In this document: piece after piece, positions 1 through 64,000 of the stretch
How the letters are laid out: each line of letters opens with the position of its first letter
How positions within the stretch are numbered: the first letter of the stretch is position 1
Source: Elusimicrobiota bacterium
GTDB taxonomy: Bacteria > Elusimicrobiota > Elusimicrobia > UBA1565 > UBA9628
NCBI GenBank assembly: GCA_016218575.1
Contig: JACRDN010000016.1
Span: 129,306 to 193,305, forward strand
Reading direction: 5' to 3'
DNA: 64,000 bases
The notes under the pieces: generated by a model
Seen by the model: the letters and a program-made list of their open reading frames with translations, nothing else
What the model was told of the DNA's origin: nothing
The model's database searches: none
Program-made: the position numbers and the translations under genes

Positions 1-130
1 GCCGAGCAGGCGGCCCGCGAATGCCGCAGCTAAGGCGGGCGAGCCGGCTAAATGGACGTGAATTACGTCGTATAGAGGAGCCTGACGCCAAAGGTAGATG
101 AACAGCGAGGCCATGAAACTAGCCGCATTT

Positions 131-161
131 AAAAATCCGGCTCCCCTGCAGGGGAGCCGGA
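131..161 (-). terminator. Rho-independent terminator ending the long minus-strand pil/glycosylation operon
   Basis: Perfect 11-bp inverted repeat TCCGGCTCCCC-TGCA-GGGGAGCCGGA at 136-161. Read on the minus strand, the stem is followed directly by TTTTTAAAT (plus 131-135 AAAAA). It lies about 180 bp downstream of the last minus-strand gene (end 338). Confidence 0.7.
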
Positions 162-337
162 TAACGGGAATCCCCCTCACGAATTCTCGACAAGAAAGGC
201 CCGGAAGCTTTCTGGTCAGGACGCGCACTCCCAGCCCGCGGCGCTGAAGCGCCACGGACAATTCCAACGCCTGATTCTCCGCTCCCCCGATGGATGGATG
301 GAAGCTCGCGCTCACCATCACGACGCGCAAGGCCGCT

Positions 338-1360
338 TCAGCCATGCTTGCGGCCGAGTATCCCGGGCTTGGGGACAAGCCCATGGGCCAAGATCTTGAG
401 CGGGTCAAAGCCGGCCTCCACGAACCAGGAGGCGAGCTCCTCCTTGGTGTGGTGGTATTGGTAGGGAGGGGCCAGCCAATCGAAGTTTTCTATCAGCCTC
501 ACGCGAAAGCGGGGGTGAACGGAAAAAGTGAGATACTTGATTCCCGGCAGGGCCCCGGCAAGGGCCAGAGGAAAGCACAGGACGTAGAGCAGGGGGATCG
601 GTAGGCGAGTAGTGAACATGCGCAGAAAGTCGCTGATCCAATGCCGCAGCGTAACAATGACCCAGGCCAGGCGGCGCCGCCGCCGGACCCAGGCGCGATC
701 CTCCCGGATGGGGTTGGTCGCGAACTCCTCGAACTTTCCCGCCTTGCCGTAAACCCAGACGCTTAAAAATCCGCCAGGCCTGACTCTTTGCGCGACCTGG
801 CGGAAGGCTTGCCCCGTGCCGGGAGCATGATGCAGCACTCCCTGGCTGTAGACGATGTCGAAGGCCCCTTTCTTCAAGGGCAGGCGCAGGAGGTCTCCCT
901 GCACCAGGTGCAGTCGGGGCTCGGCCTCGGCCGCTTGGCGCAGGCGCTCGAGACTTTCGGAAAGGTCCAGGGCCACGACCTCGGCCCCCAGGCTCAACGC
1001 CTCCAGGGCGTAACGCCCCATGCCGCAGCCCGCGTCGAGCACGAGCTTGCCCGCGAAGGCCTCGGCGGGTAGCTGGGTCTCCGCCAGGAATACCGCGCGG
1101 TCCTCGGGAAAGGACCCCGGATAGCGCATCCATTCCCACGCGAAGCTCTTGGCCGTGCGCCGATCCCGCCGGTCCTGCCCGGGGCCCAGGAGGCGGGGAA
1201 TGCCGCCTCTAATCGGATACTCCTTCCCGCAAGCCCGGCAGGCCAAACTCCCGAATTGCAGTTCGGTGACCTCCCGGGTCGGGTATTTCTCAAGCGCCGC
1301 GAATTTCATCTCCATGGCGCAGCAGGGAGAGGAAAGCCAGGTCAAAAGGCGCGGCTTCAT
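338..1360 (-). CDS. Class I SAM-dependent methyltransferase with N-terminal Cys-rich (Trm112-like Zn-ribbon) segment
   Basis: 340 aa. SAM-binding motif I VLDAGCGMGRYA, then acidic motif II (VVALDLS) and motif IV (LVQGDL). The N-terminus carries two Cys pairs (SSPCC ... CRACGK). The ATG overlaps the stop of the upstream gene (ATGA at 1357-1360). Confidence 0.75.
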   Translation of the reverse strand: MKPRLLTWLSSPCCAMEMKFAALEKYPTREVTELQFGSLACRACGKEYPIRGGIPRLLGPGQDRRDRRTAKSFAWEWMRYPGSFPEDRAVFLAETQLPAEAFAGKLVLDAGCGMGRYALEALSLGAEVVALDLSESLERLRQAAEAEPRLHLVQGDLLRLPLKKGAFDIVYSQGVLHHAPGTGQAFRQVAQRVRPGGFLSVWVYGKAGKFEEFATNPIREDRAWVRRRRRLAWVIVTLRHWISDFLRMFTTRLPIPLLYVLCFPLALAGALPGIKYLTFSVHPRFRVRLIENFDWLAPPYQYHHTKEELASWFVEAGFDPLKILAHGLVPKPGILGRKHG

Positions 1361-2337
1361 CGCCGCGCCTTTTCCAGGCCCGCCTTGAGCTCGCCCAAGG
1401 AAAGCCCGACGCGGTAAAGGAAAACCAAGCCCAAGAGCGTCACTATGAGGTACGACAGCATATGGCTGAAAAAAGCGTAGGCGAGAGCCTGATGGGGGCT
1501 CGCCCCGAAGGACTGCAAGAGGGACTTTACCATGGCCTCGAAGGTGCCGAAGGCCCCGGGAGCCGCGGGCAGGGCCGCCCCGGCTCCGGCCCAGGACAAA
1601 ATCAATATAGAGCGCGGGTAATCCACCATGGTCCCGAGGCCCAGGGACTGGGCTACGGCCCAGTAGAGCCCGGCGTCCACCCCCCAGAGGCCCAGGCTGA
1701 GCAGCGCGGCCTCGAGAGCGGTTTTAGGATCGGCCAGGGCCGCGGCTCCCTGCGCCAAGGGCAGGACCAGGCTTTGGACCTTGGGCCAGGGCTTAAGACG
1801 CTCCCTCAAGGCTCCCCCCGGTTGGAGCAGGCGCCTGGCCAAAACCAGGAAGCACAGGGCGCCGGCGATTCCGCAAAGGAGCAGGAGGGCTGCGCGGCGC
1901 AGGGCCGCCGGAACCAAGGGCGAGCCGACGCTGGCCGCGCAGAACAAGGTCAGAAGCGCGGCCACGTCCAGGACCCTTTCGACGGCGACGCTCGCCAAGG
2001 CGGTCAGCCAGGAAATTCCGAGCTCGCGCCCGGCCAGGAAAGCCCGGGCCAACTCGCCCAGGCGCAGGAAGAGCACGTTATTGACGGAAAGCCCGATCGC
2101 CTCGAGCCTCAGGCAGGCCCAAAAGCACTCCTTTTTGGATAACAGCAAGGTCCAGCGCCGCGAGCGCACCACGAGATCAAGGAGAACGATGCCCGACATC
2201 ATGGGCACCCAGCGCCAGCGCGCGCAGGCCAGAACCAACCAAAGCTCGGAAAGCGCCACGTTGCGCAGGGCCAGCCCCAGGAAAACCGCGGTGAAGGCCA
2301 GCCCCCCCGCCATGGAGAGAGCCTTGCCGTACTTCAT
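1357..2337 (-). CDS. UPF0104 / lysylphosphatidylglycerol-synthase-TM (flippase-like) family integral membrane protein
   Basis: 326 aa from the internal start MKYGK (the six-frame ORF extends upstream to 2607). Multiple TM helices and the family signature NNVLFLRLGELARAFLAGRELGISWLTALASVAVERVLD. The ATG overlaps the upstream stop (ATGA at 2334-2337). Confidence 0.65.
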   Translation of the reverse strand: MKYGKALSMAGGLAFTAVFLGLALRNVALSELWLVLACARWRWVPMMSGIVLLDLVVRSRRWTLLLSKKECFWACLRLEAIGLSVNNVLFLRLGELARAFLAGRELGISWLTALASVAVERVLDVAALLTLFCAASVGSPLVPAALRRAALLLLCGIAGALCFLVLARRLLQPGGALRERLKPWPKVQSLVLPLAQGAAALADPKTALEAALLSLGLWGVDAGLYWAVAQSLGLGTMVDYPRSILILSWAGAGAALPAAPGAFGTFEAMVKSLLQSFGASPHQALAYAFFSHMLSYLIVTLLGLVFLYRVGLSLGELKAGLEKARR

Positions 2338-4184
2338 GCCAAAAACCTCCGCGTCCAGAAAACGCCGCCGTAGATCCAGAGCCCGACGCTGAGCATGACC
2401 CAAACCGGCCAAAACGTGGGTCGGAAAATAATATCGATCTCTGCCGTGGAGGAATGGAAGTCGGCAGCATTCAAGAACTGAAGGAAGCCCTCCCAACGGC
2501 CAAGCGGAACCTCTTGGCCGTTTACATAGGTCCTCCAGCCCGGGTAGAAAGGCTGGGCCAAGACCAGGCTCCCGGCCTCGCCGGGGACGCGGGCCCGCAG
2601 ACGCCAATGCTCCGGGCGCGCGATTTCGAGTTTCACGTAATTTTTGACGGCGGCCCCGGAAAGGCCGACGAAATAAGCCAAAGGCAGGGCGGCGGGATTA
2701 TGACGCCATTGCCCGTCTTCGGCCAGGAAATATTTCACCCCCAGACGGCTCATCTCGAGAGTTTCGTGGCGGCGCAGATAGCCTCGGCTGGCGTCCACCG
2801 CGGCGCGGCCTTCGCTCTTGGCCGCGTACTCCGGGAAAGCCGAGAGAAAAAAAGCCTCGTAGCCGTTCACGTTCATGGCGCGGTAGAGCATGGTTTTATT
2901 GGGGTTGGCAAGCTCTGGATCGGTAATGAGCCGCCAAGCGCCTCCCCCCATTTGCTGGGCGAAGCTGGCGCTAGGCCTAAGATAGGGCAGGTTCTCCTCG
3001 GGGCGCAGATATGCCCAGTCCCAAACCAGGAGGTCCAAAGCCAAAACGGCAACCAACGTTCCCCCAGCTCCAGCGGAAAACCGCCTTCGCCGCTGGAGCA
3101 GCTTCCACCCCGCCCCTGCGGCCAGGATCAAGCCCCAAAGGCATAAAAACAAATAGCGGGAGGGAGTCCTTAAAAACCCGAGGGGGGTCCAAGACAGAAG
3201 GGCGCGGTAGAAGGGATTGCGGCCGCCAGAGGCCAGGAAGAGGCCCGCGCCCAATAAAATCCAGCTCCGCCGCGCCTTGCCCGAACAGAGACCGAAAGCC
3301 GCCAGGACCAGGCCCAAAAGCCCTACGTAGACCCCGGAGGTCTCGAAAAATACCGAGGGAGGGCCGGAGTAGCCGCCGCCCACCGGACTGCCCCAGGCTC
3401 CGGGGAAGAGCCACGAGGCCAAGGTTTTCAGCTCGAAGGAGTAGCCCAAGGCGAAGTCGAGCGGCCAGCCCCGGCGCCCCGATTGACCCAAAAATTCCAA
3501 AGTGGGCGCGGACTGGACCGCGCACAAGCCCAAAGCCAGGAGACCCTCGCGCGCCAAGGCGCGCCCGGTCTTGCCGATGGAGGGCGAGGAAGCGGCCCAA
3601 AGAGCCAAGGCCATGGCGTTGGCGATCATGAACTGCGGGTGCCCGGAAAGGAACTGCAAAGCCCAGCAGGCGGCAAGGGCCCCAGGGGCGCCGCTGAGCC
3701 ACGCGAGCCAGCACCAAGGCGCCCAGGCCAGGCTCGAGAGCAGGGTGGGGATCCCCTCGGTTATCCGGTACACCAAGAAGGGGGAGAGGGCGTAGGCCAA
3801 AGATAGGGATAAGGAGCCGGAGCTCGATAGCCTTTGGCTCCGGCTCAGAAGAAAAATCCCCAATCCCGACCAGAACACGTGGAAAAGACAATCCCAGCTC
3901 AACGCCAGGCTCAGCGGGAATATCCCGCATAGCGCGGAAACGGGATAAAAAAACGCCGCTTGGGAATTGGCCAGCAGGGGAAGGCCCGCGAAGATGTAGG
4001 GATTCCAGAAGGGCAGGCGCCCGGCCTGGAGCGAGCTCCATGCCAGGTGGCGCAGGGGATAATGGTAAGTATAGAGGTCTCCAAAATTTTTGAAGGAAAG
4101 GCCCGGGCAGAGCCAGACTGGAAAAGAAATCGCCAAGATGAGCAGAGCCCAGACAACGAGCAAGGAAAAATCCCTGGGTGTCAT
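2334..4184 (-). CDS. YfhO-family polytopic membrane protein (GT-C type glycosyltransferase candidate)
   Basis: 616 aa, at least 12 TM segments. N-terminal block FGDLYTYHYPLRHLAWSSLQAGRLPFWNPYIFAGLP is typical of YfhO-like proteins. A large C-terminal periplasmic domain follows. The ATG at 4184 overlaps the upstream stop (ATGA). Confidence 0.6.
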   Translation of the reverse strand: MTPRDFSLLVVWALLILAISFPVWLCPGLSFKNFGDLYTYHYPLRHLAWSSLQAGRLPFWNPYIFAGLPLLANSQAAFFYPVSALCGIFPLSLALSWDCLFHVFWSGLGIFLLSRSQRLSSSGSLSLSLAYALSPFLVYRITEGIPTLLSSLAWAPWCWLAWLSGAPGALAACWALQFLSGHPQFMIANAMALALWAASSPSIGKTGRALAREGLLALGLCAVQSAPTLEFLGQSGRRGWPLDFALGYSFELKTLASWLFPGAWGSPVGGGYSGPPSVFFETSGVYVGLLGLVLAAFGLCSGKARRSWILLGAGLFLASGGRNPFYRALLSWTPLGFLRTPSRYLFLCLWGLILAAGAGWKLLQRRRRFSAGAGGTLVAVLALDLLVWDWAYLRPEENLPYLRPSASFAQQMGGGAWRLITDPELANPNKTMLYRAMNVNGYEAFFLSAFPEYAAKSEGRAAVDASRGYLRRHETLEMSRLGVKYFLAEDGQWRHNPAALPLAYFVGLSGAAVKNYVKLEIARPEHWRLRARVPGEAGSLVLAQPFYPGWRTYVNGQEVPLGRWEGFLQFLNAADFHSSTAEIDIIFRPTFWPVWVMLSVGLWIYGGVFWTRRFLA

Positions 4185-6124
4185 TTTTGGAGCGCCATGA
4201 AAAGCCGCGCTCGATTATACCAATAGCGGGCCAGCGCCAGGAGAGAGGCTAAAGTCAGAGCCAGCCCCCAGCGGAAGCTCGCTGGCCGGTAGAGGAAATG
4301 AAGGGTCCACGGCCCCGGAGGCGCCAATAGCTTTTGGAAGGCCCCCAAGGCGGGAAGGCTGTCCACCTCGGCGGCCCGGGGCGGAGCCTCAAGCCATGAC
4401 CGCCACCCGGGATAGCGCGGCAGGGAAACGTAGATCCAGCGCGGCTTGTCCTCGTCGCCAAATATCTGGAGCCGGTCCTCGCGCGGGCTCTGCCAGGCAA
4501 GTGGCGAGCCTGGCTCGCCGTCGAGCCAGGCGATAGAAAGTGCTTCCGGAAGTTTCTGTCCATCCTCCAGGCTCAACGCGTAAGCTCGCGAGATCCGCCC
4601 CTTTTTCCGGTAGATCCGCCAGAGAACGCTTCCCTCATGACTCAGCCCCGGGGATCCGGCCAGGGGCTTCGGCGTCATCAGATAACGGATGCCGGCCCAG
4701 GGAAAAAAGGCCGCGGCGGCCTGCGCGCTCGGCGCCCGGTAAAGGGCGTCCATCCACTCGTAGTTGCGCCGCGGCACCAGGGGCTCCCCGAAGTTGGCGG
4801 CAGCACTCAGGCGGAAGGGGGCGTTGGTGAGGCCGTAAAGCCGGTGCTTCCAATCCCAAACGTCGGAGCCCTCGTGCTTTTCCAAGGCCAGGGGAGAGAG
4901 AAGATACCGGTCGGGGCCTAGGCGATTTTGTAGCAGTCGCACCAAGGGCCCGGCCGATGTGAAGAGTCCCCTTGGTGCGGTGGGTGAGCCTCCAATGGCG
5001 TACAGGAAAAGTTCGCCAGCTATCGCCGCCAAAATCCAAGGAGAGCGTTTGCCCATTCCCACTGCCGTCAACAGGGCCAAGGCGGGCAAGGCTAAATAGG
5101 CCATATTCCCCGGATAGCGCACGAAGCGCAGAGGCGCGAAATGAGCCCAAAGCCAAGCCGAAGCCACGTTGGAGTCTCCCAAAAGAAGGAGAGCCGTGAA
5201 CGCCAAAAAAACCGCAAGAAGCGCGGCCCTCCGAGTCTTGAGCCCCGCCAGGCCCAGCACCGCCAGGGAAAATCCCGAGAATCCGATATAGCTGCATTGC
5301 CACCATCGCCTCGCCGGATCGAAGCTCCGGGAGAGCCACGGACTCACCCATTGCCACAAATCCCTCGGCGCGTAGCCAAAGCGCAGGGCCTCCTCCAGAC
5401 CGAGGCCCCCCGAGCGCCTGGAATTGGCGAAAAGCTCGAGGGCTGGAAGTAATAGGCAAGCCGTTAAAAGAAGAGCCTGTGCCCCTCCCAGCGTCCAAGC
5501 TCTGGCGGCTTCCAAAATTGTCTTGCCCTTCCGAAAATTGGCGAGCGCCAAAAATAGAATCCAAGCCGCCGCCATGGACCCGGCCAGGAAGGGCGGATAG
5601 CCCGCCCAGAAGGCTAGAGACAGCGACAAACCTAGAAGAGCGGGCCGTCGGAAAAATAGAAGAAAAGCGGGAACCAAAGACAGCAAAGCCAGATGATTGA
5701 GAAAAGGCAGGCGGCTGGCAAGGAACCCTCCCAGCCCGTAGCAAAGTCCCCCGGCCCAGCAGGCCCGGCGCGGAAGTCCCAGGGACCTCAGCCATAGAGC
5801 CGTCAATAAGCCCGCCAGCCAATAATGGAAAAGCTGAAACAGGGCCGCGGCCGTGGCGAAGCCGAAAATCATGAAGAGGGCGTTTCCCGGGTAGAAAAAG
5901 GAGTCCTGCATGGTGGCGGCCTGGGGCATGCCCATGTAGAGGTAGGGATTCCAGAGAGGGACCCGCCCTTGGGCCAAAGATTGGGCTTGGAACGCCTTCC
6001 AGGGATGGTGGATGTAGGTAAGGTCTCCCCAGAAAAAAGAAAGGCCGCGGCACCAGACCGGCAAAAACAACGCCAATAGGACGCAAAGCCAAAGCCCCGC
6101 CGCCGCGAGATCGCGGTCCCTCAT
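4181..6124 (-). CDS. YfhO-family polytopic membrane protein, paralog of 2334-4184
   Basis: 647 aa from internal start MRDRDLAAAGLW (the six-frame ORF runs to 6496; the internal start gives an ATGA overlap with the upstream gene at 6121-6124). Carries the same block as its neighbour: FWGDLTYIHHPWKAFQAQSLAQGRVPLWNPYLYMGMP. Confidence 0.6.
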   Translation of the reverse strand: MRDRDLAAAGLWLCVLLALFLPVWCRGLSFFWGDLTYIHHPWKAFQAQSLAQGRVPLWNPYLYMGMPQAATMQDSFFYPGNALFMIFGFATAAALFQLFHYWLAGLLTALWLRSLGLPRRACWAGGLCYGLGGFLASRLPFLNHLALLSLVPAFLLFFRRPALLGLSLSLAFWAGYPPFLAGSMAAAWILFLALANFRKGKTILEAARAWTLGGAQALLLTACLLLPALELFANSRRSGGLGLEEALRFGYAPRDLWQWVSPWLSRSFDPARRWWQCSYIGFSGFSLAVLGLAGLKTRRAALLAVFLAFTALLLLGDSNVASAWLWAHFAPLRFVRYPGNMAYLALPALALLTAVGMGKRSPWILAAIAGELFLYAIGGSPTAPRGLFTSAGPLVRLLQNRLGPDRYLLSPLALEKHEGSDVWDWKHRLYGLTNAPFRLSAAANFGEPLVPRRNYEWMDALYRAPSAQAAAAFFPWAGIRYLMTPKPLAGSPGLSHEGSVLWRIYRKKGRISRAYALSLEDGQKLPEALSIAWLDGEPGSPLAWQSPREDRLQIFGDEDKPRWIYVSLPRYPGWRSWLEAPPRAAEVDSLPALGAFQKLLAPPGPWTLHFLYRPASFRWGLALTLASLLALARYWYNRARLFMALQK

Positions 6125-7590
6125 GGCCGGGCGGCGCGCAAGGCCGGGCAGAATAGAGCTCCATGCCCCATGGCTTGGAGGGCTCTCCCGGGCTCGCCCA
6201 ACTCCAGGTAGACACGACTGAGCGCCGACCAGGATGAGGCGCGGTAAGGGTTGAGTTCCGTGGAAACCTCGAGGTGCGCCGCGGCCCGGACCAAATGAGC
6301 CCCGCGGTCGGGACCGGCCTTGGCCAGGCCCATCTCCATCTCCGCGGCGTAACGCTCGGTCTCGGGATGGCGCAAGAGGTGAGACGAGCCCTCCAAAAGA
6401 GACAAGACCTCCCCCGGGGGGGCTCCGCTCTTGGCCTTCTCGACGGCTTGGGCCTTGAGCCTGTCGGCTTGCCACCCTCTCCAGGTCCAGGAGCAAAGCC
6501 CGTAAGCCAGAGTCGCGACCAAAAGGCCCAAGGGGAGCTTGCGCCCGGAGGCGATGTTTACCCCGCGCTTGCTTTCCGATATGGTCGAGGCCGAGAAATA
6601 GCAGAAAAGCCAGAAATTAGCCGGGATGGAGAGGGAATAGTCCCATAGGGATTGGATCAGGATGGCCACGGCCCCGAAGCGCTTATGGGAGCCCCCGCGC
6701 CGCAGACAATGCAGAAGCCCGGCCGTCCAGATCAGCACATAGGGTAGCCCGCTTTCGGCGGCCGTTTCCAAGAAGTGCTGGTGGGCATAAAGCGCGGAGA
6801 GATCCACCCCCGGCCTCTGATAGGCAGGCAGGGCGTAGGCGAAGCTATTCGGACCCAGGCCCAACCAAGGCCGGTCCCAAACCATGCGCAGGGCCGCCTG
6901 CCACCAGTACCAGCGATGCAGGACGTCCGGCGACTTGAGCTTGGCGTATATGATGACCAGACAGACCAGGCCGATGGCCGTGCCCACGCGGTAGGCCGCG
7001 GAGCCGGCCTGGCGCCGGTTGAGCGTCAAGGCCCCGGCCAGGCCCAGCCAAGCTCCGACGCTGCGCGACCAAGCCAAGGCGCACAAAAGCCCGGCGCAGA
7101 GGATCCAGTCCCTCTTTTGAACGCAAAGGGGAAGCAGCATGAGCACCGTTCCCGCGAAAATATTCTGGTTGAGGAAGGCGCTGGAAGGCCTTTCGATCCC
7201 CTGCCGGAAATGCTGGTAGAACGCCAAGAGGACCAGGACCCAGGCGACGGCGCGAACGGCCTCGTCCACGGCCGAGCGCTCGTCCTTGGAGACCGCCATG
7301 ATCGCCGGAAAAATCCACAGTCCCAGGAGGAGGGCCCTCCAGGCCGGGATGGAGTAGCTCGCAACCGGGCTTGAGAACGCCGCCCAGCCGGAGAGTGCGG
7401 CCAAGACTCCGGTCCAGGCCAGGTTCCTGGTGGAGGGAAGGGGAAAGTAGCCCACGAAGAGCCGAAAAAGGACCCATAGGGCGGATCCGCAGACGACCGC
7501 GATAAAAAGGAGGGATTGCGCCCAAAGGTCCCAACTCCCCCGGAGCAGCGGGCCCCCCGCGACCAGGAGCCCGATGAGCAGCGGAAGCAC
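6121..7590 (-). CDS. Wzy_C / O-antigen-ligase-family membrane protein (WaaL/PglL/TfpO-like) with C-terminal soluble helical region
   Basis: 489 aa, about 10 TM segments. Periplasmic loop motif YAHQHFLETAAESGLPYVL matches the H-x-x-[FY]-L-[EQ]-x-x-[AG]-E-x-G signature of O-antigen ligases and O-oligosaccharyltransferases. GTG start at 7590, 10 nt after the pilQ stop. Confidence 0.65.
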   Translation of the reverse strand: MLPLLIGLLVAGGPLLRGSWDLWAQSLLFIAVVCGSALWVLFRLFVGYFPLPSTRNLAWTGVLAALSGWAAFSSPVASYSIPAWRALLLGLWIFPAIMAVSKDERSAVDEAVRAVAWVLVLLAFYQHFRQGIERPSSAFLNQNIFAGTVLMLLPLCVQKRDWILCAGLLCALAWSRSVGAWLGLAGALTLNRRQAGSAAYRVGTAIGLVCLVIIYAKLKSPDVLHRWYWWQAALRMVWDRPWLGLGPNSFAYALPAYQRPGVDLSALYAHQHFLETAAESGLPYVLIWTAGLLHCLRRGGSHKRFGAVAILIQSLWDYSLSIPANFWLFCYFSASTISESKRGVNIASGRKLPLGLLVATLAYGLCSWTWRGWQADRLKAQAVEKAKSGAPPGEVLSLLEGSSHLLRHPETERYAAEMEMGLAKAGPDRGAHLVRAAAHLEVSTELNPYRASSWSALSRVYLELGEPGRALQAMGHGALFCPALRAARP

Positions 7591-7600
7591 GATGAGAGCG

Positions 7601-9505
7601 CTAGTCCTGGAGAATCTTGGTCGTGACGAAGATCAAGAGCTCGTTGCGGGTCCTGGTCAGGGCCTTTTTCTTGAAGAACCAGCCCAAGAGCGGAATGTCC
7701 CCGAGCAGGGGAACCTTGGCGATGGTGTTGCTCATGGTGTCGCTGATGAGGCCACCAATGACTATGGTCTCGCCGTCGCGCACCAGGATGGTGGTCTTGG
7801 CGTTGCGCGAGTCCACGGCCGGGGCCCCGGTGGCGCTGGCCGCGATCGTGGAGGAAGGTTGGCTCACCACGGGGTTGAGATCGAGGGTGATGCGCCCGTC
7901 GGCGTTGATGCTGGGGGTCACCGAGAGCTGGATGCCGGTGACGGCGTAGGACACGGTCTGGGTCTGCACGCCGGTCGAGGCGACGTTGGAGGTGACGTAG
8001 GGAATCGAGGTCGTCACGTTGATGTTGGCGGCCTGGTTGTTCAAGGTCGCGACCTTGGGGTCGGAGAGGACCTTCACCTTTCCTTGGGTCGCGGCGGCCG
8101 AGAGAGTGGCGGAGAGGAAGTACGTGTTCGTAATGCGCCCGATCGTAAGCGCCCCGAATATGGAGGAGGCCGGCAGGCTCACGCCCGTGCCCCGCCCTCC
8201 AGCGCCCGGCCCGACCACCGCGGGCGTGGCGTTAAGATCCAAGGGCCTGGCCTGAGCCGTGGCGACGGGGCTCTCGTTGGTGCCGATGAGGTTGGTGCCC
8301 TGTTTGCCGCCGATGCGGGCCGGATCGAGGGACTTGTAGTCCCATTGGATGCCGTAGTGAAGGGAATTATTGAGGCTGACCTCGATGAGCTTGACCTCGA
8401 TGAGGACTTGCTTGGGGCGCACATCGAGCTGGGCCACCAGGCGCTCGGTCTCGGCCAGGCCCTCGATGGAGTCGGTGACGACCAAGGAATTGGTCTTGGC
8501 ATCGGATAGGGCCACGCCGGTGCTGCGCCCCTGGGCCAGGCGCACTTGGTTGACCATGGACAGGATCTCCGAAGCCTTGGTGTAGTTCAAGGGCAGCACC
8601 TTGGTGACGGTGGCGGCCGCGGACTGGGCCTTGGCCAGGGCCCCGGGAGTCAGAATCCTGAGTATGTTGTCTCCCACCTGGGTGGTGGACAGGTTGGTCA
8701 TGGAGAGAATGGTCCGAAAGGCCTCGTTGAAGGGGACGTCGGCCAGATGCAAGGTCAAAGTCCCGTTCACGTCGGGTCCGTAAATGATGTTGATCTTGGC
8801 CTTGGCCGACAGGAGCTTGATGATATCCTTGATGTCGGTGCCGTCGAAATCCAGGGAGACCGGATCCTTGGGCAGGCGGCTCATGATGTCGGCCCTCGGC
8901 GCCCGCGGACTCCCCGAGCCGGCCTTGGCCGGGCGCGCTTCCGGCGTCGGCGGCGGCTCCTTGGCGGCTTGCTCATCTATGTTGACGTCGGACTTGGCCG
9001 CCATGGCGGCAAGCTCCGAGGCCGCCTGGGTATTGACTCCTCCCGCCTCGCGGGCCGGACCGGCCGCGGCTGGGACCTGGACCTTGGGCCGAGGCTTGCC
9101 CTCGGGGTCGGGCCCCAAGCGCACGGTAAGGACGTTGTCCTCCTTGAGGACCTTATAGCCCGCCGGCTCGGAGAGGTCCATGACCACCCTCGCGATCATG
9201 GCGGGGCTCCTCTGGAACTGCCCGACGCGCACGCCCTTTAAGTATTTCCCCTTGCCGGCCCAAGACTTAGCACCCAGGCTGTTCTCGGCGCCCATGAGCT
9301 CCAGGACGACGCGAGGCGAGGGGGAGGCCGTGGTGAAGGCGTTGTACTCGGCCTCCTCGCTCAACAAAACTTGGACTTGATCGGGGCTCACCTCGAGGCT
9401 GGTGAGATACGCGGTCTCGGCGGCCCACGCCGGCAGGGCCGCGCCGCCGGGCAAGATCAGGACGACCGCCAGGACCCAGGCCAGGCTTTTCTTGAGTAGT
9501 GTCAC
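7601..9505 (-). CDS. pilQ: Type IV pilus secretin PilQ
   Basis: 634 aa. Signal peptide, N-terminal AMIN-like domain, and the C-terminal secretin signature (...VRDGETIVIGGLISD...VPLLGDIPLLGWFFKKK...). GTG start overlaps the pilP stop (GTGA). Confidence 0.9.
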   Translation of the reverse strand: MTLLKKSLAWVLAVVLILPGGAALPAWAAETAYLTSLEVSPDQVQVLLSEEAEYNAFTTASPSPRVVLELMGAENSLGAKSWAGKGKYLKGVRVGQFQRSPAMIARVVMDLSEPAGYKVLKEDNVLTVRLGPDPEGKPRPKVQVPAAAGPAREAGGVNTQAASELAAMAAKSDVNIDEQAAKEPPPTPEARPAKAGSGSPRAPRADIMSRLPKDPVSLDFDGTDIKDIIKLLSAKAKINIIYGPDVNGTLTLHLADVPFNEAFRTILSMTNLSTTQVGDNILRILTPGALAKAQSAAATVTKVLPLNYTKASEILSMVNQVRLAQGRSTGVALSDAKTNSLVVTDSIEGLAETERLVAQLDVRPKQVLIEVKLIEVSLNNSLHYGIQWDYKSLDPARIGGKQGTNLIGTNESPVATAQARPLDLNATPAVVGPGAGGRGTGVSLPASSIFGALTIGRITNTYFLSATLSAAATQGKVKVLSDPKVATLNNQAANINVTTSIPYVTSNVASTGVQTQTVSYAVTGIQLSVTPSINADGRITLDLNPVVSQPSSTIAASATGAPAVDSRNAKTTILVRDGETIVIGGLISDTMSNTIAKVPLLGDIPLLGWFFKKKALTRTRNELLIFVTTKILQD

Positions 9506-9963
9506 TTTGGCTCCTCCTCCCCTAATCGGAAAACCTGCACGTCCTTGTCCTCGGTCATCAGATGGGCCGTCTTCTTTTTCACGTTGATGGAGCCGGCCAC
9601 GCCCGCGACCATCTTGCCCCGATCGTCGTAAAGCTTCCCCTTGCGAAGAATGAAGCTGACTCCGAAATTGTTGTCGTTGAAAAGGGCGTACTCCACGCCG
9701 GAATCCTTCATGATCCCCTTGAGAGAGAGGTTGTGAATGTTGAAATCCTCCCGGTCGAAGGGCTTGCCGGTGTTGGCGCGCGATGAGCCGCTGGCGGCTG
9801 GGGTGAAGGGATCGCGCAGCTTTTCCACGGTATAGATGGAGCCGACGCTCGGCGCCGGCGCCGTGGAGGCCTTGACCTCGACCGGTTTGCCTCCCGGCTC
9901 GAGAGCTTGAGTCGAGACTCCGGCTAGGAACATCAAGACAGCCAAAACTTTCGCCATGTCCAT
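9502..9963 (-). CDS. pilP: Type IV pilus assembly lipoprotein PilP
   Basis: 153 aa. Signal peptide, Pro/Ala-rich linker and a C-terminal beta domain. Position between pilO and pilQ. Confidence 0.8.
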   Translation of the reverse strand: MDMAKVLAVLMFLAGVSTQALEPGGKPVEVKASTAPAPSVGSIYTVEKLRDPFTPAASGSSRANTGKPFDREDFNIHNLSLKGIMKDSGVEYALFNDNNFGVSFILRKGKLYDDRGKMVAGVAGSINVKKKTAHLMTEDKDVQVFRLGEEEPK

Positions 9964-10511
9964 CAGCCCTTGTATTGGTACGAGATCAAGGTGAAGCTTA
10001 TCTGCATCTGCCCATCGGGGCCCGGCTCGGCGTAAACCACGTTCTGGACGTTGAATATCCTCTCCTCGAGCGCCAGGCCCGCCAGGAAGCGGCCGATATT
10101 GTGGTACGAGCCGCGCACCGAGATGGGATAGGAAAGCTCGATAAAGAAGGGCTTGTCCGTCTGGCCTCCGGGCGTAAAGCTCAGAAGCGAGACATGATGC
10201 TTGTCCGCCAACCCGCTCAAGGTCACCAGAATGTCGGGCACCGACTTGTTCTTGGGCAAACGCCTCTCCGCCTCCACCGCCTTTTGGCTGAGCTCCACCA
10301 GCTCGGCCTCCAGGCGCGGCAGGCGCGCGGCCTGCCGGGTGGCCTTCTCTATCTTGGCCTCGACCTCCTCGGTCTTCTTCTTGGTATCGGCGATGCGCTG
10401 GGAGACCGGGGACCAGAAGAACATGAAATAGCTGTAGCCGAAGCCCCCCAGGAGGAGAACCCCCAGGGCCGCGTACTTCTGCTGCTCCTTGGTCAGCTTG
10501 ATCTTGGCCAT
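9963..10511 (-). CDS. pilO: Type IV pilus assembly protein PilO
   Basis: 182 aa. N-terminal TM, coiled coil and C-terminal ferredoxin-like domain. Conserved pilM-N-O-P-Q gene order. Confidence 0.8.
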   Translation of the reverse strand: MAKIKLTKEQQKYAALGVLLLGGFGYSYFMFFWSPVSQRIADTKKKTEEVEAKIEKATRQAARLPRLEAELVELSQKAVEAERRLPKNKSVPDILVTLSGLADKHHVSLLSFTPGGQTDKPFFIELSYPISVRGSYHNIGRFLAGLALEERIFNVQNVVYAEPGPDGQMQISFTLISYQYKG

Positions 10512-10512
10512 G

Positions 10513-11073
10513 TCAAAGCTGCGGCGTGTAAACCGAAATCAAAGTGAAGGTGTAGACCCGCTCCGCCCCGTCCACGGCGGTCACCGGCCCCATCTCGACT
10601 TGTCCGAACCGCCCGGACTGCTCCAGCTTCTTGATCCAAGCCGCGATATCCTCGTTGCTGCGGGAATCGGCGGACAGAGAAATCTTGAGCGGCCCGGCAG
10701 CGCTTCCCCCTCCCGAGGTGCTCAGGCTTTTCACGCGCACTCCCATGGGCACGCTGCGCACGAAATCCGACATGAAATACGGGTAAAGGGGGCGACCCTT
10801 TAGAAGGTCCGTGATCACGGAGAGCCTCGAGCGCACCGCCCCCGCCGTCTTCTCGAGCTCCTCGACCTTGGCCACGACCACCTCGAGCTTCTTGAGCTGG
10901 GCCTGCTGGGTCGCGGCATGTCTCTCCAGCCTTTTGAGTTTGAACCAATGCGCCACTGAAATGCCCACGACGAGCAGCAGGATGAACCCAGCCCCCACGC
11001 CGGCCTGGATCATCTGCTGTTTCTGCTGAGCCTTGGCCAGGATCTCAGCCGGAACAAGATTGATCTTGATCAT
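10513..11073 (-). CDS. pilN: Type IV pilus assembly protein PilN
   Basis: 186 aa. Starts MIKINLVP, a typical PilN N-terminus, then a single TM and a coiled coil. Confidence 0.8.
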   Translation of the reverse strand: MIKINLVPAEILAKAQQKQQMIQAGVGAGFILLLVVGISVAHWFKLKRLERHAATQQAQLKKLEVVVAKVEELEKTAGAVRSRLSVITDLLKGRPLYPYFMSDFVRSVPMGVRVKSLSTSGGGSAAGPLKISLSADSRSNEDIAAWIKKLEQSGRFGQVEMGPVTAVDGAERVYTFTLISVYTPQL

Positions 11074-11080
11074 GCTTGTC

Positions 11081-12241
11081 TCACACCCAATCCCGGTTGC
11101 GCCTGAGCGCCAATCCCAGGGCCACGGCGAAATCCGGGGCCAGCTCCTTGGGGAAATCCGCGGGAATCTGCTTCAAGAATGATAGAGGATCAAGCACGCT
11201 CACCGGCACCTTGAGCTCGGCGGTCAAATGCTTGGCGAGGTTCTTGACCTTGGCCGTTCCCCCCATCAGGACGATTCGCCCGATCGAGCGCTCGGCTCCC
11301 TGAGACAGATAAAAATCCACGGACCGATGGACTTCCCCGACCAGATCCTTGACCACGGTGACTATGGTCTGGGAAACGGCGAGCGCCTCCTGCTGGCCCT
11401 GTTCCACGGCCTTCTCCTTTTCCGCCGCCTCCAGGACTATCCCATGCGCCTTCTTAAGCTCCTCGGCCTTCATGAAGTCGTTCTGCATGGCCTTGGTGAT
11501 CGCCTTGGTCAAGGTCGCGCCCGATATGAAAATATCGCGCACCACGCGGGTGACTCCATTCTCGATAATGGAGAGGTTGGTCACCATATGCCCCAGGTTA
11601 AGGTAAAGGGTGGCGCCCATCTCGGATTTGGGGTCGCGCAACCTTTCATAAATGTTCTCGAGGGCGAAGGAATCCACGTCCACGATCGTGGGGAAGAGCC
11701 CCGCGGCCTGGAGAATCTCGAGCCGGGCCGCGATCAAGTCTTTCTTCGCGGCCACGAGGACGGTTTCCATTTTTTTCTGGCCTTCCTCTGTGATCTCGCT
11801 CAGGATGTGGGCGCCTAACTGGACCTCGTTGATGTCGAAAGGAATGAAGGGCTCGGCCTCGGTGGGCAAGGTCGCGGCGAGCTCCGTCTTGGTCAGCCTG
11901 GGAAATTTGACGTAGCGCACGATCACCGAGTTCCCGGAGAGAGTGGTGGCCGCGTCCTTGATCTTGACGCCCTTCTCGACAAGGAAGGCTTTAAGGGAGT
12001 TGATGGTCTGGGCCTTGCGCTCGTCGGCCGTGGCCTCGGGCTTGATGTTGAGGGGGAGGTGCCCCCAGGTCTTGAGGACCGGCCCCGCGCTTTCCTGCTT
12101 GACGTGGGCGATCTTGATGGCGTAATTGCCCATGTCCACGGCCAGGAGATCGGGAGAGCCCATGAGGAACTCCGAGAACCCCTTGGCCTTCTTGAGGGCT
12201 TCTCCCAGAGCTTCCTTTACCTTGTCCAATTTTATAGGCAT
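11081..12241 (-). CDS. pilM: Type IV pilus assembly ATPase-fold protein PilM
   Basis: Actin/FtsA-like fold with conserved N-terminal block LLAVDMGNYAIKIA. Start chosen at ATG 12241 (386 aa). An alternative ATG at 12163 (MGSPDLL) has a GGAG 6 nt upstream. The six-frame ORF extends to 12349. Confidence 0.8.
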   Translation of the reverse strand: MPIKLDKVKEALGEALKKAKGFSEFLMGSPDLLAVDMGNYAIKIAHVKQESAGPVLKTWGHLPLNIKPEATADERKAQTINSLKAFLVEKGVKIKDAATTLSGNSVIVRYVKFPRLTKTELAATLPTEAEPFIPFDINEVQLGAHILSEITEEGQKKMETVLVAAKKDLIAARLEILQAAGLFPTIVDVDSFALENIYERLRDPKSEMGATLYLNLGHMVTNLSIIENGVTRVVRDIFISGATLTKAITKAMQNDFMKAEELKKAHGIVLEAAEKEKAVEQGQQEALAVSQTIVTVVKDLVGEVHRSVDFYLSQGAERSIGRIVLMGGTAKVKNLAKHLTAELKVPVSVLDPLSFLKQIPADFPKELAPDFAVALGLALRRNRDWV

Positions 12242-12407
12242 AAAAAAAGCCGAAAATCCCCTCCGTTTCAGGGGGGTGTACTCGGCGTTTTTGCCGTCGT
12301 GAAAAGCGACGGCAAGTGCATTTATAACAGGTATGGGGAGCTTTGTCAAGACAAAGCAGTTACATAATTATTAAGGAAAGGAGACAAGCCAGGATCAATG
12401 ATTTTTG

Positions 12408-12413
12408 TATAAT
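12408..12413 (+). promoter_or_regulatory. Candidate -10 hexamer TATAAT for the plus-strand inositol cassette (short or leaderless transcript)
   Basis: TATAAT at 12408-12413 lies 6 nt upstream of the ATG at 12420, with no Shine-Dalgarno sequence. The region 12242-12419 is divergent from pilM. Confidence 0.35.
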
Positions 12414-12419
12414 AGAAAA

Positions 12420-13085
12420 ATGCCTTTTATTTTGTTCGATTTCGGGGGAACCTTGGATGGTCCCGGAACTCCCTGGCTTGAGCGTTTCCACGGCATTTAC
12501 CGCGCCGAAGGCCTGGATTTCGCGCGCGAGCGCTTCAGCCAGGCCTTTTACCGGTCGGATGACGAGCTTGCCTCGCGCTTTTCCCTGCGGGGCTTGAGTC
12601 TCGCCGAGACTTTGGAGCTGCAGGTGCAATGCGTTTTGGAAATTTTAGCTCCCGAAAAAATCGGGCTCAAGAGCCGCCTGGCCGGGCTTTTCCTAGAGGA
12701 GTGCCGACGCCATTTTCGCGGAAATCGCCCCATCCTCGAGCGCTTGAGCCGCCGCCACGGCCTCGGCATAGTTTCGAACTTTTACGGCAACCTTCGAAGC
12801 GTCTTAGATAGCGAGGGACTCCTGTCCTTCTTCCAATGCGTGGCCGATTCCGGGGCGCTCGGGATGGAGAAACCCCAGCCCGGCATATTCTTGGAAGCCC
12901 TCAAGGGCTTGAAGGCCGCCCCCGAGGAAACCTTCATGGTCGGCGATTCCGTGGCCCGGGACATGCGCGGCGCGGAAAACCTGGGCCTCAAACACGTGCT
13001 TCTATCCCCTTCCAAAAAAACCCGCTGCTGCCCGCAAGGCCTGCGCATCGAACGACTGGACGAGCTCGAGGCGGTCCTGCCGTGA
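12420..13085 (+). CDS. HAD-superfamily hydrolase (phosphatase)
   Basis: 221 aa from ATG 12420 (the ORF track begins at TTG 12405). Motif I ILFDFGGTLDG is the DxGGT variant of the HAD DxDGT motif. Motif IV reads MVGDSVARDMRGAENLG. Confidence 0.7.
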   Translation: MPFILFDFGGTLDGPGTPWLERFHGIYRAEGLDFARERFSQAFYRSDDELASRFSLRGLSLAETLELQVQCVLEILAPEKIGLKSRLAGLFLEECRRHFRGNRPILERLSRRHGLGIVSNFYGNLRSVLDSEGLLSFFQCVADSGALGMEKPQPGIFLEALKGLKAAPEETFMVGDSVARDMRGAENLGLKHVLLSPSKKTRCCPQGLRIERLDELEAVLP

Positions 13086-13780
13086 TTCGACACGCGGGCG
13101 TCATAGCGGCCGGAGACGGCCTCCGGCTCCAAGGAGCGATCGGGGCAACGGTCAAGCCCATGGCTCCCGTGGCCGGGGTCCCCTTGGTCCATTGGGTGGT
13201 GCGCTCCCTGCGCGGGGCCGGCATCGAGAGCTTCACGGTCATACTCAATTCCCGGGGAAACGCCGCCAGGGAGAGCCTGGTAAGGGAATTCCCTGCCGTG
13301 TCCTGGACCTTCCTGGTCCAGGACACGGCTTCCTCATGGGAAAGCTTCAGGCTGGTGGCCCAAGCCCTCTCCCAAAAAGCCGACATCTTTCTCATGAGCA
13401 CGGTAGACGCCCTGATGCCTCCCCAAGAGGCCGAGCGCTTCGCCCGGGAGGCTGCGACGAGCCCCGCCCCGGCGGGGCTGGCCCTCACCTCCTTCATGGA
13501 CGACGAGAAGCCGCTTTGGGCGGAGCTGGGGGAAAACGGCCTGGTCTCGGCCTTGGGGCCTTCCTGCCGAAGCCGCTCCCGGGCCACGGCGGGGCTCTAT
13601 TTCTTGACAAAGGCCGTCGCCGACGCCATGCCCGCGGCCGAGCGTCATTCCAAGCTGCGGGACTATTGGCAGTCCCTGCTCGATTCGAAGACTCCCGTGG
13701 CCGGAATCGCCCTGGGAAAGACCTTGGACGTGGATAGGCCTCGGGATCTCGCGGCCGCGGAGCGTTTCGCCACATGGTGA
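13082..13780 (+). CDS. Nucleotidyltransferase (MobA/IspD-like NTP-transferase fold)
   Basis: 232 aa. GTG start overlaps the HAD stop (GTGA at 13082-13085). Glycine-rich N-terminus GVIAAGDGLRLQG...KPMAPVAGVPLVHW matches the GxGxR(L) sugar-/alcohol-phosphate nucleotidyltransferase signature. The six-frame ORF is extended upstream to 12836. Confidence 0.6.
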   Translation: MIRHAGVIAAGDGLRLQGAIGATVKPMAPVAGVPLVHWVVRSLRGAGIESFTVILNSRGNAARESLVREFPAVSWTFLVQDTASSWESFRLVAQALSQKADIFLMSTVDALMPPQEAERFAREAATSPAPAGLALTSFMDDEKPLWAELGENGLVSALGPSCRSRSRATAGLYFLTKAVADAMPAAERHSKLRDYWQSLLDSKTPVAGIALGKTLDVDRPRDLAAAERFATW

Positions 13781-14628
13781 GCGCGCTCGGCATTTTCCGC
13801 GAGCTCCATAACTCCCCCAACCGGGAGAACGACGACGCGGCCATCCTCAAGGCCGTCATGGAGCAGTTGGAGCTCCTGAAAGTCCGGGCCATGGTCCTGG
13901 ATCCCGAGGCCGCGGACCAGCAGGATTTGAAGGCCTGGGACATGCTGGTTCCCATGTGCGAGTCCTATGCCAGACTCATGCGCCTCAAGGCCTTGAAGGG
14001 TTCCGGGGCTCCCGTCATCGTCAACTCTCCAGAAGCGGTGCTGGCCTGCTACAGGACCGAGATGCTGGCGGCCTTCGAGCGCTCGCCCGAGCTCGATTTC
14101 CCGGAAACAGAACTGAGAATAGTGACGGGCGATCGCCCGCAGCCTTTCCCGGCTTTCGGCTCGTCCACGGGGGTATGGGCCAAGCGCGGGGACGTGCACA
14201 ACACCCGCGGCGGCCGCGATGTGGTCTTCGCGAAGTCCTCCCAGGAGCTCGAGGCCGTCCGCAAGGATTTCGCCCGACGCGAGATCACTCACATGCTTCT
14301 GCAAAGGCACGTCGACGGAGACCTGATCAAATTCTACGGGGTCGGGCCCGGCCAGTGGTTCACCTGGTTCTATCATGACCCCGCCTCGGCCCGCAGGCTC
14401 TCCTTCGAGGTGGAGGAGCTGGCCCTCCAGGGAGAGCTCGCCGCGCGAGCCGTGGGGCTCGAGGTTTTCGGCGGCGACGCCATCGTGTCGGCCGCTGGAA
14501 CGATTTGCGTCATTGACATCAACTCCTGGCCGAGCTTCGCCCGCGTGCGGGCCGAGGCCGCGGTGCAGATCGCCAGGCACCTGCGCAAGAAGCTCACGAC
14601 CCTGCGGGTCCCGGGAAGACAACCATGA
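13774..14628 (+). CDS. ATP-grasp family ligase
   Basis: 284 aa. ATP-grasp elements present (...VWAKRGDVHNTRGG..., ...IKFYGVGPGQWFTWFYHD..., C-terminal GGDAIVSAAGTICVIDINSWPSF). ATG overlaps the upstream stop (ATGGTGA). Confidence 0.65.
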   Translation: MVSALGIFRELHNSPNRENDDAAILKAVMEQLELLKVRAMVLDPEAADQQDLKAWDMLVPMCESYARLMRLKALKGSGAPVIVNSPEAVLACYRTEMLAAFERSPELDFPETELRIVTGDRPQPFPAFGSSTGVWAKRGDVHNTRGGRDVVFAKSSQELEAVRKDFARREITHMLLQRHVDGDLIKFYGVGPGQWFTWFYHDPASARRLSFEVEELALQGELAARAVGLEVFGGDAIVSAAGTICVIDINSWPSFARVRAEAAVQIARHLRKKLTTLRVPGRQP

Positions 14629-15959
14629 ATATCGCGTCAGAATCCAGCGCCGCCGGTCCCAAATCACAGGCTCTATTCGAGGAGGAGCAGGCCTACATCG
14701 CTCCCGGCCTGCAGTCCGTGGCCCTCTATTCGAGAATCGCCCTGGAGGAGGGGCGGGGCGTCTGGCTCACCGACGCGGACGGACGGCGCTACCTGGACTT
14801 CATGGCCGGAATCGGAGTGGCCTCGGTGGGACATGCCCATCCCGAGCACGCCAAAGCCCTGGCAGAGCAGGCCGCTAGGCTCAGCGTGGGCTCCTTCACC
14901 ACTCGGAGGCGCCTGGCCTTCCTCAAGAACCTAGCCTCGGTGACTCCGGCGGGCCTTTCCAGGGTCCAACTCTACTCCTCCGGGGCCGAGGCGGTGGAAG
15001 CGGCCCTGCGCCTAGCCAAGAGCCACACCAAGAATTTCGAGATGATCAGCTTCTGGGGCGGTTTTCACGGCAAGACCGGCGGGGTTATGGGCCTTTTGGG
15101 GGACGGCTTCAAGCACGCCTTGGGGCCCTTGATGCCCGGCCTCTACCTCTCTCCCTATCCCGACCCACGCCGCTGCCCCTTGGGCGCGCCGGAACCCCAT
15201 GACTGCGCGGCCCACTGCCTCGAGTTCCTGCGCGAGATGATCCAGCGCGAGACCTCCCGCTCCATAGCGGCCATTATCCTCGAGCCCATCCAGGGCACGG
15301 CCGGCAACGTGGTTCCTCCTCCGGGATTTTTCAAGGGAGTGCGGGACATCGCGCGCGAGAACGGAGCCCTATTCATCTCTGACGAGATGATCACCGGGTT
15401 CGGCCGCACCGGGAAATGGTTCGGCTGCGAGCACGAGGAGGTCGTCCCCGACATCATGACCGTGGGCAAGGGCATGGCGGGAGGCTTCCCCCTATCGGGA
15501 ATCGTCACGAGCGACTCCATCGCCCAGGCCAAGCCCTTCGCCAACCCGAGCGGCTCCTCATCGAGCTACGGCGGCAACCCCTTGGCCGCGGCCGCGGCCG
15601 ACGCCACCCTCTCAATCATGAAAAGGGAGAACCTGCCGGCCAACGCGCAAAGAGTCGGCGCGGCTCTGTTGGCGCGCCTGGGGGAGCTGCGGAGCCGTTC
15701 GCCCCTCGTGGGCCGGGTGCGCGGGCGGGGGCTCATGATAGGCGTGGATCTGGTCCATCCCAAGACCGGAAAGCCTCTTCCCGGGCCTCTCTGCCGGGAG
15801 CTTTTCAGCGACTGCCTGGACCGTGGCCTTCTCAGCATGTGCTACAGCCCGGCTCTGCGCATCAACCCGCCCCTCACCATCACCGAGGCGGAGGCCCTTC
15901 AGGGAGCCGACATCCTGGAGGACTCCCTAGGCGTCCTGGCGCGAAGGCACGGCATTTAA
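14625..15959 (+). CDS. Class III pyridoxal-phosphate aminotransferase
   Basis: 444 aa. Class-III PLP aminotransferase blocks present, including the PLP-lysine region DEMITGFGRTGKWFGCEHEEVVPDIMTVGKGMAGG. ATGA overlap with the upstream gene. Confidence 0.8.
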   Translation: MNIASESSAAGPKSQALFEEEQAYIAPGLQSVALYSRIALEEGRGVWLTDADGRRYLDFMAGIGVASVGHAHPEHAKALAEQAARLSVGSFTTRRRLAFLKNLASVTPAGLSRVQLYSSGAEAVEAALRLAKSHTKNFEMISFWGGFHGKTGGVMGLLGDGFKHALGPLMPGLYLSPYPDPRRCPLGAPEPHDCAAHCLEFLREMIQRETSRSIAAIILEPIQGTAGNVVPPPGFFKGVRDIARENGALFISDEMITGFGRTGKWFGCEHEEVVPDIMTVGKGMAGGFPLSGIVTSDSIAQAKPFANPSGSSSSYGGNPLAAAAADATLSIMKRENLPANAQRVGAALLARLGELRSRSPLVGRVRGRGLMIGVDLVHPKTGKPLPGPLCRELFSDCLDRGLLSMCYSPALRINPPLTITEAEALQGADILEDSLGVLARRHGI

Positions 15960-16975
15960 TGAAGAACCGCCTCAAGGGAGCCTTGGCCGGCTTCGGGCAA
16001 GTGGCCCAAAGGGCCCATGCCCCGGCCTTCGCCTCGTCCGAGCATTTCTCCATCGTCGCCGTGGCGGAGGAGAATCCCGCGCGTCTGGAGGCGGCCAAGG
16101 CCTTCTTCCCGCGAGTCCGGCTCTATTCCAGCCTGGAGGTTCTCTTGCGCTCGGAAAGCGAGCTGGATTTCATCTCCATCGCCACCCCCCCCTTCCTGCA
16201 CGCGCCCCAAACCCTGGCGGCCTTGGAGCGGGGCTGTCATGTGCTCTGCGAGAAGCCATTGGCCTTGAGCCGAGAGGAATTGGACGCCATGGAGGAACTC
16301 GCCCGAGCCCGCGGCCGCGTCGTCTTCACCGTCCACAATTGGGCCCATGCCGCCCAGTGGAAGAAAGCCTTGGATTTGATCCAGGCCGGAACCTTGGGCG
16401 AAATACGCCACGCAGAGCTGCACGTCCTGCGCCAGAAGCCGGCCTCGAGCGCGCTGGCGGATTGGAGGCGCGACAGGAGCCTCGCCGGCGGCGGGATACT
16501 CCTCGACCACGGCTGGCACAATCTTTACCTGATCTACCGCCTGCTAGGCTGCCCAGAGGCGCGGCCCAAGGTCAGCGCCAGGTTCTGGCGGGAAAGCCCC
16601 TCCCATGTCGAGGACGAAGCGACCGTGCTCCTGGATTTTCTCGCCTCCTCCGCCCTTCTGCACCTAAGCTGGAGGTCCTTTGCCCGGACCAACTGGGCCG
16701 TGGTTTACGGGACCCGAGGCAGGCTTGAACTCGCGGACAACGAGCTCCGGCTTGAGCTGTCCTCCGGCCATTGCGAAACCTTCCAGTTCCAGGAAAAGCT
16801 CTCCCAGCTTTCGGCCCACCCGAGTTGGATGGCCTCTCTCATCGAGGAATTCCACTCCGAGCTCCTGCAGCCGGGGCCCCGACGCAATCTGGCGGAAGCC
16901 CGTTTTTGCCTGTCCGCCATAGAGGAAGCCTACCGCCAAAGCCCTGAGCCCTGCCCGGCCGGAGCGCCCGCGTGA
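15959..16975 (+). CDS. Gfo/Idh/MocA-family NAD(P)-dependent oxidoreductase (inositol/sugar dehydrogenase-like)
   Basis: 338 aa from ATG 15959, which overlaps the aminotransferase stop (TAATG). The six-frame ORF's 181-codon upstream extension is discounted. N-terminal Rossmann fold (LAGFGQVAQRAHAPAF) and the family motif EKPLALSREELDAM. Confidence 0.7.
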   Translation: MKNRLKGALAGFGQVAQRAHAPAFASSEHFSIVAVAEENPARLEAAKAFFPRVRLYSSLEVLLRSESELDFISIATPPFLHAPQTLAALERGCHVLCEKPLALSREELDAMEELARARGRVVFTVHNWAHAAQWKKALDLIQAGTLGEIRHAELHVLRQKPASSALADWRRDRSLAGGGILLDHGWHNLYLIYRLLGCPEARPKVSARFWRESPSHVEDEATVLLDFLASSALLHLSWRSFARTNWAVVYGTRGRLELADNELRLELSSGHCETFQFQEKLSQLSAHPSWMASLIEEFHSELLQPGPRRNLAEARFCLSAIEEAYRQSPEPCPAGAPA

Positions 16976-18147
16976 GCCAAGCTTCCCGGGTCGTCCTGGT
17001 CGTGGCCCATCCCCGGCTCGCTTTCGAGCGTTTGGGAGGGCTCACCATCTTGGAAAGGCAGCTTTTCACCTTGGCGCGCGCCGGGGCCGGAAAGGTTTGG
17101 ATCGCCATGCCCAAGCCAGACGCCGCGGCGCTTTGCGCCCTGCGCCTGCCTCCGGGGCTCGATCTCTCATGGTCCCACCGCTCCGGCCTGGTCCCGGGAG
17201 AGTGCGAGCCGCCGTATCTCACTTTGTCGGGCGACCACCTCCTGCGCCTGGAGGCATTGCGCGGCATCCTCTCGGCCGAATACGCGGCCCATTCCCGAAT
17301 GGTCGACGCCGAGGGCCGGACCGTGGTCCAGGCCGTGCCGTTCCGGTCCGAGACCATTCCTCCCGCCCATGAGGAAAGGCTCTCACAGGGAGCCTTCCTC
17401 CATCTGCGCATCCCAGCCGGGCAGGGGTCGAGCCTCGATTGGCTCATGGCCTCTGGAGGCAAGAGTCAGGACGGCTTCATGGCCCGGAACTTCGACCGGC
17501 ACATATCGCTCGCCTTGTCGCGATTTCTGCTGGACACCCGGGTGACCCCCAACATGATGACGTTGTTTAGCTGCGCCTTGGGGCTCTTCGGCACTGTCTT
17601 CTTCCTAAACCCCAATCATCACGCCATGAGCTTGGCCGGGGCCTGCTTGATATGGCTTCACTCGGTTCTGGACGGCTGCGACGGGGAATTGGCGCGGCTG
17701 AAATTCCTGGAAAGCCCTCTCGGAGCCGACATCGACTTTTGGGGCGACAACCTGGTGCACCTGTCGCTTTTCGGCTGCCTGGCCTGGGGCTTCCACAAAG
17801 CCGACCACAGTCTCCTGCCGCTGATACTGGGAACCTCGGCCTGCCTGGGTGCCCTGGGCTCGGCCCGGCTGGCATACGTTGATAGACGCTCTAAACGGCA
17901 AGCCCCCGCCTTGTCGAGCCCGGTGGGCGGCTCGGCGACGGCCTTGCAGCGCCTCGAGACCATTTTAGCTCAAAGAGACTTCATCTACCTTCTGCTGCTT
18001 CTGGCCTACTTCGACAAGACCTACGAGGTCCTCTGGGCCGGAGCCGTGGGCTCCGTCCTTTTTCTCATCATGATGATGAAACTCAGGAGATCACCGCATG
18101 AACACCCGCAAACACGCCTCGAAATCCCCTCCAAAATCCACAGTTGA
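16972..18147 (+). CDS. Bifunctional nucleotidyltransferase / CDP-alcohol phosphatidyltransferase (IPCT/DIPPS-like)
   Basis: 391 aa. N-terminal ~150 aa cytosolic NTP-transferase-like domain (VVLVVAHP...GGLTILERQLFTLARAGAGKVWI). C-terminal membrane domain carries the CDP-alcohol phosphotransferase motif DGCDGELARLKFLESPLGADIDFWGDNLVH (D-G-x2-A-R-x8-G-x3-D-x3-D). GTG start overlaps the upstream stop (GTGA). Confidence 0.7.
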   Translation: MSQASRVVLVVAHPRLAFERLGGLTILERQLFTLARAGAGKVWIAMPKPDAAALCALRLPPGLDLSWSHRSGLVPGECEPPYLTLSGDHLLRLEALRGILSAEYAAHSRMVDAEGRTVVQAVPFRSETIPPAHEERLSQGAFLHLRIPAGQGSSLDWLMASGGKSQDGFMARNFDRHISLALSRFLLDTRVTPNMMTLFSCALGLFGTVFFLNPNHHAMSLAGACLIWLHSVLDGCDGELARLKFLESPLGADIDFWGDNLVHLSLFGCLAWGFHKADHSLLPLILGTSACLGALGSARLAYVDRRSKRQAPALSSPVGGSATALQRLETILAQRDFIYLLLLLAYFDKTYEVLWAGAVGSVLFLIMMMKLRRSPHEHPQTRLEIPSKIHS

Positions 18148-19528
18148 GCCGGCTTCCGGCCGCTTGGGAGTGCTCCTCCCGGGCATGGGAGCGGTCACCA
18201 GCACCTTCATCGCGGGCGTCGAGCTCTTCAAGAAGGGCTTGGGAGAGCCCGTGGGGTCGCTCACGCAGCTGCAGACCATTCGCCTGGGCAAGCGCTATGA
18301 GAACCGCAGCCCCCTGATCAAGGATTTCGTGCCCTTGGCGGATTTGAGAGACCTCGTGTTCGGAGGCTGGGACCTCTACCCAGACAACATGCACGAGGCC
18401 GCGGTCAAGGCGGAGGTCTTGAGCCCCGCCCAGATCGCCCCGGTGCGCCGGGAGCTCGCGGCCATACGCCCCATGCCCGCGGTGTTCGATCCCGCCTACG
18501 TCAAGAACCTCAAAACGGGCTTCGCCAAAAAGGGGAACAGCAAATGGGACCTGGCCCGGCAAATCGTCGCCGACATCCAGGCCTTCAAGAAAAAGAACAA
18601 GCTCGAGCGCCTGGTCATGCTGTGGTGCGGCTCGACGGAAATCCTTCCCGAGCCGAGCCACGTCCACGAGACCTTGGCGGCCTTCGAGGAAGGCCTGCGC
18701 AGGAGCGCCCCGGAGATTCCCCCCTCCATGATCTACGCCTACGCGGCGGTGAGCCTCGGCATCCCCTACGGCAACGGCGCGCCCAACCTGTCCGCGGACG
18801 TCCCGGCCCTGGTCGAGCTCGCCGAGAAAACCGGCGCGCCCATCGCCGGCAAGGACTTCAAGACCGGGCAAACCTTGATGAAGACCACGATCGCCCCCAT
18901 GCTCAAGGCCCGGATGCTCGCCCTGCGCGGCTGGTACTCGACCAACATACTCGGCAACCGCGACGGCGAGGTCCTCGACGACCCCGGCTCATTCAAGACC
19001 AAGGAGAAGAGCAAGATGTCGGTGCTCGACTCCATCCTGGACCCGGGGCTCTACCCCCGGCTCTACGGGCAATACTTCCACAAGGTGCGCATAGACTACT
19101 ACCCCCCACGCGGGGATGCCAAGGAGGGCTGGGACAACATAGACATCTCGGGCTGGATGGGCATGCCCATGCAGATCAAGATCAACTTCCTCTGCCGCGA
19201 CTCGATCTTGGCCGCCCCGATCGTCCTGGATCTGGTGCTGTTCCTCGATCTGGCCAAGCGCGCGGGGCTCAAGGGCATCCAGGAGTGGCTCTCGTTCTAC
19301 TTCAAGTCCCCGCAATGCCGCGAGGACTTGAAGCCCGAACACGATATTTTCATACAGCACCTCAAGCTCAAGAACACCTTGCGCCTGCTCATGGGCGAAG
19401 AGGTCCTCGACCACTCGGGGCTAGACTACTACGACGCCAAGAAGGGGACCCCGGTCGCGGCCCCGGCGCCAAAACCGGTCAAGGAAAAGAAGTCAAAGAC
19501 CCTGGCCGCTAGCGCGCGCCGGGCTTGA
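18098..19528 (+). CDS. ino1: myo-Inositol-1-phosphate synthase (bacterial/archaeal MIPS type)
   Basis: 476 aa. NAD-binding N-terminus LGVLLPGMGAVTSTFIAGVE and conserved MIPS blocks (...LWCGSTE..., ...NGAPNLSAD..., ...DFKTGQTLMKTTIAPMLKARML...). GGAGA sits 8 nt before the ATG. It overlaps the preceding gene by 50 nt. Confidence 0.75.
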   Translation: MNTRKHASKSPPKSTVEPASGRLGVLLPGMGAVTSTFIAGVELFKKGLGEPVGSLTQLQTIRLGKRYENRSPLIKDFVPLADLRDLVFGGWDLYPDNMHEAAVKAEVLSPAQIAPVRRELAAIRPMPAVFDPAYVKNLKTGFAKKGNSKWDLARQIVADIQAFKKKNKLERLVMLWCGSTEILPEPSHVHETLAAFEEGLRRSAPEIPPSMIYAYAAVSLGIPYGNGAPNLSADVPALVELAEKTGAPIAGKDFKTGQTLMKTTIAPMLKARMLALRGWYSTNILGNRDGEVLDDPGSFKTKEKSKMSVLDSILDPGLYPRLYGQYFHKVRIDYYPPRGDAKEGWDNIDISGWMGMPMQIKINFLCRDSILAAPIVLDLVLFLDLAKRAGLKGIQEWLSFYFKSPQCREDLKPEHDIFIQHLKLKNTLRLLMGEEVLDHSGLDYYDAKKGTPVAAPAPKPVKEKKSKTLAASARRA

Positions 19529-20621
19529 CCACGGTCCAGCGGAACTCCTTGACGCCATAATTGCCGGCGAGGTCTCCCGCGCTCAGGAGCAGGCGGTGCT
19601 CCCCAGGCGCCCGGGGGAATTGATACGGCCCCTGCCATTGAGTTCCCTCGAAGCTGAACCCCAGGTTGATCGAGAACCGTCTTTCCTCATAGTCCCCCCG
19701 GGACTGGCTGGGCCAGAAAAGGTCGCGCACGTAGACTTCCTCAGAATTACCCGGCAAGAGGTCGAATTTCCAGACCTGGCGCCATGATCCGTCATCCACC
19801 TTGAAGTGAAGAGAGTAAGGCGGTTCGTAGAATTTCCTGTGGTGGATGAGGTCTCGAACCTCAGCCACGATATGGTAATCCGCGGACACCTCGGCGGATT
19901 CGAGCCTTCGGCCATCCTGGACCAAGGCGATATCCACGATCTCCGGCGCCGAGACATCGAAGACGGGCTTCAGGAAAATGAGCGGGTTGAGAAGAAGACC
20001 GTTTTTATCCAAAATCGTCAAATGGATATGGTTGTATTTCTGATTGAACACTTCAAACTTGGAAGATGACAGCCACTCAACAACCGCACCTAAAATCGCC
20101 CCCTCTGGAATGGCCTTGTTTTCGCCAAAGGCCCGATAAATCTCATTAGGAATCGAATCGCCTTGGAGATGCCAATATCTCCACGTATAGCCCGCCTCGT
20201 CCTTGACCGCGACCCCGCAATATTTTCCGCAATCCCCTCCGCTCATCTCAACCACTTTCCCTCCCGCCGAGGCTCTGACCACGGCGCCGGCTTCGGCGCG
20301 AATGTCTATGCCCCTGTGAAAGTACGGACCTTTGCTATCATCATATTCTGGATAGTTTTGATAGGAGCCGAAAATATGCCCCAAGGTCTTCATTTCGACA
20401 GGCCATTCATACTGTTGCCTGGGCGCCGGATAAAGCAACGCTGGAATACGCTCCGGCGGGGTCAATTCCTTGTGGGCAACAGCCTGGGGACCGCTTTCCT
20501 CTTTGAGCCCCTGGAGAATAGCTCTTGCGCTGAAGCCTTTGTCGAAATCCACGGCCCCTGCCCCGGACGATGCCCGGGCACAGAGGCTAAGAACCAGCGC
20601 AACTAGGCCGTATGCCCTCAT
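19509..20621 (-). CDS. Secreted M23-family (LytM-like) metallopeptidase
   Basis: 370 aa from internal start MRAYGLVALVLSLCARASSGAG (signal peptide). M23 motifs HRGIDI and HIHL. The six-frame ORF extends to 20903. Convergent 20-nt overlap with the MIPS gene. Confidence 0.7.
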   Translation of the reverse strand: MRAYGLVALVLSLCARASSGAGAVDFDKGFSARAILQGLKEESGPQAVAHKELTPPERIPALLYPAPRQQYEWPVEMKTLGHIFGSYQNYPEYDDSKGPYFHRGIDIRAEAGAVVRASAGGKVVEMSGGDCGKYCGVAVKDEAGYTWRYWHLQGDSIPNEIYRAFGENKAIPEGAILGAVVEWLSSSKFEVFNQKYNHIHLTILDKNGLLLNPLIFLKPVFDVSAPEIVDIALVQDGRRLESAEVSADYHIVAEVRDLIHHRKFYEPPYSLHFKVDDGSWRQVWKFDLLPGNSEEVYVRDLFWPSQSRGDYEERRFSINLGFSFEGTQWQGPYQFPRAPGEHRLLLSAGDLAGNYGVKEFRWTVVKPGAR

Positions 20622-20707
20622 GGCTTTAGTGTAGCGGGGGGGCCCGGGGTTGAAAGGGCCGTTATACCCAGATCCAGCTGGGTCCAAAGACCCAAAATGA
20701 GAAAAAG

Positions 20708-20743
20708 TTATCCCCAAGACTTCGCGGCGAAGTTTTGGGGATA
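20708..20743. repeat. 36-bp near-perfect palindromic element, copy A
   Basis: TTATCCCCAAGACTTCGCGGCGAAGTTTTGGGGATA. Its two arms pair over 14 bp when G-U pairs are allowed. It ends 2 nt before the first candidate bamA start. A second copy lies at 34128-34163. Confidence 0.6.
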
Positions 20744-20745
20744 CC

Positions 20746-23208
20746 TTGGCCGCCTGGAGCGCTGTGGACGAAGAAGATAGACCGCCCATTGCGCATTTGA
20801 TATACTTCTTCGTCGTGTATTTTTGGCTGATAAGCGCCGTCTTGGCCGCCGCCGGAACGCCGAGCTGGGGGCAGGCTTTAGCGCCCTCTACCGGGACTTT
20901 CACCGGGGCCTCCTTGGACGCCCCCCAAGAGGCGGCGCCGACCCCTCAAGCCTCCACTCCCGGACCCTGGGTCATAGGCGAAATCGCCATATCCGGCAAC
21001 AAGAATTTGACATATAACGTCATCCGCTCCCATATCAAGGCACGCAAGGGCAGCCTCTACGACCGGGCCGAGCTCGACCATGACATCCAGACCCTTCTGG
21101 GCCTGGGAAGCTTCGAGCGCGTGGCGGCCGACATCTCGACGCTCGACAAGCCCGTCCCGGAACCCTACCGCAAAACGGCCGGCACGGACCGCCTCATCAA
21201 GCTTTCCTTGCTGGTCCAGGAAAAGCCCCTGGTGCGCAAGATCAAGTTCGAGGGCAACAAGAAGCTGTCCCGGGGCACCCTCATGGACATCGTGTCCATG
21301 AAGCAGAAGGACCCTTTCGACGGGCTCAAGCTCCAGGAAGACCAGGAGAAAATCCTCAAGAAATACCGGGAAAAGGGCTTTCTCGACGCCGCCGTCCAGT
21401 ACCGCGTGGACAAGGACACCGAGGCCCTCAAGGCCGACGTGACCTTCATCGTCCAGGAAGGCGCCAAGTCCCGCATCTTCTGGGTGGCGCTCAAGGGCGT
21501 CAAGTCCTTCAAGGAAAAGAAAATCCTCAAGCTCATGAAGAACCGCCGCAAAAAGGTCTTCGTGGAAGCCGACCTCAAGGAGGACTCAGGCAAGATAGAG
21601 ACCTTCTACCGCAACAACGGCTTTCTCGACGTGAGCGTGAGCTCCCCCTCGGTTCTCATGAGCGAGGACCAGACCCGCATCTACATAGACATCTCCATCG
21701 ACGAGGGCCGCTCCTACCGTTTCGGCGACACCAGCTTCTCGGGAAACCTCATCTACACCTCGACGGAACTTGCCAAGGCCGTGGAGTACAAGCGGGGCCG
21801 CATATTCAGCCAGGAGAAGTACGAGGCCACCATCAGGTCCATCCAGGAGCTCTACGCCGAGAAAGGCCGCCTGCGCGCCCACATCTCCCCTACCAAGACC
21901 CACAATCCGGCCACCGACCTCATGGACGTGCGCTACGACGTCTCCGAGGGGAACATCGTCTACATCGGCCACGTGGACCTGGAGGGCAACAAAGCGACGA
22001 AGAAATACGTGCTCAAGCGAGAGGTCGTGGTGAAATCCGGCCAGCCCTTCGCGGTCTCGCGCATACGCAAGAGCGTCGAGAAGCTGCGCAACCTCGGCTT
22101 CATAGACGACGTGGACCTCGACATCCAAAACACCCCCGACCCGGACAAGGTGGACGTGACCTTCGACGTGGTGGAGGGCAAACCCGGGGTTCTCACCGCG
22201 GGAGCGGCCTACTCCTCGGTGGACGGGCTCATCGGCACGCTCTCCCTGCAGCATTTGAACCTATTCGGCAGGGCCCAGAGGGCCTCGGTCCAGTGGTCCT
22301 TCGGGCGCAGGGTCCAGGACTACTCGATCAGCTGGACCACCCCCTGGATCTACAACAAACCCATGAGCCTGGGCTTCGACCTTTTCAACACCCGCCGTAT
22401 CAGCCCCTTCAGCTCGTCCTTGAGCGGCTTCGTGGAGAAGGACCGCGGGGGCACCATCCGGCTAGGCCCCCGCTTCGAGGAGGACAAATACCAGCTCAAC
22501 CTCTCATACACCTACTCGGAGATCACGATCACCAACGTGGAGGAGCAGTTCCGCGGCCAGCTGGGCGAGGGCACCAGCGTCTTTTCCTCGGCCGGGGTGG
22601 AATTCGCCCGCGACACCCGGGACAACATATGGGATCCCACCAAGGGCTCGCGCAACGCCGTCGGCGTGCAACTCTCCGGGGGGCCTTTCGGCGGCGACAT
22701 CCACCTCTTCAAGCCGTCCATCTCGAACTCGATCTACTATCACCTGTTCTCGATCGAGGACTACCCCTTCGTCCTGAGCTTTGGAAACCGCGCCGGCTAC
22801 GTCACCCAGTTCGGCGGGACCAAGGATGTCCCGGTTTTCAGCCGCTATTTCCTGGGAGGCCAGGACACTTTGCGCGGCTATGCCCCGACGGGAGAGGTGG
22901 GTTTCCCGTCAGGAGGCAAGGTTTTCGACGTCTTCAACATCGAGTTCGGCTTCCCCCTGGCCCGGGAGCGCAAGAAGACCATAGTCAAATTCGTCACCTT
23001 CTTCGACATGGGCACGGCCTGGGACAACGTGCGCGCCGTGCGCCTGCGCCTGGGAACCGGGGAGTCCGATCTCAAGACCAACGTGGGCTTCGGCATTCGC
23101 TTCACCACTCCCGCCTTCCCCATTCGCCTCGACTGGGGCTACGGCTTCAACCATAGGCCGGGTGAGAAACTGTATCAGATCAACTTCGGACTGGGGAACA
23201 TACTGTGA
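20746..23208 (+). CDS. bamA: Outer membrane protein assembly factor BamA (POTRA repeats + Omp85 beta-barrel)
   Basis: 820 aa. N-terminal hydrophobic signal region, five POTRA-like repeats and the C-terminal surface-antigen D15 barrel ending ...[11 protein letters not shown]. The first in-frame start is TTG 20746. Alternatives are GTG 20764 and TTG 20797, so the start is uncertain. Confidence 0.85.
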   Translation: MAAWSAVDEEDRPPIAHLIYFFVVYFWLISAVLAAAGTPSWGQALAPSTGTFTGASLDAPQEAAPTPQASTPGPWVIGEIAISGNKNLTYNVIRSHIKARKGSLYDRAELDHDIQTLLGLGSFERVAADISTLDKPVPEPYRKTAGTDRLIKLSLLVQEKPLVRKIKFEGNKKLSRGTLMDIVSMKQKDPFDGLKLQEDQEKILKKYREKGFLDAAVQYRVDKDTEALKADVTFIVQEGAKSRIFWVALKGVKSFKEKKILKLMKNRRKKVFVEADLKEDSGKIETFYRNNGFLDVSVSSPSVLMSEDQTRIYIDISIDEGRSYRFGDTSFSGNLIYTSTELAKAVEYKRGRIFSQEKYEATIRSIQELYAEKGRLRAHISPTKTHNPATDLMDVRYDVSEGNIVYIGHVDLEGNKATKKYVLKREVVVKSGQPFAVSRIRKSVEKLRNLGFIDDVDLDIQNTPDPDKVDVTFDVVEGKPGVLTAGAAYSSVDGLIGTLSLQHLNLFGRAQRASVQWSFGRRVQDYSISWTTPWIYNKPMSLGFDLFNTRRISPFSSSLSGFVEKDRGGTIRLGPRFEEDKYQLNLSYTYSEITITNVEEQFRGQLGEGTSVFSSAGVEFARDTRDNIWDPTKGSRNAVGVQLSGGPFGGDIHLFKPSISNSIYYHLFSIEDYPFVLSFGNRAGYVTQFGGTKDVPVFSRYFLGGQDTLRGYAPTGEVGFPSGGKVFDVFNIEFGFPLARERKKTIVKFVTFFDMGTAWDNVRAVRLRLGTGESDLKTNVGFGIRFTTPAFPIRLDWGYGFNHRPGEKLYQINFGLGNIL

Positions 23209-23933
23209 GAACGATACTTTGCCTCTGCCTTTGGGCCTTGGGCGCGGGGGCGCTCCCAAGCTCTGCCGTCGAGCTCGCCCTAGAGGAGAACCGCTCCCAG
23301 CGCGGCAACGTGGGCTACGTGGACATGCGCCAGCTCTTTAAGGCCTTCCCGGAGACTTTGGCCGCCAAGGAGAAATTCGAGCTCGCCCTGCGCCAAGGCG
23401 AGGAGCAGATCAACATACGCAAGATGGAAGTCCTGCGCCTGCGCCACGAGCTCTCCCAACAGAGGATCGAAAGGGAGTCCCTGGCCAAGGCCGCGGCATC
23501 CGCCCCGCCGCCTCCCAAGCCGGCGGAAAAACCAGCCCTGAACCTTCCCGGGGACAGCACGGAACAGGCCAAAGTCGAGCCGCCAAAGACGGAAGCCCCG
23601 CAGCCGGGGGCCCAGAGTGCCGCCAACGATGCGATAACGGCCATTGATTCAAAAATCGCTCAGAAAGCCAAAGACCTCGCTCAAAAAGAAAGCTCCCTCA
23701 AAGACTATCAGGCCTCCACCGAGAAGGCCCTCCTCCAGCGGGAAAAACGGGAATCCGACATCCTCCTGGGAAGGATCAACAAAGCCATCGAGGAAACGGC
23801 CCGGCAGGCCCAGGTGAGCATCGTAGTGGACAAGAGCGCGATCCTCTACGGCCACAAAGCCATGGATCTGACCGACAAAGTGCTCAAGCGCTTGAAGGAG
23901 GCGCCTCCGGAAGGAGTCGCTCCGGGAACCTAA
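23205..23933 (+). CDS. skp: Periplasmic chaperone Skp/OmpH with low-complexity insert
   Basis: 242 aa. Signal peptide and coiled-coil OmpH architecture, with a Pro/Ala/Glu-rich insert. GTG start overlaps the bamA stop (GTGA). The bamA-skp-lpxD gene order is canonical. Confidence 0.7.
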
Positions 23934-23937
23934 GGAA

Positions 23938-24999
23938 ATGGAACAAACCGATCTCCTGGCCGTCAACAAAACCGTCGGAGAAATCGCCGAGCTCGTGGGA
24001 GGCGAGGCCGCCGGGGATCCCTCCTTTCAAATCGCATCAGCCGCGGGCCTTTCGGAAGCCGGGCCTCAAGACATTTCCTTCCTGGGAAACCCAAAATACC
24101 TCCAAGAAGCCGCGGCCTCCCAAGCCGGCTGCCTGCTCCTTCCGGCGTCGAACCCTCAACTCGCCTGCGCGGCGAAGAACAGGATTTTCGTGGAGGACCC
24201 ACAGTACGCGTTCTCCCAAATTTTGAGCTTGATCGAGAGCCGGCGCCCCCGGCTTCCCGCCATGATAAGCCCCAAGGCGGAGCTTCACTATCAGGCCCGC
24301 CTGGGCCAGGGCGTGGCCGTGGGGCCCTTCACCATCATCGAGCGCGGGGCCGTGGTCGGGGAGGAAACCCGCATCGCCGCCCAATGCTACATCGGAGAAA
24401 ACACGCGCATCGGCCGCTCCTGCCGGATCTATCCCCAAGTGGTGATCCGCGAAAACTGCGTGATCGGGGACCGCGTGATCCTCCACTCCGGGACGGTGGT
24501 CGGCGCCGACGGCTTCGGGTTCTCCACGGACCGAAAAAGCGGCCGGCACCGCAAGATCCCCCAGCTCGGCAACGTGGTCATCGATAACGACGTAGAGCTC
24601 GGCGCCAACGTGACCGTGGACCGGGCCACGGTGGGCTCGACGGTGATCGGCGCCGGGAGCAAGATAGACAACCTGGTGCAGATCGCCCACAACGTAAAGA
24701 TCGGCAAGGGCTGTCTCATCGTGTCCCAGACCGGCATCGCGGGCTCGACCGAGCTCGGGGACCGGGTCATCTTGGCCGGCCAGGCAGGAGTGGCGGGGCA
24801 CCTGCGCTTGGGTGAAGGCGCCATCGTCACGGCCCAGAGCGGGATCATGGCCGATGTGCCCAAGGGGCAGACCGTCTTCGGCACGCCGGCCCGGCCCCAC
24901 CGAGAGGCCTTCAAGCTCCAAGTCCTCTACGGCAGGCTCCCCGAGCTTTTCGAGGCCGTCAAGAACATCAAGGAAAGGCTTGGCGTAGCGGAGAAATAA
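23938..24999 (+). CDS. lpxD: UDP-3-O-acylglucosamine N-acyltransferase LpxD
   Basis: 353 aa. N-terminal LpxD-specific domain followed by left-handed beta-helix hexapeptide repeats. AAGGA Shine-Dalgarno sequence. Confidence 0.9.
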
Positions 25000-25000
25000 A

Positions 25001-25885
25001 ATGGACGAACTCCAGAGCACGATCAGCCGGGACATCTCCTTGGAGGGCGTAGGCCTCCACACCGGAAACCCCTCCAAAATCACCTTCAAGCCCGCTCCGC
25101 CCAACACCGGCATCCGATTCTTCCGGGAGGACCTTGCCGGGACTCCCATGATCCCGGCGCGCCTGCGCCACGTCGTGGCCACGGTGCGCGGCACCAATTT
25201 GGGCCTCGGGGAGGCCAAGGTCCACACGGTCGAGCACGTCCTGTCGGCCTGCACCGGGGTCGGGGTGGACAACGTGGACGTCTGGGTCACCGCCAACGAG
25301 CCCCCCATCATGGACGGCTCCTCCTTGCCTTTCCTGGAGGCCCTGCTCAAGGCCGGCGTCAAGGCCTATCCCAACGCCCCCAAGCGCTGGCTGCGCCTGC
25401 CCGGGGAGGTGGCCTATTCGGACGGAGCCGCCAAGTACCGCGCCAAGCCCAGCGATCATTTCGAGCTCAAGGTCACCTTGATCCACGACCATCCCATGAT
25501 GCCCAAGATGACCCTTGAGCTTCGCCTTGACCGCCAATCCTACCTGCGCGACATCGCCCGCGCTCGCACCTTCTGCTTCGAGCACGAGGTGGCCTACTTG
25601 CGCTCGCAGGGGCTGGCCCAAGGGGGGTCTCTCGACAACGCCATCGTGATCGGCAAGGACCGCTTCCTCACCAATCCGGAGGGCCTGCGCTACAACGACG
25701 AGTTCGTGAGGCACAAGACCCTCGACCTCATAGGCGACCTCACCCTCATCGGGCGCTCGCTCTTCGAGATGTCCGTCGAGGCGGAATGCCTGGGCCACGC
25801 CCATAACATCGAATTCGCCAAGCGAATCGAAAAGGCCGCCGAAAAAATGCGCAAAAACAACACCGTTCTGGAGGCTCCCAAATGA
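25001..25885 (+). CDS. lpxC: UDP-3-O-acyl-N-acetylglucosamine deacetylase LpxC
   Basis: 294 aa. Typical N-terminus (GVGLHTGNPSKITFKPAPPNTGIRF) and zinc-site blocks (HTVEHVLSA, HKTLDLIGDL). Confidence 0.9.
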   Translation: MDELQSTISRDISLEGVGLHTGNPSKITFKPAPPNTGIRFFREDLAGTPMIPARLRHVVATVRGTNLGLGEAKVHTVEHVLSACTGVGVDNVDVWVTANEPPIMDGSSLPFLEALLKAGVKAYPNAPKRWLRLPGEVAYSDGAAKYRAKPSDHFELKVTLIHDHPMMPKMTLELRLDRQSYLRDIARARTFCFEHEVAYLRSQGLAQGGSLDNAIVIGKDRFLTNPEGLRYNDEFVRHKTLDLIGDLTLIGRSLFEMSVEAECLGHAHNIEFAKRIEKAAEKMRKNNTVLEAPK

Positions 25886-26349
25886 CCACGGAAACGATCT
25901 CATCCCAACCACCGGCCCTGCGCACCCTCGACGTCGCGGCCATCCGAAAGGCCATCCCCCACCGATACCCCTTCCTGCTGGTGGACAAGGTCGAGGTCCT
26001 CGAGGAGGACAAGAAGGCCGTGGGCACCAAGTGCGTGACCATCAACGAGCACTTCTTCCAGGGGCATTTCCCCGAGCACCCGGTGATGCCCGGGGTCCTC
26101 ATCCTCGAGGCCCTGGCCCAGACCGCCTGCGTCATGCTCCTTTCCAAGGGCAGCTACGAGAACAAGATCGCGTATTTCATGGGCATAGACGGAGCTAAGT
26201 TTCGCAGCCCAGTGCTGCCGGGCTGCGTGCTCAAGCTTAACGTGGAGGTCCTGCGCCTGGGGCGGGCGGGCAAATTCAAGGGCGAAGCCTTCGTGGACGG
26301 CAAGATGGCGGCCGAAGCCGAGATGTCCTTCGCCTTGGTGGACAAATAA
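25882..26349 (+). CDS. fabZ: 3-Hydroxyacyl-ACP dehydratase FabZ
   Basis: 155 aa. Hot-dog fold with the conserved block FFQGHFPEHPVMPGVLILEALAQ. ATGA overlap with lpxC. It is a separate gene, not fused to lpxC. Confidence 0.9.
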   Translation: MTTETISSQPPALRTLDVAAIRKAIPHRYPFLLVDKVEVLEEDKKAVGTKCVTINEHFFQGHFPEHPVMPGVLILEALAQTACVMLLSKGSYENKIAYFMGIDGAKFRSPVLPGCVLKLNVEVLRLGRAGKFKGEAFVDGKMAAEAEMSFALVDK

Positions 26350-26350
26350 C

Positions 26351-27151
26351 ATGGCCATCCACCCCACGGCCATAGTCCACCCGAGCGCCAATCTCGACCC
26401 CTCCGTGCAGGTCGGCCCCTACGCCGTCATCGGCGAGGACGTGGAGATCGGCGCCGGAAGCGTGGTGGGCCCGCACTCGGTCGTTGAATTCGCGTCGCTC
26501 GGCAAGGAAAACCGCCTTCACTCCGGCTGCTACGTGGGCACGGCCCCCCAGGATCTCAAATACGCCGGGGAGCGCACGCGCCTGGTGATGGGAGACGGCA
26601 ATGTCGTGCGCGAGTGCGTGACCTTGAACCGCGGCACCGCCGCCCACGGCGAGACCCGTATAGGAAGCCGATGCCTTTTCATGGCCTATTCCCACGTGGC
26701 CCATGATTGCGTGCTGGGAGACGGGGTCATCCTCGTCAACTCCTCGGCCGCGGCCGGGCACGTGGAGCTCGGGGACTACACCGTGGTGGGAGGCATGGCC
26801 GGCCTGCACCAGTACGCCAGGGCCGGGCGCTACTGCATGATCGGGGCGGGATCCATGGTGAGCAAGGACGTTCCCTCATTTTGCACCTGCCAGGGAGACC
26901 GCGCGACCTTGCGGGGGCTGAACTTGGTGGGCATGAGGCGGGCGGGGCTCGGCCGGGAAATCGTCCACGGGGTCAAGGAAGCCTATAAAACGCTGTTTTT
27001 GTCGGGGCTCTCGCTGGAAGAAGCCCTGAACCAGCTCAAGGCCTCTTCCATTACGGAAATTCTGGACATGGTCCGGTTCATCGAGACGGCCAAGCGCGGG
27101 ATTCTCCGCCCCGCCTCGGGCGCCGCGGCCGAGGAAGAGGTAAGCGTCTGA
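26351..27151 (+). CDS. lpxA: Acyl-ACP:UDP-GlcNAc O-acyltransferase LpxA
   Basis: 266 aa. Hexapeptide-repeat beta-helix (MAIHPTAIVHPSANLDPSVQVGPYAVIG...) plus the LpxA C-terminal helical domain. Confidence 0.9.
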   Translation: MAIHPTAIVHPSANLDPSVQVGPYAVIGEDVEIGAGSVVGPHSVVEFASLGKENRLHSGCYVGTAPQDLKYAGERTRLVMGDGNVVRECVTLNRGTAAHGETRIGSRCLFMAYSHVAHDCVLGDGVILVNSSAAAGHVELGDYTVVGGMAGLHQYARAGRYCMIGAGSMVSKDVPSFCTCQGDRATLRGLNLVGMRRAGLGREIVHGVKEAYKTLFLSGLSLEEALNQLKASSITEILDMVRFIETAKRGILRPASGAAAEEEVSV

Positions 27152-27978
27152 AGCTCGGGCTCATCGCTGGATCTGGGCGGTTTCCCATCCTGGTGGCGCG
27201 GGAGGCCAAGCGCCAAGGCCTGGAAGTGGTGGCCCTGGGCATCCCAGGGGTCACGGACAAGGCCCTGGAGGAGCTCGTCGGTGAAATACATTATTTCAAG
27301 CTCGGCCAAATCGACAAGCCGATCCAAACCTTGAAGACGGCCGGAGCCCAAAAGGCGGTCATGGCCGGGAAGATCCAGCACGTTTCGCTCTTCGGCGGCC
27401 TCCTCCCCGACATGCGCGCGGCCAAACTGCTGGCTCGCATTCCCGACAAGCGCACCGACACCATCTTGAAGGCCGTGGCCGATGAGTTCGCCAAGGACGG
27501 CATCGCGCTTCTTTCCTCGGCAGCCTACCTCTCGCACCTCCTGGTGCCGGAGGGCCCGCTCACCTCCCGCAAGCCCAACCCCTTGGAAGAGGCCGACATC
27601 CGCCTGGGCTGGAAAGCGGCCAAGGCCCTCGCGGGCTTCGACATCGGCCAAACCGTCGTGGTCCAGGGCGGGGCGGTGGTGGCCGTGGAGGCCATGGAGG
27701 GGACCGACGCCTGCGTGGAGCGGGCGAGCGCTTTGGCCCGCTCTTTCGGCAAGGACCCGCGCCTGACCGTGGTCAAGGTGGCCAAGCCCAAGCAGGACCT
27801 GCGCTTCGACATTCCCATCGTGGGCCTCGACTCCCTGAAAACTTTCGCCAAGGCCAACGTCTCGGCCCTGGCCTTGGAGGCCGGGTCCACCTTGATTTTC
27901 GACAAGGAGCGATTCCTCGAGGAGGCGGGCGGGCTCAAGCTCGCCATCGCGGGCCTCAAGGCCGAGGCTTTCTCATGA
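27148..27978 (+). CDS. lpxI: UDP-2,3-diacylglucosamine hydrolase LpxI (DUF1009), probably CTG-initiated
   Basis: DUF1009/LpxI located between lpxA and lpxB. The conserved LpxI N-terminus LKLGLIAGSGRFPILVAREAK is encoded in frame upstream of the first canonical start (GTG 27193, where the ORF track begins). No ATG, GTG or TTG precedes it. The first in-frame codon after the lpxA stop is CTG 27148, which overlaps the lpxA TGA (CTGA). The 5' end is uncertain; the ORF-track gene would be 27193-27978. Confidence 0.65.
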   Translation: MKLGLIAGSGRFPILVAREAKRQGLEVVALGIPGVTDKALEELVGEIHYFKLGQIDKPIQTLKTAGAQKAVMAGKIQHVSLFGGLLPDMRAAKLLARIPDKRTDTILKAVADEFAKDGIALLSSAAYLSHLLVPEGPLTSRKPNPLEEADIRLGWKAAKALAGFDIGQTVVVQGGAVVAVEAMEGTDACVERASALARSFGKDPRLTVVKVAKPKQDLRFDIPIVGLDSLKTFAKANVSALALEAGSTLIFDKERFLEEAGGLKLAIAGLKAEAFS

Positions 27979-29009
27979 GCTCCATCAAGGTCGGCGTGAT
28001 AGGGGCGGGGCGCATCGGGTCGCACCACGCGCGCATCCTCGGAAAGACCCCCGACGTCGAGCTCGTCGGGATATGCGACACCAATCTGTGGCGGGCCCAA
28101 TTCGTGGCTTGGCAAAGCAACTCCATGGCCGTGCGCGAGCATAAGGACCTCCTGGGGCGGGTGGACGCGGTCGTGATCGCGGTGCCGACCCCCATGCACC
28201 TCGAGGTAGGCCTGGCCGCCCTCGAAAAGGGAATCCATTGCCTCATAGAGAAGCCCCTGGCATCTTCCGTGGAGCAAGCCAGAAAGCTCTTGGACCTGGC
28301 GCAAGCCAAGAAGGTGGTGCTGCAGGTGGGGCACGTGGAGCGCTTCAACCCGGCCGTTCTCGAAGCCATCGGGCACATACGGAACCCGCGTTTCATCACC
28401 GTGGAGCGCCTAGGCCCCTACGACCCCCGCACGAGCCATATCGGGGTGGTGATGGACCTCATGATCCACGACTTAGACATCCTGCTCACCTTGGTGGGCT
28501 CCGAGATCGAGTCTTTGGAGGCGGTGGGAGCCCATGTCCTGGGCGAGCACGAGGACATCGCCAACGTGCGCGTGCGCTTCAAGACCGGCTGCATCGCGGA
28601 TTTGACCGCCAGCCGCATCTCCCTCGAGAAATGCCGCAAGCTCCGGATCTTCCAGCAGGACAGCTATATTTCGCTCGACTACGCCAACACCACCCTCAAG
28701 ATCTATAAGAAGAGGTCTCCAGTCATCAAGAGCCTCAAGGACGTGGAGATATTGAAGCCCAAGCTTTCCGCAGCCGAGCCATTGAGAAGCGAGCACCTTC
28801 ATTGGCTCGACTGCATCCGCCACAACCGCAAGCCCTGGCCGAGCGGGGAGCGGGGCATGGAGGCCTTGAAGCTCGCCCTCCAGATCGCCGACGAGCTCGA
28901 GCGCTACAAGGTAAGCCCCGACAAGCCCGCGCGGTCCATCATACCGAGCTGGGCGCAAGACCTGGGCAAGATCGCCAAGTCCGTGGGCAAGGACATCCTA
29001 AGCGATTGA
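27975..29009 (+). CDS. Gfo/Idh/MocA-family NAD-dependent oxidoreductase embedded in the lipid A operon (GnnA-like candidate)
   Basis: 344 aa. Rossmann N-terminus IKVGVIGAGRIGSHHARIL and family motif EKPLASSVEQARKLLDLA. ATGA overlap with lpxI and TTGA overlap with lpxB. Confidence 0.7.
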   Translation: MSSIKVGVIGAGRIGSHHARILGKTPDVELVGICDTNLWRAQFVAWQSNSMAVREHKDLLGRVDAVVIAVPTPMHLEVGLAALEKGIHCLIEKPLASSVEQARKLLDLAQAKKVVLQVGHVERFNPAVLEAIGHIRNPRFITVERLGPYDPRTSHIGVVMDLMIHDLDILLTLVGSEIESLEAVGAHVLGEHEDIANVRVRFKTGCIADLTASRISLEKCRKLRIFQQDSYISLDYANTTLKIYKKRSPVIKSLKDVEILKPKLSAAEPLRSEHLHWLDCIRHNRKPWPSGERGMEALKLALQIADELERYKVSPDKPARSIIPSWAQDLGKIAKSVGKDILSD

Positions 29010-30112
29010 GCCCCAAACGCGTCCTCGTCGTCGCCGGAGACCCCTCGGGAGACCTGCACGCCTCCCACCTGGTCCGGGCCTTGAAGCGCCGCGATCCCGC
29101 TCTTGAAGCCTCCGCCGTGGGCGGAGCGGCCCTCCAGGCGGCCGCGGATGAATTCCTGGAGGACTTGGCCTCTCGGGGAGTGACGGGATTCTGGGAGCCG
29201 GCGAGGCAGCTCCCCTTTCTGGCGAGCTTAAGGCGGCGCTTGAAGGCTTTCATGGCGAAAAAACGTCCCCACGCCCTAATCTGCGTCGACTACTACGGCT
29301 TCAACCGCCGGGTCCTGGGTCTGGCCCGTTCCTTGAATATACCGGCCTACTACTACATCAGCCCCCAGGTCTGGGCCAGCCGCCCGGGCCGGGTCCAAAC
29401 CCTCAAGGCTTTGGTGCGGCGGATGCTGGTGATTTTCCCTTTCGAGGAGGAGCTGTACCGAAAGGCGGGGGTGCCTTGCCTGTTCGTGGGACATCCGCTG
29501 CTGGATCTGATACCAGAACCTAGTCAAGCCGTCATGGAAGTGAATCGCCTCTTTAAAGTCGGCTTGCTTCCCGGAAGCCGTTCTTCCGAGGTCTCTAGGC
29601 ACCTTCCCGTTTTTCTCGACGCCTTCGACGAACTGCGCCGGCGCTTCCCGGCCTCCCGGGCCCTGGTATTCGCCAGCCGGGGGCTTCCCGATTCAGCCTA
29701 TGACTTGGGCAGGCGCGCTGGAGTGGAGCTGGTCAGGGAGTCAGGCTATGAGCTGCGCGCTGGCCTAGACATAGCGCTCACCTCATCAGGCACCGCGACT
29801 TTGGAGAACGCCCTCCTCGGCCTGCCCATGGTGGTGGTCTACAAGATGTCCTGGCCCACCTACGCCCTGGCGCGGCTGCTCGTGCGCGTTCCTTATATCG
29901 CCATGGCCAACCTTTTGGCCGCCAGAGCTTTGGTTCCCGAGCTGATCCAAGGCCAAGCCACCCCCCGGAACGTGGCGGACGCCGCGACCGAAATACTGAG
30001 CAGCCCAGGGCGCCGCGAAGAGATCCGCCGCGCCCTGTTGAGCCTGCGCGGACTCCTGGGCCAAGCGGGAGCGGCCGATAGGGCGGCCGAGAGCATCCTA
30101 GGCGACATCTGA
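29006..30112 (+). CDS. lpxB: Lipid-A-disaccharide synthase LpxB
   Basis: 368 aa from TTG 29006 (the six-frame ORF's 68-codon upstream extension overlaps the previous gene and is discounted). Conserved start KRVLVVAGDPSGDLHASHLVRAL and GT-B blocks. Confidence 0.8.
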   Translation: MSPKRVLVVAGDPSGDLHASHLVRALKRRDPALEASAVGGAALQAAADEFLEDLASRGVTGFWEPARQLPFLASLRRRLKAFMAKKRPHALICVDYYGFNRRVLGLARSLNIPAYYYISPQVWASRPGRVQTLKALVRRMLVIFPFEEELYRKAGVPCLFVGHPLLDLIPEPSQAVMEVNRLFKVGLLPGSRSSEVSRHLPVFLDAFDELRRRFPASRALVFASRGLPDSAYDLGRRAGVELVRESGYELRAGLDIALTSSGTATLENALLGLPMVVVYKMSWPTYALARLLVRVPYIAMANLLAARALVPELIQGQATPRNVADAATEILSSPGRREEIRRALLSLRGLLGQAGAADRAAESILGDI

Positions 30113-31881
30113 TGAGGGCTCTGCGCCGCTTCCTCAAGTACCTCAAGCCCTACCGCAGGCGCTGCGCCTACGCCACCCTCTCCATGTGCGCCGTGGCCCT
30201 CTTCAACGGCACCGCGGTTCTCCTGCTGAAGCCCATCGTGGACAAGGTTTTCATCGCCAAGGACTTCAAGATGCTGCGGCTGGCCGTGCTCGCCGTGCCT
30301 ATCCTCGTCGCCTTGAAGACCGCCGCCTCCTACGCCCAGAACTACCTGATGGGATGGCTCGGCCAGAAGGTGGCGCAGGAGATCCGAGAGGACCTCTTCC
30401 GCCATCTCCACGCCCTGCCCCTGGATTATTTCGCCCGGCACCAAAGCGGGGAGATCTTGGCGCGGGCGACCTCCGACCTCTCCGCCGTGCAGTGGGCCTT
30501 GACCTCGCTTCCGATCTACCTCATCCGGGACTCCATGACCGTGCTCGTTCTCTCGATTTCGCTCGCCTGCCTCGATCTCCACGTCGCCCTGCTCTCCCTT
30601 CTGGGCCTTCCCCTGGTAGTCTTCTTCTCCGTTATCCTGAGCAAAAAGATGCGGTCCGCCAGCCGCCAAAGCCAGGTCATCCTAGAGCACCTGACGCAGA
30701 GATTCCAGGAGAGCGTCCAGGGCATGGACATCATCAAAGCCTTTAATTACGAGGACGGACTCATCGAAAAATTCCAGGACGAGAATCACTCATTCTTCGT
30801 GCCTGTGATGCGCTTCTTGAGGGCCACGGCCCTGGCCGCGCCCCTCATGGAGCTGTGCGGGGGCGTCATCGCGGCCTTGATCTTGTATTTCGGAGGGTCG
30901 GAAGTCATCGAGGGCCGCATGACCCCGGGAGCCTTCTTCGCCTTCCTGGGGGCCTTTTTCGCGGCTTACGCCCCCATCAAGAACCTGGCCCGCTCCAATT
31001 CCGAGCTTCAAAGGGCCTTGGCCTCGGCCGAGAGAATTTTCCAGCTGCTCGATGAGCGCCCCGCCCTCCAGCACTCGGCCAAAACCGCGCCCTTCACCGA
31101 ACTCAAACAGGGAATCCGCTTCGAGAGCGTGAGCTTCCTCTACCCGGGGCGCCAGGAGCGGGCTTTGAGCGACGTCGACATTTTCCTGCCCAAAAACTCC
31201 TGGACGGTCTTGGTCGGCCCGAGCGGCTCGGGGAAAACCACCTTGGGAAGGCTCCTCCTCGGCCTGCAGGAGCCAGCGCGGGGGCGCATTCTGCTGGATG
31301 AGACGCCGCTATCCAGCCTAGACCCCAAGGCCCTTAGGGCCCGTATCGGCTTGGTGAGCCACAACACCCTCTTGTTCAACGCCACCGTCTTCGAGAACAT
31401 CGCCCTGGGACAGGGCGTGGTGACTTTGGGCGAAGTGGAAAGGGTCTGCCGCCTCACCGGAGCCCAGGAGTTCATCGAACGCCTGCCGGAGGGCTACCAG
31501 ACGCGCCTGGGCGAATCTGGGCTGGCGCTTTCCGCCGGGCAAAGGCAAAAAATCGGCCTGGCCAGAGCCCTCATCAAGAATCCGCCGATCCTGATCCTCG
31601 ACGAGGCCACATCCAATCTGGACGCCGCGAGCGAAGCCGAGATATTGGAGACCCTGGAGGCCCTGATCCCGGGACGCACCGCGGTCATGATCTCGCATAA
31701 TCTGCAGAATCTGAGCCGAGCCGACCGCGTTTTGGTCTTCAAGCAGGGCCGCCTGGTGGAGGCCGGGAGCCATGCCAGCCTGTTGGCGCTCGGCGGCTTC
31801 TACCGAAAGCTTTATGAATTCCAGAAGGCGGAGCCCACGGCCCTGCAGTCCCCTCAAGCCTCCGGAGCCGCCCATGCTTAG
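30112..31881 (+). CDS. msbA: Lipid A export ABC transporter MsbA (fused permease/ATPase)
   Basis: 589 aa. Six-TM exporter domain plus NBD with Walker A (GPSGSGKTT), signature (LSAGQRQKIGLARAL) and Walker B (ILILDEAT). Immediately downstream of lpxB; start and stop share one nucleotide. Confidence 0.8.
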   Translation: MRALRRFLKYLKPYRRRCAYATLSMCAVALFNGTAVLLLKPIVDKVFIAKDFKMLRLAVLAVPILVALKTAASYAQNYLMGWLGQKVAQEIREDLFRHLHALPLDYFARHQSGEILARATSDLSAVQWALTSLPIYLIRDSMTVLVLSISLACLDLHVALLSLLGLPLVVFFSVILSKKMRSASRQSQVILEHLTQRFQESVQGMDIIKAFNYEDGLIEKFQDENHSFFVPVMRFLRATALAAPLMELCGGVIAALILYFGGSEVIEGRMTPGAFFAFLGAFFAAYAPIKNLARSNSELQRALASAERIFQLLDERPALQHSAKTAPFTELKQGIRFESVSFLYPGRQERALSDVDIFLPKNSWTVLVGPSGSGKTTLGRLLLGLQEPARGRILLDETPLSSLDPKALRARIGLVSHNTLLFNATVFENIALGQGVVTLGEVERVCRLTGAQEFIERLPEGYQTRLGESGLALSAGQRQKIGLARALIKNPPILILDEATSNLDAASEAEILETLEALIPGRTAVMISHNLQNLSRADRVLVFKQGRLVEAGSHASLLALGGFYRKLYEFQKAEPTALQSPQASGAAHA

Positions 31882-32587
31882 GGTGTTCACAGCGCTCGCC
31901 GTGCTCATGACTTTCGCGGGCGGGCTTCTGCCGTTTTTCAAGGGCCTGCTCTCGCGCCAAGGGATCACTCATCTATTTTGCCTGCGCGCGGGAATTTTGC
32001 TCTCGGTATCGTTCACGGAAATCCTGCCGGAGGCCTGGGCCACCCACCATGCCTGGGGCGGCTGGGGAGCTCTCGGGGCCTTCGTTCTCCTCTTCGTCAT
32101 GGGAAATTTCGCCATGCTCGATTCCTGCCCGGAATATTTGGAGGAATGCCGCGTCCATTACCTGGGCTGGACGGCCCTCCTGGCCCTCTCGACTCACTCG
32201 TTCCTGGACGGCTTCAACCTCGCCGTGGCCTTCTCGGCCGGAGCCAAGGCCGGGCTCGCGGTGGGACTCACCTTGGCGCTGCACAAGCTCGCCGACGGGT
32301 TCACCTTGATCTCGCTTTTCGAAACCAGCGCCTACAGCCGAGCCCAAAGCCTCTTGGGCCTCTCCTGCGTGGCGGGCATGACGCCCTTGGGAGCGCTCTT
32401 GAGCTCCTGGGGATTCGCTGGACTTCCGCGTTCGGCCGAGGCGGGCCTCATGGGATTTGCCGCCGGCTCCTTCATATACATCGCCGCCGCCGACATCCTG
32501 CCCAGGCTCCACAAAAAGAGGGACAAGGCCGGACTCCTCTACTTTAGTCTCGGCATGTTCGGTATGGCGGCCTTGAAGATTCTGTAG
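31874..32587 (+). CDS. ZIP-family divalent metal (zinc) transporter
   Basis: 237 aa from ATG 31874 (overlaps the msbA stop; the ORF track starts at 31772). ZIP metal-binding motifs HSFLDGFNLAVAF and LHKLADGF. Confidence 0.7.
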   Translation: MLRVFTALAVLMTFAGGLLPFFKGLLSRQGITHLFCLRAGILLSVSFTEILPEAWATHHAWGGWGALGAFVLLFVMGNFAMLDSCPEYLEECRVHYLGWTALLALSTHSFLDGFNLAVAFSAGAKAGLAVGLTLALHKLADGFTLISLFETSAYSRAQSLLGLSCVAGMTPLGALLSSWGFAGLPRSAEAGLMGFAAGSFIYIAAADILPRLHKKRDKAGLLYFSLGMFGMAALKIL

Positions 32588-32622
32588 CATAATATCGCAG
32601 AGACGGCCCCGGCCGCGCGCCC

Positions 32623-34065
32623 ATGGAAAAAGAAGAGATTCTCAAGCAATTCTCCGCCTATTCTCCCCACGTCGACACGGCCATGCTCGCCAAGGCCTAC
32701 GACTATTCGACCAAGGCACACGCCAACCAGGAGCGAGCCTCCGGAGAGCACTACTTCGTGCATTGCGGGGCGGTGGCCCAGTCCCTCGTGGAATGGAAGA
32801 TGGACCTGCCCACCATCTGCGCCGGGCTTCTCCACGACGTCCTCGAGGACACCCCCGTCACCGCCGAAGCCCTGCGCGCGGAATTCGGAGAGGAGATCAC
32901 CAAAATGGTCGAGGGACTCACCAAGCTCGACCGCCTGCAGTTCTCCTCTCTGGACGACGCCCAGGCGGAGAACTGGCGCAAGATGCTGCTGGCCACCGCC
33001 CAGGACATCCGCGTCATCATGATCAAGCTGGCCGACCGCCTGCACAATATGAAGACCTTGGGGTATTTGAGCCGCGAGAAGCAGGAGCGCATCGCCCACG
33101 AGACGATCTCCCTCTACGCGCCCCTGGCCCACCGCCTCGGCATTTTCAGGCTCAAGGGCCAGCTCGAGGATTTGGCCTTCGCGGCCCTGCACCCCAAGGA
33201 GCACGAAAGCCTGAACGCCAAGGTCAACGCCCAGGTCGCGGCGCGAGAGCTCTCCCTCAGCAGGTTCAAGGAGGCCGTGGGAAAGGCCTTGGTGCCGAGC
33301 AACATACCCCATCGAATCGTCGCCCGCACCAAGAACCTCTACTCGATCTACCACAAGATGCTGCGCCAAGACAAGCCTTTCGAGGAGATACAGGACGCCC
33401 TCGGGGTGCGCATCATCACCGACACCATCGCCAACTGCTACGCCCTCCTGGGACTCGTGCACACCTATTTCAAGCCCGTGGCCGGGAGTTTCACGGACTA
33501 CATATCTCTTCCCAAGATGAACCTTTACCGAAGCCTCCACACCACGGTCATGGGGCCGGGCGGAGAGTTCGTGGAGATACAGATCCGCACCGAGGAGATG
33601 CACCGCACCGCCGAGTACGGAATCGCGGCTCACTGGCGCTACAAGCTGGGCGAGCACTCCAAGGACGTTCATCTCGAGGAGAAGCTCAATTGGCTTCGGC
33701 AATGGATCGAATGGCTGCAGGACTTGAAAAGCCCGCGGGAGTTCCTGGACAGCCTCAAGACCGACCTTGAGTTCAAACAGGTCTTCGTCTTCACTCCGGC
33801 CGGGGAGGTCAAGGTCCTGCCCTCCGGCGCCACCCCGCTCGATTTCGCTTTCGCCGTCCACACCGCCATCGGCGAGGCCTGCGTCGGGGCCCAGGTCAAC
33901 AATAAGATGGTCAAGCTCGACTACCAGCTCAAATCCGGCGACATCTGCCGCATCATCACCAAGAAGGGCTCAGTCCCCAAGAAAGATTGGCTCACCGTCG
34001 TCAAGACCGCGCGGGCCCGCTCCAAGATCCGCCACTACCTGCGCGAGCACGGTATCGTCGTTTAG
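32623..34065 (+). CDS. Short RelA/SpoT-homolog (HD hydrolase + (p)ppGpp synthetase + TGS, lacking C-terminal regulatory domains)
   Basis: 480 aa. HD domain (HYFVHCGAVAQ..LLHDVLEDT), synthetase domain (RTKNLYSIYHKM...GVRIITDT...EIQIRTEEMH) and TGS domain (VFVFTPAGEVKVLPSGATPLDFAFAVHT). The protein stops about 30 residues after the TGS domain. Confidence 0.75.
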   Translation: MEKEEILKQFSAYSPHVDTAMLAKAYDYSTKAHANQERASGEHYFVHCGAVAQSLVEWKMDLPTICAGLLHDVLEDTPVTAEALRAEFGEEITKMVEGLTKLDRLQFSSLDDAQAENWRKMLLATAQDIRVIMIKLADRLHNMKTLGYLSREKQERIAHETISLYAPLAHRLGIFRLKGQLEDLAFAALHPKEHESLNAKVNAQVAARELSLSRFKEAVGKALVPSNIPHRIVARTKNLYSIYHKMLRQDKPFEEIQDALGVRIITDTIANCYALLGLVHTYFKPVAGSFTDYISLPKMNLYRSLHTTVMGPGGEFVEIQIRTEEMHRTAEYGIAAHWRYKLGEHSKDVHLEEKLNWLRQWIEWLQDLKSPREFLDSLKTDLEFKQVFVFTPAGEVKVLPSGATPLDFAFAVHTAIGEACVGAQVNNKMVKLDYQLKSGDICRIITKKGSVPKKDWLTVVKTARARSKIRHYLREHGIVV

Positions 34066-34127
34066 ATGCCCTACTTCGCGCAAGCGGTCGCTAGGCGCAA
34101 GACGGTAATACAACCTGCTTAGACGAC

Positions 34128-34163
34128 TTATCCACCAGACTTCGCCACGAAGTTTTGTGGACA
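34128..34163. repeat. 36-bp palindromic element, copy B
   Basis: TTATCCACCAGACTTCGCCACGAAGTTTTGTGGACA. Same length as copy A; 7 substitutions, including a C-G to A-T double change that keeps the same stem pair. It sits between convergent genes (rel stop 34065; membrane-protein stop 34199). Confidence 0.6.
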
Positions 34164-34198
34164 ATTGGGGCTGCTTATAAGAAGGAGCCGCTCCAGCG

Positions 34199-35848
34199 TT
34201 AAAGTCCCGGCCGCGGGGCGGCGAAAGTCTGCTGCCTCCTCTTTTCGGCTTCCAAGAGCGGCAAGGGGATCTCTCCCAGACGCAGGGCCTCGTTGCGCGC
34301 CGCGTCGTCCTTGGGCAGCCAGTAGCGGTACTCGTGGGCTTTAAGCCATTCAGCCGGGACGAACTCGCGATCCACGAAAAGCAGGGCCCGCCAGTCCCAG
34401 TAGACCAAGGCCCAGCGCTCCCGGGGCATATAGAACAGATACCAGGGCCTAGGGAAGGACTTCCGTCCGCCGCCGGGATAGGCCCGCTCTGTCGGGAATC
34501 TCAGGTCCAGGTTGTAAGTAAGGACCCCGGTGAGCCCCTGCTTCTTTAAATACTCCTGCCAGGTATGCGAGTTCGAGATGGCCCGGGCCTGCTCCAGCAG
34601 TTGGGGATGGAAGATATAACGCCCGTCGCTGAATACCCGGTACCAAGGCCCGAGCTCCCAACCAAGATAGCCTCCCCATTCCCAGGGATTGTAGAGCCTG
34701 AGCCTCTCGATTACCGGCTTTTCCCGCGCCAAGAACCGGGCGGCCTCGACCGGGACATGCCTGTGGCTGAAGAAGGGCTCTGACCATGAGAAATGGGTCA
34801 GAGTCCATACAAGAAACGCCGCGTAGGCGAGAAAGATTTGTGGAAGTATCTTTAATCGCCATTTTTTTGAATGAAGCATGCCGTCGCCGAATTTTACGAT
34901 GAGAAAAGTCGAGGCGATCCCGGAAAATGCGGCCAGGCGCGCGTGAGCCAGGGCGCCCAAGCCCAGATAAAGCGCCGCTAGGGCGGGCCCCCAAGGAAGC
35001 CTCCGGCGCCGTTCTGTCTGCGAGACCGCATGCAAGACCAAACCCGCCGCGGCCGCGAGCAGGACCCAAAAGGGCCAATGCAGGGGGTTCTCAAAGGTCG
35101 TGGGATGCCATTCCTTTATATGCTGAGAGAGAAAGGCCCTCTCCCGCCAATGACGCAGAATCACGAGGTGAGGGCCCCAGCCATAAGGATTGAAAAAGCT
35201 GCCCGCCAGGGCAGCCAGGAAAAAAAATCCCAGTTCTCGCAGGCTATCCCAACGGCGTTGGAAGACTTCAGCCACGGCATACAGCAGGATCAGGACGAGC
35301 CCCAAAGCGAACCCGCCGTGCAGATTAGACCAAAGCGCAAAAGCCGGAAAAAACCAAAACCATGGGTGAGTGTTTCTCCTCTGCGCTTGCGGGAAGTGGC
35401 TTTCAAGCTCCCAAAGGAGCCACGAGAAGAGAAGAATGGAGAAAAGCTCCGGCCGAATGTCCGAGGCCGGGAGCAAAGCTGCGGACCATAGTACCAGGGC
35501 CGCTGCGCGGCCCTGGTAAGAAATGCCATAGGCCTTTAGGGTCTTGTGGAAGAAAAACCACGCTCCAAGAAGGATTCCGGCCTTGGCTAGCCACAGCCCC
35601 CACATTCCCCCGCAAGAACGGCAGAAAAAGAAGAGGATTTGGGAAAGCCACTCAAAATCCGCCCAGGACGCTTGCCCGGCGGTGAAGGAGAGAAAGTCCC
35701 GGGCCGGCCAAGCCCGGTGCTCCAGCATCCAGCGAGCGGCGGAAAAATGCCAGAAGATATCCGGGTTATAGGCGGGAACAATGAAGGCCGGAAGAGCCAG
35801 AAGTGTTGCGACGAGCCAGTATTTCTCCTCTTCTTCAAGAGGAGGCAA
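34199..35848 (-). CDS. Large polytopic membrane protein of unknown function (possible GT-C-like glycosyltransferase)
   Basis: 549 aa, about 10-12 TM helices with a conserved-looking N-terminal loop (NPDIFWHFSAARWMLEHRAWPARDF) and a soluble C-terminal domain. High GC3. TTG start immediately follows the rpmB stop. Confidence 0.6.
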   Translation of the reverse strand: MPPLEEEEKYWLVATLLALPAFIVPAYNPDIFWHFSAARWMLEHRAWPARDFLSFTAGQASWADFEWLSQILFFFCRSCGGMWGLWLAKAGILLGAWFFFHKTLKAYGISYQGRAAALVLWSAALLPASDIRPELFSILLFSWLLWELESHFPQAQRRNTHPWFWFFPAFALWSNLHGGFALGLVLILLYAVAEVFQRRWDSLRELGFFFLAALAGSFFNPYGWGPHLVILRHWRERAFLSQHIKEWHPTTFENPLHWPFWVLLAAAAGLVLHAVSQTERRRRLPWGPALAALYLGLGALAHARLAAFSGIASTFLIVKFGDGMLHSKKWRLKILPQIFLAYAAFLVWTLTHFSWSEPFFSHRHVPVEAARFLAREKPVIERLRLYNPWEWGGYLGWELGPWYRVFSDGRYIFHPQLLEQARAISNSHTWQEYLKKQGLTGVLTYNLDLRFPTERAYPGGGRKSFPRPWYLFYMPRERWALVYWDWRALLFVDREFVPAEWLKAHEYRYWLPKDDAARNEALRLGEIPLPLLEAEKRRQQTFAAPRPGL

Positions 35849-36043
35849 TTACCGGACCGGGCGAACCGCGCGACCAGACCGGATGCAATCGGTGCAGACG
35901 TAGCCGGTTTGGGTCTTGCCTTCCAGAACGAACTTCTGCCTCTGCAGGTTGGGCCTGAAGGTGCGCTTGGAGGCCTTGTGGGAGTGACTGTAGCTAAATC
36001 CCCCCACGGGCCCCTTGGCGCAGATAGAGCACTTAAATGCCAT
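35849..36043 (-). CDS. rpmB: 50S ribosomal protein L28 (Zn-ribbon form)
   Basis: 64 aa, MAFKCSICAKGPVGGFSYSHSHKASKRTFRPNLQRQKFVLEGKTQTGYVCTDCIRSG. Matches the bL28 signature (C-x2-C-GK, SHS, TKR-x-F-x-PNLQ) with a second CxxC pair. Embedded in a longer spurious ORF (to 36277). Confidence 0.8.
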   Translation of the reverse strand: MAFKCSICAKGPVGGFSYSHSHKASKRTFRPNLQRQKFVLEGKTQTGYVCTDCIRSGRAVRPVR

Positions 36044-36071
36044 AAATGCTATTTTAACAAATAGACGGGCC

Positions 36072-38165
36072 ATGGTCAAACTTTCCCTCGACAATCCCAT
36101 ACAATATTTCAAAGGGGTCGGCCCCAGACGCGCGTTGTCGTTCCAGAACCTAGGAATACTCACCGTGGAGGATCTCCTCCACCATTTCCCCCGCGAGTGG
36201 CAGGACCGCCGCCAAACCAAGGACCTCTCTTTCCCCACTGCCTCGGGCCTGACCGTGGTCAAGGGCCGAGTGCTCAAGGCGAGGCTTATCCCCGCCGGCC
36301 CGCGCCTTGCCCTCTACAAGGCCACTCTCAGCACGGGGGAGTCCCGGGTCGAGGCCGTATGGTTCAAGCACTTGAGCCCCCGCTTCGACGTCTTCGCCTC
36401 CCTCAAGAAGGAGGCGGCCCCGGGAGAGGATATTTGGCTCGTGGGACGGGGCGAAAGCCAGCTTCTCGACACCCGGGAAATCAAAGTCGAGGAGCATTAC
36501 CCGGCCTTGGAGGAAAAAAGCCTCCTGCACGTGGACCGACTGACTCCCATCTACAGCCTCACCGAGGGACTGACCCAGCGCTTCCTGCGCGAACTCGTGC
36601 ACAAGGCCCTGCAAGAGGCCGGGCCATCGGCCGCGGAGATCCTGCCCCGACGCCTCCTGGAAAAACGGGCTCTCTTGGCCGCGCCTCAAGCCTTGCGCGC
36701 CGTCCATTTTCCCGAATCCCAGGCCGAGCTCGAGGCCGCCCGCGAACGGCTCGCTTATGAGGAGTTTCTACTTCTCGAGCTGGCTTGGACGCTCAAGCGC
36801 AGACAAACCAACGCCTTGAAGAAAAGTTTCGGCTATACGCTGAGAAAGAACTTGCTCACTCCCTTCAAGGAAAGGCTTGGATTTCACTTCACCTTGGCCC
36901 AGAAAAGAGTGATAAACGAGATTTTCGCGGATATGCAAAAGCCCTCTCCCATGACGAGACTTCTCCAGGGAGACGTGGGCTCGGGAAAAACCGTGGTGGC
37001 TTTGGCCTCCCTGCTCCTAGCCGTTGAGAACGGCTTCCAGGGGGCCTTCATGGCGCCCACCGAGATACTGGCCGAGCAGCATTTCGCGACTATCCAAAAG
37101 TTCTTGAAGGGCTTGCCCGTGAAAACCGCTCTCCTCACCTCCCGGCTGAAGGCGAAGGAACGGGAAAAGATTTTGTCGGAGCTCTCAGCCGGCAAAATCC
37201 AGATACTAGCGGGCACACACGCCCTGCTGGAGGAGGATGTGCTTTTTTCGCGCCTGCGCCTGGCGGTCATAGACGAACAGCACCGTTTCGGGGTGCGCCA
37301 GCGCGCCACTTTGCGCCGCAAAAACTCCCTTCTCGACCTCCTGGTCATGACCGCCACGCCGATCCCGCGGACCTTGGCCCTGGCCCTCTACGGAGACCTC
37401 GACGTCTCCACCTTGGACGAGATGCCCCCCGGCAAAACACCGGCAGAGACCGTCCTCGCCGCGGAAGGAGAGGCCTTCGAGCGCGTGCGCCGAGAGGCGG
37501 CCCTGGGACGCCAGGCCTATGTGGTCTACCCCATCATCGAGGAGTCCAGACGCCTCGACCTGCGCTCGGCCAAGGCCGAGTTCGCGAGGCTAAAACAAGA
37601 CATCTTCCCCGATCTGAAGGTGGCCTTGCTCCATGGGGCCATGCCGAGCCGGGAGAAAAACAAGGTCATGGCCGAGTTTGCGGCCGGCGCCTGGCAGGTC
37701 CTGGCGGCGACCCAGGTCATCGAGGTGGGCATTGATGTCCCCAACGCCACCGTCATGGTGATACAGAACGCGGAACGCTTCGGCCTAGCCAGCCTCCATC
37801 AGCTGCGCGGGCGCATCGGCCGCGGGCAGGCGCCCTCCAAATGCTTCCTCGTAGCGGATCCCAAAACTCCGGAGGCGCGCAAACGCCTAGAGACCATGGC
37901 CGCCGTCCACGACGGCTTTCGCATCGGCGAGGAGGACTTGAAGCTCCGGGGACCCGGGGAGATGCTGGGCACGGCCCAGCATGGGGAGCTCGCCCTCAAG
38001 GTGGCCGATATCTTCAAGGACTCGGCTTTGCTCGCCCGGGCCAAGCAGGACGCCGAAGAGCTCCTCGCGCAAGACCCCAGACTTCAGGATCTCAGCTGCC
38101 GCTCCCTGCGGGAGCGGCTTATCGCCCTCTACCAGCGCCGCTGGGATTGGGTAGACCTCTCTTAA
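36072..38165 (+). CDS. recG: ATP-dependent DNA helicase RecG
   Basis: 697 aa from ATG 36072 (the ORF's upstream ATG at 36015 would overlap the rpmB start). N-terminal wedge domain (PIQYFKGVGPRRA) and SF2 helicase motifs (GDVGSGKT, DEQHRFG, QLRGRIGRG). Confidence 0.85.
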   Translation: MVKLSLDNPIQYFKGVGPRRALSFQNLGILTVEDLLHHFPREWQDRRQTKDLSFPTASGLTVVKGRVLKARLIPAGPRLALYKATLSTGESRVEAVWFKHLSPRFDVFASLKKEAAPGEDIWLVGRGESQLLDTREIKVEEHYPALEEKSLLHVDRLTPIYSLTEGLTQRFLRELVHKALQEAGPSAAEILPRRLLEKRALLAAPQALRAVHFPESQAELEAARERLAYEEFLLLELAWTLKRRQTNALKKSFGYTLRKNLLTPFKERLGFHFTLAQKRVINEIFADMQKPSPMTRLLQGDVGSGKTVVALASLLLAVENGFQGAFMAPTEILAEQHFATIQKFLKGLPVKTALLTSRLKAKEREKILSELSAGKIQILAGTHALLEEDVLFSRLRLAVIDEQHRFGVRQRATLRRKNSLLDLLVMTATPIPRTLALALYGDLDVSTLDEMPPGKTPAETVLAAEGEAFERVRREAALGRQAYVVYPIIEESRRLDLRSAKAEFARLKQDIFPDLKVALLHGAMPSREKNKVMAEFAAGAWQVLAATQVIEVGIDVPNATVMVIQNAERFGLASLHQLRGRIGRGQAPSKCFLVADPKTPEARKRLETMAAVHDGFRIGEEDLKLRGPGEMLGTAQHGELALKVADIFKDSALLARAKQDAEELLAQDPRLQDLSCRSLRERLIALYQRRWDWVDLS

Positions 38166-39088
38166 TTCTCGGGAGACGGATTCAAGGAACCGCCCTCGCA
38201 ACCGGGGCGGAAGCGGCCATTTTTCTTGGTCGTCGGCACGCCCAGGCATTCCCGCCAGAGATGCTCCAGACTCTTTCCCGTGTACTCGACGAACAGCTTG
38301 CTCACGGGAAGGTCCTCGCGGCCTTCGGGACCCTCCTTGGCTTTCCCAAGGCGCATATCCCGGGCAAGTCTTTTCAGGTCCAGTCCGTATTTCCAAACCG
38401 CGTAGCCGAGCAAGGCCGCGCCGCAATTGTAGCCCTCGGAGTAGTGCGTCATCGCCCCATCGCAGCCGTACTCTCCACCGGGATAAGCCAGGCCCCTGGA
38501 ATAGGCCAGATGGTCCGCCACGGCCTCGTCGAGCCACTTCGGCCAATCCACGCGCTCATGCCCGTACCATAGGACCACGTGGGTCAGCTCGTGGACGACG
38601 TATGACCGGATCTTCACGGCATCCTCTCCACCCACCCAACGGTCCGCCCTGCAGGCCACGAGATTGCCCCCGAACCAAACCGCGGCCTGGCAATTGGTGT
38701 CGAGCCTCTTCTCCAATTTGCCTGGATGTAGAGCATATTCATCTTTATATTGAGGACGGGTCGTCAGTATCTTCCTGAGCACCCGCGGCGGAAGAAAATC
38801 GATAACCGCGGGCCTGCCGAGCCTCATTTCTCCTGGGCGGGCGGATTCTTTCCCGAACAGCTCGCCCTCTATTTGGGGAAGCCTCTCGCGACAAGCCAGG
38901 GCCGCGGTTTCAGCCACTGTTTTAAGGCGCGGCTCGCTTTTAGGATAGCGAACCTGGCAGACCATATCCCCGGAGTCGTCCAAAGCCTGAAGAATGACGC
39001 TGACCCGCCCCGGAATCTCGATGAGTTGCGGCGCGGCCCAAGCCGCGGCCGGGAATACCAAAGTCAGAAAGCAAAAAGATGCCCTCAT
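38162..39088 (-). CDS. Secreted zinc-metallopeptidase-like protein (basic secretory protein / peptidase-of-plants-and-bacteria family, HExxH)
   Basis: 308 aa from internal start MRASFCFLTLVFPAAAWAA (signal peptide; alternative ATG at 39112). HExxH motif VVHELTHVVLWYG. The six-frame ORF extends to 39325 through an Arg-rich stretch. Convergent stop-codon overlap with recG. Confidence 0.6.
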   Translation of the reverse strand: MRASFCFLTLVFPAAAWAAPQLIEIPGRVSVILQALDDSGDMVCQVRYPKSEPRLKTVAETAALACRERLPQIEGELFGKESARPGEMRLGRPAVIDFLPPRVLRKILTTRPQYKDEYALHPGKLEKRLDTNCQAAVWFGGNLVACRADRWVGGEDAVKIRSYVVHELTHVVLWYGHERVDWPKWLDEAVADHLAYSRGLAYPGGEYGCDGAMTHYSEGYNCGAALLGYAVWKYGLDLKRLARDMRLGKAKEGPEGREDLPVSKLFVEYTGKSLEHLWRECLGVPTTKKNGRFRPGCEGGSLNPSPEN

Positions 39089-39129
39089 TGCTTGCAAGTA
39101 TAACGACTGCATCGGCACGAGGCAAGGAC

Positions 39130-39396
39130 ATGGAGGATATCGTCGCGCTGCTCGACGGCTGTCCGGACGCCGAGAAGAGAATTGACGCCGCGCCTGGAAA
39201 TGCGCGCGCCTACCTGGCCGCGGAGTTTTCGCGAATGCTGGCAGACGATCTCTTCCTCCTGAGCCTCGAAGGGCACTTGCGGCCCGGCGTCGAGGGCATC
39301 GAACGGATTGATCGTTGTCTCGCAATCATGCGGCGAATAGCTGGAAGCGGCCGCACAAATCAATGGGCAAATGACGGCGAAATGACGTTGAAGTGA
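39130..39396 (+). CDS. Hypothetical small protein upstream of metH (doubtful)
   Basis: 88 aa from MEDIVALLDG. GC3 is about 77% for the first 60 codons but about 52% for the last 29. No recognisable domain. Its 3' end contains the tandem TGACG repeats. It may instead be non-coding metH leader. Confidence 0.3.
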   Translation: MEDIVALLDGCPDAEKRIDAAPGNARAYLAAEFSRMLADDLFLLSLEGHLRPGVEGIERIDRCLAIMRRIAGSGRTNQWANDGEMTLK

Positions 39397-39398
39397 CG
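39369..39398 (+). promoter_or_regulatory. Three tandem 11-bp direct repeats (AAATGACG / AAATGACG / AAGTGACG) 30-60 bp upstream of metH
   Basis: Repeat units begin at 39369, 39380 and 39391 (exactly 11-bp period), ending 31 nt before the metH GTG at 39429. Confidence 0.35.
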
Positions 39399-39428
39399 AG
39401 CGTTATGCGCTAAACTATCCGAACCGCA

Positions 39429-42400
39429 GTGAAACCCTGGGATTTCAAGAACCGCGGCCGCGAAGAAGAGCTTCAGACCCTCCTTAAAGAGCGGATACTG
39501 CTGCTCGACGGGGCCATGGGCACCGCGATCCAGGCCAAGGACCTATCCGCCGCCGACTTCGGAGGCGCCAAGCTCGAAGGCTGCAACGAGAACCTGGTCC
39601 TGACCCGGCCGGACGTCGTTTCCGAGATCCACGAGAGCTACCTGGAGGCCGGCTCGGACATCCTAGAGACCAACACCTTCGGGGCTATCCGCCATGTCCT
39701 GGCCGAGTATGATCTCGAGGACTCGATCCTCGAGATCAACCGCAGAGCCGCAGAGCTCGCCCGCGACGCGGCCAGGCGGCACTCCACGGCCCAAAAGCCC
39801 CGCTTCGTGGCGGGAGCTTTGGGCCCCGGCACCAAGACCATCTCGGTCACGGGAGGCATCACTTTCGAAGAGGTGCGTGAGGCCTACGCCGAGGCTTCCC
39901 TCGGCCTTCTCGAGGGCGGGGTGGACCTTTTCCTTATTGAGACCCAGCAGGATACCCTCAACATCAAGGCATCCCTCTTGGGCATTCTGGACACCTTCCA
40001 GAGCATGGAACGGTCCGTGCCCATACTGCTCTCCGCCTCGATCGAGACCATGGGCACCATGCTGGGCGGGCAGACCGCGGAGGCCCTCTGCGACTCGGTG
40101 GCCCACTTCCCCCTCCTGGCCCTGGGGCTCAACTGCGCCACCGGGCCGGATTTCATGACCGACCACATACGGACCATCGCGCAGTCCTCTTCCTTTCATA
40201 CGCTCTGCTACCCCAACGCCGGCCTGCCCGACGAGAACGGGCATTACAACGAGACCCCCGAGATGGTGGCCAAGAAGCTCGACCGCTTCTGCGCCGCGGG
40301 CTGGATCAACATCGTGGGTGGCTGCTGCGGAACCACGCCCCGGCATGTGCGCCTCTTGGCCCAAATGGCCGAGGCTCGCAGGCCCCGCGCGCTCCCGAAA
40401 ATCAGGCGCTCGACCGTTTCGGGGCTTGAATCCCTCCGCTTGGACGAGGATAGGCGGCCCGTACTAGTCGGGGAGCGCGCCAACGTGATCGGCTCGCGCC
40501 TTTTCAAGGAGCTTATCGTCAAGGAATCCCACGAGGAGGCCTCCGAGATCGGGCGACGGCAGGTCCGCAACGGGGCCCATATCTTGGACGTGTGCCTGGC
40601 CAATCCAGACAGGGACGAGCAATCGGACATGATCCGCTTCCTTGACTTTCTGACTAAGAAAGTCAAGGTTCCTCTCATGATTGATTCCACCGACGCCGCC
40701 GTGATCGAGGAAGCCTTGAAGCGCTGCCCGGGCAAGTCCATCGTCAACTCGATTAACCTGGAGGACGGTGAGGAGCGCTTCGAGAAGGTGGTGCCTCTTC
40801 TCCGCCAATACGGCGCCGCCGTGGTGGTGGGGACCATAGACGAGGACAAGGCCCAGGGAATGGCCCTGACGTCCCGGCGCAAGCTGGAGATCGCGCTTCG
40901 CAGCCACGAGCTTCTGACCCGCAAGTACGGCCTCGCCTCCGAAGACTTGATCTTCGACCCCCTGGTCTTCCCGTCGGGAACCGGGGACAAGAATTACTGG
41001 GGCTCGGCCATGGAAACCGTGGAGGGGCTCAAGCTCATCAAAAAGGCCCTTCCCTCATGCAAGACCATTCTCGGCGTCTCCAACGTCTCCTTCGGGCTCC
41101 CGGCCCCCGGCCGAGAGATACTGAACTCGGTTTTCCTGCATCTCTGCGTGGAGGCAGGGCTGGATTTGGCCATCGTCAATTCCGAGAAGATAGCCCGCTA
41201 CTCATCCATTCCGGAGACGGAAAAGAAGCTTTGCCTGTATCTCCTCTCCTGGAAGGGTCCGATGGACCCTTCCAGGCCACAGGGCTACGACGCCGTGGCC
41301 GAGTTCTCCGCTCACTTCCGGCAGGCCGTGGCGCAAAAAAAAACCGAGTCCGAGCGCTTAAAACTTCCGATAGACGAGCGCCTGGCCCGCAACGTGGTCG
41401 AAGGGTCCAAGGAAGGGCTTCTGCTTGATCTTGAGGCCCTCCTCAAGGAGCGAAAGCCCCTCGAAATCATCAATGGCCCCTTGATGAAAGGCATGGACGA
41501 GGTAGGCCGGCTTTTCGCGGCCAACGACATGATCGTGGCCGAGGTCCTGCAGTCCGCCGAGGTCATGAAGGCCGCGGTCTCCTTCCTCGAGCCCCACATG
41601 GACAAGGCCGACGCCGCCTCCCGCGGCACGGTGCTTCTGGCCACGGTCAAGGGAGACGTCCACGACATTGGAAAGAACCTCGTCCACATCATCCTCAAGA
41701 ACAACGGCTACCGGGTGGAGGACCTCGGCATCAAGGTGGCTCCCGAAACCTTGATCGAGGCGATCAAGAGGATATCGCCGCATATCGTCGGTCTCTCGGG
41801 CCTCCTGGTCAAGTCCGCCCAGCAGATGTCGGTCACGGCCGAGGATCTGGCCAATGCGGGCGTCAAAATCCCCATTCTCGTAGGAGGAGCCGCCCTCTCG
41901 GCCAAATTCACGGCCGCGAAAATCGCTCCCCGCTACCCCGGAGCCGTGCTCTACGCCAAGGACGCCATGACCGGCCTCGAGTACTCTAACCAGCTCCAGG
42001 ATCAAAAGCGCCGGTCGGCGCTTTTGAAAAAAAACAAGGAGATTCAAGACCATCTGGCAGCACCCGTCAGGCCCAACGCATCTCCTAATGGGCCCGAAAG
42101 CGGCGCCGCTGCCGCGGCGGCGCCCATCATCGGCCAGGATCATAATATCCCCCTGCCGCCCGACCTCAAACCCCACGTCCTGCCGGACTTCTCGGTCGAG
42201 GAGATATTCGGCTACATAAACCCCATCATGCTTTACGGCAAGCATTTGGGGCTTAAGGGCAGCCCAGAACGGCTGTTCCAGGAAAGCAACCTCAAGGCCT
42301 TGGAGCTGCGCCGACAAGTCCTGGATTTGCAAAGTGAAATCCTGGCCAAGGGCCTGATTAAAGCCAAGGCCGTCTACCGTTTTTATCCCGCCCAGGCCGA

Positions 42401-42959
42401 GGGGAACAAGGTTCTTTTATACCGATCCCCCTTGGAGACGGCCCCCTTGGAGGCTTTCGAATTTCCGCGGCAAGACTCCGGCGACAAGCTTTGCCTGGCC
42501 GACTACGTGCGGCCTAAGAGCGCCTCCAAGGACTTCATCGCCTTGTTCGTGGTCACCTGCGGCTCCGGCGTGCGCGAGCTCTCGGACTGCTACCGGGAGA
42601 AAGGGGAGTATTTCAAGTCGCACGCCCTCCAAGCCATCGCGATAGAGGCGGCCGAAGGCTTCGCCGAGCTCCTGCACGAGCGCCTGCGCGCCATGTGGGG
42701 CTTCGCCGACGCCCCGAGCCTCACTCTCAAGGACAAGTTCCAGGCGCGCTACCGCGGCCTGCGCGTGAGCTTCGGCTACCCGGCCTGCCCGAGCCTCGAG
42801 GACCAGGAAAAGCTCTTCCACCTGCTCGAGCCCGAAAAGAACATCGGGGTTTCCCTCACCGAGGGCTTCATGATGGAGCCGGAGGCCAGCGTCTCGGCCT
42901 TGGTCTTCCACCACCCCCAGGCGCGCTATTTTTCAGTGTTGAATTCGGTGACGGCTTAA
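39429..42959 (+). CDS. metH: Cobalamin-dependent methionine synthase MetH
   Basis: 1176 aa, all four modules present: homocysteine-binding (LLLDGAMGT), pterin-binding, B12-binding (DVHDIGKNLV...GLSGLL) and the C-terminal AdoMet-binding reactivation domain. GTG start. Confidence 0.95.
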   Translation: MKPWDFKNRGREEELQTLLKERILLLDGAMGTAIQAKDLSAADFGGAKLEGCNENLVLTRPDVVSEIHESYLEAGSDILETNTFGAIRHVLAEYDLEDSILEINRRAAELARDAARRHSTAQKPRFVAGALGPGTKTISVTGGITFEEVREAYAEASLGLLEGGVDLFLIETQQDTLNIKASLLGILDTFQSMERSVPILLSASIETMGTMLGGQTAEALCDSVAHFPLLALGLNCATGPDFMTDHIRTIAQSSSFHTLCYPNAGLPDENGHYNETPEMVAKKLDRFCAAGWINIVGGCCGTTPRHVRLLAQMAEARRPRALPKIRRSTVSGLESLRLDEDRRPVLVGERANVIGSRLFKELIVKESHEEASEIGRRQVRNGAHILDVCLANPDRDEQSDMIRFLDFLTKKVKVPLMIDSTDAAVIEEALKRCPGKSIVNSINLEDGEERFEKVVPLLRQYGAAVVVGTIDEDKAQGMALTSRRKLEIALRSHELLTRKYGLASEDLIFDPLVFPSGTGDKNYWGSAMETVEGLKLIKKALPSCKTILGVSNVSFGLPAPGREILNSVFLHLCVEAGLDLAIVNSEKIARYSSIPETEKKLCLYLLSWKGPMDPSRPQGYDAVAEFSAHFRQAVAQKKTESERLKLPIDERLARNVVEGSKEGLLLDLEALLKERKPLEIINGPLMKGMDEVGRLFAANDMIVAEVLQSAEVMKAAVSFLEPHMDKADAASRGTVLLATVKGDVHDIGKNLVHIILKNNGYRVEDLGIKVAPETLIEAIKRISPHIVGLSGLLVKSAQQMSVTAEDLANAGVKIPILVGGAALSAKFTAAKIAPRYPGAVLYAKDAMTGLEYSNQLQDQKRRSALLKKNKEIQDHLAAPVRPNASPNGPESGAAAAAAPIIGQDHNIPLPPDLKPHVLPDFSVEEIFGYINPIMLYGKHLGLKGSPERLFQESNLKALELRRQVLDLQSEILAKGLIKAKAVYRFYPAQAEGNKVLLYRSPLETAPLEAFEFPRQDSGDKLCLADYVRPKSASKDFIALFVVTCGSGVRELSDCYREKGEYFKSHALQAIAIEAAEGFAELLHERLRAMWGFADAPSLTLKDKFQARYRGLRVSFGYPACPSLEDQEKLFHLLEPEKNIGVSLTEGFMMEPEASVSALVFHHPQARYFSVLNSVTA

Positions 42960-42980
42960 TTCGGTAACTGTCACCGAATT
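42942..42980. promoter_or_regulatory. Triple AATTCGGTNAC repeat (two direct + one inverted) forming an 11-bp stem hairpin at the metH stop / coaD promoter
   Basis: AATTCGGTGAC (42942-42952), AATTCGGTAAC (42958-42968) and inverted GTCACCGAATT (42970-42980); the metH TAA (42957-42959) is inside the structure. It is followed by TGgTATACT (42985-42993), an extended -10, and coaD ATG 43004. Confidence 0.5.
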
Positions 42981-42984
42981 GAAT

Positions 42985-42993
42985 TGGTATACT
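42985..42993 (+). promoter_or_regulatory. Extended -10 (TGgTATACT) for coaD, implying a very short leader
   Basis: TGGTATACT lies 10 nt upstream of the coaD ATG; no Shine-Dalgarno sequence. Confidence 0.35.
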
Positions 42994-43003
42994 CCAAATT
43001 AAC

Positions 43004-43498
43004 ATGTCCTCGCGATTGGCGGTGTACCCCGGCAGCTTCGATCCCCTGACCCGGGGACATCTCGACATCATCCACCGCGCCTGCCGGCTCTTCGACACGG
43101 TGATCGTGGCCGTGTCCAACAACCCCACCAAAAACCACACCTTCAGCGTGGCCGAGCGCATCGCCATGGTGGAGAACTCCATCCGGGACATCCCAAACGC
43201 GGACGTGGACGCGTTCTCGGGGCTCCTGGTAGACTATCTCAAGGCCAAGAAGTCGCAGGTCCTCATCCGCGGGTTGAGGGTGGTCTCCGACATGGACTAC
43301 GAATTCCAGCTCGCTTCCTTTAACCGCCGGCTTAATAAGGAAGTGGAAACCGTTTTTCTGATGCCCGACGACGCCTTGACCTACCTCGCCTCCTCCATGG
43401 TCAAGGAGGTGGCAAGGCTGGGAGCCCCCGTGGACGGTTTCGTCACCCCGGCCGTGGCCCGGGAGCTCCGCCGAAAATTTGGCCCCGATAAGAAATAG
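43004..43498 (+). CDS. coaD: Phosphopantetheine adenylyltransferase CoaD
   Basis: 164 aa. Conserved N-terminus AVYPGSFDPLTRGHLDII and later blocks (VIRGLR, DYEFQLA, SSMVKEV). Confidence 0.9.
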   Translation: MSSRLAVYPGSFDPLTRGHLDIIHRACRLFDTVIVAVSNNPTKNHTFSVAERIAMVENSIRDIPNADVDAFSGLLVDYLKAKKSQVLIRGLRVVSDMDYEFQLASFNRRLNKEVETVFLMPDDALTYLASSMVKEVARLGAPVDGFVTPAVARELRRKFGPDKK

Positions 43499-43976
43499 CG
43501 CTCAAATCCTGCTCCTGGCCTTGGCGGCGATTCTCCTGGGCCTCGTCGTTTACAACACCCTTGGGCTGGGCCGGCCGCGGCGGGAAATCGCCGGCGCAGG
43601 CGGAAGCGCTTCTCCTCCAGCCCCCGCCATGCCTGAGGCGCAAAGGCGGGCTTCCCCCGCGGCGAGCGTGGCCGACAAGGACGCGCTCTACCGCAAACTC
43701 CAGGAGGACGGCGCGGCGATGGGCCTGGAGGGGGTCGCTCCCGGGGAAGAAGACGAGGCGCCGCTGCCCTTCATGAGGTCCCAACTCGCCGAGCCCGGGA
43801 CGCGGGAACAGGCCGATGCCGCCATGCGCGAGCTCTCGGCCCTTCGCCAGTCGGCCGACGAGGCCGGAGGAAAAAGACCCGCGGTCCCCCTGGAGGGGCA
43901 AACCCCGTTCCTACTTTCCACGCCCGAGGCGACCACCGGCCATTTTCTTCTTGACTCCTCGGGCCCGGCTAAATAG
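43479..43976 (+). CDS. Hypothetical membrane-anchored Pro/Ala/Glu-rich protein
   Basis: 165 aa with an N-terminal TM (ILLLALAAILLGLVVY) then low-complexity acidic sequence. High GC3. Overlaps the coaD 3' end by 20 nt; the start is uncertain. Confidence 0.45.
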   Translation: MAPIRNSAQILLLALAAILLGLVVYNTLGLGRPRREIAGAGGSASPPAPAMPEAQRRASPAASVADKDALYRKLQEDGAAMGLEGVAPGEEDEAPLPFMRSQLAEPGTREQADAAMRELSALRQSADEAGGKRPAVPLEGQTPFLLSTPEATTGHFLLDSSGPAK

Positions 43977-43984
43977 AATCTGGG

Positions 43985-44020
43985 GGACCAATGGTCCTAT
44001 AGCAATAATAGGACCATGGG
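43985..44020. promoter_or_regulatory. Paired GGACCA-N-TGGTCC palindromes upstream of the M14 carboxypeptidase gene
   Basis: Perfect 13-bp palindrome GGACCAATGGTCC (43985-43997), then an AT-rich spacer TATAGCAATAATA, then a second half-copy AGGACCATGG (44010-44019). Ends 9 nt before ATG 44029. Confidence 0.4.
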
Positions 44021-44028
44021 AGGTCTTG

Positions 44029-45357
44029 ATGAAGAGAGCTCGCCTCGGCATCCTCGCAGCATGCATCACTTTGCCGTCCCTTTGCCATGCCCTCCCCGAC
44101 CGCGCCTTCGACCAAGGAGAAACTCCGGCCGCAGCACCGGACCCCATGGTGCCGCAGGCTCCGGGAAAGCCGTTGGACTTGCCCGAGCGCTTTTGGATCA
44201 CGATCGCGGCCAGAACCCGGGAAGAGAGGTCTCGCATCGTCAATCTCGGAATTTCCATTGAGGAAGTCTTGGGCGACCGCATCGGAGGAATAGGCACGCA
44301 GGAGATGCTCGACGCCTTGAACCGGGAGAAGATCGAGCACACCGCGGTGTCCCTGCGGCAGCGCTTCGGCGCTCTCGATTTCCCGGCCGAGGATAGGGCC
44401 TACCACAATTACGCGCGTCTCCAGGAGGAACTCAAGGCCATCGCGGCCGCGGCACCGGATCTTGTCTCAAGCTTCTCCATCGCAAAGAGCTTGAGGGGCC
44501 GGGACCTCATCTGCCTGCGCTTCAACGCAAGCGAGCGGGAACGGGCCCCCAGCGACAAGCCGGGAATCGCCTTCATGGGAACGCACCACGCCCGGGAGCA
44601 CCTCTCCACGGAGGTGCCTCTCCTGTTGGCCAAATATCTGGCCGAGAACCGGCAGAAGCCGGATATCAAGAGGCTTCTGGACTCGCGGGACATCTACATC
44701 ATCCCCATGGTCAATCCCGACGGGGTCGAATACGACATCCATGACGGCAATTACCACATGCACCGCAAGAACATGCGCGACAGCGGCAACGGGGCCGTGG
44801 GCGTGGACTTGAACCGGAACTACGGCTTCCACTGGGGAGAGGGCGGGGCCTCAAGCAACCCCGCCTCTGACATCTACCGGGGCCCGAGCCCCTTCTCGGA
44901 GCCAGAGACGGTCGCAATCAAGAATTTCGTGGAGTCCCGCGCCAACCTGAGGATTCTTCTCAGCTACCACACCTTCAGCGAGCTCATCCTCTACCCCTGG
45001 GGCCACACCTACGACCCCATAGACGAAGGGCCGGCCCTGGCCGCCTACCAATCCATGGCCCAGGCCATGGGGCGCATGACGGGCTACAAGCCGGAGCAGT
45101 CGAGCGAGCTCTACATCGCCTCCGGAGACACCACGGACTGGGCCTGGGGGACGCGCGGGATATTCTCATTCACCTTCGAGCTGACCCCCAAAAGCATGTG
45201 GCAGGGCGGCTTTTACCCGGGTGCTGGAGCCATAGCCACCACCTTCCAGAACAACATCCGCCCCGCCCTCTATCTCATGGACCTGGCCGACAACCCCCTG
45301 CGAGCCCGCGACGCGGATGGCGCCGCACTACCGCGCACCTTAGGAGGAGCTAAATGA
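44029..45357 (+). CDS. Secreted M14-family zinc carboxypeptidase
   Basis: 442 aa from internal start MKRARLGILAACITLPSLCHA (signal peptide; the ORF's upstream extension is Pro/Arg-rich junk). M14 zinc and substrate motifs present (HHAREH, NPDGVEY, NRNYGFHWGE, SYHTFSELILYPWGH). Confidence 0.8.
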   Translation: MKRARLGILAACITLPSLCHALPDRAFDQGETPAAAPDPMVPQAPGKPLDLPERFWITIAARTREERSRIVNLGISIEEVLGDRIGGIGTQEMLDALNREKIEHTAVSLRQRFGALDFPAEDRAYHNYARLQEELKAIAAAAPDLVSSFSIAKSLRGRDLICLRFNASERERAPSDKPGIAFMGTHHAREHLSTEVPLLLAKYLAENRQKPDIKRLLDSRDIYIIPMVNPDGVEYDIHDGNYHMHRKNMRDSGNGAVGVDLNRNYGFHWGEGGASSNPASDIYRGPSPFSEPETVAIKNFVESRANLRILLSYHTFSELILYPWGHTYDPIDEGPALAAYQSMAQAMGRMTGYKPEQSSELYIASGDTTDWAWGTRGIFSFTFELTPKSMWQGGFYPGAGAIATTFQNNIRPALYLMDLADNPLRARDADGAALPRTLGGAK

Positions 45358-46202
45358 GAATCCTGGCATTCCTGTTCGTCTCTGCTCTGTCCGTCGCCGC
45401 CCACGCGGCGCCGATCGAAAGCCTCAAGGCCGCGGGCCAAGCCGGCTTTACGGCCGCCGTGGAAGCCCTGCCCGGACTGCGACTGCTGCCGTCCTTGCCC
45501 CGCACCATGGATGAGGAACCGCCCTCACCCTTCCCGGTCTTGGAAGACCCGCGCCTGCAGTTCCTGGGCTCCTCCGGGGAGGTTGGTGAAATCGTGGCCC
45601 GCATAAACCTTGCCGCGCAGCTCGACAAGCACCGGGACCTCATCACCAAGCCCCTAGGGGCCTCTGAGTGGGACATCAGCGTGGCCGGGGACGCAGCCTT
45701 CAAGAGCTATTTCGCCACCTTCCAACAGGGCCGAAAGCTCGTCATCGCCCCGATCAAGGAGCTCAAGGCCCTGATCGGCTCCGGCATCGACATCACCATA
45801 GAGCCGGGTCTCAGCTACAAGTTCAAGGTCGTCATCAACCTCTTCGACCCCATCCGGGGCAGCCTGCTCCGGATGACCCCGCTCGATGGCACCGAGGGCC
45901 CCTACAATCAAGTAAAAACCGGAGCGATCCTAGACGCCCTCAAGGCCAAGTCCTTCGTCTTCTCGCACGAGGACATCGAGTACTGGACCTTGTACGGAAC
46001 GGACGTGGACCCCCAGACCAACCAGCTCGCACAGACCCGCAGCTTCCTGTTCATGCACCAGGAGGGGCGGCAGTCGAAGGCCTGGCCCATCGCCGAGGCC
46101 CAACTGCCCGCGGGCCAGCCCGTGGCCGTGAGCTTCGGAGAGGCGCGCTTCATCCTGGTGCGCGGCGCCTCCGAAGAGCTGGAAATCCGGCGGCCGAAGT
46201 AA
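45354..46202 (+). CDS. Secreted hypothetical protein
   Basis: 282 aa. Signal peptide MRILAFLFVSALSVAAHAA. AGGAGG Shine-Dalgarno sequence; ATGA overlap with the M14 gene. No recognised domain. Confidence 0.55.
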   Translation: MRILAFLFVSALSVAAHAAPIESLKAAGQAGFTAAVEALPGLRLLPSLPRTMDEEPPSPFPVLEDPRLQFLGSSGEVGEIVARINLAAQLDKHRDLITKPLGASEWDISVAGDAAFKSYFATFQQGRKLVIAPIKELKALIGSGIDITIEPGLSYKFKVVINLFDPIRGSLLRMTPLDGTEGPYNQVKTGAILDALKAKSFVFSHEDIEYWTLYGTDVDPQTNQLAQTRSFLFMHQEGRQSKAWPIAEAQLPAGQPVAVSFGEARFILVRGASEELEIRRPK

Positions 46203-46229
46203 GCCCGGCAAAGCCGGGCGGGTGAGCTG

Positions 46230-48296
46230 ATGCCATTTTCACCGTCTTTCATTCTTGCCGCGCCGGCGCTCCTGCTCCCGGCCGCCCTCGCCTGGACGGC
46301 CGAGGCGCCGGGATTTACCCCCTCGCATTGGCTAAGCTTCGGCCAAGACCCCCAAACCCTGGCCCGTGAGTGCCGGCAAGCCAAGGACTCGGCCGAGGCC
46401 CGGCTCAAGGAACTGGCCGCCATCCCGGACCGGGATAGGACCTTCGCCAACACCCCGGAAGCCCTGGAAAAAACCTTGGCCGAGCTTTCCGATCAAACGG
46501 CCGCGGATACCTTCCTCAAATACGTTTCCCTCTCCTCCGACGTGCGCGACGCCGGGAACGACTGCGAAAGCCTCGTCAACCAATTCAAGGTCGAGGTATT
46601 ATCCCGCGAGGATCTTTTCTCGGCGATAAATGGCTATGCGAAGAAGGAAGAACCCCTGGAGGGCGAGCCTAGAAGGCTCCTTGAAAAAGAGCTGCTCGAT
46701 TTCAAAAGGAATGGCCTTCTTCTACCCGCCTCCAAAAGAAAAGAGATTAAGAAAATAAAGAAGCGGCTAGTCGAGCTCGAGACGCAGTTCTCGAAAAATT
46801 TGAACGATGTGAAGGACTCGCTTCTGGTGAGCCGCCAGGAGCTCGAGGGGCTTGCCGAGGACTACATTCAAAGGCTGCCCAAGGAAGGCGGGCTCTACCG
46901 GGTGAGCGTGGACTATCCGGACTATTTCCCATTCATGGAGAACGCCAAGAATTCCGAGGCGCGCAGAAAGCTCGAGTTCCTTTTCAACAATAGGGCGGCC
47001 AAGGAAAATCTCCCCCTGCTTAAGGAAGCCCTGCGCCTGCGCCAAAAGGCGGCGCGGCTGCTGGGTTACCCCAGCCATGCCGACTATGTCCTCGAGGAGC
47101 GCATGGCCAAAAACTCCCGCAGCGTTAGGGAATTCTTGGGAAATTTAAGGAAGCGCCTCGAGCCACTGGCGCAAAAAGAGCTTCAAGAGCTTTCCGCCTT
47201 CAAAAAACAGGCGGAGGGCGCCTCCGCCGACCCCGTCCTGCGCGCCTGGGACTGGCGCTACTACGATAACCAGCTCAGGAAGGCCCGCTACGACGTAGAC
47301 AAGGAAAAGATCAAGGAATACTTCCCCATCGAAACGGTGCTGGAAGGGATGCTCGCCGTCTACCAAAGGCTCCTGGGAGTCAAGTTCCACCGGATCGAGG
47401 GCGCCGCGCTCTGGAATCCCGACGTCAAGCTCTACAAGATCTCCGACGCCTCGGGAGGAGAGCCCCTGGCCTACTTCTATATGGACCTCTTTCCGCGCGA
47501 GGGCAAGTACAAGCACGCCGCGGCCTTCAGCCTGGTCTCGGGACGGTTTCTTGCGGACGGCCGCTACCAGAAGCCCGTCTCGGCCGTGGTCGCAAATTTC
47601 ACCAAGCCCTCCCCCGGCCGGCCCACTTTCCTCAAGCACGGCGAGCACGAGGAGGTGGAGACCATATTCCACGAGTTCGGGCATATCATGCACCAAACCC
47701 TCACCAAGGCGCGCTTCGCGCGCTTTTCGGGGTCGAGCGTGGCCTGGGACTTCGTCGAGGCTCCTTCCCAGATGCTCGAGAACTGGGTCTGGGACCCGGA
47801 GGTCCTTTCCTCCCTCTCGGGGCATTACAAGGACCCCTCTAAAAAGCTCCCGCCCGAGCTGCTTGAGAAGATGATCGCCTCCCGCCATTTCAACGTAGGC
47901 CTGGTGCACTCCCGCCAACTGCTGTTTGCGAGCGTAGACCTCGGCTACCATTCCCGAGTCCCCGCCGACACCACAGCACTCTACGCCCGACTCATGAAGG
48001 ACATCGCCCTCTTCCCCATGAGCCCGGGCACCCACCCCGAGGCAAGCTTCGGACACATCATGGGAGGCTACGACTCGGGCTACTACGGCTATCTTTGGTC
48101 CAAGGTCTACGCCCAAGACCTATTCAGCCGCTTTAAGTCCGCGGGCCTGCTCGACCTCGGCACGGGTCTGCGCTACCGCCGGGAGATTCTGGAGCCAGGA
48201 AGCGGCCGGGAAGAAGAGGAGTCGCTCAAGAGATTCCTGGGGAGAGAGCCCAATAACGAGGCTTTCTTGGAAAGCCTCGGACTGGCCCCTCATTAA
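46230..48296 (+). CDS. Secreted M3-family metallopeptidase (oligopeptidase A / peptidyl-dipeptidase Dcp-like)
   Basis: 688 aa. Signal peptide, then the M3 zinc site HEFGHIMH with a downstream E (FVEAPSQMLE) and a C-terminal GYDSGYYGYLWS block. Confidence 0.85.
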   Translation: MPFSPSFILAAPALLLPAALAWTAEAPGFTPSHWLSFGQDPQTLARECRQAKDSAEARLKELAAIPDRDRTFANTPEALEKTLAELSDQTAADTFLKYVSLSSDVRDAGNDCESLVNQFKVEVLSREDLFSAINGYAKKEEPLEGEPRRLLEKELLDFKRNGLLLPASKRKEIKKIKKRLVELETQFSKNLNDVKDSLLVSRQELEGLAEDYIQRLPKEGGLYRVSVDYPDYFPFMENAKNSEARRKLEFLFNNRAAKENLPLLKEALRLRQKAARLLGYPSHADYVLEERMAKNSRSVREFLGNLRKRLEPLAQKELQELSAFKKQAEGASADPVLRAWDWRYYDNQLRKARYDVDKEKIKEYFPIETVLEGMLAVYQRLLGVKFHRIEGAALWNPDVKLYKISDASGGEPLAYFYMDLFPREGKYKHAAAFSLVSGRFLADGRYQKPVSAVVANFTKPSPGRPTFLKHGEHEEVETIFHEFGHIMHQTLTKARFARFSGSSVAWDFVEAPSQMLENWVWDPEVLSSLSGHYKDPSKKLPPELLEKMIASRHFNVGLVHSRQLLFASVDLGYHSRVPADTTALYARLMKDIALFPMSPGTHPEASFGHIMGGYDSGYYGYLWSKVYAQDLFSRFKSAGLLDLGTGLRYRREILEPGSGREEEESLKRFLGREPNNEAFLESLGLAPH

Positions 48297-48299
48297 CCC

Positions 48300-49442
48300 A
48301 TGGCCTTCCTCCCATTTTTTCTGCTGATGTCGGCAACCACTGCGGCACAAGTTATTGACGATTCTGATCTGAGCCGCCCCCTGGAAGTCCAGGCTCTCGA
48401 GAGCCTGGACCGAGAAGCTCGCCAAGAGCCCGAGGCTCTCGTATTCTCCCTAAGTCCGGCTCGATTTTCCTGGAGGCCCCTCAAGACCGAACTCCTCGTA
48501 AACGGACGGCTCGCCCTTCAAGACCGGGACGGGCGGGATCGCCCGGCGCGCTTGGCCCAGGTTCGGCTCGTTGGGTCCGGAACTGCCGGCGCCTGGATCC
48601 CGGCCGACGCCCAAGGCGGGTTCTCTTTGAGCGCCCGTGGGCTCTCGGGGACCTACCGCCTGCGCTTCAAGCTCGACAATCCCTATTGGCGCTTCAATGA
48701 CCCCCGCCAAAACCGCGGCTATGAGTGGGAAAGCCCGCCCTTCGAGCTCTCGCCCGGAGCCGGGGCGGATCTCGGCACCCTCAAGCCGGAGGCGGGATCG
48801 CAAAGCGCCCAGTTGGGCCTTCTCCATCTGACCTACCTCGAGGCCTTGGCCTTCCTGGAAAAAAACGCGAGCACGACCTGGTGGCGCAAGCCCCTCACCC
48901 TTAACTGGCCATCCCGGTCCGACTTTTTCAGCCCCTGGGCTTGGAGCCTGGACTTAAGCTCCGCCGCGGCCTGGGATGTGGTTCTCCATGAGCTCGGCCA
49001 CGCCGTCATGCACGGGGCCATGCGGGCCGACCCGGCCGGGGGCCAGCACAAGATAGACGAATGCTATTCCCAGGCCCTGGCCTGGTCCGAGGGCTGGGCC
49101 ACCTTCTTCGCCGCGGCCGTGCGCCTTTCCCCGGAGGACCCGGATGCCAAGTTTGAGTTCCTGGTCCCCCGCCGCGCGCCCATCCGCATCGAGAACGTGC
49201 CCGAGGACGTCTGCGCCGGCCCCTCCAACGAGTGGCGCGTGGCGGCCGGACTCTGGGACCTCCTCGATGCCCACCCCGACGGCAAGGACGCCTTCAGCAT
49301 GGGGTTCTCGCGCCTTTGGAACGCGCTCGAGGGCCAAAGCATGGGCAGCATGGATTCGGCCTGGTCCCTCATCCAAAAGAACCTCGACCCAACGGAAAGG
49401 CAGGCGGGCGAGCGGTCCTTGATCCAGAACACGCTGCGCTAG
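48300..49442 (+). CDS. Secreted putative zincin metalloprotease (HExxH) of unknown family
   Basis: 380 aa. Signal peptide MAFLPFFLLMSATTAAQ and motif VVLHELGHAVMHG. No further family signature recognised. Confidence 0.5.
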   Translation: MAFLPFFLLMSATTAAQVIDDSDLSRPLEVQALESLDREARQEPEALVFSLSPARFSWRPLKTELLVNGRLALQDRDGRDRPARLAQVRLVGSGTAGAWIPADAQGGFSLSARGLSGTYRLRFKLDNPYWRFNDPRQNRGYEWESPPFELSPGAGADLGTLKPEAGSQSAQLGLLHLTYLEALAFLEKNASTTWWRKPLTLNWPSRSDFFSPWAWSLDLSSAAAWDVVLHELGHAVMHGAMRADPAGGQHKIDECYSQALAWSEGWATFFAAAVRLSPEDPDAKFEFLVPRRAPIRIENVPEDVCAGPSNEWRVAAGLWDLLDAHPDGKDAFSMGFSRLWNALEGQSMGSMDSAWSLIQKNLDPTERQAGERSLIQNTLR

Positions 49443-51334
49443 CTTAGGACTTCTTGGGGCTGGGCGTCTCCCGATGCCTCGTGGGCCGAGGCGGGGGTGA
49501 AAGTGGGGACGAGCTCCCGAAGCTTCTTGAGAAGCGCCGCGGGCTTCCCAGTTCGGTTCAATATCTCAAACTCAAGGATGCGGTTCTCGAGATCCTTGGC
49601 GTGGGAGTGGGAATGGCCTTGGCGCAAAATAAGGATGTCCGGATGCTCCGACTGGTCGCACTGGGAGGAGTCTTCAATAAGCTCCTCGTGGATTTTCTCG
49701 CCCTGCTTGAGGCCCGTGAATTGAATCTCCACGTCCTTGTCCGGCTCCAATCCCGTCAATAGGATCAAGTTGCGGGCCATGTCTAGTATCCGCACCGGGG
49801 TTCCCATTTTCAAAATAAAAATCTCCCCGCCCTTGGCCATGGCCACGGCTTGGAGAATGAGCTGGACCGCTTCCTCCACGGTCATAAAATAGCGCGTGGC
49901 CTCATGATGGGTGACCGTGACAGGGCCGCCGCGGGCGATCTGCCTCTGGAATATCTCGAGGACCGAGCCGGAGCTCCCCAGAACGTTGCCGAAGCGCACG
50001 GCCATGAAGCGCGTCTGCCCCCGCGCGGCGAAGGCCCGGACAATGTGCTCGGCCACCCGCTTGGTGGCCCCCATCACGCTCGAGGGCTGGACCGCCTTGT
50101 CGGTGGAAACGAGGAGAAAAACCTCTGCCTGGTGCTGCAGGGCCGCGGAGGCAAGATAGTAGGTGCCCAGGACGTTGTTGGCCACCCCCTCGTGCACGTT
50201 GAATTCCAGCTGATGCACGTGCTTGTGCGCCGCGGCGTGAAGCACGAGATGGGGCTTGTGCTCCTGAAAAACCCTCTCGACAAGAGCCTGGTCGCGGATG
50301 TCCCCAAGAACTGGAACTATTTTTGTCCCGCGAGATTCCTTCAGGAGCTCGGCCTCGGCGTAAAAAAGCGAGGTGGCATGGACGTCCACCAGGACGAGCT
50401 TGGCCGGGCCGTACTGTAATACTTGGCGGCAAAGCTCGGAGCCGATGGTCCCTCCGCCGCCGCTCACAAGGATCGTTTTTCCCCGGACCGCCCGGTCGAT
50501 GAGGGGCAGATCGAGTTTGACCACTTCCCGGTTCAGGAGATCGGCAGGCTTGACCTGGCGCATGGAGAATTCCCGGCCGGGGCTTTTAAGCATCTCCTCG
50601 AGACTCGGGGCGATCTTGAGCTCCGGCCGGTCCGCCCGGTCGCGCAGGGCCTCGACCACGGAACGCACGAGCTCGCCGCGCTTGGCGCTGATGGCGATGA
50701 TGATCTCGTCCACCTGGTAGCGGTCGAGGACCCCGGCGATGGCTTGCCGGCCGCCGAACACGGTGCGGCCGTGCACGCGCAGGCCCCACTTGGCCGGATC
50801 ATCGTCGATGAAGCCCACGACCTTGTAGCGCGGCTCCTGGGTCTTGAGGATCTGCCGCATCAGGCTCTCCCCGAGCTCGCCCGCGCCGATGAGAAGCGCG
50901 TGGCGGTATTCCCCACCGTAGAGGCGCGGCAGGTTCAAATGATGCTTGACGAAGCGTATCCCGAAGCGCACGCCCCCGATGCCGAGGTAGGTGAGCATTG
51001 GATGCAGGAGAAGAATGGACCTCGGGTATTTCCCCTGCCGCATGAAAAGGATGCAAACGGCCCCGGTAACCGCCCCCATGGAGACGGCCCTGGTAATGTT
51101 GATGAGGTCCGAGAAGCTCGAGAAGTAGTATATCCCTCGGTACAGGGAGAAGGCTAGGAAGCTCGCGAAATAGCAGACAAGGATGTAGGGGGCCGTCTGG
51201 AACATCGTGGCGAGGACCACGGAGTCGAGGCTGAAGTCGAAGCGCAAGAGGAACGCCCCCAAGAAGGCCCCGAGAACCACCGCGACGTCGAAAAGGGCGA
51301 CTCCGACCCGACGCGGACTGAAGCGAAATGTCAT
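49439..51334 (-). CDS. Membrane-anchored NDP-sugar 4,6-dehydratase (PglF/CapD/WbpM family)
   Basis: 631 aa. Four N-terminal TM helices, then a Rossmann domain (KTILVSGGGGTIGSELCRQV) and SDR catalytic blocks (typical of UDP-GlcNAc 4,6-dehydratases). Confidence 0.85.
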   Translation of the reverse strand: MTFRFSPRRVGVALFDVAVVLGAFLGAFLLRFDFSLDSVVLATMFQTAPYILVCYFASFLAFSLYRGIYYFSSFSDLINITRAVSMGAVTGAVCILFMRQGKYPRSILLLHPMLTYLGIGGVRFGIRFVKHHLNLPRLYGGEYRHALLIGAGELGESLMRQILKTQEPRYKVVGFIDDDPAKWGLRVHGRTVFGGRQAIAGVLDRYQVDEIIIAISAKRGELVRSVVEALRDRADRPELKIAPSLEEMLKSPGREFSMRQVKPADLLNREVVKLDLPLIDRAVRGKTILVSGGGGTIGSELCRQVLQYGPAKLVLVDVHATSLFYAEAELLKESRGTKIVPVLGDIRDQALVERVFQEHKPHLVLHAAAHKHVHQLEFNVHEGVANNVLGTYYLASAALQHQAEVFLLVSTDKAVQPSSVMGATKRVAEHIVRAFAARGQTRFMAVRFGNVLGSSGSVLEIFQRQIARGGPVTVTHHEATRYFMTVEEAVQLILQAVAMAKGGEIFILKMGTPVRILDMARNLILLTGLEPDKDVEIQFTGLKQGEKIHEELIEDSSQCDQSEHPDILILRQGHSHSHAKDLENRILEFEILNRTGKPAALLKKLRELVPTFTPASAHEASGDAQPQEVLS

Positions 51335-51353
51335 GAAAAATTAATGAAACCCG

Positions 51354-51362
51354 ATTATATCA
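51354..51362 (-). promoter_or_regulatory. Extended -10 TGATATAAT (minus strand) upstream of the PglF-like gene, overlapping the stop codon of the preceding gene
   Basis: Minus-strand ATGATATAATCGG (plus 51350-51362). The TAA of the lipoprotein gene is inside the hexamer. 19 nt to ATG 51334, no Shine-Dalgarno sequence. An identical 12-mer occurs at 57861-57872. Confidence 0.45.
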
Positions 51363-52452
51363 TATCTCGAAGACGCAGACTTCCCTCGAGGACCAAGACG
51401 CGGGAAGGCCCCAGCCGCCACTGGGCGCCAGCTCGCTCCAAAAGCTCTTTGGGATCGCGCCGGGACTCGAAAAGGGGCCTCCAATCGCCGCGCAGGAGCT
51501 CATCTGGCACCGTCAGCTTGGCCGAGAACTTGCGATTGAGGATGACGACGTAGTCCCGACCGCGGTAGCGCCAGGCCCCGGTCTCCAGCCCGGAGGCCTC
51601 TCCGGAGAAGGGCGGCGCTATCCGCCTGCCTCGCTCGAAAATGGGCTGCATCGCCTTCATTTCACGAGCCGTTCCCGCCACGGCCTGCCAGAGCTCGGGG
51701 TAGTCAAAGAGGGTCTTCCCGAGCTTAGGGAGGGCGAAATAGAAGAGGCCGCGCGCGCCGTGCAGCACGGAGAGATAGCTCATGAACCGGATCTCAGCAT
51801 GGCTCGGGAAGCGCAGGCCCTTGCGCTTCTTGGGGTCGATCACCTCGTCGGCCCAATCGTAGGCCTGGATGATCATCCATAACGGCTTGCCCTTGGGCAG
51901 GCCCCGCATCGCGAGGTCCACCTGGTCGGCCACGGAATCGAGTGGAAGGTGGGGAACAGGGTACCAGTCCATGAGCAGGATGTCCCCGACGCCGCCGTAA
52001 ACCTTGGCGGGAGCGCCTTCGCCGATGTCGAAGGTCTGCGGCCGATCCGGGTCCCAGGCCCGGGTTCGATCCGACATGGCTTGAAGCGCGGCTCGCGGGA
52101 GCTTGGCGACATCCGGCTCTCCGCAGAGGTACCAGGCGTCTATGGGCCAGTCACGCGCGAGAGAAGCCTTGCCGTTCTCAAGCTCATCGGGAGCCGAGAC
52201 CATGCGCATGGCCAATCTCCTGGCCTCTTTCGCGAGGGAGGCCAGAAGCGCGGGGCTTTGGCGATAGGTTTGGAAGGAGTCGAAGCCCGCCTCGCTCAGT
52301 CGAGCCAGATGACGAGGATCGTCCACGGCGTAAATGCCGATCGGGAATCGGCTGAGCGCGGCCTTATGGTCGCGCTGGGAGCATGCGCACGGGAAGAGGG
52401 CAAGCAGGGCCAGGCACGCGGCCGCCCTACGGAAGGCGCTTGGCGACGGCAT
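51355..52452 (-). CDS. Putative lipoprotein, possible glycoside-hydrolase-like (TIM-barrel) polysaccharide-processing enzyme
   Basis: 365 aa from internal start MPSPSAFRRAAACLALLALFPCAC (lipoprotein-like signal with Cys). No firm family match. The six-frame ORF extends to 52554. Confidence 0.5.
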   Translation of the reverse strand: MPSPSAFRRAAACLALLALFPCACSQRDHKAALSRFPIGIYAVDDPRHLARLSEAGFDSFQTYRQSPALLASLAKEARRLAMRMVSAPDELENGKASLARDWPIDAWYLCGEPDVAKLPRAALQAMSDRTRAWDPDRPQTFDIGEGAPAKVYGGVGDILLMDWYPVPHLPLDSVADQVDLAMRGLPKGKPLWMIIQAYDWADEVIDPKKRKGLRFPSHAEIRFMSYLSVLHGARGLFYFALPKLGKTLFDYPELWQAVAGTAREMKAMQPIFERGRRIAPPFSGEASGLETGAWRYRGRDYVVILNRKFSAKLTVPDELLRGDWRPLFESRRDPKELLERAGAQWRLGPSRVLVLEGSLRLRDMI

Positions 52453-53221
52453 AAAGCACCTTGTAGTCCGTGACCGGCCCGGATCCCAAGGGATCGAGCT
52501 CCCGCGCGGGCGCCGACACGTCGATCTCGGGGCCCAGTTCGGCCAGGCGGCCATAAAAAATTCTTTTGAGGAGAGCCTTGCCCTTCATGGTCTTGGGGAC
52601 CAGCCCCAGCGCCACGGCGGTTTTCCGCGCCGCGGCGATGGCCTTCCTGGCCGGGGTATCGTTGGCGACCTTGAACCCCGCCTTGATCTCGGCGGAGAAT
52701 CCGGCCTTCTCGAGGAGAACGCGCAGCTCGGAGGCCGAGTGGTACTTGCGGCTGAAGGGGCTGGGATTGAACTCGGGCCATTCGCGGTTGGCCGTGCACA
52801 GGAGCAAGGCCCCTCCCGAGCGCAGGACGCGGCGGGCCTCGGCCAGGAAGGCCTCGGGGCTCGGCAGATAATACAGGGCCTCGTAGAGGATGACCACATC
52901 GAAGGAATCGTCGGGCCAGGGCATGGCCTGGGCGTCCATGGCCGAGACCTTGATGCGCCCTCCGTAATGCCTGTTGGCCTGCTCCACGAGGCCCTCGCAC
53001 AGGTCTCCCCCGACCACGGACCGCGCGGTTTGAGCCAAGAAGCCCAGGCCGCGGCCCGGGCCGCAGGCCGCCTCGAGGACGTCCTTGCCCGCGCAATAGC
53101 CCGACGCCAGGCGGTAGCGGGTATGGATCATGGAAAGCTGTTCGGCCGAGGCCCTATTGCCCGGGAGCTCCGTCACGGTCGAGAAATCGAGGGCGCTCAC
53201 AGCCGTGAGAGCCTCCCGCAC
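52427..53221 (-). CDS. Class I SAM-dependent methyltransferase
   Basis: 264 aa. Motif I VLEAACGPGRG, plus motifs II and III (VVGGDL..., FDVVILYEALYY). GTG start. Confidence 0.75.
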   Translation of the reverse strand: MREALTAVSALDFSTVTELPGNRASAEQLSMIHTRYRLASGYCAGKDVLEAACGPGRGLGFLAQTARSVVGGDLCEGLVEQANRHYGGRIKVSAMDAQAMPWPDDSFDVVILYEALYYLPSPEAFLAEARRVLRSGGALLLCTANREWPEFNPSPFSRKYHSASELRVLLEKAGFSAEIKAGFKVANDTPARKAIAAARKTAVALGLVPKTMKGKALLKRIFYGRLAELGPEIDVSAPARELDPLGSGPVTDYKVLYAVAKRLP

Positions 53222-54354
53222 GCCTCCTCCAGCTCCTCATCGGTCTTGGCGAAGCAAAAGCGCCCCAAGCCCGCGCCGTCGCGGGATTCGTGGAAGAAGG
53301 CCTCCCCGGAGACGCAGGCGACCCCCGTCGCCTTCAACAAGTGCATGGCCCTATCCCTGCCGGTATGCCCCGGCAGGCGGCTCAAGTCGGCCAGGACATA
53401 ATAGGCTCCCTGGGGCCTGCAGGGGGCCAGGCCCGCCCGCTCCAGGGCCGAGCAGATCATCTCGCGCTTGCGGAAAAATTCCAAGCCGAGGCCCGCGTAG
53501 TATTCCCCACCCAGGTTCATCAGGCCCTCGGCCACCCCGGCCTGGAGCGGGGCCGGGGCGCAGACATAGACGAGGTCGCTCATGTAGCCGATCATCTGGG
53601 CCCATCGGGCGTGGCTGACGCTGTAGCCGATCCTCCAGCCGGTGATGCTCAAGGTCTTGGAGAAGCCGGAAATCGTGATCGTGCGCTCCGCCATGCCCGA
53701 CAAGGCCGCGGGGCTCACGTGCCTGCGTCCGTCGTAAAGGAAATACTCGTAGATCTCGTCGGTGAAGACGAAAAGGTCGTGCTTGACCGCGGCCTCCGCG
53801 ATCCATTGGAGCTCTTCCCGGCCGTAAACCTTGCCCGACGGGTTGCCCGGCGTGTTGACCACGATGGCCCGGGTCCGCGGCGTGATCGCCCTTTCCAGGT
53901 CCTCCTTGGAGAAGGCCCAGTCCGGGGCCCGCATTTTGACGAAAACCGGGACGGCCTCCACGGAAAGCAAGGTGTTGAGGTGATAGCCGTAGAAAGGCTC
54001 GAAGAGAACGACCTCGGCCCCGGGGTCGAGAAGGGCCAGGCACGCCGAGTAGAAGGAGCCCGTGGAGCCGCTGCTCACCACGATCTCGCGCTCGGGGTCG
54101 GCCGAGATTCCGTTGTAGGAGAGCATCTTGGCGGCAATGGCCGACCGGAGCTGCGCGATTCCATCGTAGCGCGTGTAGCTGTTAAGCCCCGCGCCCATGG
54201 CCTTGTGAGCCCCTTCCCGCACCAAAGCCGGAACCGGCGTGTCGCATACCCCCTGAGCCAAGTTCAAGCCCTTGAGCCTCTCGCACTCGATGGACATCGA
54301 GCGGATCTCGGACTGGACGATGGAATCGCAGCGGCGGCTCAAAGTCAGCGCCAT
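53197..54354 (-). CDS. Class I/II pyridoxal-phosphate aminotransferase
   Basis: 385 aa. N-terminal SEIRSMS block, NTPGNPSG, and PLP-lysine region SGFSKTLSITGWRIGY. Confidence 0.8.
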   Translation of the reverse strand: MALTLSRRCDSIVQSEIRSMSIECERLKGLNLAQGVCDTPVPALVREGAHKAMGAGLNSYTRYDGIAQLRSAIAAKMLSYNGISADPEREIVVSSGSTGSFYSACLALLDPGAEVVLFEPFYGYHLNTLLSVEAVPVFVKMRAPDWAFSKEDLERAITPRTRAIVVNTPGNPSGKVYGREELQWIAEAAVKHDLFVFTDEIYEYFLYDGRRHVSPAALSGMAERTITISGFSKTLSITGWRIGYSVSHARWAQMIGYMSDLVYVCAPAPLQAGVAEGLMNLGGEYYAGLGLEFFRKREMICSALERAGLAPCRPQGAYYVLADLSRLPGHTGRDRAMHLLKATGVACVSGEAFFHESRDGAGLGRFCFAKTDEELEEACGRLSRL

Positions 54355-54368
54355 GGGAGCTTAGGCCC

Positions 54369-55502
54369 TTAACCCCGCCCGTAGAAGGAGCGCGCGGCCT
54401 CGATCACGCGCGAAACCTCATCATCCGTGATCTCGGCGCTCATGGGAAGCGAGCACACCTCGCGGCTCAATGCCTCGGTCTCGGGGAATCCCGTGTCCTT
54501 GAGCTTCAGCGCCGCGTGCTTGTAGTAGGGCTTGCGAAACTGCGTCAAAACCTCGATGCCGCAGCTGCGGAGGTGGCTGGAAAAGGCATCTCCTCGCTTA
54601 GAGCGCAGCGTGTAATTCTGATACACATGGTCGGAGCCAAGACGTTGATAATGCGGCAAAAGCAGATCCGGGAGATCTCCCAATTCCTTTTGGTAACGTT
54701 GCGCCAATTCCTTGCGCTTCAATATCCAGCGCGGCAGGTGCCGGAGCTTCACGTCCAGAAAAGCGGCCTGCAGATTGTCGAGCAGGCACGTAAAGCCATG
54801 TCCATGGTATTCGCCCGTTTGGCGGTCCTCGCCGTTGTAGCGCATGCGCCGGACGAAGGCGGCGACCTCGGGATCGTCCGTGGTGATGGCGCCGCCGTCG
54901 CCGTAGCCGCCCAGGATCTTGAAGGGATAAAAGCTCCAGCAGCCGGCAAGGCCCCAAGCCCCGGCCCCTCTGCCGTTGATGCTGGAACCCAGGCTTTGGC
55001 AGGCGTCCTCCACCACGGCGAGGCCGCGGGACTTGGCGATCTCCATGATCCGGGGCATGTCCGCCATCCAGCCGCTCAAATGGACCGGGAGGATCGCCCG
55101 GGTACGAGGCGTGATCGCTTCCTCGATCTTGTCCGGATCTATGTTGAAGTCGCGGGCCACGTCCACCAAGACCGGCGTCGCCCCGACGTTGACCACGGCC
55201 GAGCAGGTGGCCACGAAAGTGTGGGCGGGCACGATCACCTCGTCGCCCGGGCCGATCCCGGCCGCGCGCAGGGCCAGGTGCAAGGCGTCGTAGCCGCTGT
55301 TGAGCCCCACGGCGTACTTCGTGCCGACGAATTTTGCGAGGTTGGCCTCGAAGCCGCGCAGGTGCTCCCTATCTATGAGCGCGCCCTTCTGCATGACGTC
55401 GAAATAGGCGGCGTCGAGCTCCGCCTTGAGCTCGGCGTAGACGCGGGCTGGCGCCACGAACTTGACGGTTTTTCCCGCGGGGGCCTGGGCCGGGGCCGTC
55501 AT
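54369..55502 (-). CDS. DegT/DnrJ/EryC1/StrS-family sugar aminotransferase (PglE-like)
   Basis: 377 aa from internal start MTAPAQAPAGKTVKFVAP (ATGA overlap with the upstream gene; the ORF extends to 55577). Family blocks present (GDEVIVPAHTFVAT, LAVVEDACQSLGS, PFKILGGYGDGGAI). Confidence 0.8.
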   Translation of the reverse strand: MTAPAQAPAGKTVKFVAPARVYAELKAELDAAYFDVMQKGALIDREHLRGFEANLAKFVGTKYAVGLNSGYDALHLALRAAGIGPGDEVIVPAHTFVATCSAVVNVGATPVLVDVARDFNIDPDKIEEAITPRTRAILPVHLSGWMADMPRIMEIAKSRGLAVVEDACQSLGSSINGRGAGAWGLAGCWSFYPFKILGGYGDGGAITTDDPEVAAFVRRMRYNGEDRQTGEYHGHGFTCLLDNLQAAFLDVKLRHLPRWILKRKELAQRYQKELGDLPDLLLPHYQRLGSDHVYQNYTLRSKRGDAFSSHLRSCGIEVLTQFRKPYYKHAALKLKDTGFPETEALSREVCSLPMSAEITDDEVSRVIEAARSFYGRG

Positions 55503-56443
55503 GCCAGGATGCCGTCCGTTTCGAGGGAAACGAGCTTTCGGGCCGCGGCCACGATGTGCTCCACCCCGAGGCCGCATTGATTCCTAAGGTGCTCCTGATT
55601 GCCCACTCCGCGGCAGAATCCCTCGCGCACGCCCACGATGGACAAAGGCGCGCGCCGGCCCGCGTACTGGGCCAAGACCTCGGCCACGGCGCCCCCGAGG
55701 CCCCCGGTCGCGGAATGCTCCTCGACGGTCATCACCGCCGCGGTTTCCTCGGCGGCCTGGAGCACGGCCTCGACGTCCAACGGCTTGACCGTGTGCATGC
55801 TCAAGAGACGCGCCGAGATTCCCTGGGACTTGAGCTTCAAAACCGCCTGATGGGCCGCGTGGAGCATGGCTCCGGTCGAGATCAGGGTGAGGTCGCTTCC
55901 TTCTCTTACGCGTATGGCCTTGCCGATCACGAATTCCGGCGCTCGTTCGTGAACCCGCGGCTCTCCCGCCTTGCCCAAGCGCAGATAGCAGGGACCGTCC
56001 TGGTAAGCCACGGCCCTGGCGGCCGCGGCGGCTTCCCAGGGGTCCCCGGGGGCGACCACCGTCATGCCTGGAAGGGCCCGCATGATGGCGATGTCCTCGA
56101 GGGCGTGGTGGGAGCTGCCGAGGGCCCCGTAGGCCAACCCCGCCCCCACGCTCACCACCTTGACGCTGGCCTGATGATAGCAGACGTCGTTGCGAATCTG
56201 CTCGAGGCAGCGCAGCGTTGGGAAATTGGCGATGCTGTAGGTGAACACGATCTTTCCGGAAAGCGCCATGCCAGCCGCCACGCCGGTCATGTTCTGCTCG
56301 GCCACGCCGACGTTCAGGAACTGTCCGGGGAACCTCGCGGCGAAGGGCTCGAAGACCCCGAAGCCCAGATCGGCCGTCAAAAGGTTGACGTCTGGATCCT
56401 GGGCCGCCACCTCCTCCAGGGCCTTGATGAAGGCGGTTCTCAC
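55499..56443 (-). CDS. Transketolase, C-terminal (pyrimidine-binding) subunit of a split enzyme
   Basis: 314 aa from GTG 56443 (VRTAFIKALEE..., GTGA overlap with the N-terminal subunit stop; the ORF-track ATG is at 56509). Pyrimidine-binding and C-terminal transketolase domains present (ADLGFGVFEPF, VGAGLAYGALGSSHH). Confidence 0.8.
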   Translation of the reverse strand: MRTAFIKALEEVAAQDPDVNLLTADLGFGVFEPFAARFPGQFLNVGVAEQNMTGVAAGMALSGKIVFTYSIANFPTLRCLEQIRNDVCYHQASVKVVSVGAGLAYGALGSSHHALEDIAIMRALPGMTVVAPGDPWEAAAAARAVAYQDGPCYLRLGKAGEPRVHERAPEFVIGKAIRVREGSDLTLISTGAMLHAAHQAVLKLKSQGISARLLSMHTVKPLDVEAVLQAAEETAAVMTVEEHSATGGLGGAVAEVLAQYAGRRAPLSIVGVREGFCRGVGNQEHLRNQCGLGVEHIVAAARKLVSLETDGILA

Positions 56444-57261
56444 TTTCTCCCCTCCAACTCGACCACCGCCGCGTTGTACTCCTGAGCGGAGGCGTTGCGG
56501 TAATGCCAAAGAAGCTTGTCTTCCATGAAGCTGACCCCCTTGCCCTTCACCGTGTGGGCCACCACGCAGGAGGGTCTGCCCGGCTCGAAGGGCGCCTTTC
56601 TAAGCGTCTCGTCTATGAGGCCGAGGTCATGCCCATCGATCTCGCGCACGGCCCAGCGGAAGCCCTCCCATTTCTTGGCGAATGGGTCGAGATCGAGGAC
56701 CTCCTTGGTGCGGCCAAGGCTCTGGATCTTGTTGTAGTCCACGATCGCCACCAGATTGTCCAAACCGTGATGCCCAGCGAACAGCGCCGCTTCCCAGGTC
56801 GAGCCCTCGTCGCACTCCCCATCGCTCAAGAGGCAGAAAACCCGGTGCTTGGCGCGATCCCTCTTGGCGGCGAGCGCCATGCCGCAGGCGATCGGAAGCC
56901 CGTGCCCCAGGGAGCCGGTGGAAACCTCGATCCCGGGCACGCCATGGGTGGAATGCCCGTGGAGCCTGCCGCCGTTGCGGTAAAAAGTCTCAAGCCATTC
57001 CACCGGGAAGAAGCCCTTCCGAGCCAGCGCCGCGTAGAGGCCGGCGCAGGCATGTCCCTTGCTCAGAATGAAGCGGTCGCGGCTCTTCCACTTGGGCTTG
57101 GCGGGGTCCACCTTGAGCACCCCTCCGTAAAGCGCGGCCAGAAGATCCGCCATGGAAAGAGACCCGCCCACGTGGGCGCTGGACGCGAAATGAGTCATTT
57201 TCACGGAAGTCAGCCGTATGAAACGGGCCAACTCCTCGAGCTCGGAGATCCTGTCAGCCAT
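56440..57261 (-). CDS. Transketolase, N-terminal (ThDP-binding) subunit of a split enzyme
   Basis: 273 aa from internal start MADRISELEE. ThDP-binding blocks SKGHACAGLYAA, GHSTHGVPGIEVSTGSLGHGL and SDGECDEGSTWEA. Confidence 0.8.
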   Translation of the reverse strand: MADRISELEELARFIRLTSVKMTHFASSAHVGGSLSMADLLAALYGGVLKVDPAKPKWKSRDRFILSKGHACAGLYAALARKGFFPVEWLETFYRNGGRLHGHSTHGVPGIEVSTGSLGHGLPIACGMALAAKRDRAKHRVFCLLSDGECDEGSTWEAALFAGHHGLDNLVAIVDYNKIQSLGRTKEVLDLDPFAKKWEGFRWAVREIDGHDLGLIDETLRKAPFEPGRPSCVVAHTVKGKGVSFMEDKLLWHYRNASAQEYNAAVVELEGRK

Positions 57262-57263
57262 GT

Positions 57264-57854
57264 TTATTGCGCGATCGCCGTTATCGTCTTGAATATAAGC
57301 TTGAGGTCCACCCATAGATTGTGATTGTCCACGTATTCCAACCCCAGCCGTATTTTTTCCGGCTGTATCAGCGCTTTATAGGCCTTGTGCGGATCCGACT
57401 GCCCCTTGAGGATTTCGCCTTCATTGCGGAAGCGAATCGAGGAATAATCCGTGATCCCGGGCCGAACCGTCAACAGCCGGCGGGTCGATTCATCATACTC
57501 GGCGACTTCGGAAGGCACCTCTGGGCGCGGGCCCACGAAACTCATCTCTCCGACGAAAACGTTCCAAAACTGCGGCAGCTCATCGAATTTATACCGGCGC
57601 AGCAAAGCCCCGATGCGGGTGAGCCGCGGGTCGTCGGACGAAGTGGACGGGCCGCCGATTTTATCGGCGTTTTCCACCATCGTGCGGAACTTCAAGATGC
57701 GAAACGGCCTGCCGTTGAGCCCTATCCGCGAGCCTCGATAAAAAACGGACCCCGGCGACCCCAATTTTATCAGCAGCGCGACCGCAAAAAAAACGGGGGA
57801 AAGGATCGTCAACGCAGCCAAGGAAAAAAAGGCGTCAAAGAGTCGTTTAGACAC
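57264..57854 (-). CDS. Small phosphoglycosyl transferase (bacterial sugar transferase, PglC/WbaP C-terminal-domain type)
   Basis: 196 aa. A single re-entrant N-terminal helix (LFDAFFSLAALTILSPVFF) and the catalytic region (RPFRILKFRTM...DELPQFWNVFVGEMSFVGPRP). GTG start. Confidence 0.85.
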   Translation of the reverse strand: MSKRLFDAFFSLAALTILSPVFFAVALLIKLGSPGSVFYRGSRIGLNGRPFRILKFRTMVENADKIGGPSTSSDDPRLTRIGALLRRYKFDELPQFWNVFVGEMSFVGPRPEVPSEVAEYDESTRRLLTVRPGITDYSSIRFRNEGEILKGQSDPHKAYKALIQPEKIRLGLEYVDNHNLWVDLKLIFKTITAIAQ

Positions 57855-57862
57855 TTCGCGCG

Positions 57863-57871
57863 ATTATATCA
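57863..57871 (-). promoter_or_regulatory. Extended -10 TGATATAAT (minus strand) upstream of the PglC-like gene
   Basis: Minus-strand ATGATATAATCGC (plus 57860-57872) lies 8 nt upstream of GTG 57854 and 8 nt downstream of the preceding GT4 stop. Same 12-mer as at 51350-51361. Confidence 0.45.
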
Positions 57872-57875
57872 TTTT

Positions 57876-59081
57876 TCAACATTTTAGAGACGGCTCGGGC
57901 ACGGGCAGGCCCAGGTCCTGAAGGGCTTTCGGCACGATCAGCCTCTCGTCAAAGTCCCGCATCGCTTTCATGCGCGAATAACGCCCCAATTCCGCCCGCA
58001 AAACGTCGTCGGCCATGACCCGCTCGATCGCGTCGGCCAACGCCCGCGAATCCTTGATCGGGACGAGAAAGCCGTTTCTCCCTTCCTCCACGGCGCCGCG
58101 GCAGTCCTCGCTGGTCGTCGTGATGACGGGCTTGCCCATGGCCATGGGCTCCAGGAGTCCGCGCGGATAGCCGCCCTCCCTGTAGTAGGTCGGCAGCACG
58201 GCCAAATCGGCTATGGCGTAAAAGCTCTTCACGTCGCTTTGAAAGCCAAGCCATCTGAAATTCGCCCTTTTTTCCATTTCCCGCGCGAAGGATTCCGGGA
58301 CCGCGTCCCGGCTGTCCGGCTCCAGGGGCGCGACGAGAATGAATTTGAGTTCCGGACGCTTTCCCCTGAGCCGCTCCGCCGCCTCGGCGAACTCGCGGAC
58401 TCCCTTCTGCCAAATCATCCGCCCCACCATGACCACGGCTCTCTCGGCGGGCCTCAGCCCGCAAAGGGCCTTCGCCGCCTCCCGGCGCCGCTCGCCCACC
58501 AGCTCCACCGCGTACTCGCCGGTGTCGAGATAATTGCGGCTCAAAACCGTGTTCTCCTCCCGGATCAAGCCCTGCTGGACGAAAAACGCGCGGTCGCGGG
58601 CGTTGGTGAACCACGCCCTTCGGCTCCAGCGGCAGGCCAGGCGGTAGAGGCTCATGAAGGCCCGGCGCGTGATCTTCCCTCTGAGGTCCGCGCGGCTCTC
58701 GAAGCCGGAACCCAAGCCCACCACGTGCATGCACACCAACCCAACCCCGGCGCCCTTGGCCGCGAGCGCCCCGTAGATGTTCTGCTTGGTGCAGAAGTTC
58801 AGGACCGCGTCGAACTCGCGCCGACGCATGACGCGCCAGAGGCGCCAAAGATATTTCAAGTCCTCCCAGGGACTCAGCCACCGGTACATGGGAACCGACA
58901 CGCATGAAGCCCCCAACGCCTCGATTTCCTCCCCGTGGACCCCGGTCTCGCACACGACGAAGACTTTCGCGTTCGGAATCCGGAGCAAGGACCCGATCAT
59001 CCCCTTGCAGAACAAAACCACGGAGAGCCCGTCCGGGCAAACGAGGGCGATATTGAAGGGCCGGGGAACGGCCGAGGTCAT
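57876..59081 (-). CDS. GT4-family (GT-B) glycosyltransferase
   Basis: 401 aa from internal start MTSAVPRPFNIALV (ATGA overlap with the upstream gene; the ORF extends to 59165). C-terminal GT4 block YPRGLLEPMAMGKPVITTTSEDCRGAVEEGRNGFLV. Confidence 0.75.
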   Translation of the reverse strand: MTSAVPRPFNIALVCPDGLSVVLFCKGMIGSLLRIPNAKVFVVCETGVHGEEIEALGASCVSVPMYRWLSPWEDLKYLWRLWRVMRRREFDAVLNFCTKQNIYGALAAKGAGVGLVCMHVVGLGSGFESRADLRGKITRRAFMSLYRLACRWSRRAWFTNARDRAFFVQQGLIREENTVLSRNYLDTGEYAVELVGERRREAAKALCGLRPAERAVVMVGRMIWQKGVREFAEAAERLRGKRPELKFILVAPLEPDSRDAVPESFAREMEKRANFRWLGFQSDVKSFYAIADLAVLPTYYREGGYPRGLLEPMAMGKPVITTTSEDCRGAVEEGRNGFLVPIKDSRALADAIERVMADDVLRAELGRYSRMKAMRDFDERLIVPKALQDLGLPVPEPSLKC

Positions 59082-59740
59082 TTCTCGAGGACCAAAAGGG
59101 CGTGCGAAGAGAGAACCGGCGCCACCATGAAGGCGCGCGCCACGCGAAGTCCTTGAGATCGGCACTCGCCCATGACCTCCTCCAGCGGGGCCGGGCAGGG
59201 GGCGGGCACGTGGCCGGGCGTGAGCCGCGACAGGAGGAAATGCTTCAGGCGCTGGAGGGGCGTGTCCACGCTGCAGCTCACGATCACCACTCTATTAGAC
59301 AAAGCGCTAATCTCGCGCAACGCGGCGCGCTTAACCTCGCGAGGAACGCGGTGCAGGAATCCCAAGGTGACGACGCACGCAAAGGAGCCCCTGGGGAAGG
59401 GGGTGGCGGTGATGTCGGCCCGGACGCAGGCCTCCAACCGGCCGCCCGGATATTCCTCCCGGGCCAAGCTCATCATCTCGGAAGATATGTCGCTGGCCAC
59501 AATCTTGAAAGGGAAGCGGCGCAAGACCTTGCCCAGGATGCCGGTCCCGCAAGGGATGTCCAGCAATTGGTCCGAGGAACTCCACCGGTACCGCCCCAGC
59601 TCCCTGGCAATCGCCCTCTGCTCCAGGCAAGTGACGAATCTCGCCCAAGTCCAATCCTTGGTCTGGTGCTTTCTGTACTCGGCCGCCCTCGCGGAGGTGA
59701 GATACGCGTCGCGCGTGCTTCTTTCGTAATCCATCGCCAT
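59078..59740 (-). CDS. Class I SAM-dependent methyltransferase
   Basis: 220 aa. Motif I LLDIPCGTGILG, plus motifs II and III. Confidence 0.75.
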   Translation of the reverse strand: MAMDYERSTRDAYLTSARAAEYRKHQTKDWTWARFVTCLEQRAIARELGRYRWSSSDQLLDIPCGTGILGKVLRRFPFKIVASDISSEMMSLAREEYPGGRLEACVRADITATPFPRGSFACVVTLGFLHRVPREVKRAALREISALSNRVVIVSCSVDTPLQRLKHFLLSRLTPGHVPAPCPAPLEEVMGECRSQGLRVARAFMVAPVLSSHALLVLEK

Positions 59741-59743
59741 GGC

Positions 59744-60817
59744 CTACCCTCGGAAGTCCTGCTCCAATTGTAGTGAAATTTGGCGGCTATAGAAAGGGGT
59801 CACATAAACGCGGGCCGCCATGGCCTTGACCCACGGCGCCCAACGCCTCCGCCGTAGGGAGTCCAGGGCGGTCCGCCAGTGCTTGAGCTGCTCTTTGAGC
59901 AGGAACAGCTTGAACAGCTGCGGGCATCCGGCTCGAGATTGAGCGTAGTACGCGCTCAGAAAGGCCTCCTCGGCCCCGCGGTCCGGCTCCCTCAACACCG
60001 GCAAGGACTTGCTGCCCCAATACAGGATGCGGTATGTCGTCAGGAACCGCGCCAAATCCGCCTCTCGATAAGCGATTTTCATCTTGCCGGGATCCAGGAG
60101 AAACAGGGCGTCTCCGGAGCCGACCAAGACGTTGCGCACGTCCAAACCCTTGAGAGTCGGCACCTTGCCGCTTGGGCGCTCGAAGCCGTTCATGGATCTC
60201 AACTTCTTCAAAACACGCATCAACAAAGGACTGCCCGTGTCGGAGGATAGGTCCTCGCAATAACGCTCGAGCTTGGGCATCTCATCGGACAGGAGAAAAA
60301 CCCCGTCGCTGTAATTGGACCGGTGAAAGCGCCCCAAGGCGGCGCCCAGCCGAGACATAAGACCTCGCAGCCGTTCGCCCTCCCCGTGAAAGCCAAGCCG
60401 CCGGCGGATGTCCAATCGGCGAAAGACGGCCGTCGCGTCATCCCCGCGAACGCGATCCGTGACGATCGCGTTATATTCCGGAACGACTCCGCGAATCTTG
60501 ACCCAACGCACCTGCCAGTCGCCGTTCCAGCCCCGCTCCAGCAGCCTCAAGCTCCTTTCTTCTTCCTGGGCCATCCGCCTGTCCTCCGGAGTGATGGGAA
60601 GAATCTCGGGAGTTCCGCGCACGTCCGTCTTGGGAATCTTGACGAACACATCCCGAGGGCCTGAACGAGCCGCCGCCTTGACCCTGAAGGTGAAGGAAAA
60701 ATAATTAGCCTCCAGAGGGCCTATTTCCACGTCGCCGGCGCCTGCCTCGGCCCCCAAGACATCCCGAACCACCTGCGATCCCAGCAGGCGATGGACGCGA
60801 GCGTTGGCCGGAGTCAT
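59744..60817 (-). CDS. Protein-kinase-like fold phosphotransferase (LPS/sugar kinase, WaaP/Kdo-kinase-like)
   Basis: 357 aa from internal start MTPANARVHR (ATGA overlap with asnB-like; the ORF runs to 60838). Catalytic-loop-like GLDVRNVLVGSGDALFLLDPG (D-x4-N ... D). Confidence 0.5.
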   Translation of the reverse strand: MTPANARVHRLLGSQVVRDVLGAEAGAGDVEIGPLEANYFSFTFRVKAAARSGPRDVFVKIPKTDVRGTPEILPITPEDRRMAQEEERSLRLLERGWNGDWQVRWVKIRGVVPEYNAIVTDRVRGDDATAVFRRLDIRRRLGFHGEGERLRGLMSRLGAALGRFHRSNYSDGVFLLSDEMPKLERYCEDLSSDTGSPLLMRVLKKLRSMNGFERPSGKVPTLKGLDVRNVLVGSGDALFLLDPGKMKIAYREADLARFLTTYRILYWGSKSLPVLREPDRGAEEAFLSAYYAQSRAGCPQLFKLFLLKEQLKHWRTALDSLRRRRWAPWVKAMAARVYVTPFYSRQISLQLEQDFRG

Positions 60818-62739
60818 CGCAGCCAGCGCTCCGCCCACATCTGGAAATTAAGCATCAGCATCACTTTTTCGGCGCGCCCGCCCCGATACTTGTAAAAAGA
60901 GTCCAATTCGCGCCTGGCCGCGCGCTCGTCCAATATCCCCACGCGCCGGATGCTGTCGGGAGAGAGATAGTCCAAGGCCAGGGGCTTCCAAGGCCCCCTC
61001 AGCCAGTCGTAAAGCGGAATGGAAAAGCCCCTCTTGGGGGAGTTGAGCACGGCCTGGGAAATCCAGGGGCTCACGGCGGCCTTGAGCACCCGCTTATGCG
61101 TCCCGTTCTCATAAAGATAGTCGAGAGGCAGGGAGAACGCGAACTCGACCAAGCGATGGTCCAGGAAAGGGTCCCGGCACTCTAGCCCCACGGCCATGGA
61201 AGCGCGGTCCACCTTGCAGAGGATGTCCTCGCCGAGGAAAGCGGACAGGTCCGCGCGCATCATGCGATCGATCAGCCCCCTTTCGCCGTCCCGGGACGTC
61301 TGCCCGAACTCGGCCCCTCGGGCAAAGCCCCCGTTCCCCGTGCCCAGGATATCCCCCACGCTCCGCGCGGTCCAGCCCTTCTCATTGCTGATCCGGATGA
61401 GGTCGTCGTGGCCTCGCACGGGCAGGAGATCGAGCATTTTCTCGTAGCGGGCCGCGGTCTGCGGGTTCCAGCGCGAGCCCTCGCGCAGCGCGAGAGCCGC
61501 CGAGATAAGAGACCGGTAGGGCAGGCGGCGCAGGGCAGCCGAGAGGATCGACCGCAAGGGCGCGGGGAAACGGCTCAGGCGGCGGTAGCGCGCCTCGTAG
61601 GCGGGGTAGCTCTCGTAGCCGCAGAACAGCTCGTCTCCCCCATCGGCGGAAAGGACCACCTTGACCCTCTCCCGCGCCAGGGCGCAGACCATGGAGGTGG
61701 GAATGCCGGAGGCGTCGCCGAAGGGCTCGTCCCATATCTCCACGAAGCGCAGGAGCGCCTCCTGGGCCTGTACGGCGCTCAAGGTCCTCACCGTGTGCCT
61801 GAGGTCCAGATCCCGCGCCACGCGGCGGGCCTTGGGAGACTCGTCATAGGCCGGTTCGTCGAAGCCGATGGTGATGTGCTCCAAGTCCGCGCCCGCCCGC
61901 CTCTTCAAGAACGCGGCCAAAAACGACGAGTCCACGCCCCCGGAGAGAAAAACCCCGACGGGCACATCGGAGACCAGGCGATAGGAGAAGGCGCTGTCGC
62001 AAAGGGTGGAGAGCTCCTCCACGGCCCTCGCGAAGGTGCCGGAGTAGGAGCCCCTCTCGACCCCATCCAGGCTCCAGTAGCGCCAAAGGCGCGCCCCGCC
62101 GTCCGCCTCCACGCGCAAACAGTGCCCCGCCGGCAGCTTGAAGGAGTTCTTGTAAACCGTGGCTTCTCCCAAGGTGTAGCCGAAGCGGAAAAATTGCTCC
62201 AAGCCCTTAGGCAAAAGCTCGCGCCGGAAATCGGGATGGGCGTAAAGGGCCTTGAGCTCGGAGCCGAACAAGAGGCCCTTGGCGGTCTTCTGGTAATAGA
62301 GAGGCTTGACGCCCAGGCGGTCCCGGACCAAGGTGAGGGCTTGGGCGCGCGCGTCCCACAGGGCGAAGGCGAACATCCCGATGAAGCGCTCCAAGGCCGC
62401 CTCGAGGCCCCAGCGGTGGACGGCGTTGAGGACCACCTCGGTGTCCGTGCCTCCCGCGAAGCGGTAGCCCGCGGCCTCGAGCTCGGGGCGGATCTCGCGG
62501 TAGTTGTAGACCTCTCCGTTGAAGACGATGGCCAGAGCCTTGTCCTCGCTCCACATGGGCTGGCGGCCCGCAGGCGAGAGGTCGAGTATGGATAACCGGC
62601 GGTGGGCGAGTCCCAAGCGGCCCTCGCAGTGCAGGCCCTGATCATCCGGCCCGCGATGGACCAAGGCGTCGGCCATGGCGCGCAGGGCCGCCGCGTTGGC
62701 CGGCGCGCCGAAGCTGAGCTCCCCCGCTATGCCGCACAT
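60814..62739 (-). CDS. Asparagine synthase (glutamine-hydrolysing)-family amidotransferase, AsnB/WbpS-like
   Basis: 641 aa from MCGIAG (N-terminal nucleophile Cys directly after Met; the ORF extends 10 codons upstream). Gln-amidotransferase class-II domain plus the PP-loop synthetase domain SGGVDSS. Confidence 0.85.
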   Translation of the reverse strand: MCGIAGELSFGAPANAAALRAMADALVHRGPDDQGLHCEGRLGLAHRRLSILDLSPAGRQPMWSEDKALAIVFNGEVYNYREIRPELEAAGYRFAGGTDTEVVLNAVHRWGLEAALERFIGMFAFALWDARAQALTLVRDRLGVKPLYYQKTAKGLLFGSELKALYAHPDFRRELLPKGLEQFFRFGYTLGEATVYKNSFKLPAGHCLRVEADGGARLWRYWSLDGVERGSYSGTFARAVEELSTLCDSAFSYRLVSDVPVGVFLSGGVDSSFLAAFLKRRAGADLEHITIGFDEPAYDESPKARRVARDLDLRHTVRTLSAVQAQEALLRFVEIWDEPFGDASGIPTSMVCALARERVKVVLSADGGDELFCGYESYPAYEARYRRLSRFPAPLRSILSAALRRLPYRSLISAALALREGSRWNPQTAARYEKMLDLLPVRGHDDLIRISNEKGWTARSVGDILGTGNGGFARGAEFGQTSRDGERGLIDRMMRADLSAFLGEDILCKVDRASMAVGLECRDPFLDHRLVEFAFSLPLDYLYENGTHKRVLKAAVSPWISQAVLNSPKRGFSIPLYDWLRGPWKPLALDYLSPDSIRRVGILDERAARRELDSFYKYRGGRAEKVMLMLNFQMWAERWLR

Positions 62740-63947
62740 GCGCCGCAACCCCTCGCCATCTCCGCCCAAATCCCGGCCAAGCGCGCCACCTTGTCGTCAA
62801 CGAGGTAGCGGGAAAATACCGTGCGGCGGGCTTCCTGGCCGAGCCTGGCGCGCAGGCCGGGATCGGACAATAATTGCCGCCAACGCCGGGCCAGAGCCTC
62901 GACGTCCCCGGGAACCACGAGGCAGCCATTTTCCCCATCCTGGATGGCTTCCCGCAACCCGCCGACGGCCGAGGCGATCACGGGCTTGCCCAAGGCCATG
63001 GACTCGAGCACGGCTCGGCCGAAACCCTCGGCCAGGCTGGGATGGACGATGAAGTCCATGAGGCTGGCGATTTCAAGGGCGTCCTTGCGCCAGCCGGTGA
63101 AGACCACGCGCTCGGCGATGCCGAGCTTATCCGCCAAGGCCTCGAGCTCCCCTTTGTAGGACCGGTACTCGTCCACCACATGGTCGCCCACGAGGTAAAG
63201 CTTGAGCCGCGGGAACTCCCCTGCCAGACGCGCCAGGGCCTCCAGGGCGAAATGCTGGCCCTTGGGCCGGTAAAGCTGGGCCAGCACCGCGACGTTGAGG
63301 CTATCGGGGTCGATGCCGAGCTCCCGCCGGAGGGCCGAATGGTCCCGGCCCTCGACCTCATGAATCAGGGCCGGATCCATCCCTATGCGCAAAATGTCTA
63401 TCTTGCGCGAAAACCACCTCACCAGAAGCGGATAGCGGTCGTCGCGGTTGTGCGGGGCGAAGAACAGTATCTTGGAGGCCAGAACGAAGCAAATCCGATC
63501 TATGATGGGATTGGCGAGTTCGCCTTTGACGTAAAGAAGAGAGGGCACCCCGGCAAGCCTCGCCCCGACCCCAACGCACATCTGCGCGCGCACGCAGTTG
63601 GAGTAAATCACCTCGATGCCGCGCTCGCGCAGGAAGCGCCAGACCCGGAAATTGTAGCGGACCAGGTCCGCGGCGGATTTGAGCTTGGCCAAAGGGCCCG
63701 CCCTCAACAAGGCCTGGCCGTAGCGCCCCAGGGCTCCCGGGGGAGGGAGCACCACGCATTCGACTCCCATGGCCCGGAAGCGCTCGAGTGCTGCGCCCTC
63801 CATCGGCGCCACCACAATGGGATGGAATCGCTCCCGATCAAGGCGCTCAAGAATCAATCGCTGAGTCAGGAAATTGCCCCCCAATCCCATCGGATAGGGC
63901 TCGTAGAAGGCGGTCCGGACGGGGCCCATCATCTTTTCGGAGCTCAA
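62727..63947 (-). CDS. GT4-family (GT-B) glycosyltransferase
   Basis: 406 aa. C-terminal GT4 block GFGRAVLESMALGKPVIASAVGGLREAIQDGENGCLVVPGD. TTG start overlaps the stop of an upstream gene that continues beyond the window. Confidence 0.75.
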   Translation of the reverse strand: MSSEKMMGPVRTAFYEPYPMGLGGNFLTQRLILERLDRERFHPIVVAPMEGAALERFRAMGVECVVLPPPGALGRYGQALLRAGPLAKLKSAADLVRYNFRVWRFLRERGIEVIYSNCVRAQMCVGVGARLAGVPSLLYVKGELANPIIDRICFVLASKILFFAPHNRDDRYPLLVRWFSRKIDILRIGMDPALIHEVEGRDHSALRRELGIDPDSLNVAVLAQLYRPKGQHFALEALARLAGEFPRLKLYLVGDHVVDEYRSYKGELEALADKLGIAERVVFTGWRKDALEIASLMDFIVHPSLAEGFGRAVLESMALGKPVIASAVGGLREAIQDGENGCLVVPGDVEALARRWRQLLSDPGLRARLGQEARRTVFSRYLVDDKVARLAGIWAEMARGCGACAA

Positions 63948-64000
63948 TGCCGCGTCGCCGCCGCGTTAAGTTCCGCCGGAGGCGAGAGCCCCGGGGCTTG
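63944..64000 (-). CDS. 3' end (last 18 codons) of a further minus-strand gene continuing past the window edge
   Basis: In-frame high-GC3 codons ending at TGA 63944-63946, which overlaps the TTG start of the GT4 gene (TTGA), matching the coupling pattern of the operon. Confidence 0.3.
   Translation of the reverse strand, partial: QAPGLSPPAELNAAATRH

Follow-up and report, generated by a model that had tools for sequence, protein, structure and literature searches.

The region from 49439 to 63947 of the window, the whole stretch of 64,000 nucleotides analysed here, covers the 14.5 kb at the downstream end of an operon that runs on a single strand for at least 24.6 kb in the metagenome-assembled genome (MAG) of an uncultured member of the Elusimicrobia. 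The best explanation of this operon, to which we give about an even chance of holding in all its parts, is that it makes a putative Wzx-dependent cell-surface polysaccharide, of O-antigen or EPS type, whose initiating sugar is branched at C-4 by a transketolase-like enzyme. The 13 co-directional minus-strand ORFs of the region (Table 1) form an uninterrupted array with 4-nt overlaps or tiny gaps, in agreement with the single minus-strand operon of the original prediction, and terminator-like sites are not above chance (14 found against 15.2 expected). The operon extends beyond the window end, where the upstream ORF ends at about 63947 and overlaps the start of a GT4 gene; at its other end the dehydratase gene is convergent with a plus-strand ORF (48300-49442). 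By gene order the operon is a mosaic of two cassettes, each recurring in other phyla. Cassette I (GT4, AsnB, kinase, methyltransferase, GT4) recurs in locus L089 beside UDP-sugar dehydrogenases. Cassette II (PGT, TK-N, TK-C, DegT, class I/II aminotransferase, methyltransferase, GH-like protein, PglF) is found again in a Desulfobacterales MAG (L088), complete and with its class I/II aminotransferase.

Table 1. Predicted features of the operon within the window, from its downstream end
Feature	Length	Coordinates	Strand	Remarks
PglF/WbpM-type membrane-anchored UDP-GlcNAc 4,6-dehydratase	631 aa	49439..51334	-	operon's last gene
Secreted lipoprotein-like TIM-barrel protein, GH-like fold	365 aa	51355..52452	-	AlphaFold model pLDDT 93.7
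Class I SAM methyltransferase	264 aa	52427..53221	-	Methyltransf_11 77 bits
Class I/II amino-acid/2-oxo-acid aminotransferase	385 aa	53197..54354	-	Aminotran_1_2 193 bits
DegT-family PLP aminotransferase	377 aa	54369..55502	-	PF01041 331 bits
Transketolase-like ThDP enzyme, C-terminal (Pyr and C) subunit (TK-C)	314 aa	55499..56443	-	Transket_pyr + Transketolase_C
Transketolase-like ThDP enzyme, N-terminal subunit (TK-N)	273 aa	56440..57261	-	Transketolase_N 157 bits
Small monotopic phosphoglycosyltransferase (PGT)	196 aa	57264..57854	-	GTG start; Bac_transf 204 bits, residues 3-194
GT4 glycosyltransferase	401 aa	57876..59081	-	Glycos_transf_1, Glyco_trans_4_4
Class I SAM methyltransferase	220 aa	59078..59740	-	Methyltransf_25, Methyltransf_11
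Small-molecule kinase, APH/choline-kinase fold	357 aa	59744..60817	-	AlphaFold model pLDDT 93.4
AsnB-type glutamine-dependent amidotransferase		60814..62739	-	GATase_7 + Asn_synthase
GT4 glycosyltransferase	401 aa from ATG	62727..63932	-	Glycos_transf_1 130 bits
Membrane protein with about 12 TM segments, 3' end (last 17 codons)	505 aa	63947..64000	-	bulk of gene beyond window

The split transketolase-like pair, TK-N and TK-C, is the most conserved element of the module, and identities of 66-80% are found among the best 120 matches to it, which come from several phyla. TK-N is 100% identical to a protein (P0001) from an Elusimicrobia MAG. TK-C carries the motifs MRTAF, GDLGFGV and GALGSSHH and has a non-canonical acceptor site, whereas the housekeeping split transketolases of the same data set keep ATRxAYG, DADLxxSTKT, THAGITVGEDGASHQ and RLGR. 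Throughout the clade of the window pair, the Ser is lost and one residue deleted at GDLGFGV, and at GxLGxSHH the phosphate-binding His is replaced by Gly and the acceptor Asp by Leu; the ThDP/Mg motifs, the cofactor Glu and the catalytic histidines are retained. In a neighbour-joining tree of TK-N, the 32 sequences bearing the TK-C motif group together to the exclusion of all others. The alignments and tree thus place the pair within a monophyletic, widespread and uncharacterised clade that lacks the canonical phosphate and acceptor residues.

The surface-glycan loci in which this clade occurs belong to Elusimicrobia, Acidobacteria, Planctomycetes, Proteobacteria, Bacteroides, Saccharibacteria and a number of further lineages. 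Among cultured organisms, candidate carriers are Hoeflea sp. AS60, Roseovarius sp. E0-M6, Bradyrhizobium diazoefficiens SZCCT0138, Sphingobium agri MAH-33 and, with its wps-2 cluster, Actinoplanes missouriensis. A DegT, small PGT, PglF-like or RfbF/RfbG gene lies within 10 kb in 28 of the 29 motif-positive loci, against 2 of the 54 motif-negative ones (Fisher p ~1e-18, uncorrected for relatedness or for whole cassettes being passed on horizontally). Two types of locus, which exclude each other, can be told apart: one with genes for UDP-HexNAc (type A), the other with genes for CDP-hexose (type B). Type A contains PglF and PGT, with or without DegT; a PglF-like gene is not visible within the 10-kb flanks in eight of these loci. 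Type B contains RfbF and RfbG, with RfbH in 7/9, plus an SDR, which by annotation is the yersiniose gene set with the transketolase in the place of YerE. DegT is dispensable: it is not in view in L028, L030 and L036, and L004 has, in its stead, genes for an aldo-keto reductase and for a TylF-type methyltransferase.

The substrate of the proposed branching should come from the PglF-type enzyme, predicted to supply UDP-2-acetamido-2,6-dideoxy-hexos-4-ulose from UDP-GlcNAc. This enzyme was correctly anticipated as a membrane-anchored PglF/CapD-like dehydratase: it possesses three N-terminal TM segments, the domains CoA_binding_3 and Polysacc_synt_2 (354 bits) and conserved STDKAV and MGATKR motifs, and among solved structures C. 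jejuni PglF (5bju, 266 bits) is its best match. Cassette II would then build the initiating sugar. Gene context and the active-site changes indicate that the transketolase-like pair probably adds a two-carbon branch to this first sugar at C-4, and from the same two sources we infer the acceptor, donor and product of the whole clade. The C-4 ketone of the PglF product would be the acceptor; with hydroxypyruvate or a ketose as donor the added unit would be hydroxyacetyl, and with pyruvate it would be acetyl. The product would be a C-4 branched tertiary-alcohol sugar, as in the YerE reaction of yersiniose synthesis. The adjacent DegT would aminate the new side-chain carbonyl, which in loci without DegT would be reduced by the SDR or aldo-keto reductase. 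The methyltransferase of cassette II would methylate the branched product, and the class I/II aminotransferase may provide the 2-oxo-acid donor; the nearest solved structures of the latter are Asp/aromatic and kynurenine aminotransferases, and its L088 orthologue (404 bits) is in the equivalent position. The small PGT would load the finished sugar-phosphate on undecaprenyl phosphate. Against this route, a 2-acetamido-2,6-dideoxy-4-C-(amino)hydroxyethyl hexose is not, to our knowledge, among the known natural sugars.

Cassette I would extend and decorate the unit, probably by amidating a uronic acid and by adding phosphate and methyl groups. Its two GT4 proteins and AsnB-type amidotransferase, all foreseen in the original prediction, are confirmed by domain matches. 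The exact product of the upstream GT4 gene is on record in a Logan contig and has orthologues in L088 (440 bits) and L089 (522 bits); the start of the downstream one, with an L088 orthologue at 601 bits, was taken from the L001 gene call. The amidotransferase matches TIGR01536 at 429 bits, above its cutoff of 267.1, and best of all TIGR03108 (XrtA/PEP-CTERM amidotransferase) at 523 bits, under the cutoff of that model; its orthologue in L089 (935 bits) adjoins UDP-sugar 6-dehydrogenases. The kinase-like protein, 100% identical to P0222, has no significant match in Pfam (APH E=0.043, below threshold), and the fold of its AlphaFold model bears out the kinase assignment: Foldseek matches include PsiK, corramycin phosphotransferase, LicA and maltokinase, and Lys60, Glu86, Asp226, Asn229 and Asp242 are invariant. 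Orthologues of the methyltransferase follow the kinase in both L088 and L089. Two methyltransferases are in range, one in each cassette, where three had been claimed; another is encoded beyond the window end. The split transketolase-like pair, the class I/II aminotransferase and the secreted TIM-barrel protein did not figure in the original prediction.

DegT possesses the lysine motif SFYPFK, and its closest solved structures are 7b0d, DesV, QdtB and WbpE. It scores 279 bits with DesV, 229 with QdtB and 214 with WbpE, which we take to be 3-aminotransferases, and only about 98 with the C. jejuni aminotransferase chains 1o61 and 4ztc, presumably PglE. It therefore appears to resemble 3-aminotransferases far more than PglE, so that the DegT of the expected PglE-like enzyme is present and its likeness to PglE is not. 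In L002 (664 bits) and L088 (638 bits), the orthologue is the gene that immediately follows TK-C. The closest solved relatives being ring C-3 or C-4 aminotransferases, amination of an exocyclic carbonyl is putative; DegT could simply make a 4-amino sugar, and that molecule would then no longer offer the transketolase-like enzyme the acceptor proposed for it.

Such ring amination is the basis of an alternative that we regard as possible but somewhat unlikely, a non-acetylated start of bacillosamine or AAT type. Here DegT would aminate the PglF 4-keto sugar at C-4 to give UDP-4-amino-4,6-dideoxy-HexNAc for transfer by the PGT, the amine would be N-methylated by the methyltransferase or stay free, and the transketolase-like pair would be accessory, for example supplying a C2 or acyl precursor for another decoration. 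The co-occurrence of PglF, DegT and small PGT fits this scheme, as does a DegT with catalytic lysine from a family of ring-ketone aminotransferases. The methyltransferase fits also, being a probable recurrent partner of the DegT/TK module, with homologues adjoining DegT and TK in L006, L011, L015, L020 and L088. The scheme nevertheless has no role of its own for the most conserved element of the module, leaves the clade in DegT-less CDP-hexose and DegT-less UDP-type loci unexplained, and is at odds with the low DegT scores to the putative PglE chains and with the features of the PGT. The PGT has one hydrophobic N-terminal segment and visible DE dyad and PRP motif, but it has neither GLLLP in the loop nor Tyr118, two elements of the published diNAcBac fingerprint (PMC10186338), and its aromatic box is incomplete. 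Its alignment to C. concisus PglC is restricted to residues 3-145, and WbaP scores higher. On these motifs it is not of the diNAcBac type; initiation of a lipid-linked glycan by a small monotopic PGT is supported, a PglC-type specificity is not.

The original prediction had gone further, joining PglF, PglE and PglC in a bacillosamine pathway for a short oligosaccharide, transferred to pilin or other proteins by a 'PglL-like' protein (6121-7590) in a general O-glycosylation system. We consider this improbable. The domains of the trio are all present in the operon, in genes that are not contiguous, and the 'PglL-like' gene is directly downstream of pilMNO-Q, after pilQ. O-oligosaccharyltransferases can use Und-PP-linked units from O-antigen-type loci, and a shared donor is thus possible. 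However, no PglD-like acetyltransferase is found in the roughly 24.6 kb of readable operon, and with the PGT lacking the fingerprint and DegT unlike PglE, the case for the pathway is weak: the operon is not a classic bacillosamine pathway. Nor is the link to the 'PglL-like' gene supported, as it lies 42 kb off behind housekeeping genes (BamA, RecG, MetH and peptidase genes), and its product matches Wzy_C as its only domain, with no match to PglL_A or Wzy_C_2.

Genes just past the window end also speak against a short oligosaccharide. The window has no Wzx or Wzy, as had been stated; both a Wzx flippase and a candidate polymerase are found just upstream. The translated window end, QAPGLSPPAELNAAATRH followed by a stop, matches the C-terminus of the L087 8472-9989 product, a protein with 12 hydrophobic segments, a long loop at residues 280-400 and no match in Pfam or NCBIfam, whose topology makes it a candidate Wzy-type polymerase. 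The flippase (Polysacc_synt) scores 41 bits against a cutoff of 28.2, and members of the surface-carbohydrate families O_ant_LIC13510 and o_ant_LIC12162 are directly upstream; TIGR04326 (513 bits) and TIGR04331 (488 bits) are both matched over cutoff by these beyond-window genes. These findings point a good part of the way to an O-antigen cluster just outside the window, named beforehand as the finding that would speak against O-glycosylation, although no Wzz or WaaL was seen in the readable operon. Within the operon, the secreted TIM-barrel protein has no sequence match in Pfam, NCBIfam or PDB; its model matches GH13, GH5, GH30 and GH66 hydrolases in Foldseek (TM ~0.5), and in L004 the gene just upstream of TK codes for a homologue (477 bits). 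A polysaccharide fits better than a short O-glycan because of the 12-TM candidate, Wzx and the two O-antigen-type families. Wzx would flip the unit, the 12-TM protein would probably polymerise it and the GH-like lipoprotein would probably trim the polymer.

That the transketolase genes are ordinary pentose-phosphate genes, there by chance or boosting sugar-phosphate supply (for example sedoheptulose-7-phosphate for heptoses), is very improbable: the subunits match NCBIfam transketolase NF004559 at 291 and 219 bits, both short of the cutoff of 488 bits that applies to the fused protein, and heptose-type genes occur at two related loci (GHMP kinase and NTP transferase in L002, an NTP-transferase/HAD fusion in L004), but the phosphate-binding Ser and His and the acceptor Asp kept by housekeeping enzymes are replaced throughout a clade that is almost exclusively glycan-linked, and translational coupling ties the genes to PGT and DegT.

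The proposed branching module shares with the Campylobacter and Neisseria diNAcBac pathway (PglF-PglE-PglD-PglC) a PglF-type retaining 4,6-dehydratase, a DegT-family aminotransferase and a small monotopic PGT. It differs in the missing PglD, in the PGT motifs, in a DegT much closer to DesV, QdtB and WbpE, and in its extra transketolase-like, methyltransferase and class I/II aminotransferase genes. By annotation it is also like the wps-2 EPS cluster of Actinoplanes missouriensis, an actinomycete unlike the present host, in which methyltransferase, TK-N, TK-C and DegT occur together; that cluster is predicted to be Wzx/Wzy-dependent, and these genes carry domain annotation only, with no function assigned (PMC13390465). 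For miharamycin and amipurimycin synthesis in Streptomyces, split-gene transketolases are proposed, never shown in vitro, to attach hydroxyacetyl to a keto sugar, and all 13 further bioinformatically predicted cases, none characterised, are from Streptomycetes (PMC12247030). In the literature searched, a branching role for split transketolases is proposed only for Streptomyces, with none tested in vitro. As described, those systems likewise place a split TK-N/TK-C pair beside keto-sugar-forming enzymes, with identical proposed chemistry; they are nucleoside-antibiotic clusters, whereas the window clade is found in surface-glycan loci of many phyla. Finally, in the YerE/YerF pathway to CDP-yersiniose A of the Yersinia pseudotuberculosis O-antigen, a ThDP enzyme of the decarboxylase class, YerE, attaches C2 at the ketone on C-4 of an NDP-4-keto-6-deoxyhexose, after which the side-chain carbonyl is acted on by a reductase (PMC12247030). 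The window enzyme, whose activity is putative, is instead a split transketolase-fold protein that would act on a ketone derived from UDP-HexNAc, with an aminotransferase in place of the reductase; its type B relatives, however, are found in exactly the yersiniose gene set of RfbF, RfbG, RfbH and SDR.

On the minus strand, an array of 13 ORFs runs from 63947 to 49439, neighbouring genes overlapping by 4 nt or being parted by very short gaps, its order from 5' to 3' being taken from Pfam and NCBIfam scans. A scan for promoters and terminators found no excess over chance, terminator-like sites being no commoner than in shuffled sequence. The observation underlying the original prediction is largely right and incomplete: the dehydratase, DegT and phosphoglycosyltransferase (PGT) trio, the two GT4 proteins and the AsnB-type amidotransferase are all present in the scans, four operon genes had been overlooked, and the range holds two methyltransferases where three had been claimed. 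A scan of genome contigs with the GT4 found no relative. The array ends convergently with a plus-strand ORF that overlaps the stop of the dehydratase gene and is preceded by M14 and M3 peptidase genes; its 380-aa product has an N-terminal signal-like segment and a zinc-protease-like HExxH sequence (VLHELGHAVMH), and matches no Pfam or NCBIfam model. Elsewhere in the window, a plus-strand cluster with a myo-inositol-1-phosphate synthase has the look of a pathway to an inositol-phosphate lipid or solute.

Operon genes in 5' to 3' order, genes of contig L087 (numbered upstream from the window end) and other features of the window
Feature	Position	Strand
GT4	62727-63932	-
AsnB-type amidotransferase	60814-62739	-
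Kinase-like 357-aa protein	59744-60817	-
Methyltransferase	59078-59740	-
GT4	57876-59081	-
Small Bac_transf phosphoglycosyltransferase (PGT)	57264-57854	-
Transketolase_N protein (TK-N)	56440-57261	-
Transket_pyr/Transketolase_C protein (TK-C)	55499-56443	-
DegT	54369-55502	-
Class I/II aminotransferase	53197-54354	-
Methyltransferase	52427-53221	-
365-aa protein, lipoprotein-like signal	51355-52452	-
PglF/WbpM-like dehydratase	49439-51334	-
505-aa protein, about 12 TM segments, large loop; adjoins GT4	L087, gene 1	
Methyltransferase	L087, gene 2	
Second DegT, closest to perosamine synthase	L087, gene 3	
TIGR04326 (O_ant_LIC13510) protein	L087, gene 4	
Polysacc_synt flippase (Wzx), 10 TM segments	L087, gene 5; 5.4-7 kb past window end	
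TIGR04331 (o_ant_LIC12162) transferase	L087, gene 6	
GDSL-family protein	L087, gene 7	
Epimerase/dehydratase	L087, gene 8	
Convergent 380-aa ORF	48300-49442	+
NTP-transferase-like protein, 284-aa protein, class III aminotransferase, CDP-alcohol phosphatidyltransferase, myo-inositol-1-phosphate synthase	12836-19528	+
Wzy_C gene, then 771-aa and 616-aa proteins, LPG_synthase_TM, methyltransferase	338-7590	-
Wzy_C protein ("PglL-like")	6121-7590	-

The trio had been read as PglF, PglE and PglC of a bacillosamine-type pathway. For the dehydratase this reading is borne out: C. jejuni PglF (5bju) matches it at 266 bits, its STDKAV aligns with the STDKAV of PglF (the Thr-Asp-Lys catalytic motif), and three N-terminal TM segments are present, as in a membrane-anchored, retaining UDP-GlcNAc 4,6-dehydratase of PglF type. 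The DegT carries the catalytic Lys and has 7b0d, DesV, QdtB and WbpE as its best solved relatives (214-287 bits; DesV 279, QdtB 229, WbpE 214). Against chains 1o61 and 4ztc, which we take to be C. jejuni PglE, and 2fn6, presumably PseC, it scores about 97-98 bits, regiochemistry not being readable from such sequence comparisons, and its assignment as a PglE-type C-4 aminotransferase appears ambiguous. No PglD-type acetyltransferase domain was found in the 13 window ORFs or in the 8 upstream genes (next 10 kb) of L087, a contig of about 18 kb running past the window end; such a gene may lie elsewhere in the genome. The UDP-diNAcBac fingerprint of small PGTs consists of an aromatic box, a GLLLP loop and a C-terminal extension (PMC10186338). 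In the window PGT the GLLLP loop is absent (IGGPSTSSDD against NG--ELLPDD in PglC), Glu replaces Tyr118 while Tyr122 is retained, the C-terminal third beyond residue 145 is unalignable to PglC, and the score to WbaP (105 bits) exceeds that to PglC (90 bits); the PGT is not PglC-like in the diNAcBac sense. The locus opens like the bacillosamine pathway, yet is not a member of it, having the PglF step but no PglD in the 24.6 kb seen and no PGT with the fingerprint. For annotation, the case shows that "PglF + DegT + small PGT" alone does not point to bacillosamine. The public gene call for the PGT (4706-5122 of L001) is only 138 aa long, which cuts off the membrane helix at the N-terminus; read from its GTG start, the 196-aa ORF matches Bac_transf and WbaP from residue 3 onward.

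The operon continues beyond the window, whose last 54 bases encode the C-terminus of a further minus-strand gene with a stop overlapping the GT4 start. L087, a Logan contig of 18 kb that comes from the same sample, is identical to the window end across the 200 nt compared, and with it 24.6 kb of the operon are in view, reaching about 10 kb past the window end. The 505-aa protein adjoining the GT4 matches no family model and is a candidate Wzy. The initiating PGT, glycosyltransferases and Wzx expected of a Wzx/Wzy locus are all encoded (PGT and two GT4s in the window, Wzx beyond it), and neither a Wzz/PCP chain-length regulator nor a ligase was found in the 24.6 kb. Judged by its predicted genes, the upstream part is a Wzx-dependent surface polysaccharide locus, and for the whole the best description is an operon for a Wzx-dependent surface polysaccharide. 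A Wzy, Wzz and ligase cluster just outside the window had been named as the mark of an ordinary O-antigen locus; Wzx, a candidate Wzy and O-antigen-type families do lie there, which takes the locus much of the way to that mark, but Wzz and ligase are missing from the 24.6 kb. The supposed PglL-like partner of the pathway, a Wzy_C protein, does adjoin and follow pilMNO-Q, but it has no PglL-specific domain match and lies 42 kb from the operon, behind BamA, RecG, MetH and peptidase genes. After its gene come two proteins of about 6 TM segments each without a family match (771 and 616 aa), LPG_synthase_TM and a methyltransferase; together they form a second membrane group for glycan or lipid modification, separate from the operon. 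Of the interpretation of the locus as a general O-glycosylation system, what stands is the opening enzymatic step and the lipid-linked start; the rest is unsupported.

Between the PGT and DegT genes lies a split transketolase-like pair, TK-N and TK-C. The best 120 homologues of TK-N, drawn from several phyla, share 66-80% identity with it. The pair matches Transketolase_N, Transket_pyr and Transketolase_C, with TPP_enzyme_C only marginal and sub-threshold, and conserves the cofactor and catalytic residues of transketolases, namely the motifs SDGECDEG, YNK and AEQN (ThDP/Mg binding and the cofactor-activating Glu) and the histidines in SAH, KGH, GH and WH. The canonical phosphate-binding Ser and His and the Asp that binds the acceptor C2-OH (GEDG motif) are lacking in the window enzyme and in its clade, residue roles being assigned after yeast and E. 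coli transketolase. Housekeeping split transketolases have ATRxAYG, DADLxxSTKT and THAGITVGEDGASHQ, whereas the clade has MRTAF (Arg retained), GDLGFGV (also in the window; Ser lost, one residue deleted) and GAGLAYGALGSSHH (window enzyme and clade); in the clade consensus GxLGxSHH the phosphate-binding His has become Gly and the acceptor Asp Leu, and the cofactor Glu is retained in both groups. In the TK-N neighbour-joining tree the 32 motif-positive sequences group in a clade of their own, and these motif differences explain the split between glycan-linked and other pairs. A role of the transketolase in supplying sedoheptulose-7-phosphate for heptose was rejected on account of the clade's loss of the canonical residues at the phosphate site. 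In L006, a comparison locus, TK-C is called as two ORFs (10831-11770), Transket_pyr (185 aa) and Transketolase_C (132 aa), by a frameshift or a further split.

All five TK-N homologue contexts sampled were glycan clusters. A scan of GTDB species representatives gave 80 loci, whose six-frame ORFs were compared with the window proteins. Pairs scoring at least 300 bits adjoin DegT, small PGT, PglF-like and methyltransferase genes, and lower-scoring pairs are without such neighbours. A keto-sugar-pathway or PGT partner occurs in 28 of 29 motif-positive loci against 2 of 54 motif-negative ones, one of these two (L018) bearing a variant of the clade motif; a PglF-like or CDP-glucose 4,6-dehydratase of at least 150 bits lies within 10 kb in 15/29 clade loci and 1/55 housekeeping loci. 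In the window, too, the pair is encoded with an NDP-4-keto-6-deoxyhexose-forming enzyme, PglF. Two mutually exclusive kinds of clade locus, interleaved in the TK-N tree, are distinguished. Type A, which includes the window, has UDP-HexNAc genes (PglF-like, small PGT and usually DegT). Type B has glucose-1-phosphate cytidylyltransferase and CDP-glucose 4,6-dehydratase (RfbF, RfbG), with RfbH in 7 of 9 loci and an SDR immediately before TK-N; the assignments exceed NCBIfam cutoffs in a Bacteroides MAG (L025) and in Bradyrhizobium diazoefficiens (L014). Common gene orders are methyltransferase-DegT-(TylF-like methyltransferase)-TK-N-TK-C-PGT and PGT-TK-N-TK-C-DegT-methyltransferase-PglF. A TylF/Methyltransf_24-type methyltransferase of about 265 aa stands between DegT and TK-N in L007, L011, L015, L018, L020 (9006-9983) and L027; in the majority of these type A loci, which are mainly proteobacterial, it is directly upstream of TK-N, in L024 one is found elsewhere in the locus (12301-13086, minus strand), and the window has none. 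Type A loci can do without DegT: in L004 an aldo-keto reductase and a TylF-type methyltransferase stand in its stead, and L028, L030 and L036 have no DegT within view.

From these motifs and contexts, the transketolase-fold clade is probably a widespread keto-sugar C-branching enzyme. Since all contexts have just one feature in common, an enzyme making an NDP-4-keto-6-deoxyhexose, we infer that the C-4 ketone would be the acceptor for the ThDP-bound C2 unit. The new side-chain carbonyl would then be processed by the adjoining DegT, or by an SDR or aldo-keto reductase, and the sugar would be finished by methyltransferases; the best PDB matches of the 264-aa methyltransferase are generic (at most 47 bits) and do not separate N- from O-methylation. 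It is possible, and is put forward tentatively, that this monophyletic, cross-phylum clade is a second, non-homologous solution to the chemistry of YerE, placing a hydroxyacetyl (or acetyl) branch on NDP-4-keto-6-deoxyhexoses, and that in the UDP-HexNAc version a dedicated DegT aminates the carbonyl of the branch and a methyltransferase methylates the product, yielding an undescribed C-4 branched amino sugar with which surface polysaccharides are initiated in bacteria, many of them uncultured and some cultured.

The genes around the pair also recur in other phyla. In a Desulfobacterales MAG (L088; GCA_015232515.1, 891-11321) the genes for GT4, kinase, methyltransferase, (methyltransferase), GT4, methyltransferase, PGT, TK-N, TK-C, DegT and class I/II aminotransferase follow the window order, with proteins scoring 183-638 bits to those of the window (DegT 638, GT4 601) and a TK-C bearing the clade motif. 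This synteny with another phylum spans about 10 kb of the window operon and suggests that the cassette was transferred horizontally as a whole; by its order, the class I/II aminotransferase is a conserved module member in that sub-lineage. The closest solved relatives of this aminotransferase are broad-specificity amino-acid/2-oxo-acid transaminases, and supply of the 2-oxo-acid donor would fit, as a speculation. In L089 only GT4, AsnB, kinase, methyltransferase and GT4 are found, beside two UDP-sugar 6-dehydrogenases and an epimerase, which suggests that AsnB amidates a uronic acid. Shewanellose-type branching, which would account for AsnB, was rejected on chemical grounds; the branch of shewanellose is attached through a methylene carbon, not an acyloin linkage. 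An AsnB-type amidotransferase directly follows TK-C in L004 (11845-13719) and L007 (~10827), which hints at a functional link of amidation with the branching module that the proposed model leaves unaccounted for.

Two further operon proteins were examined by structure prediction. Neither family models nor PDB sequences gave a significant match to the 357-aa protein; Lys60, Glu86, Asp226, Asn229 and Asp242 are invariant in its family, and its AlphaFold model (pLDDT 93.4) matches PsiK, corramycin phosphotransferase, the choline kinase LicA and maltokinase. The earlier label "kinase-like" thus holds, and the protein, as modelled, belongs with the small-molecule kinases of APH/choline-kinase fold. 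For the 365-aa protein the PDB sequence search gave no significant match; it belongs to a family of about 100 members, of which all source-named ones are from Elusimicrobia, and as modelled (pLDDT 93.7) it consists of a TIM barrel with a beta-sandwich and resembles GH13, GH5, GH30 and GH66 hydrolases at TM ~0.5. Secreted glycanases of such kind are typical of exopolysaccharide loci.

Glycan loci bearing the transketolase-like pair occur in at least 10 lineages, including Bradyrhizobium, Sphingobium, Hoeflea, Roseovarius, a Bacteroides MAG and Actinoplanes. Cultured carriers are Hoeflea sp. AS60 and Roseovarius sp. E0-M6 with type A loci, Bradyrhizobium diazoefficiens SZCCT0138 and Sphingobium agri MAH-33 with type B loci, and Actinoplanes missouriensis with its wps-2 cluster. 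If the proposal is true, the "transketolase" annotation that recurs without explanation in O-antigen, EPS and capsule loci gains a function, C-4 branched (amino) sugars are predicted as a new class on bacterial surfaces, and tractable non-Streptomyces transketolases that accept ketones to give tertiary alcohols become available, a class proposed but never demonstrated (PMC12247030).

In the literature search, which is weak evidence as most subscription journals lay outside it, the clade was unreported in Gram-negative or candidate-phylum surface-glycan loci, and nothing functional was found on transketolase in O-antigen, bacillosamine or Wzx/Wzy settings beyond a domain listing in Actinoplanes and a ThDP review. 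The former gives the methyltransferase, TK-N, TK-C and DegT genes of the wps-2 EPS cluster by domain only (PMC13390465, 2026). The latter reports that a hydroxyacetyl group's transfer onto a keto sugar by split-gene transketolases has been proposed for miharamycin and amipurimycin but has never been demonstrated in vitro, and that another 13 predicted split-transketolase cases "all originate from Streptomycetes" (PMC12247030, 2025). Type B loci contain the yersiniose gene set with the transketolase-like pair standing in the place of YerE. YerE is a decarboxylase-class ThDP enzyme (PMC12247030), whereas the window pair consists of transketolase Pfam domains and is not homologous to it, so that their function, if shared, would be analogous.
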